Shown: positions 1 to 64,000, counted from the first letter of the stretch. The stretch: 64,000 nt of DNA from Lepidodermella squamata (GCA_047495785.1 JBLDXI010000007.1:2666001-2730000); one strand, 5' to 3'. Numbers and translations are program-made. Notes: generated by a model not told the origin, from the letters alone.

Positions 1-1006
1 ATTATTCGAAATCAGTCTTAATGCGTGCGATTAACAATTTTTTTACATTGAAATTAACAATTAGCGCCCAGTGGGGATTCTTGGAGTCAGTTGCAAAAGC
101 AAAGCAAACGCAAAGGCAGACGCAGGACCGCTTCTATGCAAGACCAAACTCATATTATTCTCTTTCGAACCCCAATCGGGACTAGTAATCCTAAAATTTC
201 AATACCTGGGTAAGCTTCATGCCAAGTTTGCGAGATATGTCCTCCATTTCGGAACGAGACGGATATTTTTGTCGTTGATAGAACTGTAAGGTACAGCTTG
301 CATTATAGTAATTCACACAGGAGCTCTCAAAGAGAAATTTACAAACCTTATGAAGTTCCTCCCCCTCCCAAGTGACCTTTCTCGGCCGACCTACGGCTCG
401 CCGCGTTACCGGTACATCATCATTGAACTTGAGCTTGGAATTAAGAGTTCGGAGTTCAGAAAATAGTGAGCATTACGGTAAGAAATACCTTCGAATCTTC
501 AGGTGACGAGTAATAGGGCATGACGTTCGTAAAATAGGCGTGATCGTGCACAATCGCGTTCTGAATCAGCATGAACATAGCCGTCTCAGGCTCGATAAAG
601 TGACGAGGCGGCTCGACAACTGGGCTCAACAAATGCATCGCAGACATTTCCGAGCTTCGGACGATATATTGCCCAATCTGACAAGAAATATGATATTGCA
701 GTTGATAGGAAAAAATGCTGATTTCGCAGGTACCATTCTTTTCGCGACCGTAAGACTTGCCATAATTGAATTCTTCCTCTTGCAGGTAGAACATCGTTTA
801 CGAGCTTCAAGAGACATTTCTCGAAGTTTGCTAGTTTGAACAGCGACGTTTCGTACCTCAACGCCGCGTGACATGTCACAGAAATCTTAATGTTTTGAAA
901 ATTATTCAGCGTTTTGGCTAGGTCATCGGCGAGGTGTGCGTGTTTAGTGCTCAGCATTTGCGCACTGCAATCTGCGCGGTCGCGCGCCTGCTAGAGGTGA
1001 AGCGGC

Positions 1007-1204
1007 CATATCGTTACCGTCGTTGAATAACTCGGATTTAGGCTTGTTTACATCCGTTTCAAAGCGAAAAGTGACAAGTAAAAAGCGGCTTTTTTTAACG
1101 TGAATGAAGAGGCGAAAACAAAAGCTTTTTTACTTGTGACCTCTCGCTTTAAAAAGGATGTAAAATAGCCTAAATCCGAGTTATTCAACGACGCTAACGA
1201 TATG
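1007..1204. mobile_element. Foldback/MITE-like imperfect palindrome (~80 bp arms)
   Basis: catatcgttaccgtcgttgaataactcggatttaggct... at 1007 is the near reverse complement of ...agcctaaatccgagttattcaacgacgctaacgatatg ending at 1204. Confidence 0.65.
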
Positions 1205-1276
1205 ACACAGAGTTGAAAGTAGGTCAAGTGAGTTAATGACAGCGGCGTGTTACGTTGTAATTACCGGAAACATCTT

Positions 1277-1814
1277 AGTTGCGTTTTTTATGGTGTCCAA
1301 GAAGCTATTGTTCAACGCTGTGATCAATATTTTGGACACCTCCGCAACACAGAACTAACAATCAAGTAATTAGCATGGAGCTGTCCGACCTCGAGAGGCA
1401 AACAGTTAAGACTAATCACGCCCCGACTTGATTAGATTAAGCCTTGACAAATCGAGACATGGTTGTAATTAATTTACGACATAGCGCCATCTGACCCTCG
1501 TTAACTTATGACGACGTGCCATACGGTCAATTTGTAGCCAAACGTCGTGGGGAAGCATTTTTTATTTCGTTGGCACGATCCGCGAAAATCGAGAGAAATA
1601 TTGATTTTTTGAAATTTTTCGAAAATTACCGAAAATTCTCAATTTTAACTGTCAATTAGCGATTATTTTGAATCCAAACTTGTCAAAAAATCCGTAGTTC
1701 AATATTTCTGAATTTAAAGTTTAACGATTGCTTTGAAAAGCATAAGCTAAGTTATGTGTGTCATCTGGTGTTGATTGATATAATTAGCCCGCGGACACCA
1801 TAAAAAACGCAACT
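1277..1814. mobile_element. Non-autonomous DNA transposon (MITE), 22-bp TIR, apparent 3-bp TSD CTT
   Basis: agttgcgttttttatggtgtcc at 1277 and ggacaccataaaaaacgcaact ending at 1814 are perfect inverted repeats; ctt flanks both ends. Confidence 0.7.
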
Positions 1815-2451
1815 CTTTTGTTGCAGTCTACATTAATAATGAAAAAAAACGAAATGGAAAAAATGAAACTAATTAACAATCGGTTTTTTTTTAATGTTTA
1901 TCTCTGCTGATATTTACGTAACAAAACGCCGGACTTCGGAATAAAGCGGCAAATGAGCGAATAAAATAATTAATTAAAACCGGAAGGCGTCATTACGTCA
2001 AGCGACGGAATAGCGAAACAACCCGAAACAACTTTTTGCGCTCTTTCCAACGAGACGCTCGCTTTCCCGACTTATACAAGGTCACCTAGATATTCGCAAA
2101 GTAGCTCACAAAATCGCGATGATCGACATATTTCGATTATGTCGCGCCAATGGCCCATGTATTTTTGCTGCGCACTTTTCGTTTTCGCAAATTCCCCCTT
2201 TTAATTTAGCAATATGCTTTTAATATCAATTAATCGATAGAGTGCAGCAGTGTTATAGCGAACAATTTTTGTGAGTTTAGCTTATTTGAGGTCACGGCAA
2301 GCGTTATTATAGGTCAAAATATTATATGCGACAAAATAACGGCAAAATTCGCGCATAACGGACGACACGGACGGTAGAGTAGTTTTTCTCTACTGCGCCA
2401 CTCTTATTGTCCGAATTTCATGGGCATCTTGAGACCGATCCGCAAAAATGC

Positions 2452-2533
2452 TGGCAGCGGTGGGGTTCGAACCCACGCCTCCGAAGAGACTAGAGCCTAA
2501 ATCTAGCGCCTTAGACAACTCGGCCACCCTACC
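2452..2533 (-). tRNA. tRNA-Leu(TAG), variant or possible pseudogene
   Basis: Reverse complement GGTAGGGTGGCCGAGTTGTCTAAGGCGCTAGATTTAGGCTCTAGTCTCTTCGGAGGCGTGGGTTCGAACCCCACCGCTGCCA: anticodon stem CTAGA/TCTAG around TAG, long variable arm, GTTCGAA T-loop, followed by a TTTTT Pol III terminator. Confidence 0.9.
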
Positions 2534-2998
2534 GTCTTGATTTAACGAAAATATTGATCCATTTTAGCAAATAAAAATTGAAAAAGCTGTAATACATTTA
2601 ATGGTTTGCGCTAGTTACACAAAAAATGTGAGCTTAATCGTGAAAAAGGTGGCAAGTTTCAGGAGTCAGGAGCAATAAATATTGATTATTTTTTTTTAAA
2701 TGTTGAATAAATTTATGATCTCCTAATTGTTTCACTCCAAATCCTTTAAAATCGATAAGCGCATAAATTTAATCAATCACGCGCAATCATTGCGCGGCGC
2801 CCCGAATAAGCTCTAATCTAAACTCCTCATTACTATAATACCCAATCATCCCTTATATTCTCTCACAAACAATCCACAGAACATGCTCTAAATTGGCTCG
2901 AATATCCGCGTTACCTGATTCGACGTGATTAAAATAACTGTGTATCATTTTATTCTTGCTACTTCGATGACTACGCCATTCTAGTTTCCTTTACGCGA

Positions 2999-5497
2999 AT
3001 GGCATATCGAGAAGAATTCGCGTTACTCCTCCGCTCGTTACAGATAGTTGGTCTTTGGCCAACCCAGCTGAAACTCGGCTACGACGCTCGTCGCGAAAAA
3101 ATCATCAATAGAACGCACCTCATTCTACCAATCATCTTATGCGCAATTTCATGGCTCAATTTCTTGCGCAACCTAACATTATTCACGCAATTTTTGACTT
3201 GGCCTCAGCTCAGCGAGTTATCGCACCCGATTCTTGTCACATTCTACTACGCCATAGCAGCAATAGCCAGGACTTCGTTCATCCTCGGCCACTGGAATGG
3301 CAATAAATGGCTTGTTACCTTCGAATATTTGAACGACGAGTCGGATAACGAACGGGAAACGCCTATGGCTCAGTTTGTGAAAGATCCGAAATTTTCCAAC
3401 TCGAAAAATCGTCTCGTTCCTTTTCTTGCGATTATTTGTTGGATTTCAGCCGTTTCCAGCCCTGCGATCGCCGCTAATTTGGCTGTTATGCAAAAAGGAA
3501 TTTTCAGCCAAATTATCACGCCGTTTCACATTGCTAATTACGCAAATGAAAGCCGTTATCGCTTCTACGTTGCGCTTGTTTCTTTCCTCAATTTTGTCTC
3601 GGATTCGGGGATTATTTTTTCGACAGGATTTATTTGGGCGGTTGGGCTGAGGTTTGCGTCGCGGTTTCATTTTATGAAGGAATGGATCGAAAATGAGTGC
3701 GCCCGATTGCCTCGAGTCGAGGAAGAACCACTTCCTTATCAGCAAGATACTAACGAGGTGAGTGCTCTAAATTTTGCGATTTTATGCGCTATTTTCATAT
3801 AGAAGAGTTTAGAGTTTTACAATAAGATAGCTACTGCGATGGCTACTGCGATTAAAATTTCAAGGCGGTCTCTTCGATTTAATTTATTTCCCTTTTCCAT
3901 AGGGATAAAAGTACACCTAATTAAATAGAGACCCAATACACCCAAGGATAGTTAGCTTGGATATAATGGAAATTTAGAAACATTTATTTTTGAAAATTCA
4001 AAAATTTTCAGGGCAGAAAACATAAAAAATGAATAATTTACCGAAAATTAATTTCCGAATTGTTCGAATTTTTTGGTTGAAATATTAATAGTCCGGGCTG
4101 CTTTACAAGGAGAAATACGGTATGCGTCGTATTTTAACAAATTGTACCACCTAACTGATGTAGGATGAGTTAGGTAACCACCTAACTCATTCGAAACTCC
4201 ATTGTCATTTCCCTTATTCTATTCAAAGAAAATTCTCGCGCTTATTATTTTTGTTTTTTTTTGCATGCAAAAAATCGGTCAAACTTGGCGCGCGCGGAAA
4301 AATTCTACGCCATGGCAGCTAAGCATTTCCCGCTTCATTTAAACGCATGTTTAACTTTTAAATTCGAAATTGTACAAAATTCAGCCTAATTTCGAACTCA
4401 ACTGTACCGTTTCCCAGCCAGTTCCATAAGTAACGCAAGCAAATACAGAACATGGAATAGTGTTTAGAAACTGTAAAATGAGAGACACATCTTATGGCCC
4501 GAAACCCGAAACTATACGAAAATTAAAAAACTCACGAGAATAGATATCAAGTATTTCACTTATTAATAGGATTAAATGTGGTCCAAACCGGTAAAATACC
4601 GAAATAATAATAAATTTTCCTTTTCAATCAGGCCTCTAATGCTTCCGATAACCCATCCTCAGAAGAATCCTTCATCAAACCCGAAAACACGCCGAACGGT
4701 GCTCACGATGACGAAACAACGCCCCCTAAACTGAGAAGGCGGCGGTACCGCGACTTCCTCAACGATAAAGCGCGCCTTCGCGAAAGCTTTGACCCGCCTA
4801 ATTCGCCTAGATTTCGAATGGGGCCTATTCGAAAAGCCCATCTCTACCTCATGATTTGCGTCAAAAAATTCGATATCCTAATCCGACCCATTATATCACT
4901 AGCCTTATTATTCGGGCTATTGGGGCTATTGAATCACCTCGCATCAGCTCACATTTTCTGGCTGGGAAATGATGCGACATTCAAATTTCTTTGGTTAACC
5001 TGGCTCGCGATTTACAGCGCATTCTTGTTCGGCAATATGTATGTCTCGGCCCGGATTCACTCGAAAGCAACTGGGGTACAGGAAGCGATGTTTCAAATTC
5101 CGCCTAATCTGCTTATGGCCGCTGGTGACCCGATGGCTGGTATGCAAATGAGCATGTTGCTAGGTCAAATCGGCGGCGAACCGATAGCACTTAGCTTTTT
5201 CGGTATCATTTTCCTTCGAATTGAAGTTTTGGTTGCGGTAAGTCGATGCAAATTCCAATGAAAAACTGGTTTGACGCTCATTTCTTTCAGATCCTTTGCG
5301 CTGTCATGACCTATTTATTGATTATGGTTGATTACATGACAAGCGAACGTAAGGCGTGGACGCAAACCATAGCCGAAAACGGTTCTCCGAACCCAGCCGA
5401 GGCTTTGATGGCATCGATGATGGAAGAATTAACGTCAGCTGCTCGATCTGGCGGTAACAAGGGAAAATATGCCCTGGTTGGCAACTATTCAATGTGA
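2999..5497 (+). CDS. Gustatory-receptor-like (GRL/7tm_7-type) membrane protein, ~523 aa, 3 exons (2999-3757, 4632-5237, 5291-5497)
   Basis: GT-AG introns join the ORFs in frame. Multiple hydrophobic helices, N-terminal L.I.GLWP, and C-terminal 'ALSFFGIIFL..EVLVAILCAVMTYLLIMVDY' resembling the GR-family TYxxxxxQF TM7 motif, with a phase-0 intron just before it. Confidence 0.75.
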
Positions 5498-5591
5498 AAT
5501 GAACGCGACTTTAAAATGAGCTGAGCAAGTTTTGAGTAGGGTTGACGTTATTTTGCTAAAATATATGCTACAAATCAGTGATGTTTCGATA

Positions 5592-6601
5592 CCGTCATTT
5601 GGGGCAAAATGAACCTTTGGGGCTAATTGGCCAAAAATTGAGGTTTTCACATTTTTATCGATAGCTCAAAGACTAAACGGTAAAACTTCACAAAAATTCA
5701 CGGGGACGATTATCAACGAGCTTCCTACAAGCCTGCAAATTTCCAGCCACATATGTCCCGAAATGAGGTCACGGCATGTTGTTGCACAGAGGTGAGTTTA
5801 GGGAGGTAAAACTGACCCCTTTAAATTGAATTACCTGGAGCCAATCACGAGGTTTGATGTTCAGATGAAATTTTTTCCTTCGACCATTTTCGTCGTAGAT
5901 GACAGCAAAAAAAAACCGCGACCCCAGGCGATGCACAGGTATGGCTAGGTGATTGTGGCCGAATTACCCCATGGAAAACTCAATGATGGGGGCTAATTGG
6001 CCACCCTTATCCTTATAATGGGTTTTTCATATTTGATGATTGTGAGGGTTGAATGGTCGAGCGTCATCAGAACTTGAGTGATCTGATGAGCGACGGTTTG
6101 ATTCCTCATAAAGTAGCATTTTTTTGCTCCGCATTTAATTTGTTTAATTTTTTTGTTAATTTTCCATTTTAATTATTCCACTAACACCACGTATGCCGGA
6201 CATTTTTTTGATCGGTAGACGTTTAAAAGTTGCTCAGCAATAAAACTATCAGAAAAAACAATAAAAAATCAGAAACTAATTAAAAATTATTAAAATGGAA
6301 AAATTAACAAAAAAATTAAAAAATTAAATGCGGAGCAAAAAATGCTACTTTATGAGGAATCGAACCGTCGCTCATCAGATCACTCAAGTTCTGATGACGC
6401 ATCACAACCACTCGGCCATTCAACCCTCACAATCATCAAATATTAAAAACCCATTATAATTAGCCAATTAGCCAATTAGCCCCAAACCTGGGGCAAAATG
6501 AGCTTCCTATAAAATCGGAATCAGGACCCTCTGAAACGTGTAAAATTGCGAAAAATCAGGGGGTAATTTTTTTCCCGCGCCCATTTTGCCCCAATTTACG
6601 G
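5592..6601. mobile_element. Tc1/mariner-superfamily non-autonomous element with TA TSD
   Basis: TA|ccgtcatttggggcaaaatg ... cattttgccccaatttacgg|TA; sub-terminal ggggcaaaatg/ggggctaattgg repeats recur inside. Confidence 0.7.
6013..6459. repeat. Nested long inverted repeat (~160 bp arms, ~115 bp spacer)
   Basis: 6013-6173 (ttataatggg...catcagaacttgagtgatctgatgagcgacgg...ccattttaat) is the near reverse complement of 6289-6459. Confidence 0.85.
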
Positions 6602-7512
6602 TAGATAGCTTCGGGTACCTCGCTACCAGATGGCAAAATATAGAATAATACAACGTGTCCCATAAGAAAGAAAATACACTAAAAAGGGTTCAGAACGCTA
6701 ACATGATTGGCGAAGCCACATCTCATGGCCAGAAAAATTAACAAAAAATTAAAAAATCACAGAATAGTAACAAAGTATGTCACTTGTTAATGGGGTTGAA
6801 CAAAGTCCGGAGAAATTTAGTCAAACCGGGCAAAATACCGAAAATTGTGGAACCAGTTACCATCGGGGTTTTTCTGGGTTTTCTGCAAGAAAGTGTATAC
6901 TTATTCGGTTAAATCGGACGAATGATAAATATTTTCTCATTAGGTTTAATTTCAGTTTCCTGCATAAAATGCCAAATAAAAAATTCTGGTTTTCCAACTT
7001 ATTCTGGGCGCGCTGTGGGGGCAAGATAGGAGCATTGGTATCGATGAAGAAAAGATGTGAAAATCGGAACAATTTTTTGCCAGCTACCTTAATAGTGCGG
7101 GAACTTCGCTGGAATATTTTGACTCATCATTTTGAAAATGATTTGTACGTATGATTATAATACCTATTGAAAATCTAAACGAAATTCAGTAAGAAGCAAT
7201 GAAGAAATCGCGCCTTTCTTGCGCAAATTTTAGAAGAAGCGTCTATTCGCAAAATATCGCCCAACCCTACTTTAACTTGCTGCTATATTCCTTTTGATTT
7301 AAAACTGTCGTCCTGGCTAGATCGTAGAGGAAATGAAACATGTGCTTTCTTTGTTTTTTTCAGCTTTTATTTAAAAATAGTCCTGTAATAATTTTTATTT
7401 TAGTCGTAATATTTCATAATAGAGCAGTCACATCAAAAGAAAGGTGAAGTGATAACAACAACCAAACACATATACGACCTTCGTATAAGTTGTCTTCAAT
7501 TTTAGCTGTTCT

Positions 7513-10500
7513 TCAATTCATAGCAACAGCATAGGCATATACGTGAATAGCGATGAAACTACCGAGGGATGCGAAAAATGCAATCAAGTCAAAAAGTCGA
7601 ACCAGCCTTATCTTTTTCTTGCAAACGAGCCGGCCCCCACCTGCCGAGTTGACGAAAAACACCGTCGCCATTTGGTACAGAGTGATCACAGCATTAAGCA
7701 TTCCGAGGTCCATTATGTAGTCACCCAGCAAAATGCGACCCGAAACCGTGGGCAGAAGTGACCGAACGTCAGATTGTGCGACAATGAGAGCTAAAAGTGA
7801 CGTGACGGTGACCGTTGGCCTCTCAGCAGTATCAGGGTCCAAAAGGTACGTGAAGAGGTTCAGAGCAGCCAGTATCATGCTAGGAGCTGCCAAATTAGTG
7901 ACGTACCAATCAGGAATTCGTTCCAACGTAACTTGACATGCCCATGCTTGAACAGTGTTGCCAACATATTTTATCTCACTCAAATCCACTGAAATGTCTT
8001 GAAACTTCCACTCATCAGTTTGATTCGCCTCGCGCCACGAGCAGTAGGGAGGGTTCTTTATCTGGAGCACGTTAACTGGCCTCTCGAGATGGAAGTAAAA
8101 TTGGCAGGTTTGTTTATCGTACGGGAACTTCGTAAGATCCAACGTGCAGTCTGAAGTGAAAATGCCTTTTTTGACCATCCAGAATTCAAAGATTTGATAA
8201 CCGTTGCTTTGACTCGCAACAGCTGTTATGTCTTCACTGAAACGTTCCTTCCCAAGCATGTAGTAGTTGGAATTAGCTGCACTTGCAAATGTTAACTTCG
8301 GGACCCAAACCTCCTGGGAAGGTGCCACATACAAGACCTCTTTCCTATTCGAAAACAAATGGCTCATATTCGCCTTGCAGGTATTGACCTCCCAAGACAT
8401 GACAATGAGGCCACCTACTGAGATCGCTTCATTCACATTGCTCAGGGAGTCTAGTTTCGTGATTTCGAAGGCGAATGTTACAACTGTTGGCTGGCCGTTG
8501 TTTGGCGGAACTGAGCGATAACTTGCGAAGTGATCGCATTTCTCAAGAACGGACTCGACCTTAACCGGATCGGTGTTCTCGGCCGGTTTATCCGGTATTA
8601 TAGCGTCCATTATTGACGGCGGTTTCTGGATGACCAAATCTGCAGGTCTACCAACAGTTGGGCCATTACCTATACTTGGCATAATAACGTCGTTCAGTTT
8701 AACCGTGGTAGTTACAACGTTCGCTGTTGTGGTGGATGATGTTGTAGTCTGGCTGCAATCGCCATTTTCAGTCTTATCAGATTGATTATCCAAGCTGAAG
8801 AATCGGAAATCAGCAACGCGGATTACTTGGTTCTTAGGCGCGGCTTCCGAGGCACTGATCACTACGGACGAAGTTCCCTTAGAGATGAACGCATTCATCC
8901 CTGTGACATCCGCGTTTGTAATGCAATATGTTGGCACAATTTGGCCGGGTCTCAAGATGGAAAAAGAGAATTGATCGAATAGAAGCTGAACTGTCAGCTG
9001 TACACCGCTTTGAATATCACCTAGAGCAATGTCGCACCGAGAATCGCAAACTTGTATCCGCGTGGCTGTAGCAATTGAGGTCTGGAAAAAGTAGCCGACA
9101 TTCGTCGTTGAGGCCAAGTTGAGCGACACAGCGAGTCCGGCAAAGTTGAGGGAATTGCTGACCGATATGGTTGGATTCTTTGAGTAGTCAATAATGCCCA
9201 TGATTATAGAGCCGGAACTTGGGTCGGACACGGATAATTTAGTTTCGATTCGCCAATTTACAACAGTGGGCGGCAACATCTGTACATTTTAAATTAAAAC
9301 TTTTCCTTCTCCATTTTTCCATCAAAAATAACCTTTCTCGTTAACAATTTCTTATCTCCTGTACCAGCGTATGAGCTCAGTAGTACTATGGATCGCTCCT
9401 CAACTTTAAATGTCTCCGAATTCCAGTTCAAAGCTGGAAAAATGTTTAACCTCAATTTTTTACGCTTTGGAAAGTTTACCGATGTTTTGTTGATTTTCGA
9501 ACGAAGCTGAGCACAGCTTGTTTGCAACCTTTTGAGACCATGACGGAATTGCTAGGAAGTCAGTGTTTGCGGCTAGTGACTTTGTTTGATCGCTCGCTGG
9601 GATTCGAAGGATATTGTTGAAATTCATTGCAACCACCTTGACTTCGTGATTTCCGACTTTTTTCAATATCACGGCGTTGTTCGAAGAAACAAGAGCGATT
9701 GAGATCGGAGTTTTTGTGGAAATTAAATCTGACAGAGCCGTCACGGCGATGTTGTCGAAGCAAACCCCGGGCAGGCGATGAAGCCGGGAATATGCCGCAA
9801 CTGTCAGTCGGTTATTGACACTCTGCATAACGATCTGGATGCCGGATATGAGATCAACCTGGGAGAAGGCGCATTGCGAATCGCAATTTGACCTCTCGCT
9901 CTGTTCAAATGTGATCTTTAGATCATCGGACACACTGATCTGCTGGCGGGCTGAAGTAGCCCCACTCGGTAGATACTGTGCCAGAATAACTGCTGGCGAG
10001 CCTTTGAAGGAAAATGGATCTGAACTGTTAGTGATCAAATTGCCATCGAATTTCCCTAAATGAGAGCAAAAATAAAACTTTATCTTAATCATTTTGAAAT
10101 CATACTGATGTAATCCTTAACTTTGTCCGATTTCGCGATTATAATCGAAAATAGTGATTTGGGTTGATCAGCAGTGACGTAGCTTTCAGATTTGAACTCG
10201 ACCTCGATTCGCCAGTTCGGTTGCTGAAAATTCGCCTCAGAGTAGACCGCACCGATTTGGTTCACACCCGCCTTAGCCAACTCCCCTGTGTATGGATTAG
10301 CCATACCATATGCTGACCATGTTGAGTTGAATGTCAATTCAAGGTCTTGGGATATCTCCGTATTTGTTGGCAAATCAAGTATATCGCGATAGGTCATAGG
10401 TTGCACCTCAGGTGAAGCGGGTGGGTTTAATGGGTCCAAGGCTCGAGATTGACAGACATGCGGGAGTTGTTCGATCTCCCCACGGGTTAATATGGCGCTG

Positions 10501-13208
10501 TGCCAGCTTAAACACGCAATAAACCGTGTGTTTACCGTATTGGAACACGTCCCTCCAGTAAAGCAGCTGTAGCCGATCCTTAAAGAGCTGCCCGAGGTCG
10601 CAACAGGGATATCGACGCCGAAAAGCTCCGTGGTTACGTTCAAATTGCGGTTGAAGCATTGCAGTTTCCGCTGGCTTTTGTCGTAGGTAACAGCGTAGAA
10701 AATCCATTCATTAGTGTTCCCAGCGATACATCCGCCAATGCTAGCCAGAGAATTACCAACTCGATGAAGAACTTGAATGCCATTGTCTTTCTTGAAATAT
10801 AAACTGAGAAAAGGGTCTATCATCAACATGCCACCGTCGTCATCCGACGCACGTCGGAAGGAGAATCCCAGCGTGAAAGTCGGCGACATAATGAAGTTAT
10901 CATACTGAGCGATCTGATTGTTGGAGAAGAAATTCGTCGACATAGACGTTTCGGCAACTCCCCATGGTCCGCCGATTAATGATACTAACGTTGGCTCACC
11001 TTGCTGCGCTGGAATATCATTAATGATGTCAACATTCCCAGCTTGGCGATCGAACGGCCAAAATCCGATGGCAGACGCGAGACGAGGAATATACAGCTGT
11101 TTGTTGTTTTTCACAGGCTCGTAAGCCCCTTGCCGTTTCTCGCGGCAAGCTCGTGGTAAATCCGATATCTCGCTATCAGACAGCTTTACGCGGTACAGAA
11201 TTAGGCAAGACATTGCGTCTCCTTTGTTCATGTCTTGTAATAACCCGTCTCCTTTTCCAGCCCAGGCAGAGACAATCGCTGATACTTCCATATCGACGCC
11301 GGTCTGAACACCCAATCGAATCATAGGTGGGCCGGTAAAAATGTCCAAAACTTTGCTTTTTCTGTCATATGTTGCTGCGATATACGGCCACTTTGAAATG
11401 TCGACGGTAATATTCATTTTTGGAAATAGATCTGGCCATACAGACATTTCACTTGACTTCATGTACGTCAAGGCGAATATTCGAGAGTCGAAAAATTCTC
11501 GGCTCAAGCGTATCAAAGTTCCATCAGCCCCACTGGAAATTTTAGCGGCAAAGAAAAGGGTGAATGTGTCAGCCAATCTAACAGTTTTATACCGCGAGAT
11601 GTAATCTTTCGACTTGAGAACGTAGGACGAATTTGTGCCATGTGGGCCGTCTGCGTTCAGCACAGTATTAGGACTGACATCTACGAATGGGTTGTTGCAA
11701 ACTGAGTATGCTAGATCGCATAAACCATCACTTTGATCCATAGGTACAAAGAGGGACAACTCGGACGGCTGGGGTATAGGGTCTTTCAGCATCTCATTTC
11801 CGAAGCCTTTGCATGACGTTTGAAGCTGCCATATTTCAAATGTTGTCAGTCGCTGGTTGAAAACCATCAAGCAATAAATTGCGTCGTTGCTTCCCACATA
11901 CAACTTCTTAGCTGATTCATCTTCAGCGTATCCTAGCGAGAAGGACGATACATCATCGCCAGGCAAATTCAACTGCTTTGTTTCATATCTCAGATTATTT
12001 TCCTTTCCGGAATAAATCGTGAATAAGTTGTTTTTGGATTCATCATACGCAATTACAACGAAACGCCACTCATTCCGCGGTAAAACATTGCTGAATTTGG
12101 CCCTTTGGGCTGATAGTGCAACCGGGTATATCACGTCCAATGTATTTGTCGAAGAATAAATAACTGAGAACAAGCGTCGTTCACCAAAGCCTGCGAATGT
12201 GAATAGGCCTCTTTCACCGACGTCACTGGAAATCTTGACCGCAAACGCCACAGTGAAGAACTTGATATTTTGCATACTCAAGTACATCGTTATCAAAGCA
12301 GCACTTCCTGTCGGAACGTACAGTGATTGGTTTGTACCAAAAGCATCCATGACAGCTGTTGCGGTTAATTCTCCAGATTGAAATTGGGCAACCACTTGCC
12401 GCGCGTCATCAAATGCCACATTGCTGGCGAGAGGAAAAAAGGATTCGAGAGCCCATAGGCGTGGGAAAGTGTAATCCAGCCGAGCGTTGCCTTTCGATTT
12501 GCAAACTTCAGGTAGTTGAAAAGTTTCATATTTGGTTAAGCTCGAATCGTAAAGAAAGTAGCAAGCCATTGCTCCAGGAGAAGAGAAAGACCCTTTTTTC
12601 GTCCCTGCATCGGCATAGCCAACTAAAGCTGTCACGGCTGTTCGCGAGGAGAAAATGTCAGTTAGGACCATCTCGTAAGCCAGTTGCCAATCGATAATCG
12701 CCTTGTAGAAAATATTTGCCCGATTTGCCTGATGGTCATACGCCACGGAGATGTAGTTCCAGGTATTTTTGACAAGTAATCGGCCTGAATAAAGCAGCTT
12801 TGAATCAACCCATACCTCAAGAGTTCCATCTTTTGTTGCGAATATGCAAAATTTGCATTTACTAGTGCCCCTTATCTCAGTTAACCCGCGGTCAGGATCC
12901 GCATCTCCATCCGGATAGAACACTGCCAAGAAAATCGTAAAAGAATTCGTCAGGGTGAAACCTTGAGATAGAATTTCCTTTGTGTTATCAGTCGAAGTGT
13001 ACGACGAATATGGTCCGTTTGGCCCGGGAGTATTGATCACTAAACTGCCCGGTGACGAGCTCGGCGCCTTGCCATCCTTCAGATTCAACACGCCGTTATC
13101 ATAATCCAAAGGATAGAAGGCTAATAGGTTTGCTGGTCGTGGCCACTGCCCAGTATCAGCGGCACAACAATTGGCAATCAACAGAGTAACAGTAAGAGGA
13201 AAACGCAT
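7513..13208 (-). CDS. Giant multi-lectin-domain Cys-loop ion channel, paralogue 1, ~1848 aa; exons 13208-10106, 10055-9480, 9433-9333, 9279-7513
   Basis: Three 46-53 nt GT-AG introns fuse four ORFs in frame. Signal peptide MRFPLTVTLLIANCCAA; four repeats starting xP.P..L..F.P.D and ending C..hY...L...E..QL...C; two NWRIE domains; Thr-rich linker; WVP, Cys-loop CTLDLTKFPYDKQTC (C-x13-C), LxR..WY..N...P pre-M1/M1 and four TM helices. Confidence 0.9.
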
Positions 13209-13644
13209 TTTGATCTTACCCACGAAACAGTGAGATTCAAATTAAGTCGCTGGGTCGACTGGTTTGAGCTCTGACTAACGAATCTCATTTCCGGAATCGA
13301 ACACGAAAATATATTAAAATAATTCAAATTAAAAATAGAAGTGAATAATGAACCCCAGCCAATCAGCTATTGCTCCGCGATACTTGCCTTCTATGAGGGT
13401 TATGCCTGATGCTAAATTCAAAATTCAACCAATGAGCTCACCCTAGCCTTCAAAACATCTTGCTTTTAGTATCAAGGGAAATTGGCGAATGCGTCCTGGC
13501 AGTCTACCTGAAGCTACCTGACTATCGTTTCCAGATTTTTGGAGCATTCGGTTGATGTGAGCTGGAATGACGCATGAAGGATTTTATTACTGATGTTACA
13601 GCTGAATTTCTTCCCTATTTCGTCATCATCACCACATAGTGCTT

Positions 13645-14577
13645 TTAATTAAAATCAAATAAATAGGAGCAAATCAAGCAGACGACAGCGATCACAATTC
13701 TTTTGCGAAATACGGGCCATAGAACGCTGGATGAGTTGCGATCGCATTGGGCCAGCGGTTTCCTAGCTGGCTTACTTTGGCACGCCGTCTTTGCCTTCAT
13801 CGCCTGCTCAAACGTCAACGGCCCGTCGTAAACCGTCAAGCATGAAATTGCGTCGTTTTCGTTCATAAAGAAAACTGGAGCGTTAGTTGTTGGTTCTGAC
13901 AAAGCTCTGCCGACCCATAGCTTGATTTTCGTCAAACCTTCTTTCCCAGCTGCGGTTTTCAGATTGAACCCAGTACCGCTGAGTATTGACGCGTTGTCGC
14001 GGTAAAGAACAACTGATCCTTCAGCGGAACTGTAACTCAACGCATAAAAGGTCCACTTGTTAGCTGGTAAGAGCCTGCCGTCACCTAAAGCTGAGGTGTC
14101 GGAGTTGCCTCGGCCCAACTGCCTGACATTAATCCAGCCATTTGACCCAGAAAATATGTTGAAATAAGCATTCGGGAATTCAGTCTGAAGAATGCCCAAT
14201 TTATGATCTGCAGAAGATTTCAAGTAGAAGGTAGCAGCAAATCCGAATTTAACTGGTAGATTTTTGTAGACTGCGATTGGCTCGCTTTCGCCCTTGAGGG
14301 AGTAAGCGGTGTTTGTCTCGTTAGTTGGACCGGGGATATTCGATAGGAATGTAGTTCCTCCTTTCTCGACCGGTTCAAGGCCGCAAATACTGTCGTTCAA
14401 GCCATTTGGTTTATCAAAAGGGACATGCAAGATAGCTGAATCGTAATTAGGCCATGAATCTTGCGAAAAACCTGGGTTTGTTAGGAATAGTGAACGATTT
14501 CAAGCAAGATGTGCATAAAACTCACATGTTTCAGTTAAAACACAACATATAAAAAGATACCTAGCCACTAACAGCAT
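13645..14577 (-). CDS. Stand-alone single LamG/pentraxin-like domain protein with signal peptide and hydrophobic C-tail (TM or GPI), ~292 aa; exons 14577-14526, 14471-13645
   Basis: MLLVARYLFICCVLTETCFS signal; WPNYDSAILHVPFD, KWTFYALSY and DAISCLTVYDGPLT..Q.....C match the repeat unit of the giant channels; ends RIVIAVVCLICSYLFDFN. Confidence 0.8.
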
Positions 14578-15061
14578 CTTAAAGAATTTTAATAGACTAC
14601 TTAATTAATGTTCAATGTAGCAACAACTGAGAGCACGCTCGAGTAGCGTTTTTTGATGACGAAACAATGCTGCCCGGTCTTGGTAGTCCTCCATGAAGAC
14701 CTGATGCTAAAACTCATTAATCCACGCTAAAATTCTTTTTCTTGGACTCAAAATTTTACATTAAATTAGTTTTGTTTCAAGCTATGAAGTTTGAGATGCC
14801 GTATACTCTCAAAATAGCGCCTGATTTTCAGTGTAAGAAGGCAATAAATCGCCAATCAATTTTAAATAAGAGCTTTCCAAGATGGAGAGTGGACGCGAGA
14901 TGCACTTTGATTTGGAGCAAAAATCTGTGGAAAGTTACTTGAATAATGCACGCCATTTTACGGGTTATTATAATTGAAAAGAGCTGACAATTTATTGGCG
15001 ATATTCGGCCGTTTAAAATAGATTTAAAAATCATCGAGTTTCATGCATCGGGAAAAATGGT

Positions 15062-15918
15062 TTACGCGGTTTGCGTACACTTTTCGATGTTGAGCCCGTA
15101 TATCGCTGGATTCGTAGTGGAGTATGTCGGAGCCGCAGAGCCATCTGCCTGTGCAATAGCTGCACAACACGCGGCATACGTCGCAAAAACGTACGGAGCT
15201 GCGGTAGGCTTAACAAATATACACATTTTGTAGGTCAAAAAGCAACAATGAGATACAACACTTGAAATTTCTACTAACCGCGGTATCTGTAACTTGCACC
15301 AGTCCTTTGTCGCACGAGTTTGGAAATTTAACGCAGCTGCCCTTTTGACCTGACGCCGTTGTAGCGCAAACCTTGTACGGCGTTGTGTCAGAAACTCCGA
15401 AGCACGCTTGCATTGTAGGTGTTGTTGGCAGCAATTCGTAAATCAAATTGTTGGCGACGGAGGCAATGTATTGACAGCAAAGGCTGAATGAGTTGAAAGT
15501 GAGCGATGAAGCTACTGTCTATATAAAGAATATAGAATATTTCAGATCGAAAACGGAACAAAAAACGAAACGAACAGCGCCGTCTGTTAACGTCGAACAA
15601 GCCGCACTCGCTGTGGATAGGCAGTATTGAATATTCGCGCCAATGGAGATTGTTTTCACCGAACAAACTGTGTAAGCATTCTGTTGTTCAAGTGGAGGAA
15701 TTTGGGCATTTCTTCACCTTCAGTAAAAACGGGTAACAAACGTTAGTCGCGCAGACGTTACCGGTTGAACATCCAGTTGGAGCGCAGGTTTTACCAGTTG
15801 GGCAATAGTTTGGGCACGGAGATGGTGGTAACGTGTAGGAAGTAGCCGTACAAGCTTTCGTGAGCGATACACCGCATATGACCGAAATCAAAATACCTGC
15901 TAAGAAATCCCGAGTCAT
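15062..15918 (-). CDS. Secreted 18-Cys protein, type A, copy A1 (4 exons)
   Basis: Signal MTRDFLAGILISVICGVSLTKA then Cys; MQACFGVSDTTPYKVC; last exon PYVFATYAACC...IYGLNIEKCTQTA*. Confidence 0.85.
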
Positions 15919-16221
15919 GCTATGACTGCGAAGCTCAAATCGTAAAATAGCCGTTTTCATCACACCATTAGCCCCATTCGTTATCTTGATAATGGGATTA
16001 ATGATTCAGGATTACCGGCTAATGAAAGTAAACACAAGTTGTTTTGTAAGGGATCGTATCGTTAAAGTAAGGTTTTTAGCCTAATCTCCTGGTGCGTTCG
16101 GACGTAACCTAAGACAGTGTCAAGGCAATATTGGTGTTAGCTTTTGAAAGGTGGAAGATCTCGTTTTCTTCCTCAAATGCTGGATCTTCACTGAGCGTTT
16201 GCATTAATAGACGGCTAAGAA

Positions 16222-17065
16222 ATGAATCTAGCTTACAAGATAGGCATACTATGCCTTATTTATGATCAAGCCGTGAACGGCTGTCCTCCATCCACGACTT
16301 CAACTTCCTGCCCAACCCCGGCGTGTCCCTCTGGTAACAGTTGCTACGACGTGGCTTGTAGTAGTAGCAACCAGTTCTGCGTTCCTGGGGTAATGTTTCA
16401 AAATGTTTTACATCGATTTCTATCATCTCGGCTATTATAGAACCAATACAAGATGTGTACAATCAAAAGTAACATGATTGGGACAGCGTTCATGAATTAC
16501 TGCATTTCAAACTCGGGCATCGGCTGCAGTGTTTTGTCTGGTGGAGCGGTTATTGATCTTTCAATTGCATATTTTAGTAGCTAACCCGATTTAATTACAG
16601 GAAGTTACGCCAACCCAGGTGTACAACGACTTTGCGTCTTGTTGCGCCGCAACCTCGTCGAATGTTAGATACGAAACCTTTGTGAGCAGCGCGAAGGCTA
16701 CATCTTACGCCGTTGTTCCCTACCTGTGCATCGGTGCGTTGGATTCGACGCCCTACAAAGTATGCGCGACTACCCAGGCGAGTTCTCAAGGCTCTTGCAC
16801 GCGATTTCCGAACATATGCAAGACAACTGGCCTAGTGCAAGCGATTTCAACTGTAAGTTTTGTTTTAGACGGTGAGGTTAACGCATTGATGAGTTGGTTT
16901 TTTCATCACCATCAGGCCACAGCTGCGACTGGCGGGAACTATTCGTTCGCTACATTTGCCGCCTGCTGCACGGCGCTTGGTTCGGCAGCGGCTAAGATGG
17001 TCTACGCTCCGTCTGGATCGATTGTTTACGACGCGGCATTTGATACTTGTTCTCAAACTATCTGA
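16222..17065 (+). CDS. Secreted 18-Cys protein, type B, copy B1, 225 aa; exons 16222-16389, 16441-16548, 16601-16852, 16916-17065
   Basis: Three phase-0 introns; signal then CPPS; YKMC...YC...C; YNDFASCC; YAVVPYLCIGALDSTPYKVC; FAACC...FDTCSQTI*. Confidence 0.88.
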
Positions 17066-17087
17066 TATCAATGATTTCTCAACATCC

Positions 17088-17300
17088 TGTTGGCAAGCGG
17101 CAGAAGTCGTCACTCGGCCTAATGTTGAACAATAGGTGCAGAAAAACAGTAATTTAGCATGAAGTAAACATGGTGTTTTTTGCCATGCTGCGTTGTGCCA
17201 TCACGATTCTGATGCTGCCCGCATGGATTTACTGGCGAAATTAATGTTTAATGAGAAACAAGTAAAAAGCCCAGTGACGACTTCTGCCGCCCTGCCAACA
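17088..17300. mobile_element. Small MITE-like inverted-repeat element just 3' of B1
   Basis: tgttggcaagcggcagaagtcgtcact and agtgacgacttctgccgccctgccaaca form ~27 bp imperfect TIRs. Confidence 0.55.
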
Positions 17301-17489
17301 AAGGGAAAAAAGTCATGCAATAAAGTTATCCTTTATTAGGCCAGCTTCTTTGCATTTTTTGGGCGCAAGTGATGACAGACAGTTAAAAGCCAGAGTATAT
17401 TATAAACTTCTGTTTTAGTAAGAATCTTCGAAAATAATAAGCGCGAATGTCAAGACATCTGTAAGAATTAGGCAGTTTGGCTACATTTT

Positions 17490-18282
17490 TCAATAATCCG
17501 TAAATCCGAGTCCGTAAATCTGCGGCTTTGTCGTTCCATAGGACATCTTCGCATCTCCTGTTGCCCCGCCGGCTATCGCGTTACAACATGCCCCGTAAGT
17601 CCCAAAGGCATAAGCTTCCGGGACGGGAGTAGTCTATAAAAAATAGAAAGCGATTTTCGATAGCTTAATCATTTATGCGACTTGCTGATGTTCCAGAAGC
17701 CTGAACTAGTCCATTGTCACAAGAGCTAGGAAATCTGACACAACTGCCCTTCTGCCCAGAATCTGCCGTTGCACAGATCTTGTAGGGTAACTTGTCAGAT
17801 AACCCAAAGCACGCTTGCATTATTGTCGAAGTCGGTATATGGTCGTATATCATCGCAGTTGTTTGCGTTGAGACAAATTCGCAGCAGGAAGTATATGAAT
17901 TATACGTCCCAAGTGTCGGCTAAGAGATATCGGCCTAAGGAAGTTCCTAAGATAAATAAGTTGACTTACCGTTCCGCCTGCGATTGTGGAGCATGGCGCA
18001 CCTGCTGTTGATAGGCAGTATTGCACGTTAGCATTGAGAGACACTGTTTTGACTGAACAAACGGCGAATGCATTCTACAAAAGATAGACGAGTGATCAAA
18101 CACTGTTCATCCATAATTTTACTTACGCTTGGGGAGCAAACGTTTCCCGTAGGGCATCCTAAAGTTGCACAGGTTTGACTTGATGGGCAAGAAGCCGGAC
18201 AAGTTGTAGACTTGGCGCTTGGGGGGCAAGCATTTGCGGCCGTTAAACAAACCGCTGAAATTGCCAACATTTTATCCAACAT
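17490..18282 (-). CDS. Secreted Cys-rich protein type A, copy A2; 10-nt duplication frameshifts the C-terminus
   Basis: Same 4-exon layout (MQACFGLSDKLPYKIC). Last exon reads QIYGLGFTDY*, while the family ending IEKCSQTA* survives out of frame to 17468. Confidence 0.75.
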
Positions 18283-18746
18283 TTTTCGGGCAACGGTATT
18301 AAAGCTTCTATGAGGAAAGGTAGCAAACTAATTGTGCTCCTTGGTATCATAAGACATGCTAATAGTATTTATCATTGCGCTGTAAGCATGGTGTTTTTAT
18401 GGCGATTGTTCTTACAAATTTACGTCAGTGAGCAGCGGCAATCTGATACGAATTGGCTCGGTGCTGTATCATTCTATGCCACAACGCGTAGCCCATATAA
18501 GGTGTAATCGAGCGCAAACTTCGGTCTTCGGTGTCGCACGTTTACAGCTATCTGTACAATACTATAGCCTACATATTTCTCATCGCTGTGATGTGGGCGA
18601 TGATAATTGCTCATATTATACCATCAATTGATGCACCTTTTTGAACACAGAAAACCTTAATCTCCATGAATTTTCTCTTCGAAGATAGCCCATCTCAAAT
18701 GATAAGCTATTGATCTTTGTTTTCTCGCATAGAATCTTCAATTGAA

Positions 18747-19588
18747 ATGCACATCGTCGTATGGTTTGCAGTATTAATTATCTATGGAGTTAACTTTGCG
18801 GATTCCTGCCCATCTTCGACGTCTTCCACGCCAACCCCATGTCCTGGAACATCTTGTCCATCCGGTAGCAACTGCTACGACGTTGGCTGCCCCAGTAGCA
18901 ACCAATTTTGCTCACCGGGAGTACTTAGATTGTCCTAACTTATTGAGATACTGAAAAATCTTAATTGTTCATATAGAATCAATTCAAGATGTGTACGATC
19001 AGAAGCAACTTGAAGGGAGGAGCAACCTTGAAGTACTGCTTTTCAAACGCTGGAATCACATGCAATACATTAACTGGCGGCGCGGTTATTATTCATTGTG
19101 ATTGACGTTGTTGTTTTCATTCAAGTTTTTCCAGGAAATTTCTCCGTCTCAAGTGTACAACGACTTCGCGTCTTGTTGCGCCGCTACTTCGACAAATGTT
19201 AGATACCAAAACTTTTTGACTCCGATCAAAGCGTCATCATATGCAGTGGTACCTTTCATGTGCGTTGGCGCTTTGGATTCGACTCCGTACAAGGTTTGCT
19301 CGAATGTTCAGGCAGGAGGTTTCGGAACTTGCGTACAATTTCCCAATGTTTGCGACACGAGCGAAAATGTACAAGCAGTTTCAACCGTAATTTTTACAAT
19401 AATTTACTTCTCTGAAGCATGATGATCGTGCTTTCCAGAACACCCCTGCAACCGGCAATGTCTATGCATTCGCGTCATTCACTGAGTGCTGCGCAGCCCT
19501 TGGCACAGCAACTGCGCAGATAGTTTACTCTCCCGCCAAAGAAACTTTGTTCAATGGCGGATTCGATACTTGCTCTCAGACGGTTTGA
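18747..19588 (+). CDS. Secreted 18-Cys protein type B, copy B2 (4 exons)
   Basis: Signal MHIVVWFAVLIIYGVNFADS-C; YNDFASCC; YAVVPFMCVGALDSTPYKVC; FDTCSQTV*. Confidence 0.85.
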
Positions 19589-19782
19589 AGCGATCCTGAA
19601 GCATGTTGTGTTGTTAGGGGTTAGGGGCTACTACATACGTAAATGAATAAATACCAAGTATGTACCAATAGTCCCTTGCTTAAAGCTCAAGTAGCAAATA
19701 GCAAAAGCTTTGGTTGGTTTATTCAATTGAGACAATTTAAATGATTGACTTAGCCGAGACTTGGTACGAGTTGCGTTCGGGT

Positions 19783-19894
19783 GGTACTACTCCAAAACAT
19801 CCAAACAAAAACGATTGTTCTCGTTGCGCAACAATCGAAAAGTTTGGCTGTTATGGTATCATTTATTTTAGTGTCATTTGTTTTGGAGTAGTCC
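19783..19894. mobile_element. Tiny MITE with 9-bp TSD (Mutator-like)
   Basis: Direct repeat cgttcgggt (19774-19782 and 19895-19903) flanks the inverted repeats gg(t)actactccaaaaca / tgttttggagtagtcc. Confidence 0.6.
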
Positions 19895-20723
19895 CGTTCG
19901 GGTGGATTGGGTGAATTCCGATGGTCACGTCAATTCTGGAAGAGTAAAATCAATCAAAATTGCATAAAAAAACCGCTACTTTTTTGATACGAAATCCCCC
20001 TGCTTAACAAGCCGTCTGTGTGCTGTTTCCTGTCGCTTTTTCAGACATTTCCTAAAGATCACAGATCTCAAGATTATTATGCGTTGCAATAAATTTATTG
20101 CTTTATTGCCAATTGCCAATCACCCAATTTAGCCATGAGACGTACCAGGATGCGGTGCTTCGATTTAGACGGCTGAATTCTGTGTTATTTTTCAAAAAGG
20201 TCCAAATGTCGTTGTGGCTTCACCCTTTTTCATTTTCATTTTCATTTTGTGCAAAGCAAATTTCACAAGTACCGTAATCCTTGTAATCCTTGGTTTGCGA
20301 TTTTCACCTCACTGGTTTGCTTCATAGAGAACGTACTGCGTGAAATTCTTGCCTTATCGCGCACACTGCTCCCCCTCGTTTAGAAACCTGTCTCGTTTAG
20401 ACGCCTAGGAAAACTGAAAGTCATTGATATAGTCCGATCTCGAATAGTGGCCTATTAGGTATTAGGCTACCACGGCACGTTCGAAACCTGTGCTCTGCTG
20501 CGCAGAAAAATGCCTGAAGATATTGAATAATCTGTTATTCACGATGATTTTTGGAGAAGCCTCCTTATTGTTCTGAATTGTCAGCTATTTGACGACTTAA
20601 CTAATAGTTAATAATGAAGCTTTGACGAGTGCCTTGTCAAAATTATCAGCCGTATCAACGAGCTTTGATGAGTTTGGAAATTGAAAGACGCTAAATCAAG
20701 TCTGGTCTTTGTTGCATCTCAAA

Positions 20724-20880
20724 CAGGGCTGCGAAATCTCACGCGCACTCAACATTTCCTGCTAATCTTTACCCATTTCCGCAAATGTTCCTGCAATTTC
20801 TTGTAGTTTCGAAAATTTACCGCTGCGCGGCCGAATTTCCCGCGCACGTTGTGCGCATTTTCGCATGTTTTGCAGCCCTG
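20724..20880. mobile_element. hAT-type MITE (157 bp) with 8-bp TSD
   Basis: atctcaaa|cagggctgcgaaa ... ttttgcagccctg|atctcaaa: CAG-starting TIRs and an exact 8-bp target duplication. Confidence 0.8.
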
Positions 20881-21191
20881 ATCTCAAATAGTAGCCTTTT
20901 TCCCCTTCGAGGCATAATTTTTGTATAAGCCCGGGTTAGTATTTCGGTAACTACGGTAATTCGGTTTTTACGGTATACACTATTGCAGCTCTCCCTAATG
21001 AGACTGACCATTCAAGATTGGAAAATTCACTGTACGCGGGTTCTACTGATTCATTTCGATCACACCATTTTATTATTTGTTCGTTTTGAGGGCTCATAAT
21101 ATACAGCATGCTTATTCTTACTAAATATAAATTGTCACTTTAGAACACCGCTGAATATTCTTTAATTTGGTCTGTGACACGTCGCAGGAAA

Positions 21192-21980
21192 TCAGACAGT
21201 TTGAGTGCATTTTTCAATACTGAGCCCATAAATCTGGTCTGTGGTAGAATAAGCCGTTTGCGCTGCTGCTTGTGCTATCGCATTGCAGCATGCGGCGTAA
21301 GTTGAAAAGGCGAAGTTTGCAGGGACAGGAGGGGTCTGTCAAAAACATTACAATAGTTGATAGCAAAGAATTGCGGCATTTACATTTGTTCCAGTAGCTA
21401 TAACCAGTCCTTTGTCACAAGAGTGTGGAAATCGGACACAGCTGCCTTTCTGGCCAGTGCCGGACGACGCACAAACTTTGTACGGGGTGAGATCTCCAGC
21501 TCCAAAGCAGGCTTGCATTGTTGTCGACGTGGGTAAGAGGTCGTAGACTAGCGAAGTTGCTTGGCTCGCTATGAATTGGCAACAGAGCGCGAATGAAGTA
21601 TAAGACGTCGGCGTAGCCTGAAATTTTATCTACAACAAAAACACGCGGCAAAGATGAGATTAAAAACCGTTCCGTCAGAAACTGTCGAGCACGCCGCGCC
21701 GGCAGTTGAAAGGCAGTATTGAACGGTGGTGGCGAGGGAGACGGTTCTCACGGAGCAAACAGAAAACGAGGTCTACATTGGAAAGAGTTGAACAACATAT
21801 CCGAGTAATATAAATTTGACTAACACTTGGCGCGCAGTAGTTCCCTGACGAGCAACCAGATGCTGCGCAAGTTTTACCAGATGGGCAAGCACTTGGGCAA
21901 CCTGTCGATGTAGTGCTGGGAGGGCAGGCGTTTGCAACCAATAAACAAGCGGCTGAGAAGACCCAAATTATCGCTATCAT
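21192..21980 (-). CDS. Secreted 18-Cys protein type A, copy A3 (4 exons)
   Basis: MIAIIWVFSAACLLVANA-CPPS; MQACFGAGDLTPYKVC; QIYGLSIEKCTQTV*. Confidence 0.85.
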
Positions 21981-22505
21981 CTTTTGAGCTAAATCTCTGT
22001 TAATCTAAGAAAGGACATTTTAAGATACATTACACGCGGGAAAACAATCCATCTAGATTTGGCTATATCTCGATCTAATGAGCTGGAAGCTCTTTTACCC
22101 TAATTGCACTGGAGGTGCAATTTTTTTACTCCTAAGTACTGATGCATCCTCGGGCGATGGCTGCAGTGGGCGTTTAACCAACATCATAATTTAAAATGAC
22201 AGCTGCGCTGAGTTAACCACTACACACATGCAATAAAATATGTGCCCTGTGGCGCCGCGAACTTCGATGCGTATGCTCACCTTCATCGTATGCATATCAT
22301 TTTTACCCTGTCACGTTATGAACAGAGAAAATTTGTAATTATACGCAACTGTTCATATAAAAAATATAAGCCCAAAACTTGCTGCCTGCGGTATAATTCG
22401 AAAAAATGCACCAACATTCAGAAAGTTTACATCTTGAACAAATCATCTTATCTTACTCGTCCCTAGATAATCACAGTAATCATTTATTATAATTTACAAG
22501 GCCAT

Positions 22506-23371
22506 ATGAATATCTCCGGAATATTGGCCGCTGTGGGCATCTTGGCGGCAAGTTCAGCTGATTGCTGCCCGCCGTCGAGTACTTCAACAACATGCCCTTC
22601 ATCATCATGCCCATCTGGTAGCAGTTGTTACGATGTTGGATGCACTAGCACCACCCAAACTTGTGCAGCTGCGGTTCGTGATTGATACCGAATATTCGCA
22701 ACGATTTTCTGTTACCTCTTTTTGTTAAAGAGTCTCTTCAAAATGTGTACTATCAAGAGTAACGTAGCCGGTACTTCGTTTCTCAAGTACTGCATTTCAA
22801 ACTCCGGCATTGCATGCAGTACTTTGACAGGCGGGGCGGTGATTTGCGATTTATTTAAACCTTTGATTCACTTTTGAACTAATTTTATATTCAGGATGTT
22901 AGTCCAGCCCAGTTGTACAATGACTTTGCGTCATGTTGCGCTGCTACGTCAACAATCGGTGTTAGGTACGAAACGTATCTGGACTCCACCAAATCCGCGT
23001 CGTATGCTGTGGTTCCGTATTTGTGTGTTGGCGCTTTGGATTCGACACCGTATAAAGTTTGTGCAACGGCACAAGCTGGCGGAAAAGGAATTTGCACTCG
23101 GTTTCCGAATGTTTGTTCTGCTGATGGTCAATTTCTGGCTGTTTCAACGGTAATTTTCTTCAATCTTTCCAAGCTTGCTAATATTTGGTAAACTATCGAT
23201 TTTATTTATCAGAGCCCTGCTACCACCGGTACCACTAGCGCCTATGCATTCGCTTCGTTCGCGGCGTGCTGTGCAGCCATTGGTTCTTCAGCAGCGCAAC
23301 TTACTTACACCCCAGCCGGATCGACTATTTACGGCGCCGCATTTGATACTTGCGCTCAGAAATCGACATAA
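22506..23371 (+). CDS. Secreted 18-Cys protein type B, copy B3 (4 exons)
   Basis: MNISGILAAVGILAASSADC-CPPS; YAVVPYLCVGALDSTPYKVC; FDTCAQKST*. Confidence 0.85.
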
Positions 23372-23946
23372 TCAGCTGGACTTTATTTATAAGTGCAACG
23401 CAGCGCACTTCTCTTAAGATTCAAATGATAATAAAATGCTACGACTGATCAAATCTAGTTTTCTTGGCGGCTGATACATTACCGAGTAGCAGTAGTAGCT
23501 CTTGTAAGCTCTGCCTCGCATCGTCTTTTCGAGCTGTCCCGGCTCCTATCCAGATCTGAAGCCGAGCTGCCGAATTTCACCCAATTTTCAGGAGCTGCCA
23601 CTCGCTATGTCAGGAATAGGGTTAGTCATAGAGAACGGAGTGATCACCCTTGTCTTAGTCTTGACAATGAAATGAGCGAGCTAGGGAATTTGCTATAATC
23701 ACCAAACGTGTATCAGGGCCTGAACTGCTAGTATTTTTTGTTGCAATTTGCAATCTCGTGCATTTTGTAGAAATGCACGACAAGTTTTGCTTAATCCTTG
23801 GCACCATCCTTGGCTCTTAGATCCACGATCGCACGACTCTGGTATTTATCCATCGCAATATTACTCCAGTTTCCAGTTATCAATAATCAAAAACTAATTC
23901 ACCATTCATGAAACGATATTAATCTCAGAACTTAAAATACTAATTA

Positions 23947-24413
23947 CCGTAAACTACAGTATAAAGACCTCACCCGAATAATCCGCGCCGCAAAATAGCC
24001 CTGCTATTTTCATCAATTCAGCATAAATAAAGGCTCGAATATTCGCCGCACCTAAGCACGCGATCAACAGCCACCCAGGCATGTTTCGGCGCAGCTTCAT
24101 CCAAGCAATTATTTCATTTTTTATTTTTATTTTAGAGCGAGAAGCGTGGCGAGTTAACTGGTACCGACCTTATTAATGTGGCTATCGAAGTTGATGACGA
24201 GGAAAACAGAAAAAAATGATGCCATTGAAGACCCGTCTAATAATGATGAAAGTATCGATGCGTGAAGTTGGTTGTGATTCATTTTGGTCACGAATAAGAG
24301 TTTTGAAAAATCGATGAAAATAAAGACCGCACTCGAAAAATCGCCGCACTTTTTGCCTCTTTTCAAAAATAAAAAAAAATTAGTCGCCGCGGCCTTTATA
24401 CTGTAGTTTACGG
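23947..24413. mobile_element. Tc1/mariner-superfamily MITE with TA TSD
   Basis: TA|ccgtaaactacagtataaag ... ctttatactgtagtttacgg|TA, perfect 20-bp TIRs. Confidence 0.85.
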
Positions 24414-24716
24414 TAATTTTATATCCTATTTCTAAAAATGCAATGTTCTAACAATTAACTCAGGCTCTCTCCCTCCCTCTATTTGCGTGGGCTTAATAGA
24501 AAGTAAGTTTTTTTACAATGTGGGTTTTTTTAGCATTGCCAACTGGTTATGCTGGCCAGGAACACATTTGTGGAGGCAGGTCACGTCTTGTTGGCTAAAA
24601 GAAACTGAATCCAACTGCTGACTACGCCACCCACATGACAAGGTATCAGTAGAGTAGTAATTCTTAAGCCCTTTTTAAGTACTTGTCAGAGTAAGGGGAA
24701 ATCACTCAGTTCTAGG

Positions 24717-25879
24717 ATGAAGTTACTGTGGATAGGTAAATTCACCTTTTACTAGTGGCATGAGATATCTACATTTTTGTTATTACAGCCCTGATCTGCG
24801 TGCTAGGTTCGGTCGCTCATTCCAAGGCGAACCCTGCTCTCGGTGGCGCCGATATTCGTAGTCAATGGGGGGGTCCGCCACCTCGCGGTGGACCTCGTGG
24901 GGGTCCGCCACCACAGGGTCAAGATGATCGATACAGCAATGGAAGTGATCAACAAGGAGACAGGCGAGGAAGTGGCCAAGTTCAGTCAAACCAAAGAGGT
25001 CAGAGCCAAAGTCAATGGCAAAATCAGGGGCAAAATTACTATCCGCGAGGTCCTCCTCAGCAAGATCCACCTGGAAATGAACAGGGTGGCGATTCCTTCC
25101 GACAACAAGGTCCATCTTCTCAACAAGGCGGGCCTCCTCAGCGAAATGGTCCAGGCCAAGGACAGCAAGGACAAGGAGATAATGGCCAAAGAGGCGGCCC
25201 ACCTCGAGGCTCAGGTCAAGGTCAAGGATCGCAATCTCAACAAGGCGGGCCTCCTCAGCAAAATGGTCAAGGCCAAGGACAACGAGAACAAGGACAAGGA
25301 CAGCAAGGACAAGGACAAGGACAAGGAGATAATGGCCAAAGAGGCGGCCCGCCTCGAGGCTCAGGTCAAGGTCAGGGATCGCAATCTCAACAAGGCGGGC
25401 CTCCTCAGCAAAATGGTCAAGGCCAAGGACAACGAGAACAAGGACAAGGACAGCAAGGACAAGGACAAGGACAAGGAGATAATGGCCAAAGAGGCGGCCC
25501 GCCTCGAGGCTCAGGTCAAGGTCAGGGATCGCAATCTCAACAAGGCGGGCCTCCTCAGCAAAATGGTCAAGGCCAAGGACAACGAGAACAAGGACAAGGA
25601 CAGCAAGGACAAGGACAAGGACAAGGAGATAATGGCCAAAGAGGCGGCCCGCCTCGAGGCTCAGGTCAAGGTCAGGGATCGCAATCTCAACAAGGCGGGC
25701 CTCCTCAGCAAAATGGTCAAGGCCAAGGACAACAAGGACAAGGACAGCAGGGTCAAGGATATAATGGAGATAGAGGTAATCAGTCACAGAATGATGGAAA
25801 CCAGCCTGCTAATAGCGACAGCGGAGACTTCGGTGGTTTGCCGCCTGTGGATGATGAAAATACCGATTCAACACTGTAA
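24717..25879 (+). CDS. Secreted Gly/Gln/Pro-rich tandem-repeat protein, ~369 aa; exons 24717-24735, 24789-25879
   Basis: Spliced signal MKLLWIALICVLGSVAHS; GGPP/GQGQ low-complexity body; acidic tail; AATAAA at 25915. Confidence 0.85.
25171..25745 (+). repeat. Coding tandem repeat, 150-bp (50-aa) unit, ~3.8 near-identical copies
   Basis: acaaggagataatggccaaagaggcggccc recurs at 25171, 25321, 25471 and 25621. Confidence 0.95.
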
Positions 25880-25944
25880 AAACATGCTTTTTCAGTTTAT
25901 TACAATCTTTTAACAATAAAAAGAAACATGATAAAGATTAGGAC

Positions 25945-27669
25945 TTAAGATCTAAGAGATATTTTAACCGGGACGCCGCCAACTGGTGTTAGAGGGCCAT
26001 TTCTTGTCGCAAGTTTCAATCCACCAGTAGGATATCCACCCTCAGGCTCTTCAAACTTGTATCTCAACAGAAGATTCGCAAGGGTCAGCTTGATCTCCAG
26101 TAAGGCGAATCGCATTCCCAGACATTGTCTCGGCCCTATGCCAAAAGGAATATAAACTGATTCCTTCCTCTCGGCGCCGTATTCAGGCGAGAATCGCTCC
26201 GGATGAAACTTAGCTGGGTCGACCGGCCCCCAATAGTCAGGGTTGTTGTGAAGCGAGATTGAATCGACGTAAACCGCATTGATTGTTTGATTGACCGCTA
26301 CCCCGCTAACTGTAGTATCACTTGTAACAAATCGAGTAATAGCGTTCAGACCAGATGGGTAAATTCTCAGCACCTCGTTCACGACCCAATCGAGATAAGG
26401 AATCTTGTTAGCGATCGTCTCGTAATCCAAATCAGGGAAATCACCATTGTCACTTCGCTGGTATAGGCTTCGAAGCTTTTCAGCCAATTTATCCTGAATT
26501 TCTGGATGTTTTGTGAGTAGATATGTCGCGAATCCCATTGTAGTCGACGTAGTTTCAAGTCCAGCGGCGAAAAGTAACAAAATCTGGCCGACAACTTCTT
26601 TCTGGGTTAACGGCTTCAAGTTTCCGATATCCTTACTTCCACCATCAGAGACATCAAGGAACATTTGTAAGATGTCGTTGCGACGCTCCGACCCGTTCTG
26701 TCGTTTCTCTGCGATTTTACCAAAGATGTCGAGCATGTAGCCAACCGGTGCGAAAAATCCGCTCAGGTACTTCATTTGCGTGAAAACCAACGCCTTGAAA
26801 ATTGGAGCTAATTCGGTCAAGCATAGCGCAACTCGGATGACTATTGGCAGGCCAGTCTGTCCACGACCGAAAAAGTCGCGAATTTTCGCGAGTAACATGT
26901 TGTTTTCACCACGGGTCTTGATAGCGTCCAATTCGAGGCCGAATCCCACGTTGCTTATCACCTCGGCCGAGAGAAGTTGGTAATACTCACGAGCATCAAA
27001 TGTTTCACCAGTTCTAAAATAATAAACTAATTATTTATTGATATGTCTAATAATAAAATTTACTTGGCCTTTTCTTGGAAAGCTGAGATCAGATCTCGTT
27101 GGCTTCGATTGATTAGTCCCATGTAGGAGCTAAGCTTGGCGGTAGAGAAAGCTGGATTGCAGATGCTGCGAAGTCGTTTCCATTTCTCGCCCTTGGCGAA
27201 CAGCATATGATTCAGAGGATCTAGATTCGAACGTTGGGAAAATGTGATATTTTACCGGAGAAACAAACTTACGATCAGGATCCCGTTCAGGATCTGGTTG
27301 GATTACTATGAACTATACGTAGATGGAATAACAGTTCCTGTTCAGTTTCATTGATTAAATACTCACACTTCTTCCTTGAAAGCCTGAAAATTGTCGAACC
27401 ATGACGCTCTCCACGGCTTCAGGGCTGCTGATGACCAAAATTGGCTGAGAGCCAAGGTAATAGCCATAAACTGGTCCGTATTTCTTCGACCACTCTGCGA
27501 GGACATAGACTCGTTCGAGAACGAACACCTCATGCATGTTGCCATAAAGCCAATGCGGCTCTGGGCCTGGTATGCCCAATTTTTTGAAAACTTGATGGCT
27601 GTAAAACTTGCGGTATAGATAGAACGCTACAAGCGTGAAAACGCCAAATGTTAAGAATAAGGTAATCAT
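25945..27669 (-). CDS. Cytochrome P450, clan 3-like (4 exons)
   Basis: N-terminal anchor plus LGIPGP; WKRLRS.CNPAFS; I-helix AAGLETT; EVLR; PERF; haem motif PFGIGPRQCLG; exons join in frame. Confidence 0.93.
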
Positions 27670-28473
27670 TTTTTGAAATCAAGATTATGGCAGAAAATGC
27701 ATGGAATAGAGCCTTTTATACGTTTGAAAACTGGTCTACTTTATGCTCGTGTCGTGGCCGATAACGTAGACGCAATGTAAATACAAGAGCGTAATACTTG
27801 TATGAATAAGCAAGCATAGTAGTATGTAAGAGTGTGAGGCTTTGTTTACTTAATAAAGCCAGTTGCGAAAAAATTACTCTCGTTCCGGACGACAACCACA
27901 TAGCACTCATCATCAATATCGTGTGATATATATTTCAATGGAAACATCAGTTGTAAAGTTTTAACGTACAGATTTACGATTAAACATGATTCCGACCGGG
28001 CGAAAGTTGAAACAAAGGAAATAAATATACGCATCACACGCCGAAAATTATATCGTCCACCGTGGTAATGATGTTGTTTCATCTAAATGAGTGAAATATT
28101 AGAATTGCACGAATTTTTGCACTATAGCATCTTGGGGGCGATAGCATGATAATATGAATTGGAAGACTGCGGTAGACACCCAATGCAAAAATAAGTTTGA
28201 GCTTGACGACACAACGAAGCGCGATGCGCAAGCTCAATACTTCGTGTGAATCTTGCCCTGGCTCCTCAATATGTTACTCGTTTTTTAACAGAAGAAAATA
28301 CGTAATTACACAAAGTTCTATCACGCGGAGCACCAGCGCCCGCTGTTTATACAAAAATCTGCAATCTTTGATATCTGAAAAATACAATTATCGTATATCT
28401 TACTTTCCCATCAAATTATTAAATCTTAAATCTTAAATCTTATTTTATTTCTTAAAATTTGATTTAAAGTCGA

Positions 28474-29326
28474 ATGCATTTCGCGGGAAAATTGGCAGTC
28501 CTGTGCATTTTGGCGGCAAGCTCAGTTGACTGCTGCCCGCCGTCAAGTACTTCAACAACATGTCCTTCGTCATCATGTCCATCCGGGAACAGTTGCTACG
28601 ATGTCGGCTGCACTAGCACCACCCAAACTTGCTCTACAGTGGTGCGTGATTGACGCTTGGTTTGACCCTGCATTGTAAAACTACCTTTTCTCTGAAGAGT
28701 CTGTTCAAAATGTGCACTATCAAGAGTAACATTCCTGCAACATCGTTTTTAAAGTACTGTATTTCAAACGCTGGCATCCCATGCAACATTCTGACCGGCG
28801 GGGCGGTATATAGCGAATGTCATGCCCGATGCGGTTTTTATTCTATGCATTTTTTTCAGGACGTCTCTCCGGCCCAACTGTACAACGACTTTGCGTCATG
28901 CTGCGCTGCTACGTCGACAAATGTGAGGTACGAAAATTTTCTTGATTCAACCAAAGCAGCGGCGTATGCTGTGGTTCCCTACTTGTGTGTTGGCGCTGTG
29001 GATTCGACTCCGTACAAAGTTTGCGCGTCGGATAAGGCCGGCGCAAAGGGAATTTGCTCTCGATTTCCGAACATTTGCAGCACGGGTGCTACTGATACGC
29101 AAGTTGTTTCAACGGTAAGGCTCCTAGTGTGTTGGAATCGTGTTGGAATAATTCACCGAATTTAATTCTTGAACAGAATACTCCTACTCCGAATAATGTT
29201 TATGCATTCGCTTCATTTGCGGCCTGCTGTGCGGCACTTGGTACACCAGCAGCCCAAATTTCTTACACCCCAGCTGGCAATACGCTTTTCGACGCTGCAT
29301 TTGACACATGTGCTCAGACCGTTTGA
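28474..29326 (+). CDS. Secreted 18-Cys protein type B, copy B4 (no A partner)
   Basis: MHFAGKLAVLCILAASSVDC-CPPSSTSTTCPSSSCPSG, nearly identical to B3 exon 1; YAVVPYLCVGAVDSTPYKVC; FDTCAQTV*. Confidence 0.85.
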
Positions 29327-29898
29327 GCCAACGACTTCCGGTTGACTGGATAAAATCAATTTAGTATTCCCCTTTCCTTATTACTGAGATTACAAAATCA
29401 AACAAAAACTTCACGAATGATAGAGCTTCATGGAAAATGAGGTATTTTAGTATTCAGAAACTCATCTGCTGAGTTATACGAGGGCTAACTTAGCGACAAT
29501 GTTCAACAAGAAGAATCTTATAAGCATAACGTTGAAAAGTGAAAGCAGTAAGAGATATGGCTCCTGATTAAAATTTGAAATGCGAGATTCTCAGGATTGT
29601 TTGAGCTGTCTCCGAGTTTTTGGAAGTGAATGGAATGGAAGAAAATTGGACGAATCGCACAATACCCAAACAATAGTGTTACCAATAAAGATAAACATCA
29701 AGTTTTTCTGTGCTCGTTTTTCACACATGAATTCATGGATAACCATCAAGCTGAAGGTAATCGCAGCTTATCTCAAGTCACGACTTCTCAATTCACAGAA
29801 CTGTCTAACACGCTTGTAAACAGGAAAGAGCGCATGCATATTCCAAGCTGCTTTCATCTTGGCATTCGTCTTTTTGAGCTAATTATTTGTCCCTAAGC

Positions 29899-29905
29899 TA
29901 TAAAA
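29899..29905 (+). promoter_or_regulatory. Candidate TATA box for the Asn-rich gene
   Basis: TATAAAA ~75 bp upstream of the ATG at 29977. Confidence 0.45.
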
Positions 29906-29976
29906 GCAGGTTCAAATTCGGTGAAAATATGAGTTTCTACTTATTTTGTCATTCAACGTCAACTGCTTGATAAATC

Positions 29977-30915
29977 ATGAACACATTTATTGGTGAGTAA
30001 TTGTTACGGCTGCGTTAATTTTTAATGTATAGATTTTACTTCATTTAAGGATTCGCGCTTTTCGCTTGCCTGCCCTTGGCTCTATCCCAATCCGGTGGAA
30101 ATGTTTGGAACAGCTACAATGGCGGTGGTAGCAGTCGGGGCTACGTTAGCAATGGCAACTATGGCGGCAATAGCAACAGCAACGGTGGCAACAACGGCGC
30201 CAATAGTAACAGGTCGCAGGGCTCTGGCATGAACACTGGTAACAATGGTTACAACAGTAATGGCAATACCGCCAACAACAACAACCAGAATAGTGGCTAT
30301 AATTCTAACAACGGTTACAACAGTGGTTACAACACTAATGGTTACAACGGTAGTCGCAATACCGCCAACAACAACAACAACCAGAATAGTGGCTATAATG
30401 CTAACAACGGTTACAGCAGTAATGGTGCTTACAATGGCAATACTGCAAGCAACAACAACGTGAATAATGGCAATAATGCTAACAATGGTTACAACAGTAA
30501 CAATAACGGTAACAACAATCAAAATGGCTACAACCAACAGCAGCAGGCCCAACGCCCTAATTACAATAATAGCGCATCGACGACTAACTGGGCAGGTGGC
30601 AACCAGCAGCCACCAAGGATGGATAATAATGGAACTTATCAGAATGGAAACAACCCGCAGTACAACGGGTCTTATAACCGACCGTCGTATCAGACTAATC
30701 AGGTCAGTGCCAACAACCAACAAATTAACCAAAGCGGCAGTAATCAGCAACGTTACCAAGGTGGGGGCAACACCCAGGGTGTTCAAAGCGGTAATACGAA
30801 CAGCCAAGGCAATCGAAACACTGCCCAAGTAAGTGGCCAGCAGTATAACGGAGGACAGCAATATAACGGAGGTCAGCAATACAACGGACAGCAAGGTTAT
30901 TCAAACCGAGGATGA
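29977..30915 (+). CDS. Secreted Asn/Gly/Tyr/Gln-rich low-complexity protein, ~293 aa; exons 29977-29992, 30050-30915
   Basis: Spliced signal MNTFIGFALFACLPLALS; repeated NNGYN/NSGYN motifs; C-terminal (GQQYNG)x3; no Cys in the mature part. Confidence 0.85.
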
Positions 30916-31161
30916 AAGACAACTCGGAAATATAAAACTGTTCACATCTGGCATGTGAAATTTTCGCATTTTATTAATTTATATTTTTTGCCTTTTCGGC
31001 TAAATAAAATCGTATCGTATAGCTGATTCTTTTGTACTCAAAATCGATAATTACATGGTCAATAATTAATTATTCATGAATAACACTATAGGCGATATTC
31101 GCACGCTTGTTCTTTGCTACTATGAAATATTGTTCTATATTGAGTACTCTCACGCTCCTTC

Positions 31162-31820
31162 ATGGATAGCAAACTCGAGGCTGATATAGAATTTTTCCAG
31201 GCCTGTGAACAAGGCGATGTAGAAAATGTCCGGCGTTTGCTGGCGAGCGGCCTCGTCGATATCAACGCGGCTGTTTACGACTTCGAAAAGCATGGCCCTC
31301 TACACGGCCCAGGTGACAATCACTTTTCGATGATGGTGAACGGATCTACAGGCCTGCATTTCGCCTGTGCTGACAACCAACACGAACTGCTCAAGATGAT
31401 TATCGAGGAATTTAAACCGGAGAAATCGTACATTAATCACAAAAATTTGACAGGTAAGAATGTCCGAGGAGGAGCCTTTGTTATATTCATCTTTAATGTT
31501 ACTGTTTTTTTCATTCAGAGGGGATTACAGCGCTTTCATTCGCATCTGGCTCTGGTAATCTGGATTGCGTCAAGGTTTTAGTTGAGCTGGCAAACGCTGA
31601 TCTTGAAATCCGAGATAAGCGCAAAATGACGCCGTTAATGGCGGCCTCGATGATGGGCAACCATCCAGTGGTCGAATATTTGCTACAGCAGGGTGCTAAT
31701 GCTTCGGCCGAGACCGAGGACGGCGTCAAAGCCGTTGATATTGCCGGAGGAGTGCCGTGGTGCACACAAGAAAATCGCGATAAAACGCGTCAAGCCTTCG
31801 AACATTATTCTAAAACCTGA
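31162..31820 (+). CDS. Small ankyrin-repeat protein, ~197 aa; exons 31162-31453, 31519-31820
   Basis: ACEQGDVENVRRLL, GSTGLHFAC, GITALSFASGSGNLDCVKVL, TPLMAAS..GNHPVVEYLLQQGAN. Confidence 0.85.
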
Positions 31821-32385
31821 AGCCTTTACTATGTTTTTCAGGGAATTTAAAAATAGATAATATTGTACAGCTCAAAATTCCTAAAAACTCTTCGCGCCTG
31901 ACTTTGACTTTGTTCCGCAGGGACTGAAGTTGAATTCAGAGCCATACGAGAATTTTTAATTCTTTTTCGTCTATGTGCTGTCAGTTACTTGAATGAAAGC
32001 GTGCATTTTAGTATTGCATTATATAGTGGAGTGTCTGTTGCTTCAAAACTTACGCGCTTTTGGCACCTTACTCATCCACTTGTTTGATAATGTTTTTTGC
32101 CTGTACACATGTGCATGGAATATGAGCGTCTTTACGTTAATTCCCTACAAATTATGCCTTCAGCTCATACGTTAATGAGTGGTTGGATGAAATAGGGTAT
32201 GAGTTTGGCTCATTTTTTAATCACAGAAAGGAAGCAATTTCGAGAGATTTCTTTATTTTTCCACCACATAAAGCAAAATTGCATGGATAATATTTCAAAT
32301 TTCAAATCTCTGCTCGTCACTGCAGATTTGTTGCTAGGATTCTCATCAACAAATTTTGAAAAATAATTGTTTGAATAAAGTGTCA

Positions 32386-33704
32386 TCATTCAAGTTTGAC
32401 TGCACAACGGAAGAGGTTTTGCCATTCCTGGTCATTGAGTAAACTATCTAGGACTTCCCACGCCGGTCCGAAATTCGTGTTAATATAGCTAGCGTCGTGA
32501 GTTTCAGGGTTCTTCAAACCGAAGCAGATGTTACACAGCATGACAAGAGCCAATCTTGCGCAAAGTGACGGCTAACGTTACAAAGCATCGAGATAATAAT
32601 AACGTAAATTGTCGACAAAAACCTACAAGTAAAGCGTTGTATTCCGCCTGTGTTAGCTGAATGTGCTGATTGTAGCCTTCCATAAATGCTCGAACGCATG
32701 CGAATGGATCCTCACTTGTAAACAGGCTGGGAAGGGCTATCGCAACTTCGTAAATACGGCACGTGTACCGGGAATCAGTGAAATCGATAAGGCCAGTTAT
32801 CGCGGAACAAGAATCGTCATTCACAAAGATGTTGCGCCAATGGGCATCTCCGTGGATTTGTTCTGAAAAAAACTCGTCTTTATTTCGTTTTCATGGATAT
32901 GGAATACCCTTACGCTTCGGTAATTCATCCAAAAGTGGAACCAGATCTTCATCGAATAACTTGATCGAACCTTCGACAAGACGCTTTTTGTGTTCAAAAT
33001 CAGCTCCACAGGTAGCTTCAGTGATCAAGTTGACCATCGTCCTCACGTTAAGTTCATCTGAAAATTCTAGAACTATCTTAGGTGCTGCATTCTCGACGTA
33101 GTAAGCGTCGTGAAAAGTCTGTTTTAACACACGTTTTAGATACAAATCCCCCGTTTATTGTCATACAGACCTCAAGAATCTTATCCAAATTGCCGATGAA
33201 AGATCCTGCTCGTCTGGCTATTTCCGGATTCATGGCCTTTGTGTCCAGCCATAGTTTACCTCTCAGGAAAGGTTGTACTCTGATAGGATACTTGGCTCGC
33301 GATTCGCCTTCGGTGATTTCTGAACTTGTGATTCGTTTTTAATTTTCTTTTTTTAAAATGCAAAAGGGTCTGTCCAACCTGCTTTTGTAAACATCCCGCC
33401 ATCTTTCGTTGGTACAACCTCAGGAACAGGTATCCCGTGGTTCTTCAAGAACTGAATCAACGTGATCTCAGCACCTACGATGACATTTTTAATCAAAAAC
33501 CCGGTGAACGTGAATTGTATTACCTATTTGCTTTTCATCCAGTGTCACTGGATCCATAAAGACTTTGAGGATGTAATCGCCGTTAACGCTGTATGTTCTA
33601 TCGCAGAGTCCATCTATTTGCTTAAGTTCCACGACTGCGATGCCGTAGTCGACTGAAAGAACACGCTTCAACTTGATCTCATTTAAGCCCTCGTCTGTGG
33701 TCAT
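32386..33704 (-). CDS. Hydroxylysine-kinase-like / APH-family phosphotransferase (multi-exon; 5' end uncertain)
   Basis: YILKV, FLKNHGIPVPEVVPTKDG, catalytic IHGDAHWRNI and GLIDF motifs spread over short-intron exons; last exon ends AVKLE*. Confidence 0.8.
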
Positions 33705-34094
33705 TCGAGATTTCGAGATTCCCACTGTAGAAAGATAGCAAAAGATTTTTGAGCACGATTGATGGGATAGGCGTGCAGATAACGCCGCTCATTTTTTAAT
33801 GTTTTTTGACAGCAATGTGTCATTAGGGACGCCACAGCAGGCGGCTGAGCAGCGATTCAATATTGCTAGCACCGCTTGTTTTATTGATTGGAATTTCTGC
33901 TGCTGTTTGAATCGATCTCTAGCAGCCGGAAAGCGGAGAGAGATCAGGAATAAAGTTGCAGAAAAATTTACCACGCCCTTAATTCTCTTAGCGGCGAGTT
34001 GCAAGCGAGAAACAGTAAACTGTTACAGAAGGCGCCTCGATAATTCATTCATGGAGTAACTGAGGGCTGCTAAACTTGAAATCTGGCAAACCTT

Positions 34095-35046
34095 ACTCAT
34101 ACTCATACTCATTTTTATTGCAAATTGTTTTTCAACAGTTAGCAAATAGTTAAGTTTAGTTTAGCAGAAAGTTGTTTCTTGGCGCCTCACCACAGAAGTC
34201 ACGTAGTTTACCAATGAAGGCGAATTAAATTTTATATGTTTGCAAAAAGCACTGTGCGAGTTGTTAACCACGCAAGACGGCAGACGGTTCCACGCAGCAC
34301 GCACGCGCCTGGAAAAGCTAAATTTATAGTTCAGGTTATTTCTAACCGCTTTCATCGTCACAGAATGAGGAGGAAGGCGAGAGTTTCGGGAGATTATAAA
34401 AAAGTCAGAGAAATTTATATCAATACAACCCTGATACATTTTATGCATTAGAGTGAGGTCATGTTGGAAGCGGCGAACCTCTAGCGTCGTTAAGCCCAAT
34501 TTCTGCAGACGTTCCTCATAAGAAGCACCCTCGACCGTTTCGTGATACGAGCTTCGATAGAGCAGTCTTTTTGTGAACCGCTTTTGTACCGATTCAAGGT
34601 CATCAATATCCTGTAATGAAAAAGGCGAGTACACGGCTGGACAGAAGTCCAAACAAGATAATGTGTATGTTTTATACGCTTTATGTTTTATACCCTTTAA
34701 ATCGGAGGGCCTTAGACGAAAATGATTTGGCTATCATTCCATTAATACGATTACATTTCGCTGCGAGAGACTGACAATGATCTGAAAATGATAGCTTTGA
34801 ATCGATAGTAACAGCGAGATCTTTCACTGGGTTGACAACTTGCAGGTCCACACCATTGATGCTAAATTGAAACGGAAATTCATTTTTGCCCATTTTCAGT
34901 ACGACACATTTTTTAGAATTAACAGACAATCCGTTATCGTCAAACCATTTGATTAACCGATCTAAGTCTTCCTGTAGTTCAAAGCAGTCTGTGAGATTAC
35001 GAATGACATTGTATAGCTGCTTCGTGTCATCAGCAAATAACTTCAT
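34095..35046 (-). mobile_element. 5'-truncated, frameshifted CR1/L2-clade LINE (RT C-terminus and 3' tail)
   Basis: KLFADDTK, LQEDLDRL..W, N..KC, KDLAV.IDSKLSF, LESVQKRFTK, SYEERL..LGL..LE.RR; ends AATAAA plus (ATGAGT)3 microsatellite tail. Confidence 0.9.
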
Positions 35047-35629
35047 AATCGATTTCAGAGGGACAAAAAAGTCGATTTTCCTGACCTATTGTTTTTTCAA
35101 CGGTTTCTAGGTAATTCGACCATGCTGAGTTCAGCGCAATTTACAGAAGTGCTCTATCTGTCATAGTTTTCGCGCTACAACATAGAGGAGGTCAGGCGAC
35201 GCGACGACCTGACTTGGCAAAATTTCAAAATTCCCCCATAAATGCGTTACCATGGAAAATATTTTAAATAATTTTAAATTGTGTTTAATTAAATATTTTT
35301 AGTGAGAATTTAATAAAATTATTGAACTTGCGTGAAGAAAATGAGGGAAAAGGCGTAATTTTTAAACTTTTACCTGCACGGAACTAAGCGTGGTCCGGAA
35401 TTGAGCAGCAGATTCATATCCGACACCTTTATTATATGAACTGACAATGCAAAGATGGAGGCAACGCTTGCTTTATTGCTGGCTGTTCGTTTCATTCGAT
35501 CTTGAACAAACTGCATATTGCATTCGAGATGAATAGCAAAATTTAAATCAACAATAACAGTGTGAATTAACGACTTAAAAGTATCCTCTATTTGATATGG
35601 TTCTGCGTGAATGCTGAAAAATCGAAGGT

Positions 35630-36459
35630 TCAAGCAGTCTGAGTGCATTTCTCTACACTCAAGCCGTATATGGTTGTCGTGGCGAAGGTGGGGACTGCTG
35701 TTCCGGTGCCCTGCCCAATCGCTTCACAGCAATCTCCATAAGTCGCGAAAGCATAGGGATCAGCAGCTTTTGTCTAAAAAGTTCAAAGTGGGTTCGTGAT
35801 TTTTAAATGGCGGGGCGGCAGAAATAAAGTTAGCTTACTGTAGATGTCGATTGCACGAGACCAGTGTCGCAAGTGCTCGGCAGTTTTACACATGACCCCT
35901 TGTCGGGACCAACTGTTTTCGCGCACACCTTGTAAGGCGTTTTATCAGGGACACCAAAGCAAGCTTGCATAACCGGCGAGGTATCGAGCGTCTCGAAAAC
36001 CAAATTTGGGAATGTCAAACCGACAGCTTGGCAACAAGAAGTATATGAGCTGTAAACTGTCGTTCCAAATGTCTGAAAAATTCGAATAGCTAATTTCTAC
36101 GGTAAACCTATTTTCAAACCGCTGCGCCGGTGACGGTGGAGCAGTTAGTGCTTCCCTTGGAAAAACAGAATTGGACGGATGCTTGGATTGATTGGGTGAA
36201 TAGGGAGCAGATGGAATACGTCACCTAAAACGGGAAATTACCTCAGAATTACACAGGATCAAGTATCACTCACGTTTGTAGCACAAGCTGTTGTGGATGG
36301 GCAAGCAACAGCGCCGCATGATTGACCTTTTGGGCAAGTTGGACAGGGAGTGGCAGTGGAAGTTGATCCGGATAGACCTGAAGAACTAGTCGGGCAAGAG
36401 TTAACCGTAAGTGCCAACGAAACGACGCCTGCGAGTATATAGCAAAATGCTTTCATCAT
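35630..36459 (-). CDS. Secreted 18-Cys protein type A, copy A4 (4 exons)
   Basis: MMKAFCYILAGVVSLALTVNS-C; MQACFGVPDKTPYKVC; IYGLSVEKCTQTA*. Confidence 0.85.
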
Positions 36460-36845
36460 GTTTTTGAACTAAGGTTAGCCAGGAGAAGAAATGCCAACCA
36501 CGATTCTTCGTACTAAGGGAAGATTTTTACAAGTTTTATGTTGCACTTGAATTATACACATCATTCGTGTCATTGGTGTTACGGCGCATTTCGTATTCGC
36601 CACATGTGTAGGCGGTGGATGAGAAAATTTAACTGAGCAGAGCCACGAGCGAAAAAGCATGAACACCGTCCTAAAGGTTGTATGTTATCGGCTTGGCGAA
36701 ACAAATTTACAAATTATAGCTCTCCTAACTACAACCAGAGATTATATAGGCCCTCGTTATTCGGCGCTTTTAAAGAGTTCCCTAATTAAGCCTTGTAGTT
36801 TTCCTAGGCCTAATGCTAACTCAGCTTTCCTTTACCTTTCCTTAG

Positions 36846-37678
36846 ATGCCAAGGAACATCGACCTCCTGTTTCTCGTGGTTTTAACTGTTATAGCTTCTG
36901 TGGATTGCTGCCCAGCTTCTGTATCTACGCCATGCCCCGATGCGTGCCCCTCGGGCAACACCTGTGCCGATGTGGCTTGTGCTAGCAACCAATATTGCAC
37001 ACCTGCGGTGAGTTGATTAACCCAACACCTCTCAACTAGACGTGGAAACTTTGTCAACAGGCAGCCTACCAAATGTGTACTATCGCTAGCAATATACCTG
37101 GAACGGCGTTTATCAACTACTGCTTCTCCAATGCTGGTCTATCATGCAGCACGTTGGCTGGAGGAGCTGTAATTTATTTTCTAATATTTTAATTTCCTGA
37201 TTTTCAAAATTATACAAACAAAGAGCGTATCACCGAGCAAGCTTTACAGCGACTTCGACAAATGCTGCGCCGATACTTCGACCAACGTCAGATACGAAAC
37301 CTTTGCGCCAAGTTCTTCCACCAAATCCTCTGTAGTATTGCCTCTGATTTGCGTTGGGGGCCTCGATGCTACGCCTTATAAAGTGTGTGCTGATACGGCT
37401 ACTGGCGGTAAAGGAACCTGCACGCGATTTCCTAATATATGCCACGATACTGGAAAAGTTAAAGCAACGTCGACAGTAGGTTTCACAACTAACTTCTAGC
37501 ATTTTAATTTGATTTTCTTTTCAAATAGTCCACTGCAACTACTGGCGGTTTGTATGCATTTCAGTCGTTTTCAAATTGTTGCGCTGCGCTCGCTGCAGCT
37601 GGAACAGCGAGTATTACCTATAAAGCAGTTGGTTCAACGGCTTACGGTGGCTCCTTTAATACTTGCTATCAAAACTAA
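36846..37678 (+). CDS. Secreted 18-Cys protein type B, copy B5 (4 exons; missed by the ORF track)
   Basis: MPRNIDLLFLVVLTVIASVDC-CPAS; YQMC; YSDFDKCC; VLPLICVGGLDATPYKVC; FNTCYQN*. Confidence 0.85.
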
Positions 37679-37938
37679 TTGAGGCATTGGAGAGTCTACG
37701 CGTTTCTTTGCATAGATTTACTTTTGTCATGAGTATCTTTGCCGTATGTAATGCAATAAATATATGAATATTTATTTTCGAGTTTTATTCTAAGGCGATG
37801 CAGGATATTGCATCGAAGTTCAATAATATCAGTCTGAAAGTAAACTTACCCCTGGAAATTTGCTGTCAGGAAATTGTTTATTGGCGCGTCGAAGTTTGAG
37901 CGGTAGATCGCAAAAGTCATAATTTTTCTGTACATTCA

Positions 37939-40900
37939 ATGCATTACATAATTTCGTTAACCCTTGCGTTGGTCGTATCAGAGGGCAGTGTCATTGCTGC
38001 CCCCCGCCATGAACATCTTATCGGCTATTGGCCTTTAGACGATGAGAATGGCATCACTAAGCAGCCAAACAAAACTGTCAATGTGCTCATCAACGGAACA
38101 GGAGCGCAGCTGCAAGAAGCTGTAAATGGCCCGTTTGAGGTACCATTTACATCTTACACGGTGAAGCCGAATGGCGCGAATTTCATCCTTCATGATACCG
38201 TTGATTTCTTCGACAGTTTCACCATCGCTATGTTTCTGAATTTCGACTCCTCGCTGCAAATCAAGCGTGGAGTATTCGAACAGCGAATTCGAAACTCTGG
38301 AAACACGGCTGATATCAATTACTGCCGAATCTGTCTGATTTATTCGCCTGACGATCGCACGCTGAACTTGCATGCGAAGGATAGGAAGACATCAAAGGAT
38401 GTTGTAGTAAGTCGAGTACCAGTAAAAACTTCGGGTTGGTTCCATATAGCAGTAACATACGAGAAAAATCAAGGGATAGTCAATATCTATTACGACTGGA
38501 CTCTCTTCTCGCGTCTAACCAATACTCTTTTTGAGAATCCTATTCAGAAAAACAAAAATTCTGTCTTACTCGGAGCTGCTCTGGCCCCGGAAGAGTATCG
38601 TTTTGCGCCAAGTGACTCTATTGCTTGTGTCATGGTCTATGATTTCAATATGAATTACTTTGACCTCCAGCGGCTGAAACAGTTCTGCCGCACTGGGGGA
38701 GGAACGGATTATTTGGAATCATGGGTACCTAGGCCGTGGAATCTCTGGGGATTCTGGCCTCTAGACAATATTAATGCCACAAATGTGGCAGATTTCTCGC
38801 CGCCTACTGGTACGAATTGCAGACCTGCTATTCAGACAGATATCGGAGGTCTGTTCAAAGATTCGCCTTCGTCTGTTACAGTCATTAGAGATAATGCATG
38901 TATTGCTGAATCGACGGTCACTGGGGATAGGGCAACAAGTTCGTTCACCATCAGCTTCTTCGTCTATATTTTCGACAATACCATTGAGAGGACAGTCCTT
39001 GCTTTAAAGGGAGAAAGGCTTTCAGTTGCCTATCAGAATGGCAGGTTGGAATTGAACTCGAATGGCAAAACTGTGGACAAGGTAGCTATAACTGCTAAAC
39101 TATGGATGTTTTATGCGATATCCTATGATGGGAATAGTCAGAGATTGGCTCGTTTCTCAAAGGTGTCCGACTCGAAATTCTCCAGATCATTCATCACAAC
39201 TGACCCTGGAATAAAGAGCAACACATTCACCATTCAAATGGGCCAATCAATGGGCAAGAGCGATGCAGTAGCATGCGTCATGTTCTACGGAGATTTCTTG
39301 AATTTCTTCGAAATCGCCCAGTTGCCAGGTGTTTGCAAATCAAGGGGCCTGGAAGCTGTACCTGATCGACCTCCATCAATTGTTGATATCATCGCTTACA
39401 TGCCCCTTGATGAAGCTAGCAAAGATGGTGACAAAGCCATGGATATTGCATATGGTATCGAAAGTGGGGGTAAGGAGAAACCGATTTCAACAAATGGTCT
39501 TAACGGCCCGCAGACTGCAACCGGAGTCAATGATGATAACAAGTACGCGTATTACTTCGATCTCAAATACCCAACGTCGTTCACGTTCGCCTTCTATCAC
39601 AAAACCCCAGCGACTTCGGGTAGTGGCATGGTCACTATGCAGCATGCAAAAACTGCCGCAGCTGATGACCCAATATTCTCTGTTGAAACCGAGCCATCAG
39701 GTCTTTTAGCTTTGCGGATTTCAAATGACGACAGATCAAAATTTGCAGTCTTGCGTTCAATTGTGGCTGCGAAAAACTGGACGTTTTACGCCATAACCTA
39801 CGACAAGGTCAACAACCGGCTCGAACTTTACGCCGGCGACCCTCCTAGGCTTAGGGCTTCCTTCCTAAACGTGAATCTGCCCCTTACGGATATGATGCGT
39901 ACATACTTCGGCGGAAATCTGGATACACGTCTGAAAAAGACCGACGCAATGGCATGTGGAATTTTCTATCAGGGAATTTTGAATAACTGCGAAATTGTGG
40001 ATTTGCCGGAAATTTGCAGCGATCCTGAAAGATCGGTCGACAAAATGCCTGTTGACTTTACATGCAAAAGGGGCGGAGCTTGGCCCAGGCCCAACTATCT
40101 AGTAGGCTTCTGGCCTCTAGACAGCTATTGGAAGGCTAATGAAAGCGCGTATCAAAAATATCCCGACAGCGTAGCGAAATCTATTAATGCCAAGAAGGAT
40201 CAGTTTTCGAATGCTCATGGTGCAGTTGGTACAATTACGAATGCAACGCTGGCTTCAATCGAAAATATTCAACTGTCGACGAAATTTACCGTTTCGTTTT
40301 TCTACTACCGCGACGACCCTGATTCAAAGAAAAAGGGCGCAACCGACTCGCCTATTGTTGGCTTCAACAATGGCCTCAACATTTTCATGTCAAAGCCCGA
40401 GGACAAAACCTCTTATCAGCTAACTGTATATAAAGGCAATCCGATCGATGGTAGTTTAATATCAATGAGAGCTCCAGCCGTTGCCGCGACAACATGGAAC
40501 TTCTATGCGCTGACGTACGACAAATCCAAGCGAGAGTTGGAGATATTTTTTGATAGCGGCTCGAAAAAATTCCAGGAAGTTGACATCAAAGCTGGCGTCG
40601 CAGGAAATTCGATGAACATATCGGCCGCTTGTTTGCCGACTGGCTGCAAGGCTGAAAGTAATGGAGATAACGCCTACGCATGCCTCATGGTCTATAGCAC
40701 AGTACTTTCCCCGCAAGAAATCAGCCAGCTTAAATACGTTTGCTCTAGTAAGGGAAATGGAACTTTGGACAGTCCACAAATCATTGAAAGTGTCCTCTCG
40801 TATCAAGACATTCTAACCTTCCCACCTAATGATCAGTATACTGCGAACGTAATTTCAAAGTATAATGCGACTGATAATTCAACTTACCAGTCTTGGACGT

Positions 40901-43845
40901 ACTTCAATTTAGCCAAGCTCAATACGGGCCAGCTGACTAACCCTGGAAAGGGCAGGAATGTTGGAGCCATCAAGTCAGCCTCTAGCATGTCGACACCTGA
41001 CTGGAGAATCGAGCTTCAAGTGAGGATTGAGCCAACAAGAGGCGGAAGTATACAAGGGGTCGGCTATCTTCTTGCTTCGGCTGAAGATTTGGACAAATAT
41101 ATTCAAGACATGACTGGTCTAGCTGATGGCAGCGCTCCTTGGACATCATTCACAATGCTAAAAAGTGGGCGAAAGCCTGCGATAGCCTTCTTACAATTGA
41201 TCCCCATGGGCAATGGTGTCCGTCGACAGTTTGTTGAGTTGAAGAGAGTAGCCGCGAAATCTGAGTTTTCATACTTCGAATCTTCAGATGGCGATCATTG
41301 CAACTTTATTGATACTGACCTTATCAACGGCCTGAGAATTGTCGCCCAGTCTGTTGACAACGTGATGACTGTAGCTGTTTACTCAAAACTTCACCGTCTG
41401 CCTGGAGTGTGCTTGGACAACCTAGACATAACTGCATTCAATACTCTCATAAAAGGGGGCGATGTGAGGTTGGCTATCGTTGGATCTAACAGTCTTGCAA
41501 AAGGCTGGACGGGGTTTCATAAATTGTTCGTAGATGAAGTTACTCTATATTCGCTACAACAAGGCGTTGATCGAAAACGTAGGACGACCGCGGATCCGTT
41601 CGGGCCAGACACTGTTTTACTGCCTATTTCGAGCTGGCAGCCACAGTATGCAGGTCGTCTCTGCGATTATTCATTCGAGGATAGCAAACAATTTGGTAGG
41701 TGCTTTGAAGTCTTTCGAATTTCTATTATTTTTGTAATTTGTTTTAGCCGAAAACTGGATATCGGACAAACCTAACGTGCCTTCGTTGGCGGACCTTGCT
41801 GCTCCTGTGGCTGTGACTGTTGGGACTGATACAATTATTTTCTCAACAAAGCAACCTCTTCCAAGTTTTGCGAGTAACCTACGAATGGAGGTTGATTTGT
41901 CTGGCGTGCCAGCGTCCTTCAAATGGATAACAATCCTAATTTCAAATAATACAAATATCCGTTTCAACGAAGGTGGGTCAGTGCAAGACTGGAGAGGCTT
42001 TCGAATCACCATCAAAAGTACCGGGGATTTCAAATACGGCTACATCTATAGTGCAGCCTACCAATTGACCGGCCAAGACTCGACAATCTGTAAAGTCGAT
42101 GCCTCCAAAATCTCCAGCCCCTTCAAAATTGGCATTAACAATGTTCATGACCAAGTAACGGTAACTTTGAAGCTTGGAGAAGGCATCATGCCTCTGTATT
42201 GCATATCAAATTTTGATGTGACTGGCATTGCCCAAATGATAACTGCTGGGAATATGAAGATATTCATGGGCATTCAGCCAGCTACTTCAACTGCTGTAGA
42301 TAAAATAACGATCCAATCGTTCAAAGTTTTCAGCCTAAGTGACATTGCGCCCAACTCAAACTCGCCATGTAACTTTGCCCCTAATCTCTTAAAAAATTAG
42401 TTTCACTTTATTTTAAGGTCTGAATACCGAGACAACTACACCTGGCTCTACAACTACGTCCTTATCAACAACGGAGCCTCCAGAGCCAACGCCTCCAACC
42501 ACTCAGGAAGAAATAACGCAAAAACCCTTCTTTCCTTTTCCGAACCCCGGACGGGATATTTCTATCGACACACTTACAACTAATTCATCAGGCATCTTAG
42601 ATTCAATTTTCGGAATCACATCGACGATTGAAGCTATACGTAAGTGGTGTAACTCGAATGTGACCTCATATCTGATTATTTTTGCTCCATTAAGAGGAAG
42701 TCTTAAACCAGGGCCTACCAAATGACACTAGCTTCCTGCTGCCTTTTCTCCAAAACTTCTCCATCGACAGCATCATTGATGCTTGCAAGGACTTTGGACC
42801 TCTTCTCAGATCGCCGCCACGCTATAAAGATAAGCCAGTGAGTATTTCGATGCGTTTCAGTATTGATCGTTTTATGGGTATTGACGACGTGGCTCAAACT
42901 ATCAAAGTTTCTGGCCAGCTCTACACGATTTGGAGCATTCAGACCTGTTCAGTGCCGTTACCAGGCCGCTCTTTCGGCAGTACAAAGGCCGAGAGGGTCC
43001 TTGTTCCCGATTATGACGCCATATGGCATCCTAGTATAGGATTCCGTAATGGAGCTTATGATACAACGTTGAAGGGTGATGATTTCACTGACCGGCTTGA
43101 GTTTTTCAGTGTTGAAGTGAAGAACGGCTCTGAACACGACCAGAATGTGTTTTTCTATTGGAAGAAGCGCGGAATCTTCACGGCCGTCTGTCAGCTCGAC
43201 CTGCACCAATTTCCGGCCGATACTCAAAGCTGCCCGTTCCAGTTCACAATCCAAGAGCCTACAGATCTTCTCGTTATTGACTCTCTCGCAATGTATTTGG
43301 ATGAGGAATATCAACAAAAAGCGAAAATTACCGCAAATTGGAGGATTATCGGCAGTTCGTATCAAGTCGATAACGTCTCGTTGGACTTGAATGATATAAG
43401 CAGCCAGGCTACCTTTATTTTGAAGTTGAAAAGACGTCCGGAGTATTTCATCTACAACTTTCTTGGCCCGTGTTATGTTTTATCTCTGCTGTCAATCGCA
43501 GCCTTTTTCATCCCTCCTGACCAGTCAGATCGTGCTGTATTCAACGTTTACATGGTGTTGGCTTTCGCTGTAACTATGGGTCAAGTTGGTAACTATGTTC
43601 CCCAGACCCCGAATCAAATTCTGTTGGCGACTTATATTCAATGTCTGTGCTACCTTTGCATTTATGCTACCGTTTTCTCGATTTTCTTACTATGGCTTAC
43701 AACCACTTATCCTTCGACTATCAAGTCGGAAAGCGGGAAGTTTGTTACAACTTCCAAGATCTTTAATTGGGTCGGCCTTGCGATTTTCATAGCAGGCTTT
43801 GTTGGGGTATCAGTTTACGCTCGAAATATGTTTTCTTTTGCTTGA
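37939..43845 (+). CDS. Giant multi-lectin-domain Cys-loop ion channel, paralogue 2, ~1916 aa; exons 37939-41695, 41748-42368, 42418-42639, 42695-43845
   Basis: Signal peptide; four GYWP/GFWP-type LamG-like repeats; DWRIE L-lectin-like domain; RKRR; second domain; T/P stalk; Cys-loop CQLDLHQFPADTQSC; LKRRPEYF..N...P and M1-M4; three phase-1 introns splice in frame. Confidence 0.92.
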
Positions 43846-44172
43846 ATGGCTGAAAACTGATTTGTTGTGAAATATGTTGTTCCATAGGTAAGTGTTACCT
43901 TTAATTTAAACTCGAAAACGAATTTAAATAGGCCTGTGAAATGAATCATATGACGTACATATCTACGTCACACGTATATTCAATGAACAAGTTTTGGCAT
44001 CAGTTTCGTTTTCATAAAATTGTTATTTTCATCGTAATTGAATTTTCCGAATAAAAATAGCATGTGTAAATATCTGAAAAATAATCCTAATATCCGGCGT
44101 TGAGTCTGAAACATATGGCTGGCAACCGCTCTATTCATTCAGCAGCTACTGCCAGCGAGTATTTATTAAAAA

Positions 44173-47100
44173 ATGAATTTGAAGCTCTACTGTGCCGCTA
44201 TTCTTATCTCCTTGAGTTGGAGACTGGCAGCAGCTATTCCTCATCAAGAAGACTTACTTGGCTATTGGCCTTTTGATGAGGAGAATGGCGATAAAGCTGT
44301 TGCTGGCACGCCACTGCCCAATGCAACGTTTGATTGCGCTTATGCAGTCCAGGAGGCTTACAATGGTCCGTTCGACGAGCCGTATTCCTCAATAACTACA
44401 CAAGGTGAAACTGGCAAATGCATCTTGCAAAACCAAATCGGAATAGCTAGCAGTTTCACATTTTCGATATACGCGCATTTCAGCGAAGGAGCGGATGGTG
44501 GCAAGTTTGATTTTTTCGAACAGCGGATCAACAAGCAGTCGAATGGTCAACGGAATTCTCGGCTTGGAGTCTACTTCATGCCGCCGCATCTCCTTGTTAT
44601 CGACGGCACGGGTCTTACCTTGGCTAAAGTTTCTATCTCTCTAAATAAATGGAGCCACTTTGCGATGACGTATGACTCGCAGTCGAAGGTTCTGCTGGTT
44701 TACGTCGATTGGCTCTTTGCTGCCAGAAAAACTGAGGTGAATCTTGTGGCACTGGACGCATCTTACGTGAATACAATCGTTTTGGGTAGCGCGGGAAAAA
44801 ATAATAACTTTCGCAACACGGATGCTTTATCATGCGCCATGCTGTTCAAAATCGTCATTGGATACTTCGACCTGCTACGACTAGGGCAATTTTGTAAAAC
44901 AAAAAGTGAGAGTTATTCGGAGGTTCAAGTGCCCGCCCCTTTCCACCTGGTCGGGTTTTGGCCAATGGATAAGAACAACATGACTACGAATCTTGTTGAC
45001 TTCTCCCCTTATGCCGATCCTGCCTGCCGTGCCGCTGAGCGAACAAATTTACTTGTTCCCTTTGGCATATCGTCCTCGCTCATTGTAAGAACGCCGAGTA
45101 AGTGCATTGCGAAAGCCAAGGTCATAACATCTGCGCCATCGGCTTTCTCGCTGAGTTTTTACGTTTACTTGAATAGAATTTGGCTATCGACAAGGATATT
45201 GTTCACATTCAAACAAGCAGGCGGCTATAGCTTCAAGATAGAATCTGCGAATGATAATATGAAAGCTTATACAGTTTCGATTCTCGACAAAACCATCTAC
45301 AGCGATCTACCTATGGAAAAATGGGTTTTTGTTGCGATAACGCATGACGGCAGTAATTACATAACAGCCTATATAATGCCCAAAGGCTCTAGCTTTTCAC
45401 GACTGACATTCAAGCTAAAGCCAGATTTTGTGAAAGGGCAAGGTGTTGACATAGAAATGGGTGCCCTCGAACAGGACGATGCCATGGCATGTGTAATGTT
45501 TTATAACACCGAGCTTAATTTCTTCGAGATCAATCAGCTTCCAACTGTATGCAAATCAAAGGGAAGTCAGGTCTTACCGAACCGCCCACCAAAACTGCGA
45601 GACATGGCCCGCTTCTGGCCGTATGATACTATTAACAGGGATGTGGATATTGCTTATGGATATGCAGCGGATAATCAAGGCAACAATATTCAGTTCCGTG
45701 ATGGTCCCCACGCGTCGATAAAAGCAGTTAGCACATCATCTGCTGCTACTAGCCAAATTTACCAATATTCAGGGGTCCTGTTAAAAACCTCCTTCACCTT
45801 TTCAATCTACCACTTGACCACTGGCGAAAGTGGGATACTAAAGTTCATGGATAAAATGGCAAGCAATTCGATTTTTTCGATTGAAATCAGCGCACCCAAG
45901 AGTTTGGTGCTTCGGCAGCTTCAAACTTCTCCTGTTGCAGCGCTGCCTCTCGATACAATTGGCAAGTGGACTTTCTACACGTTTTCCTTTGACCAAGATA
46001 CGAAGCAGCTCTCTGTTTACATTGGCGACCCGCCAAAGTTGAAAGCAATCATGCTCGATACGAAAATTAATTTCGAAAATGTCGCACAGTTGATCGCTGG
46101 CAGTAAATTTAGCAAAACCGATGCAATGGCATGTTTAATGATTTATTCGCGTGTTCTGTCAAATAGCGAAGTCGCCGATTTGCCCAAGTTCTGTGAGAAA
46201 CGAGAGAATTACGTCGATAGCAGGTCGGACGACCAAACATGCTCACTCTGCGGACCATGGCCCAGGCCGAATTATCTCGTTGGATTCTGGCCTTTTGATT
46301 CCCGAAGCAAAACAGATGATCTTGGCTATGGCAGAGTTGCTGACGAGCAACATGTTTCAGCAACCGACAGATATGGCCAGTATGGACAGTTGAATGCAGC
46401 TGTATCAGCATCGAAGAATAATCTGTTGGCTAAGTACAACAACGTTCATCTAGCAACCAAATTTACAATTGCGTTCTCATATTTCCGATTTGAACAAAGT
46501 CCAAACGGTCCTGTTAGTGACAATGCCCCAATTTTCAATTTGGATGTTGGCCTCAGCGTATTCTATTTAAATACGATCGAATTGCGTGTGATTGCCGGAT
46601 TATCAGGCGATTATAAGGTACCAGCCGCTGATATGCTAACCTGGGGTTTTTACGCTATTACGTACGACAAGTCCACTCGCGAGTTGGAAATTTATTACTA
46701 CAATGCGACCAAGTCGACGAAATTTGCCAAGGTCGACATCAAAACTGGCGCCCAAAACACGCTCACAGTTGGTTATGCATGCACTCAGCCGAAACAATGT
46801 TTTACTGAACCCAACGGAGGCAATTGCTTCTCATGCCACATGGTCTATAGTGCTGTGCTGACTAAGGCTGAAATACTTCAACTGCAAACAGCATGTGGGA
46901 CAAGGAACGAGGGCAACTTTACGCTTTACGATTCGGAAGAGAAGCCTCTAACCTATGAGGATATTTTACCTTTGCCGGCGAGTTGGACAACGGAGCTTGT
47001 CATAGCTTGCAACGCTTCTGATATAACTTCCGGCGCGAATTGGAAATCAGTGAGCAGGGCAAGGCTAGATACAGGCCAACTCACCAATCCGAAAAGTGGG

Positions 47101-50100
47101 CGTAATCTGGCAGCGATGAAAACTACAGGCCAACTATCGAGTTCTGATTGGAGGATCGAGTTCCAAGTGAGGATAGATCCCAGCTACTCAGAAAATAGCC
47201 CGGCAATAGGTTTGCTTATAGCGGAGGAAAATGATATTGACCATCTGATCTCTGACTTTGCCGAGGCTTCTGATGCCGGGCATAATCAAATCAAGGATCT
47301 CCTCAACAGTGGAGATTTTCCGGGTTTCACGATCTTGCAAATGGTACCAACTGGCACGGGTTTACGACGTCAACATGTCGAGTTGAGAGGTGACCAATCT
47401 GATGCGATACTAGCAAGGAACGAGGAAAGCCAGGGCGATCATTGCGCGTTTTCCATCTCAGATCTTGCTAGGGGTGTTCGGTTTGTTCTTCAATCAGTCG
47501 GAAACATTCTAACGGTTGCTGCGTATTCAAATCTTCATCGATTGCCTGGTGTCTGCTTCGATAACATAAACATCAAAGCTTTGAACTCTCTGGTAACAAA
47601 CCAGGTTGTGAAGATCGCTATTGTTGGATCAAATAGCTTGGTAGCAACTTGGAAATCTAAACCAGCTCTATATGTCGATTATGTAGCCGTTTATAAACTC
47701 GAGTTGAAGCAAAGGAAACGCCGCGAGGCCACGTTAGATTTAACGCAGGCAGATGTTTCCTTGTTGCCGATGCCCAGTTATACACCCAACTATGCCACGT
47801 TCCTGTGCCATCTCTCATTTCAAGATTGTGGAACCTTTTGTGAGTTATGCTTTCTCTATTCAAGTTATTGATCGTTTATTATTTGATAACATAGCTACAG
47901 AATGGGATTCAAATGGCTACACTACGACTTGTCCATTGGATCAATCACCAAATGATCAACCTTTTGCCTTAGCGCTTTCGAATACTGCCGTTAAACTGTC
48001 GACCCTGCAAAGCATACCAGCATTTGCGCTTAACTGGCGTATTGAAGCAGAGTTTTCGGGACTCCAATCCGTTAGCCAACTTGCTATAGTGATTTCGGAT
48101 AAAGACTTCGCTGGAAGTTCGCTTGGTGACGATGGGAAAGTTCCAGATATGAATGGATTTCGGATATCGATAAGTGGGAATGGGAATTTCACCTACGGTT
48201 TCCGCTTTACTAATACCTGGAACACATTAACATCAACGAACTGCCAAGTGGATGCCTCGGAAATCGAGCGACCATTCTCGATTGGGTTCCACAATGCTTA
48301 CGATCAAATTACGGCTACGCTGATGCTAGAAGGCCGGGCCGTGTCTTTGTCCTGTTTTACTAACTACGACGTTACTGGTTTAGCACAAATAGTATCCACC
48401 GGCAATGCTAAAGTTTACATCGTTGCAAAGCCAACAGCAACCCCCTCTTCAACGATTACGATGAAGTCAGTGAAGTTTTTTGTATTAAATCAATCTTATT
48501 CAGCTCCAGAGCCATGTATGTTTATCCATTGATTTCGAGAACATTTCAGTGTAGCAAATTATGCAATTTAAGGTTCGCCAACAACAACTTCGACAAGCAC
48601 AGTTTCGACGACAGCTTCATCTTCGACAAGCGGGTCAACTATCAGCTCGAGTTCTTCGACAACTACGACATCGTTATACACGGCATCAACCCAAAGCCCT
48701 ACAGCCACCACGTCGACATCTGCGGTTTCTTCTTCTTCAAATTCCACGGAATCAACACCAACTTCTTACACAACTTCTACGAGTAGCGAAACAATTTCAA
48801 CATCTCAGACTCCTGAGCCAGCAGAAAACGCCGAGGAAGAGGTTTACATTTCAACAAGCTCCACACCTACCACTTCGATAACAACCGAAACCTCAACCAC
48901 TGGAACGTCTAAGTTACTTTCTACTGAAAAATCTGCCGACCCGGAGCAAGCTGTCATGGCGGCTTCAACGGCGTCTGAGACGATAGCTTCGTCTACATTT
49001 TCACCATCCTCAACAACCACTTCGACGGAGACGAGCCAAACCCCTCCAGAAGCAGGCGAAATAAGCAAGACGACGATATCATCCTTTATAAAAAATCTAG
49101 CTTCGCTTATCAAGCAGAATACGACAAAGGAGAACATTCGTAAGTACTCATCATTCCTTTTTGAATCGTTCTCCAAGCCGATTGTGATTTTTGTAGAAAA
49201 TTTGTTCAATAACAAGCCGCCATCCGACAGTTCGCCCCCATTCAACAACATCACTGCTAGCGACATTGTGGATGCTTGCAATGGCAGCATGGCAGCGGCG
49301 ATTCGATCGCCACCCCGTTACAAAGATAATCCATTGAATGTTCGCATGAATTTCAGCATCGATCGTTTTATGGGTATAGACGATATTGCGCAAACAATAA
49401 CTGTCTCAGGTCAGTTGTATACTACATGGTCCATCCAGTCGTGCCCACCGCTACTCAAGGGTTCATCTGACAACGGCTTGAAATTAGAAAGAGTTCTGGT
49501 ACCGACGCTTGAAGAATTTTGGCTTCCGAGCGTTACTTTCCGAAACGGAGCCTCGAAAATCTCGCTGAGAGGCGATCAATTTACAGATCGCATGGAACTT
49601 GTGGCTCTTGAGTTGGAAGGCAGCAACAATCAGACTTTGTCACACCGGGAGGTTTTCTTTTACTGGAAAAAGCGGGGCATTTTCACCGCTGCTTGTCAAC
49701 TCGACCTCCATGAATTCCCAGCTGATACTCAGAACTGCAAATTCCAGTTCACGCTGCAAGAGCCCAATGATCTCGTCGCAATCACCGGGCTAGACATGTA
49801 CATCAACGAGGAATATCAAAAGCAAGCAAAATTTACAGCGAATTGGCGGATTCTCGGTGGTTCTCATACCATCGAAAATGTCTCTTTAGACATGAGTGAT
49901 TGGAACAGCCAGGCTAACTTTATTCTTCAGTTGAAGCGCCGACCTGAATACTACGTACAGAATCTTCTTGGTCCTTGCTATATTCTCACTCTGTTATCTA
50001 CAGCCTCGTTTGCTATCCCTCCACAACACGCCGAGCGAACTGTTTTCAACGTTTACATGGTACTAGCTTTTGCTGTAACAATGGGCCAAGTTGGGAAATA

Positions 50101-50344
50101 CGTACCTGAGACGCCGCAGTATGTCATGCTTGCAAGCTATATTCGGGCCCTATGCTGCTTATGCATTTTCGCGACGATTTTCTCGGTGTTTCTCTTGTGG
50201 CTGGTCACGAGTCAGCAGTGGGCTATGTATAAGCCTCGTAAATGCAGATTTCTTACACCTTTTAGGATGATTAACATAGCGGGTGGCGTCGTATTCCTGG
50301 TTGCATTCATTGGCATCTCGCTGTCTGCTCGCGAAATGTTCTAA
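44173..50344 (+). CDS. Giant multi-lectin-domain Cys-loop ion channel, paralogue 3, ~2000 aa; exons 44173-47839, 47895-48515, 48573-49139, 49197-50344
   Basis: Same architecture and intron positions as paralogue 2; RKRR; long S/T stalk; Cys-loop CQLDLHEFPADTQNC; four TMs. Confidence 0.92.
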
Positions 50345-51001
50345 ACCATGTTGTTCTGGAGCTATTGGTCAGAAATTTTTTGCGTTTTTATTCCATCGAC
50401 TAATAGCTGTGAAAGCCTATATAGAATTCTGAACTTTTTTGGTGTATCTTAATAGAATTATCTTAAATCGACTTTTAAGCCTTACATTCGAAATGACAAT
50501 TCGAATATCATAACGCATATACCGATTGCGCTGTGCGTTAATCGTGTTGATGATTATCCTCGTAAATCTATCCATTCTCAGAAAAAAAGTTAACTAATTT
50601 CTAAAAAATTGTAAAATTCGTGACTTTCTATCAATAAAGATTTTTCCTGCAAACCAAATCGTTATTTGATTCACAGTCCATAGACAACTTTACATGACCG
50701 CCGGCTTGCTTCGAAGGGTTTTCAACATTAATTTTTCTGAGCCTATTTACTTTCGTGTTTATAAATTTTTATATTGCTCGATGACGCGATAGTTTTCGAA
50801 TTTAATTCGCAGTTAAAGGGCTGATTTTACAAACGTGCAGCTATGTGTCGTGGATTAAATGTTATGATTTATAATGAAAATCTCGACGCTTACGCAAATA
50901 ACAGTGCGAGAAGGAAGCGGATATTCGACAGTGTGAGAGTTCAGGTGAGCTTCTCATTGACATTATTCTACTGCCTGGCCAGTTTCTGACTAGCTTCTGC
51001 G

Positions 51002-54000
51002 ATGACAACTGTTCGATGTTACTTTCCAGCGCTGATTTTAGCCTATATATGCCACGCGGCTCCTCGAGATGAGGCTCTCGTGGGTTATTGGCCATTCGAT
51101 GATGAAAGCGGTGTCCAGCAAGTTGATGGTTCACCCGATCAGACGATTAGGTTCAATGGGGCCCAGGTTCAAGAAGCATTCGCCGGACCATTCGGAGACC
51201 CGTTTACATCTATCACAAGCAAAAACGACATCGACATATTTTTGCAATCCGAGATCGGCATGTTTGATGATTTCACGATCGCAATGTACTTTTACTTCGG
51301 CTCGACGACGAATGCGCTGCGAGGGCTTTTCGAACAACGTCTAACAAGTAAGATTGCTTCACAAAACAGCGTTTTCTGCCGAATTTGTGCCATCTTCGCT
51401 GCCCCCAATATTCTAACAATTCTCGGTGATGCTGGTAGGACAGCTTTTGGAAACGTTAACGTCAGTCTGGATAAATGGCACCATTTGGCAGTAACATACG
51501 ACTCAAATGTTAAAGTCATCACAGCTTACTTGGATTGGCAGATCGCCTGGCGAAAGACCGATACTTCAATTCAGCATCAAGATCAGGCTAAGATAAATTT
51601 CCTGAATTTAGGGAGCGCCTATCCACAGGGCGATCAAAAGATGGGTAAAGCCGACGCCGTGTCCTGCTTATTGATCTACAACACAACATTGAGATACTTT
51701 GATCTTGTTCGACTGGAACAATTCTGTCGTACTCGCGGATCTCGATTTAATCAAATTCGGATGCCGAATCCTTGGAATTTGATCGGCTTCTGGCCTCTTG
51801 AAACCAAGTTTAACACGACTAACATTGCAGACTTCTCACCGGTCACGTCAACCACCTGCCCTAGGCCTATTTCCTCGGATTACCCTGGCCCATTTACTGA
51901 TGAATCGCTCGTTTTGACTGTTGATGGCTCTCCTCAATGCATCGCTGAAACTTCGCTGCAACTTTACAAAGCGATCTCGGACTTCACTTTGAGCTTTTAC
52001 TATTTCATAAGCGCGGATTCCACCACAAGAACCCTTCTTTGCTTAGAGTCGACATCAAGGCCTGAAACGGAGCTTTGTTTCAAGGCATCGGTTTCTAACA
52101 TTGAACTTACAATTGGAGGAAGCAGCGTTGACGTGCTCAACTCAAAGCCGACACAGTGGGTTTTTGTTGCCGTAACATATCATGACGGGGACTCTGTTAT
52201 CAACTTATTCGTTGAGCCTCTTGGAGAGAAATTTCATCGCTCCTCATCGAAAATGGGCCAACCTTTCAATGGGTTAACTCTGAAGCTGAAAATCGGCAAT
52301 GTCGTGACACGGGGCGACTCTGTGGCATGTGTCATGTTTTACAAAACGGCGCTAAACTTTTTTGAGGTTGCACAGCTGCAACGAACATGCGAATCCAAGG
52401 GCGTGGCTAATTTACCCGAAAATCCCCCTAGACTTGCTAGCTTGGCGGCCTTTATACCTTTGGATGCAAAGAGTGATGGACGCGACCTTGCATTAGGCTT
52501 ATCGCCGATTGAGAAAAGCTCTAAGAACATTGTTTTTATCAATGGCCCGTTTGGCGAGACCGAGACAGCAGTTACACTTCAAAGACAAGACTCCGTGTAT
52601 TCGTATGACATTAATTTCGACAATAAGGTATTCACTCTAGCATTTTACTACAAAACATCAGCTACAAAAGATAGTGGAATTATTAGCTTGGTGACTAGTG
52701 ACACGGAGGAAAATATCTTCAGCATTGGAACCCAGGCAGGAGGCAGACTCGCTTTGTTCATGGATAACGACAAAAAGCCTTGGGCAGTGATGCCTTTCAT
52801 TCCTGCAAATAATTGGACGTTCTACGTGTTCAGATTCGACAAAACTGAAAAATCGTTATTCGTTTTTACAGGCGACCCGCCAAGACTCATGGCCACGCTG
52901 ATTAGCGTGAAAATGTCGACAGCTGATAGAATGCGAGTTTACCTGGGAGGGAACACCGCGGAGAACAGGATGGAAGAAAATGATGCTTTATCATGCTTAT
53001 TAATTTACAACAGCGGTTTAACTGTTTGCGAAATCGCTAATTTGCCGAAATTTTGCCGCGGCCAAGAAAACTATGTCGAAAGCTACCCCTCTCTTGATTA
53101 TTCCTGCTCTGGAGGCCAGGCTTGGCCCAGGCCTGGCAGCATTGTCGGATTCTGGCCACTGGACTCGAGAAGCAAAGGTTCCGAAATGGTTAGTTTACAG
53201 CCTGCTGATTATGTATCTCCAAATGTTACCTACACGGGGCGATATGGACAATTCTCGCAAGCGAATGCAGTCGCTGGCACATCAAGCAGCCAAATAATAT
53301 CCAAGTATTACAACATCGCTTTGTCTCCAAAATCGACTATCCACTTTGCTTACTTTCGCGAGTACCCCACATCGAGTAATCCCGCAAAAGACTCGCCTAT
53401 TCTTAAGCTGATCTTTCCAGGAACTAACGGCATCAATGTTCTGTATTCAAACGCGTCCGATCAAAATAAGTTCGAAATAGCCGTTGTCGCAGGTTTGAAG
53501 AGTGATGGAACAATCAACAAGTTGAGCGTGCCCGCAGCTGGTGTGAGAGTTTGGGGATTTTACGCGATAACCTACGACAGAGCTAAGCGAGAAATCGAAA
53601 TTTTCTACAACAACGGCAGTGAGTCAAAATCTTTTCAAGGAGTCAATATTAAATCCGGTGTCGCTGACAACACGTTAGCTATTGCCCAAGCTTGTTCACT
53701 TAAAACTAGCTGCACGAACGAAACAAACGGAGGCAATTCTTATTCTTGCTTCATGGTTTATAGCAGTATTTTGACGCGTGAAGAGATCAAGCAGCTGCAG
53801 TATGTTTGCGCAACTCGCGGTTACGGAAGTTTCCTCACTCCGCTAGTCGATGAACCACCGTTGAGTTACGCTGATATTCTACCATTACCATCGATAATCA
53901 GCGCTAACGCTTTAGCTAGCTATAACGTATCGGACAATTCAACCTTCGGAAGTTGGAAACAAGTGAATTTTGCCAGGGTGAACTCTGGGCAACTGACTAA

Positions 54001-57000
54001 TCCTAAAAGTGGCCGAATTCTAGCGGCTATGGTATCTAACATCACGTTGAAGAGCCGGAATTGGAGGATTGAATTTCAAATCAAAATTCAGTCTGGCGGC
54101 GCACCATTCCCCGCAGGAATTGGTGTACTTTTATCAAACGAAAGCGAACTTTTGACCAACGTCAATGACTTTGGGAGGGCAACCAAACTCAACTCCGCAA
54201 ATATTCAAAACCTGTTGACAAGTGGCACGTTTCCCGCTTTGGCTATCGTACAAATAGTGCCAACATCTACGGGCCTACGCCGGCAGCATATTGAGCTAGA
54301 ACATGTTACTACTAGCATCGAGAAGAATGAAAAATCGCAGGGTGATCATTGTGGCATTTCTTCGTCTGATCTGATGCGTGGGGTAAAAATTGTCATTCAG
54401 TCATTGAATGACATTTTGAGCGTCGCAACTTACTCAAGGCTCCATCGGCTCCCAGGTGTTTGCGAAGATAACTTTCCCATCAAAAGTTTAAACGACTTCA
54501 TTATGGACCCTTCAAGCTCTGTCAAAATAGTAATTGTTGGCTCGAATAAGATGATTGCTGATGTGCCTACCGGAAATCAGACACTTTGGGTTGAAAATGT
54601 GGGTATATTCTCACTTCAAGAAAAGGATCGGAAGAAAAGAGAGGCGTTGATGCAAAATGAAGGCCCAGATGAGAATCTGCTCCCGATAACTAGCTGGCAG
54701 CCTCAGTTCGCTAATTTACTGTGTGAATATTCTTTCGAGGATTTCGCAGACTTCGGTAAAACCTCAATCAGCTTTCATTCTTTTTAAATTAATCTTATTC
54801 TTGATAGATCTGACATGGAATTCCAATGTCACCCTCAAGGCTGGGGCAGGTGATGGCGAAGTAACACTGTCTGAGGCCACTCTCTTGACTTCTAGACAAT
54901 CACTTCCGGATTCTGTTCCAAATTGGCGAGTCGAAATGGATTTATCAAGGTTTTCAACAGATGTCGAGCAGTTGACGTTAGGCGTCACCAACCAAGCGTC
55001 TATTGCTGTTGAAAGCGATGGGAGAGTCCCCGGCTTGCACGGATTCAGAATGACTATGACTGGCAACGGAATTTTCAGCTACGGCTATACCTATCAAGGT
55101 AATCTCACTAGTGGAACGCTTCTATCTGCGAATTGTAAGTTACAAGCCGCTGACATGGGAAAGGCCTTCAAGCTCGGCGTCAGTAATGTGTACGATCAAA
55201 TAACAGCCACGATTCTTTTGGAGGATAGATCTGCCCCGATTTACTGCGTAACTAACCTTGACGCGACAGGGATGGCTGAAATGATTTCGGCTGGAAATAT
55301 GAGAATGTTCATTAATTTTCGAATCAATCCGACTGCAAAAACCGAAGTGACTATAAGCTCCATCAAAGTCTTTAATATGACCGATTCATCTAGTACCTCG
55401 AACTCCCCATGTAATGTCGTAGTTATCAAGTATTTTATAAGCCATTATTCACGTTCACAGGTTTGCTGAGTTCTACATCAACGTCTACGTCACTGTCAAC
55501 GTCATCAGCTACATCCACCGCTTCGTCCACTACTACGTCTACTACGACTACGGCTTCGGAAACATCAACTGGTTTGCTGAGCACTTTATCGATCTCCACA
55601 CCGTTTTCAACTTCGTCCGTTACATCTACTACTTACACCGCTTCATCCACCTATACGGCTACTACCGAGATACTGACATCGACCGCGAAAACCAATCAGT
55701 TGGGAACTACGTCAGTCGAAGCGACAATCAAGCCCGCTCCCTCGATTCAAGAAGCTAAAGAGGATCAAACAACTGCCAGCCAACACCCAACGGAATCCGG
55801 CATTTCGCTCGCTAAATCATCCTCTGACCTTGTAGCCGAACTTTTAGGCAGCAATGCAACTGCCGAAAGTATTCGTAAGTTTGAAATGTCTCACGATAAA
55901 AAAATACCATTCTTGATTCCTCACCAGGCGAAGCTTTGAGTCAGGGCTTACCATCAGGTCCATCTTTCCCGATACCCTTTCTGGAGAATGTCACAGTAAG
56001 CGGGCTGGTCGCAGCTTGTAAAGATTTCGAGCCCACAATCAGATCGCCCCCGCGTTACATGGACTCGCCAATCAAGGTTACGATTCGTTTCAGCATCGAC
56101 CGTTTCATGGGCATTGACGACCTTTCTCAGACAATTAAAGTTTCAGGCCAATTGTACACATATTGGAGCATTCGAACCTGCCCGGTTCCATTACCCGGCC
56201 GGTCGTTCGGCTCGTCTAGGGCCGAACGATTTCTTATAACAAATTTCAGCGACATTTGGCATCCAAGCATAGGTTTCCGCAACGGAGCTAGTGACGTAAC
56301 TCTAAAAGGAGCTGACTATACTGATAGGCTAGAATTATTCGCTGTCGATTTGCCAGATGACGGGACCAATCAACAACAGGACGTGTATTTCTATTGGAAG
56401 AAACGTGGAATTTTTACGGCTTCGTGTCAACTTGACTTGCTAAAATTCCCGGCCGATACTCAGAATTGCCCGTTCCAGTTCACGCTCCAAGAGCCGAATG
56501 ACTTGATTGCAATCGACTCGCTTCAAATGTACATTGACAAGGAATACCAGGAAAGAGCGATGCGAACCGCTAACTGGCAAATTGTTGGGAATTCCTATTT
56601 CATCGAAAATGTTTCCTTGGACTTGAGTGATTGGAACAGCCAGGCTACCTTCATTCTTCGGTTAAAACGGCGCCCTGAATATTATATTTTCAACCTTCTA
56701 GGCCCTTGCTTTGTGCTAACGCTACTCTCAGCTGCTTCTTTCTTTATTTCCCCGGATCAGTCTGACCGTCCCGTTTTCAATGTTTACATGGTGTTAGCAT
56801 TTGCTGTAACGCGAGGCCAGGTTGGCAATTACGTGCCTGAAACACCCAAGCAAATTCTGCTATCAATTTACATCCAATGCCTTGCTTGCATTTGCGTTCT
56901 CGCGACTCTTTTCTCAATTCTTCTGCTTTGGCTTGCAACGACTCATCCCTCGACAATGAAATATGAAAATGGGAAGCTGTTAACGCCAATGAGAAAGGTC

Positions 57001-57081
57001 AATATCGCTGGCTTTTTCGTTTTTATTCTTGGTTTCGTGGCCTCGACTATTTACGCTCGCGACATCTTCGTATTTCACTGA
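51002..57081 (+). CDS. Giant multi-lectin-domain Cys-loop ion channel, paralogue 4, ~1974 aa; exons 51002-54755, 54808-55410, 55461-55874, 55928-57081
   Basis: Same architecture and intron positions; RKKR; S/T stalk; Cys-loop CQLDLLKFPADTQNC; four TMs. Confidence 0.92.
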
Positions 57082-57680
57082 CTTCAGTATCTAACTGATC
57101 GGAGTTTTTTCGATCGGTCTTTGTTCCTCTTTCTTTCTCATTTTAATTATTTTGGAAAGCAGCTTTTAATTTAAATTTATTGATGTTGCGCATTGTAATG
57201 GATACTTACTATAATTTAATGCTATCTATTGCGCAATCAGTCTTGAATCGAGGATTGTTGCACAACAGCTTGCGCATATTTAAACCTGACCTATAAAAAC
57301 CAAGCCTCGAGCATAATAAAATGTATATTTCTTCATTTGATTTGGTACACAATGGGATTGGGTATCAAATTATCGCAGGCATTTAACGCAGTTTATCGGA
57401 TCTTGGTAGCCGTGATTTTGGCTTGCTGCTAGAGCTGGAAGTTAGGAAATAAAAGGAGTGAGGACCGCAGGTCGTATACCGACAATGGTCCGTATGGAAA
57501 ACATAAATTCTAGACAGTTCTACTCAGTATTGTCTCCAAGACGAAGATCGATATCGATCGATTAATGTCGTCTCTTAGCGACGCCTTGATCAGACAAGTG
57601 CACACTTATGCATACCATTTTTGCTCAGAATTAGACTTGAACGCGATTTAATATTCATTGGTATTGGATTTCTTACGTTA

Positions 57681-59084
57681 ATGACTGCGATATGGCGAGA
57701 ATCAAACGCTTATCCTTACGAATCTGTGCGAGCCATGAAAATCTTACCAGGCGAAACTCCGGCAAACGACGCAGCTGCTGTTCAAGCTGTTCGAAATTCA
57801 GTTGGCTCGTTGCCAGATAATCTTAAAATCAACTTTTATTGCTTCCTACTGTTCGACCCAAATGAGCCAGTGAGAGTTCGAGAAGCTTCAGCACTATGGC
57901 ATCTTACAGACGACATGACCTTGGTCACCCTCAGTTCTTTCGAAAATCTCAAGTTGATCACAAGGATTAGATTAGCAAATGAGAAGAATGCACTGGCATT
58001 TTTTGTACCCCAGCATATTCATCCATTATCGATCGCTATAGCAAGAAGCCACTACAGCATAAATCCTACTCTGAATATTAGAGACGCTATGCCAGAATTG
58101 CGCGTTCGAATCATCTGCGACGTAGCACAAAAATATGCTAAAGAGCCGGTTAAAGATTCAACGACTATCGATGAAAACCCAAGTCATTATGCTAATACGA
58201 ATTTCGCCGCTTTCATGTACAAGATGATTGCGCTAGACCTGGAACGGATGCTTGAAGCAATTCTCTGCAAATTTGGCGTGGGCGATTTCAGAAATTTTCG
58301 AAATTCCGAGATAATTGCGACAAATTTCGCGCACGAGGATTACAAATTTCGCGGCGAGGAATTTGGCATGACGGCGCTGATAATTGCCGCAAAACACGGC
58401 GATATCGACCTTTTGGATCTGGTCTACCGTTACCGGCCTGAGGCTATTATTGTCACTGATCATGAATACCGAACGCCTATATCGCACGCAGCTCAATGGG
58501 GTCATGTAAAATGTGTGAAATTTCTGGCTGAGAAGTTCCCTCAGGGTGTCAAAATGGCGTCGATGGACGGCCGACCTCCGTTATCATTCGCGGCTTACTA
58601 CGGACATCTTGACATCGTCACCTATCTATACGATAAGAGTTTCGAAACAATTGAAAGCGTTGATTCGTCGGGACGAAATCCTCTTTTTCTGGCTGCTTCA
58701 ATTGGCCATTTAGATATCGTTAAGTACCTGCAGTCTATGTGGCCTGAAGGCGAGGCGGTGCAGTCTAATGACGGCTTGTACCCACTTTTCATCGCAGTTA
58801 GAAATGCTCGCTGGGATGTGGCGAGGCATTTAGTCGAAACTTGTCCGGTTCATTTACTGCGAATCACCGATCTTGACGGACAAACTGTCCTCGCGATAGC
58901 AGCTGCGAAAGGCCAGGCTGATTTGGTGAATAAGCTTGCTCAGAAGTTTCCAGATGCAACTCGCATGGCTGATAGGAAAAACTTGATGCCCATTCATTTA
59001 GCTCAGCTTAATCAGCATACCGATGTTTACGAATTGCTTAAACAATACGAACCTGCTGAGGAAGTTTCGAATACTTCTTCTTGA
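57681..59084 (+). CDS. Ankyrin-repeat protein with unrecognised N-terminal region (start uncertain)
   Basis: About seven repeats of the G.TAL/PL..AA..GH.D.V..L type in the C-terminal half; AATAAA at ~59105. Confidence 0.85.
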   Translation: MTAIWRESNAYPYESVRAMKILPGETPANDAAAVQAVRNSVGSLPDNLKINFYCFLLFDPNEPVRVREASALWHLTDDMTLVTLSSFENLKLITRIRLANEKNALAFFVPQHIHPLSIAIARSHYSINPTLNIRDAMPELRVRIICDVAQKYAKEPVKDSTTIDENPSHYANTNFAAFMYKMIALDLERMLEAILCKFGVGDFRNFRNSEIIATNFAHEDYKFRGEEFGMTALIIAAKHGDIDLLDLVYRYRPEAIIVTDHEYRTPISHAAQWGHVKCVKFLAEKFPQGVKMASMDGRPPLSFAAYYGHLDIVTYLYDKSFETIESVDSSGRNPLFLAASIGHLDIVKYLQSMWPEGEAVQSNDGLYPLFIAVRNARWDVARHLVETCPVHLLRITDLDGQTVLAIAAAKGQADLVNKLAQKFPDATRMADRKNLMPIHLAQLNQHTDVYELLKQYEPAEEVSNTSS

Positions 59085-59221
59085 TCTCAACATTTTACAT
59101 GAAAAATAAAGCCCGATGTCAATTTGCAATGTTTTTGTTTAATTTTTAACCATTTCCGAAAACGTACAGGATAAGAATTATAATGATGATTGAAAATGTC
59201 GAAAGTTTAGACATTGATTAA

Positions 59222-59671
59222 TCATCTTGTGAATACTTTTTCTGGTTCATCATACAAATAATAAGCGTTATGTTCCGTGAATTTAGCTGTTGTAGCCGAC
59301 GATGAGGATGACAGCATAGTAGATGTAATTTTCCGTTGACTCCTTGATGAGGTCCTTCTCATTGTTGTTGACGTTTTTGCCGTTGATTCGCTAGATTCAG
59401 CCGAATTTTCGGCAGACTTGTAGTCCTGCAGCTTGCACTCCATCAGCTTTTCCGCACTGAATGTGCAACAGACTTCAACTTTTGGACTGTTAGCAGCTTT
59501 TATGCAGTGGTAAAGAACTGTTGTCGCTGGAATATCGATCTCAGCATGCTTATTTGTAGCAGCTTCGCCCTCGTATAAATCGGTCTCTTTATCAGCGACT
59601 GCCAAAAACAGAAAAGCGGACAAGAGACTGATACTTAATGAAGAATTCCAAAAAAACGTTAGTGCTGCCAT
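59222..59671 (-). CDS. Small secreted 4-Cys protein with Ser/Thr-rich tail, copy 1
   Basis: Hydrophobic signal ending AVA-DK; LYHCIKAANSPKVEVCCTFSAEKLMECKL; paralogous to 60026-60454. Confidence 0.8.
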   Translation of the reverse strand: MAALTFFWNSSLSISLLSAFLFLAVADKETDLYEGEAATNKHAEIDIPATTVLYHCIKAANSPKVEVCCTFSAEKLMECKLQDYKSAENSAESSESTAKTSTTMRRTSSRSQRKITSTMLSSSSSATTAKFTEHNAYYLYDEPEKVFTR

Positions 59672-60025
59672 TTTTTAACCTAAGAAGTAATGCTGTCCTT
59701 GCTAGCTCAAAATAATTGCTCAAGTCGCCGTGTGAGAAGGCTTTTTTGAAAATAGGATTTATTTCTCAGCACTCGAAAAGCCGTTAAAATTCATTGTTAT
59801 ATGTTTATTGTGAGAGCTACATTAATATGCGTCGTGCGACTATGGAAGAAAATAATAAAAAATGCAGGTTTAGTTTTTGAGGTCACCTTGAAAGCACAAG
59901 ATAACTCCAATCTTCTCTTTTTTATCTTTTGACTAAAATCGTTTACCTATAAAACACAACCTTAAATAAGGATGTTTTGATTTTTATTGCTCATCTTCGA
60001 AATAATATGATCGAGGATTAGCCTG

Positions 60026-60454
60026 TCAGCTGTAAATCTCATGCGTAATAGCTTGAGATGTTGTAGTAGACTTCGGTCGAGAAGAAGATGTGATGGTTAG
60101 CAATCTTTCCCCAGATTTCATAGCAGTTGTCCTTCTCGCTGTAGTTGTCTTTTTTGACTCATTCGATTCCGTTGAATTTGAGTTCGACTCAAAGCCCCGC
60201 AGCTTGCACTCGATCAATTTTTCTGCACTAAAAGTGCAACAGGCTTCTGCTTTCGGATGGTTTGTCACTTTGATACAACTGTAAAGTTGTTTCGGCTGAT
60301 CATCGGGGATGTAGAAACTGCCTTGTTTGTTCGTAATAGGATCGATGGCATCATCACCGGGGTCATAATAGGGTTTATCAGCGGCTGCGAACCGGAGCAA
60401 TGCTATTAATAAGGATAGGGCAGCTAATGTGGAAAATCTATAGCTTGGTATCAT
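60026..60454 (-). CDS. Small secreted 4-Cys protein with Ser/Thr-rich tail, copy 2
   Basis: Signal ending AAA-DK; LYSCIKVTNHPKAEACCTFSAEKLIECKL. Confidence 0.8.
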   Translation of the reverse strand: MIPSYRFSTLAALSLLIALLRFAAADKPYYDPGDDAIDPITNKQGSFYIPDDQPKQLYSCIKVTNHPKAEACCTFSAEKLIECKLRGFESNSNSTESNESKKTTTARRTTAMKSGERLLTITSSSRPKSTTTSQAITHEIYS

Positions 60455-61182
60455 ATTCCCTCAGTCTAATTAACTTGGACTAAAGCTGCTACTCAATGCA
60501 GTAGAAACCTTTTCATAACCAGCTTTAATTATTTCGCACTCATAAGCCATAACATGACACATCATTTTCAGCTGTTCAGAGTGCTATCTGTTACCTGAGA
60601 AAAGAATACATAACAAGGGACATTTGTAATCTCATTGTCAATCGCGATACGTTATACCTTTGATAAAATATTGCACTCCCGGAACGAAAGGTTTTTCCGG
60701 AACGAAAATGCTCGGAACTGTTAACTCGCAATTGCTAAATCATCAAGTAATAAAGTATAAGCTGTGAGGCTTCAAGATTCCACGAATCAAACCGAAGACC
60801 GATTTGTATCGTTTTGTTGTTCCGTGAAACTCTTACCCGATGCAAAAGGACGAAATTCGAGAATTATGCTTGAAATACTACCTTTGAGCGCATGTGGCGC
60901 TAAGGGTACATTTTACAAGAGCAGGCAACCACTCGGTACTTCCGCAATCATCAAAGCTAGAAAAACATGCCCACATGGGAGCCATTCGGTTCGTCCCCTT
61001 CCGTGCACGACCCTCGATGTTGTGAACGCAGAGACGACTCTCGAGATTACGCTAAAACGGAAGGAAAAACAAGTACAAGGTACTGGAGCCCGTCCGGCAA
61101 TTAAAAGAGCTTGTTTTTTCGTCATCGAGTGGAAAACATCTCAATACACATTTCCGATCTACAAAACAAAATTGCGTTCAAT

Positions 61183-63674
61183 ATGGACAGTTTCGATTTG
61201 AACTTATCGCGTTCTGTCTCTCCGAACTCATCTATTTTTGACAGTAGCCATTCGTCGATAAGTACAGTTCGTCATTTGAAAATCACAGGTGATAATCGGC
61301 GGGTGTCAGCTGCGTTCAGTGATGAGGACGACTTTGACGACAGCAGCCAACAACTATCACACGCTTCATCACGCCAGAATTCGTTTGATTTGCTTGTTGA
61401 CAACTACGAGAAGAACAATATATCCTCGTTAGCTGAGGAGGATCACTACAATCTCTGCCGCAATGATAAACAGCAACATGTCGATAGTAATCAATCAACC
61501 GTAGCGGAAGACAAAACCGTAAAAGCGCGACGATTTTTGCTATCTCATAACAATATTTTGATTCCCTAAACAGGCTGATATGGTTGAGGCTGAGTTCGAC
61601 GGCGACAGCCACAGGTCGCATCTCTATGAGACGGATTTTGAGGACGACACTGTCACAACTCGAGAATCAACGCCGAAATCGTGTCAAAGCACCAATTGTA
61701 GCATGGAAGCAGAAGAGGAGGATGTCGAGTCAACATCTATCTGCTCAAGTTGCCGGCGTGAAAGTTCAATTCTAATTGCATTTTCCGAGGATCCTACTCC
61801 CCCGAAGATGGAGGAATGCAACCATAGGCGGGCTAGTAAAGTGTACCTCAGGCTTGATGATCAGGAGTGCGAAAATGCCACGATGGAACTACATTCAGCA
61901 TGCCCGGTTTTGACCACAATCGAAGACGTTGCTTCACTCATCGTGTCAGATATCCTGAAGGAAGAGCTGATCTTAAAATCGGAGCCGCCGGAAATTTTGC
62001 TGAAATCCGTTGAATTGCTACAAGCGAAAAGCCCTTACAAACCGAAAATGGGTGATTTCGTGCGGAAGGTAGTCAAATCTAAGGAAGACGGCTCTATCCA
62101 TCGAATCTTATCGGATTTTCGAAACAGACGGAGCGAAGAGCCATCGCCGGCCTACACGGAAACCACAAGACTTACTCTGCTTCAGAAAATTTTGCAATCG
62201 GCAGCGAAGCTCAAGACGTTGCAACAAAACGAGACTTTGAAGAATAAGCGCAAGCTTTACCGGCCGGGCATGGGGGCTTTTATCAAAAACGTTCTCAAGG
62301 CCGATAGAAGTGGATTACTATCGCGAATCAGATCAGGTTTTGCTGATTCGAGTCAGCATTCAATAACAAAGCAGTTCAGTTTCAACCATGATTCATTAAC
62401 CGAGCGAAGCAGTGCACCGCTTGATTCTCGCTTCGGGAAAGTTCAACTCTTGGTTACTGCTGCAGATGAAGATGAAGATGAAGAGTACAAAACTGCATTT
62501 ATGGTGGCAGCCGAACAGGGAAATATTGATATGGTACGGTTTTTCGTCAACAATGGAGCTGATGTTAATGTGAGGAATGAATTCAATGAAACACCTATCA
62601 TTCTTGCTGCTGAGAACGGGCGCACTCATGTCGTCGATTATTTGCATTCAAAAGGTGGGAGATTCATTTTACTGTTATAATTTTTGCTGACTTTTCATTT
62701 TAGGAGCTGATGTTAATGCAAAGGATGATTTTGGTTTCACAGCCATAGCTTGTGCAGCGAAAGGTGGCTACTTCAACATTGTTCGATTTCTAGTGGATAA
62801 CGGAGCTAATGTAAACCCACTGGATCGTGACGGTGTGACACCCTTAATGTGGGCTGTTCAAAACTGTCATGGCGACATCGTTGAATTTCTGATTGAAAAC
62901 GGCGCATCGATCAATGATTCAGACCGCAACAGATGGACAAGTTTGAGCTATGCTGCAGCTTTCTCCAAGCCGCAGATTCTTCGTTACTTACTAGCAAAAG
63001 GAGCGAAAGTTGATGCCAGAAACAAAGATGGATCAACGCCGTTGATAATCACGGCGGGTCGCGCAGTTTGCAGGGATGAAGCTGCGGAAATTACCAAGTT
63101 ATTGCTAGCACGTGGTGCTGATATTGCGGCAATGAACTTGAGTGGACTAAATGCACTGATGAATGCCGCAGCTAACGGAAATACGCCGGTGTATCGCATC
63201 CTGGTGCAGGCAGGGCTTGGTATTGTCAACGTGAACTTAGCGAGTAAAGACGGCGAAACAGCACTGATGAAGGCAGCTAAATTTGGATGCGTCGCAATAG
63301 TGAAAAACTTGATCGCTCACGGAGCGGACGTAAACTTGACTGACAATGAAGGCAGGTCTGCACTTATGGTAGCTGCGGAGTACGGATATAGCGACGTGAT
63401 GTGGCAACTCCTTGCGAGCGGAGCGTTCGTCAACGCTCGCGATTCCGTCAGTGGCTCGACTGCGTTGATATCAGCTTCGAAAAACGGATCGCTGGCGTCA
63501 GCTAAGCTGCTCGTAAATTACGGCGCAGATGTTGAAGAGAAGGATGACCAAGGCTATGACGCTATTACTCTGGCTGGTTTGAACGGTCATTCAAATTTAC
63601 AACGCTTTCTGAACGAAAAAGCTGTCAAGAGCTCAGCTCGATTTAGCCCACCAAATGTCGGCCGAGCGTTTTAA
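61183..63674 (+). CDS. Ankyrin-repeat protein, ~795 aa, with acidic/Ser-rich disordered N-half; exons 61183-61518, 61574-62654, 62704-63674
   Basis: Introns splice in frame; ~12 canonical ankyrin repeats (GADVN..., G.TPL..AA..G) in the C-half. Further upstream exons cannot be excluded. Confidence 0.88.
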
Positions 63675-64000
63675 CTCATCTTTCGCATGCTAATGCCATT
63701 TAATTTATTGCAAAACTGCGATTAAAAAATCAGTGAAAGATAGTTAGAACGACTTAGCTTTTGGAAGTGTTATCGTTGCGGATGAGTGCGGAGCAAATCG
63801 GCATTTACTAAGAATAATTGCGAAGCTGCTCGTGATTCTTGAAAATAGCTAGTATTTTTCGAGGGAAATAACGCAATCTCGGGAGCGTCATTTCGTCTTC
63901 TGGCATGTAGAATGACGGTGGGAGTTTCAAAGTTGGTGGGTAGTCAATAAAATAACGGTTTAAGTGCGATTCATCGTGTACTCGAGCAATTATATTTCTG

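Follow-up and report, generated by a model that had tools for sequence, protein, structure and literature searches.

The locus described here raises the question of why ion-channel subunits of the neurotransmitter-receptor type should be about four times their usual size, and what the additional mass would do for such a channel. The window, a 64,000-nucleotide stretch of Lepidodermella squamata DNA, contains four genes (A–D), each of which yields a single open protein once its introns are removed. Gene A lies on the opposite strand, approximately 24 kb from genes B–D, and the four do not form one contiguous array.

7513-13208, minus strand: gene A, four exons (13208-10106, 10055-9480, 9433-9333, 9279-7513), 1848 aa
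37939-43845, plus strand: gene B, four exons (37939-41695, 41748-42368, 42418-42639, 42695-43845), 1916 aa
44173-50344, plus strand: gene C, three exons (44173-47839, 47895-48515, 48573-50344), 2019 aa
51002-57081, plus strand: gene D, four exons (51002-54755, 54808-55410, 55461-55874, 55928-57081), 1974 aa

In all four proteins the domain order is a signal peptide, four Laminin_G_3 (LamG) repeats, two further domains (D5 and D6), a Ser/Thr/Pro-rich linker and a complete Cys-loop channel. The ectodomain ahead of the channel (NTD) amounts to about 1450 residues and comprises six domains of predicted lectin-type (ConA-like) beta-sandwich fold. A six-frame HMM scan of the window returned exactly four sets of four LamG repeats, D5, D6 and channel, plus one lone LamG ORF.

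Splice sites were picked from the sequence by reading frame and by consistency among the paralogues, and we infer that A–D are spliced as modelled. The single run labelled as RNA yielded short fold-back contigs with no splice joints listed, and it derives from an organism with a different code. Gene A becomes one open frame when three GT-AG introns of 46–53 nt are spliced out; over the four genes there are 11 introns, all GT-AG, 46–57 nt in length and in phase 1 in ten cases, with a GC content of 0.22–0.36 vs about 0.45 for exons. Exon 1 is open for 1034 codons in A and for 1222–1252 in B–D, the single 1252-codon ORF of gene B holding the signal peptide, the four LamG repeats and D5. At the other end of the protein, the last exon of gene A is a single ORF that takes in the greater part of D6, the linker and the entire channel, and the linker and channel of gene C occupy a common exon and ORF (48573-50344). 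Every protein model begins with the first Met past an upstream stop and has a hydrophobic leader at its N-terminus; the channel part has no start or leader of its own. Synonymous sites are saturated between paralogues (pS 0.70–0.88), while pN is 0.18–0.58 in every domain. Among B–D, conservation is highest in the channel (55–69% identity, pN 0.18–0.26) and the NTD, at 30–48% identity, evolves faster. The best explanation is that A–D are four real, intact and anciently diverged paralogues of a modular Cys-loop channel family. The first-pass annotation of this DNA had claimed four genes with one open polypeptide of 1850–2000 aa each, opening with a signal peptide; the modelled proteins, of 1848–2019 aa after splicing of the 11 short introns, agree with this, as do their leaders.

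The LamG repeats lie at the following positions.

10434-13145, minus strand: gene A, four Laminin_G_3-type repeats (Pfam; repeat HMM, four matches, E ~1e-60)
37999-40764, plus strand: gene B, four repeats (Pfam Laminin_G_3; repeat HMM, four matches)
44236-46917, plus strand: gene C, four repeats (repeat HMM scan)
51059-53830, plus strand: gene D, four repeats (repeat HMM scan)

Laminin_G_3 (PF13385) matched exon 1 of gene B in three stretches with an E-value of 6.7e-26 and 91.7 bits (curated cut-off 27.6 bits), which places the repeats in that family, and hhalign found repeats R1–R4 to be mutually homologous with 99% probability. Four LamG/pentraxin-like repeats had been proposed, and Pfam, the repeat HMM and hhalign concur. 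The least obvious proposal was that the two domains that follow resemble ERGIC-53 and VIP36.

9481-10421, minus strand, with a 50-nt intron inside: gene A D5 (D5/D6 HMM; alignment homology to B–D)
8755-9480, minus strand, including a mini-exon: gene A D6 (D5/D6 HMM; alignment homology to B–D)
40771-41694, plus strand: gene B D5, predicted L-type-lectin fold with a low-confidence insert (AF2 model)
41695-42419, plus strand: gene B D6, predicted L-type-lectin fold, an exon between phase-1 introns (AF2 model)
46924-47838, plus strand: gene C D5 (HMM scan)
47839-48574, plus strand: gene C D6 (HMM scan)
53837-54754, plus strand: gene D D5 (HMM scan)
54755-55462, plus strand: gene D D6 (HMM scan)

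Sequence profiles were silent here: a Pfam search of 15 D5/D6-type sequences at E-values up to 10 matched no family, Lectin_leg-like and Lectin_legB included, and PDB sequence searches with the D5/D6 profile and with P0161 returned zero matches. The check by AlphaFold and Foldseek that had been suggested for each domain, carried out on gene B, points to an L-type-lectin fold. The AF2 model of D6 is good (pLDDT 85.6, pTM 0.85) and that of D5 weaker (pLDDT 68.9, pTM 0.71). The top 32 Foldseek matches of D6 in the PDB are all L-type lectins, led by VIP36, ERGIC-53 and Emp46/47; alignment to ERGIC-53 (VIA-align) gave a Z-score of 16.9 and an rmsd of 3.0 A over 175 of 206 residues at 17% identity. 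D6 fell with an ERGIC-53-like cluster in the ESM Atlas (TM 0.72) and with L-type lectin-like clusters in AFDB, so that its best matches in four structure libraries are ERGIC-53, VIP36 and legume lectins. For D5 the PDB matches were led by legume lectins, Emp46p, ERGIC-53 and VIP36 (E 1e-7). Judged from these models, the assignment of D5 and D6 to the legume-lectin beta-sandwich fold (ERGIC-53/VIP36/legume) holds, and by inference from the gene B models the same fold is predicted for D5 and D6 of gene A; the resemblance is at the level of fold, and lectin activity is putative.

The linkers between D6 and the extracellular domain of the channel (ECD) differ in length by paralogue.

8539-8754, minus strand: gene A linker, 72 aa, 35% S+T+P
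42420-42783, plus strand: gene B linker, 103 aa, 41% S+T+P
48575-49276, plus strand: gene C linker, 234 aa, 55% S+T+P
55463-56016, plus strand: gene D linker, 167 aa, 50% S+T+P
41572-41583, plus strand: furin-type RKRR in gene B D5
47713-47724, plus strand: furin-type RKRR in gene C D5
54629-54640, plus strand: furin-type RKKR in gene D D5

To judge from composition, the linkers are probably O-glycosylated and extended or disordered. The Ser/Thr stalk that had been expected is thus found as a Ser/Thr/Pro-rich linker in all four proteins, although that of A is short and only moderately rich. The furin-type tetrads R-K-[KR]-R of B, C and D align with one another, and A has none at that site; the tetrad falls in a region of the D5 model predicted to be disordered (pLDDT <50 from residue 263) and is followed on its C-terminal side by a conserved Cys (..LC.YSFED).

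The channel itself, described beforehand as an intact pLGIC, proved to be so in each gene.

7516-8538, minus strand: gene A channel, with a pre-ECD Cys segment (KCDHF..PPNN), ECD, Cys-loop (8104-8148) and M1–M4
42784-43842, plus strand: gene B channel, Cys-loop 43189-43233, M1–M4, M3–M4 loop of ~20 aa
49277-50341, plus strand: gene C channel, Cys-loop 49694-49738
56017-57078, plus strand: gene D channel, Cys-loop 56425-56469

Neur_chan_LBD (PF02931; curated cut-off 26 bits) matched A (4.6e-13, 49.5 bits) and B (1.2e-9, 38.3 bits), and all four genes encode the C-x13-C Cys-loop with its FPxDxQxC core (C.LDL..FP.D.Q.C). Pfam Neur_chan_memb scored 19.7–24.8 bits, under its cut-off of 28.1; the four transmembrane helices were recognized as M1–M3 by phmmer, whose alignment with nAChR beta and 5-HT3A (E 5e-15) spans the Cys-loop to M3, and as a hydrophobic segment for M4. 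The M3–M4 loop is about 20 residues long. In the same alignment M2 conserves a 9' Leu, a -1' Asp/Glu and a 0' Arg (in gene A, E-1', R0', T6', L9' and V13'), with an unusual Tyr at 6' in B–D, and the acidic -1' residue predicts a pore of the cation type. The loop-B Trp is replaced by Gln in B (alignment to 5-HT3A) and by Leu/Glu in A; pairwise sequence alignment revealed no loop-C Cys-Cys or YxxY N-terminal of M1, nor the aromatic box of amine-transmitter-gated nAChR/5-HT3 channels. An extra conserved Cys pair lies before beta1 and after beta2.

The phylogeny that had been proposed as a check placed the A–D channels in a supported clade of 28 channel domains (SH-aLRT 98), in which the other members are uncharacterised metagenome proteins. 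The clade mixes members without an NTD, with LamG, with a D5/D6-type domain and with other NTDs. Among close relatives of A–D, P0025, P0045 and P0006 begin with a signal peptide and lack any NTD; P0001, P0003, P0012 and P0019, from ENA assemblies, are uninterrupted single ORFs of signal peptide, LamG, T-rich linker and channel; and a D5/D6-type domain is joined to a channel in single ORFs of some members. The latter four share with A–D the LamG start motif GFWP(L/M)D, the T-rich linker, the pre-ECD 'CDHF..PPNN' and the short M3–M4 loop, but have only 1–3 LamG domains, no D5/D6 and 702–1099 aa, and their channels are 30–40% identical to that of A. Because clade members vary in carrying 1–3 LamG, a D5/D6-type domain or no extra domain, the channel family is modular, and genes A–D are its largest members. 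Two sets of arthropod proteins in the ESM Atlas, known by cluster labels that do not include domain order (Pentaxin+Ldl_recept_a+Neur_chan_LBD and Methyltransf_FA (FAMeT)+Neur_chan_LBD), are animal pLGICs whose labels include an additional N-terminal domain, and pentraxin has the ConA-like superfold, as does LamG. They differ in size (565–905 aa) and domain types, their language-model similarity is only 0.74–0.88, none was among the best 150 HMMER matches, and we found no paper on proteins of either type. The layout with an extra NTD is described only for bacteria in the channel literature, yet uncharacterised database proteins show it in eukaryotes. The first-pass statement that animal pLGICs have no appended N-terminal domains is therefore true of the literature but not of the eukaryotic metagenome LamG-channel ORFs and the arthropod cluster labels.

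The reading that we favour, to which we give about an even chance (roughly 0.5), is that A–D are real paralogues whose ectodomain binds or anchors while the channel's own ECD gates. The ectodomain would be an extracellular binding and anchoring module that fastens the pentamer to a matrix, mucus, cuticle or partner surface through the glycans or proteins found there, or captures such ligands. By analogy, this antenna may be likened to the adhesive ectodomain of an adhesion GPCR, or to the extracellular scaffolds, encoded as proteins in their own right, through which other pLGICs and glutamate receptors are clustered. Because the linker is probably O-glycosylated and extended, the module would be tethered to the ECD and not packed on it. 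The pore would most likely still be opened at its own ECD, by a stimulus other than a classical amine transmitter, and the antenna would set where the channel is located and what it meets; in B–D, the furin-type site may allow the protein to be split into two chains. A fixed anchor accounts for the faster divergence of the NTD no better than diversifying ligand recognition does. A linker that is long and probably disordered speaks against rigid allosteric coupling but would permit tension or simple anchoring.

Alternatively, the antenna may itself be the gate, the pore being opened by multivalent glycan or protein binding or by stalk-borne tension from an anchored antenna. We consider such contact or force gating unlikely, although the missing aromatic-box residues call for some other stimulus, the five tethers of a pentamer would together present 30 binding domains, divergence is faster in the NTD than in the channel, and tension could run along a flexible stalk. 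A defined conformational change cannot pass through a mucin-like linker that varies from 72 to 234 aa, P0025, P0045 and P0006 presumably have a channel core that functions on its own, and no intracellular anchor is evident, the M3–M4 loop being so short. It is decidedly unlikely that these subunits are the first pentameric Cys-loop channels to be opened by a macromolecule or a mechanical pull and not by a small diffusible ligand. In that case a surface bearing glycans, whether of prey, microbe, mate or matrix, would be bound by the crown of 30 lectin domains, and the cation pore would then open through tension in the five glycosylated stalks or through proteolysis at the furin-type site; if true, the neurotransmitter-receptor scaffold would here have yielded an ionotropic contact receptor. 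Proteolysis could also act in maturation, a furin-type convertase cutting B–D inside D5 so that the four LamG repeats and most of D5 (~1200 aa) become soluble, or stay held non-covalently or by a disulfide, with shedding unmasking or activating the channel. The shared position of the tetrad in a predicted disordered stretch and the conserved Cys beyond it suit this proposal, but the site is absent from A despite the same architecture, cleavage itself is only predicted, and basic tetrads can arise by chance in loops; as a general account it seems quite improbable.

It is very unlikely that the channel domain has ceased to conduct and that its only role is to pentamerise a secreted-type lectin array and anchor it in the membrane, as in a pattern-recognition or adhesion receptor. 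Such a role would accommodate the loss of orthosteric aromatic residues, the Tyr at M2 6' in B–D and the fact that lectin-fold arrays are typical of recognition receptors; it sits poorly with the channel being the most conserved part and with retention of the Cys-loop and of the 9' Leu, -1' acidic and 0' Arg residues of M2. A gene-model artefact, with lectin and channel parts belonging to separate neighbouring genes or the loci being decaying pseudogenes, is largely refuted and extremely improbable. The models do rest on splice sites chosen by frame and paralogue consistency only, but the linker–channel junction is intron-free within one ORF in A and C (in A together with most of D6), open frame and domain order are shared by four paralogues whose synonymous sites are saturated, a separate start and leader are missing from the channel part, and independent single-ORF fusions occur in other organisms.

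The reading of A–D as channels with a binding or anchoring ectodomain and a gating ECD can be set against several known systems. The best sequence matches among solved structures are the cation-selective nAChR and 5-HT3A, with which the Cys-loop, M1–M3 and the M2 9' Leu, -1' acidic and 0' basic residues align; identity is about 25–28%, and A–D differ in the loop-B Trp, the loop-C Cys-Cys, the ~20-aa M3–M4 loop and the extra Cys pair. ERGIC-53, VIP36, Emp46-47 and legume lectins have in common with D5 and D6 the predicted fold, without a Pfam or PDB sequence match, and D5/D6 sit on a predicted plasma-membrane channel, not on a cargo receptor. Adhesion GPCRs, as a functional analogy only, have a signalling membrane domain preceded by a mucin-like stalk and an extended adhesive ectodomain in which LamG, pentraxin or lectin domains are frequent. 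Their ectodomain may also contain a proteolytic site, to which the furin-type site in D5 of B–D can be compared; no GAIN domain was found in A–D, and the membrane domain is unrelated to pLGIC. DeCLIC and other prokaryotic NTD-bearing pLGICs also place an extra beta-rich module before the ECD and membrane domain and have a very short M3–M4 loop. In the bacterial DeCLIC the Cys-loop disulfide is absent, and the two NTD lobes pack beside the ECD, contact it and modulate gating, which is not the arrangement in A–D. The latter belong to an animal, with a eukaryotic gene structure of spliceosomal-type introns, retain the Cys-loop and carry an NTD of six ConA-like domains on a Ser/Thr/Pro-rich linker of 72–234 aa.

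Four genes (A-D) in the window each encode a giant Cys-loop channel (pLGIC) subunit, in which a signal peptide is followed by four LamG (Laminin_G_3) repeats (R1-R4), two further domains (D5 and D6), a Ser/Thr/Pro-rich linker and the channel. The window has a GC content of about 0.43 and very long ORFs on either strand; for introns, frame-preserving GT..AG candidates were enumerated and then picked for consistency among the paralogues. After splicing, each of the four gene models gives one single open protein:

13208-7513, minus strand: gene A, 4 exons, 1848 aa
37939-43845, plus strand: gene B, 4 exons, 1916 aa
44173-50344, plus strand: gene C, 3 exons, 2019 aa
51002-57081, plus strand: gene D, 4 exons, 1974 aa

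Genes B, C and D lie head-to-tail with gaps of 328 and 658 nt, and gene A is on the opposite strand, about 24 kb away from them. Each protein begins at the first Met to follow an upstream stop and opens with a hydrophobic leader; its end lies a few residues beyond M4. A six-frame scan of the window using HMMs built from the paralogues counted, for each gene, exactly four LamG repeats and a single D5, D6 and channel, and outside the genes one lone LamG ORF (13648-14499, minus strand). All 11 introns are GT-AG, 46-57 nt long and of low GC (0.22-0.36 versus about 0.45 in exons). Ten of them are of phase 1 and are positioned at or near domain borders (D5 to D6, D6 to linker, linker to channel), and the exon of D6 is symmetric (1-1). 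Such introns agree with classical exon shuffling, by which extracellular modules would have been joined to a channel.

Three lines of evidence for the fusion are independent of the choice of splice sites, namely shared exons, the age of the paralogues and single ORFs in metagenomes. A single exon of gene A (9279-7513, one ORF of 588 codons) encodes the larger part of D6 together with the linker and the complete channel, and an exon of gene C (48573-50344) holds linker and channel together; in none of the four genes does the channel part have a leader of its own. The paralogues are old, with saturated synonymous differences (pS 0.70-0.88; pN 0.18-0.58 across every domain), and despite this saturation all four have kept the same arrangement of domains in an open frame some 1850-2020 codons long. 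When 1.84 billion representative proteins were searched with the gene A exon (HMMER), 2168 matches were obtained, 17 of them at E<=1e-30, and the nearest matches whose source was looked up were all uninterrupted ORFs of ENA metagenome assemblies. Several of these relatives carry, in order, a signal peptide, the same LamG repeat in one to three copies, a T-rich linker and a channel:

P0012, 702 aa: one LamG repeat and channel
P0001 and P0003, 914 and 916 aa: two LamG repeats and channel
P0019, 1099 aa: three LamG repeats and channel (Pfam Laminin_G_3 and Neur_chan_LBD)

Four other metagenome sequences (P0005, P0010, P0016 and P0161) start within a D5/D6-type domain, and P0161 (812 aa) has two such domains (residues 1-135 and 300-425) ahead of the channel. 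The contigs bearing the relatives resemble eukaryotic DNA, carrying clusters of trypsin genes as well as ankyrin genes. The one RNA-labelled sequencing run that was matched comes from a differently coded organism and gave fold-back contigs of 72-163 nt, with no splice joint listed, and a second matched run is probably the genome's own DNA. The four giant lectin-stalk-channel genes proposed in the first-pass annotation are thus borne out by the single open proteins, the shared exons of A and C and the metagenome fusions, and we consider an artefact of gene modelling highly improbable. Long named matches (700-1800 aa) from Mactra, Glandiceps, Macrostomum and others were considered as possible annotated fusions and rejected, since they are gene models that merge tandem pLGICs and so contain 2-4 LBDs.

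In a tree computed from 72 channel domains (IQ-TREE quick search, LG+C20), A-D and all relatives bearing an N-terminal part ahead of the channel (NTD) form one clade of 28 (SH-aLRT 98). Named nAChR-like proteins, from molluscs, a bryozoan and a crinoid, fall outside this clade and share only 25-28% identity. Within the clade, P0001, P0003 and P0007 are sister to A (support 97), and B-D (support 100) are joined by P0023, P0025 and P0045 (support 98), the last two of which have a signal peptide and no NTD. The clade is modular, since its members range from no NTD to one to four LamG repeats, one or two D5/D6-type domains or other modules, and A-D are the largest of them. The full layout of four LamG repeats plus D5/D6 is common to A and B-D although their channels sit in different subclades, and NTD and channel are about equally dissimilar when A is compared with B-D (21-32% identity); together these observations suggest co-divergence of the entire gene from an old ancestor of that layout.

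The repeats R1-R4 match Pfam Laminin_G_3 (6.7e-26) and are homologous to one another (hhalign 99%), as D5 and D6 are to each other (90.5%, E 1e-6). The LamG repeats were not connected with D5/D6 by hhalign, and the two were therefore treated as separate module types. D5 and D6 had been likened to L-type lectins, a relationship that we recover at the level of fold and not of sequence family: no sequence link was found in Pfam at E up to 10, in a PDB profile search or with P0161 as query. The first D5/D6-type domain of P0161 contains NVDGLAFWID, which resembles the GDGLAFW motif of L-type lectins. AlphaFold2 models were built on alignments of 15 rows that combined window sequences with metagenome relatives, and their matches in structure libraries support the L-type lectin assignment at fold level. 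The D6 model (pLDDT 85.6, pTM 0.85) is nearest to L-type lectins in each library searched: Foldseek ranks 1-32 in the PDB are VIP36, ERGIC-53, Emp46/47 and an Entamoeba legume-lectin-like domain, the AFDB cluster matches are L-type lectin-like proteins, near other ConA-like families, and the ESM Atlas match is an ERGIC-53-like cluster (TM 0.72). By VIA-align, D6 superposes on ERGIC-53 with Z 16.9 (rmsd 3.0 A, 175 aa, 17% identity), on the Entamoeba domain with 16.6, on VIP36 with 15.8 and on legume lectins with 14-15. The D5 model (pLDDT 68.9, pTM 0.71) has a disordered insert and tail; its structural matches are legume lectins, Emp46p, ERGIC-53 and VIP36.

The channel domain has C-x13-C with FPxDxQxC in all four genes, and its best matches among solved structures are nAChR beta and 5-HT3A (E 5e-15, Cys-loop through M3). 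In that alignment M2 of B-D reads S-2', D-1', R0', Y6', L9', V13' and N20', and M2 of A reads E-1', R0', T6', L9' and V13'. The predicted pore is of cation type and has the usual leucine as its gate; a PAR motif is missing. The non-aromatic residue at the loop-B Trp position and the missing loop-C Cys-Cys make a classical amine site unlikely. The M3-M4 loop is about 20 residues long. A segment preceding the channel's own extracellular domain (ECD) (C[DK].F..RS.PP / PPNN) is conserved, as is a Cys after beta2; A-D have both in common with the metagenome relatives.

How such a subunit might work is a matter for hypothesis. The ectodomain would serve in multivalent binding or in anchoring, borne on a tether that is flexible and probably O-glycosylated; the linkers measure 72 (A), 103 (B), 234 (C) and 167 (D) residues and are 35-55% Ser+Thr+Pro. 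A defined conformational change would be unable to pass through such a tether, and this, with the near relatives that have no NTD, leads us to favour localisation or ligand capture by the ectodomain, the pore itself opening at the ECD of the channel in response to a non-amine stimulus (probability about 0.5). Contact- or force-gating via the tether we consider unlikely. The earlier interpretation of these genes is supported in part, for the domain make-up with its lectin fold of D5/D6. Maturation or shedding at a furin-type site within D5 is more doubtful still. An R-K-[KR]-R motif occurs at the same D5 alignment position in three genes:

41572-41583, plus strand: gene B, RKRR
47713-47724, plus strand: gene C, RKRR
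54629-54640, plus strand: gene D, RKKR

The motif lies in a low-confidence stretch predicted to be disordered by the D5 model and is followed by a conserved ..SW.P.[YF]A..LC.YSFED segment, both of which would suit cleavage, but the motif is missing from gene A. That the channel is a non-conducting pentamerising anchor seems to us improbable.

Other features of the window are as follows:

2452-2533, minus strand: single tRNA gene (Rfam RF00005, 49.9 bits)
13648-14499, minus strand: lone LamG ORF with one repeat (repeat HMM E 5.9e-25; weak Pfam Laminin_G_3)
15213-15518 (minus), 16595-17062 (plus), 19102-19419 (plus), 21351-21629 (minus), 22883-23188 (plus) and 37185-37496 (plus): small Cys-rich ORF family of at least six copies, between A and B
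24764-25910, plus strand: Gly/Gln/Pro-rich low-complexity ORF, with a 150-nt tandem repeat (3.9 copies, 99% match) at 25166-25746
25945-27678, minus strand: cytochrome P450 gene (Pfam p450 5.9e-56 for a 338-aa exon), probably with an upstream exon with a membrane-anchor-like start at 27358-27678
30049-30912: Asn/Gly/Gln-rich ORF
57579-59081, 61562-63671 and 31144-31817, plus strand: ankyrin-repeat genes (Pfam Ank_2 6e-57 and 3e-68)

The lone LamG ORF lies about 430 nt upstream of the start of gene A and ends in a hydrophobic tail (..IVIAVVCLICSYLF) that could be a membrane or GPI anchor. That it is a fifth repeat of A seems less likely, since a start and leader of its own are present in A, and the two were provisionally kept apart; the ORF may represent a small gene in its own right or else an alternative 5' exon of A. 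The small Cys-rich ORFs have the common motif ..YNDFASCCAATS.NVRYE..(D/L)(S/T)TPYKVCA(T/S)... Ankyrin-repeat genes are found directly downstream of gene D, and another (at 95-2005 of a metagenome contig) adjoins the LamG-channel fusion P0019, which may be coincidence.

At least one animal lineage thus has a modular family in which lectin-fold domains are joined to a Cys-loop channel via mucin-like stalks. Together with their relatives, A-D offer a natural system in which to ask how accessory extracellular domains affect pLGIC gating, targeting and clustering, and they are candidates for an ionotropic receptor that senses glycans or surfaces. In publications on DeCLIC and pLGIC evolution, extra N-terminal domains are reported from prokaryotic members, and reviews and recent structural papers treat such domains as a prokaryotic peculiarity, animal subunits being two-domain proteins of 400-600 residues; the main phylogenomic survey of pLGICs left terminal domains out on purpose. 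Our literature search turned up no publication in which LamG, lectin, pentraxin or FAMeT domains are fused to animal pLGICs. A language-model search of the ESM Atlas returned arthropod clusters labelled Methyltransf_FA + Neur_chan_LBD (565-646 aa) and a 679-member cluster labelled Neur_chan_LBD + Ldl_recept_a + Pentaxin (905 aa), from which labels we conclude that animal pLGICs with extra non-channel domains are already in databases, apparently uncharacterised. Genes A-D add an animal case to the pLGICs that carry accessory N-terminal domains, one in which the module types are new and the size is extreme.
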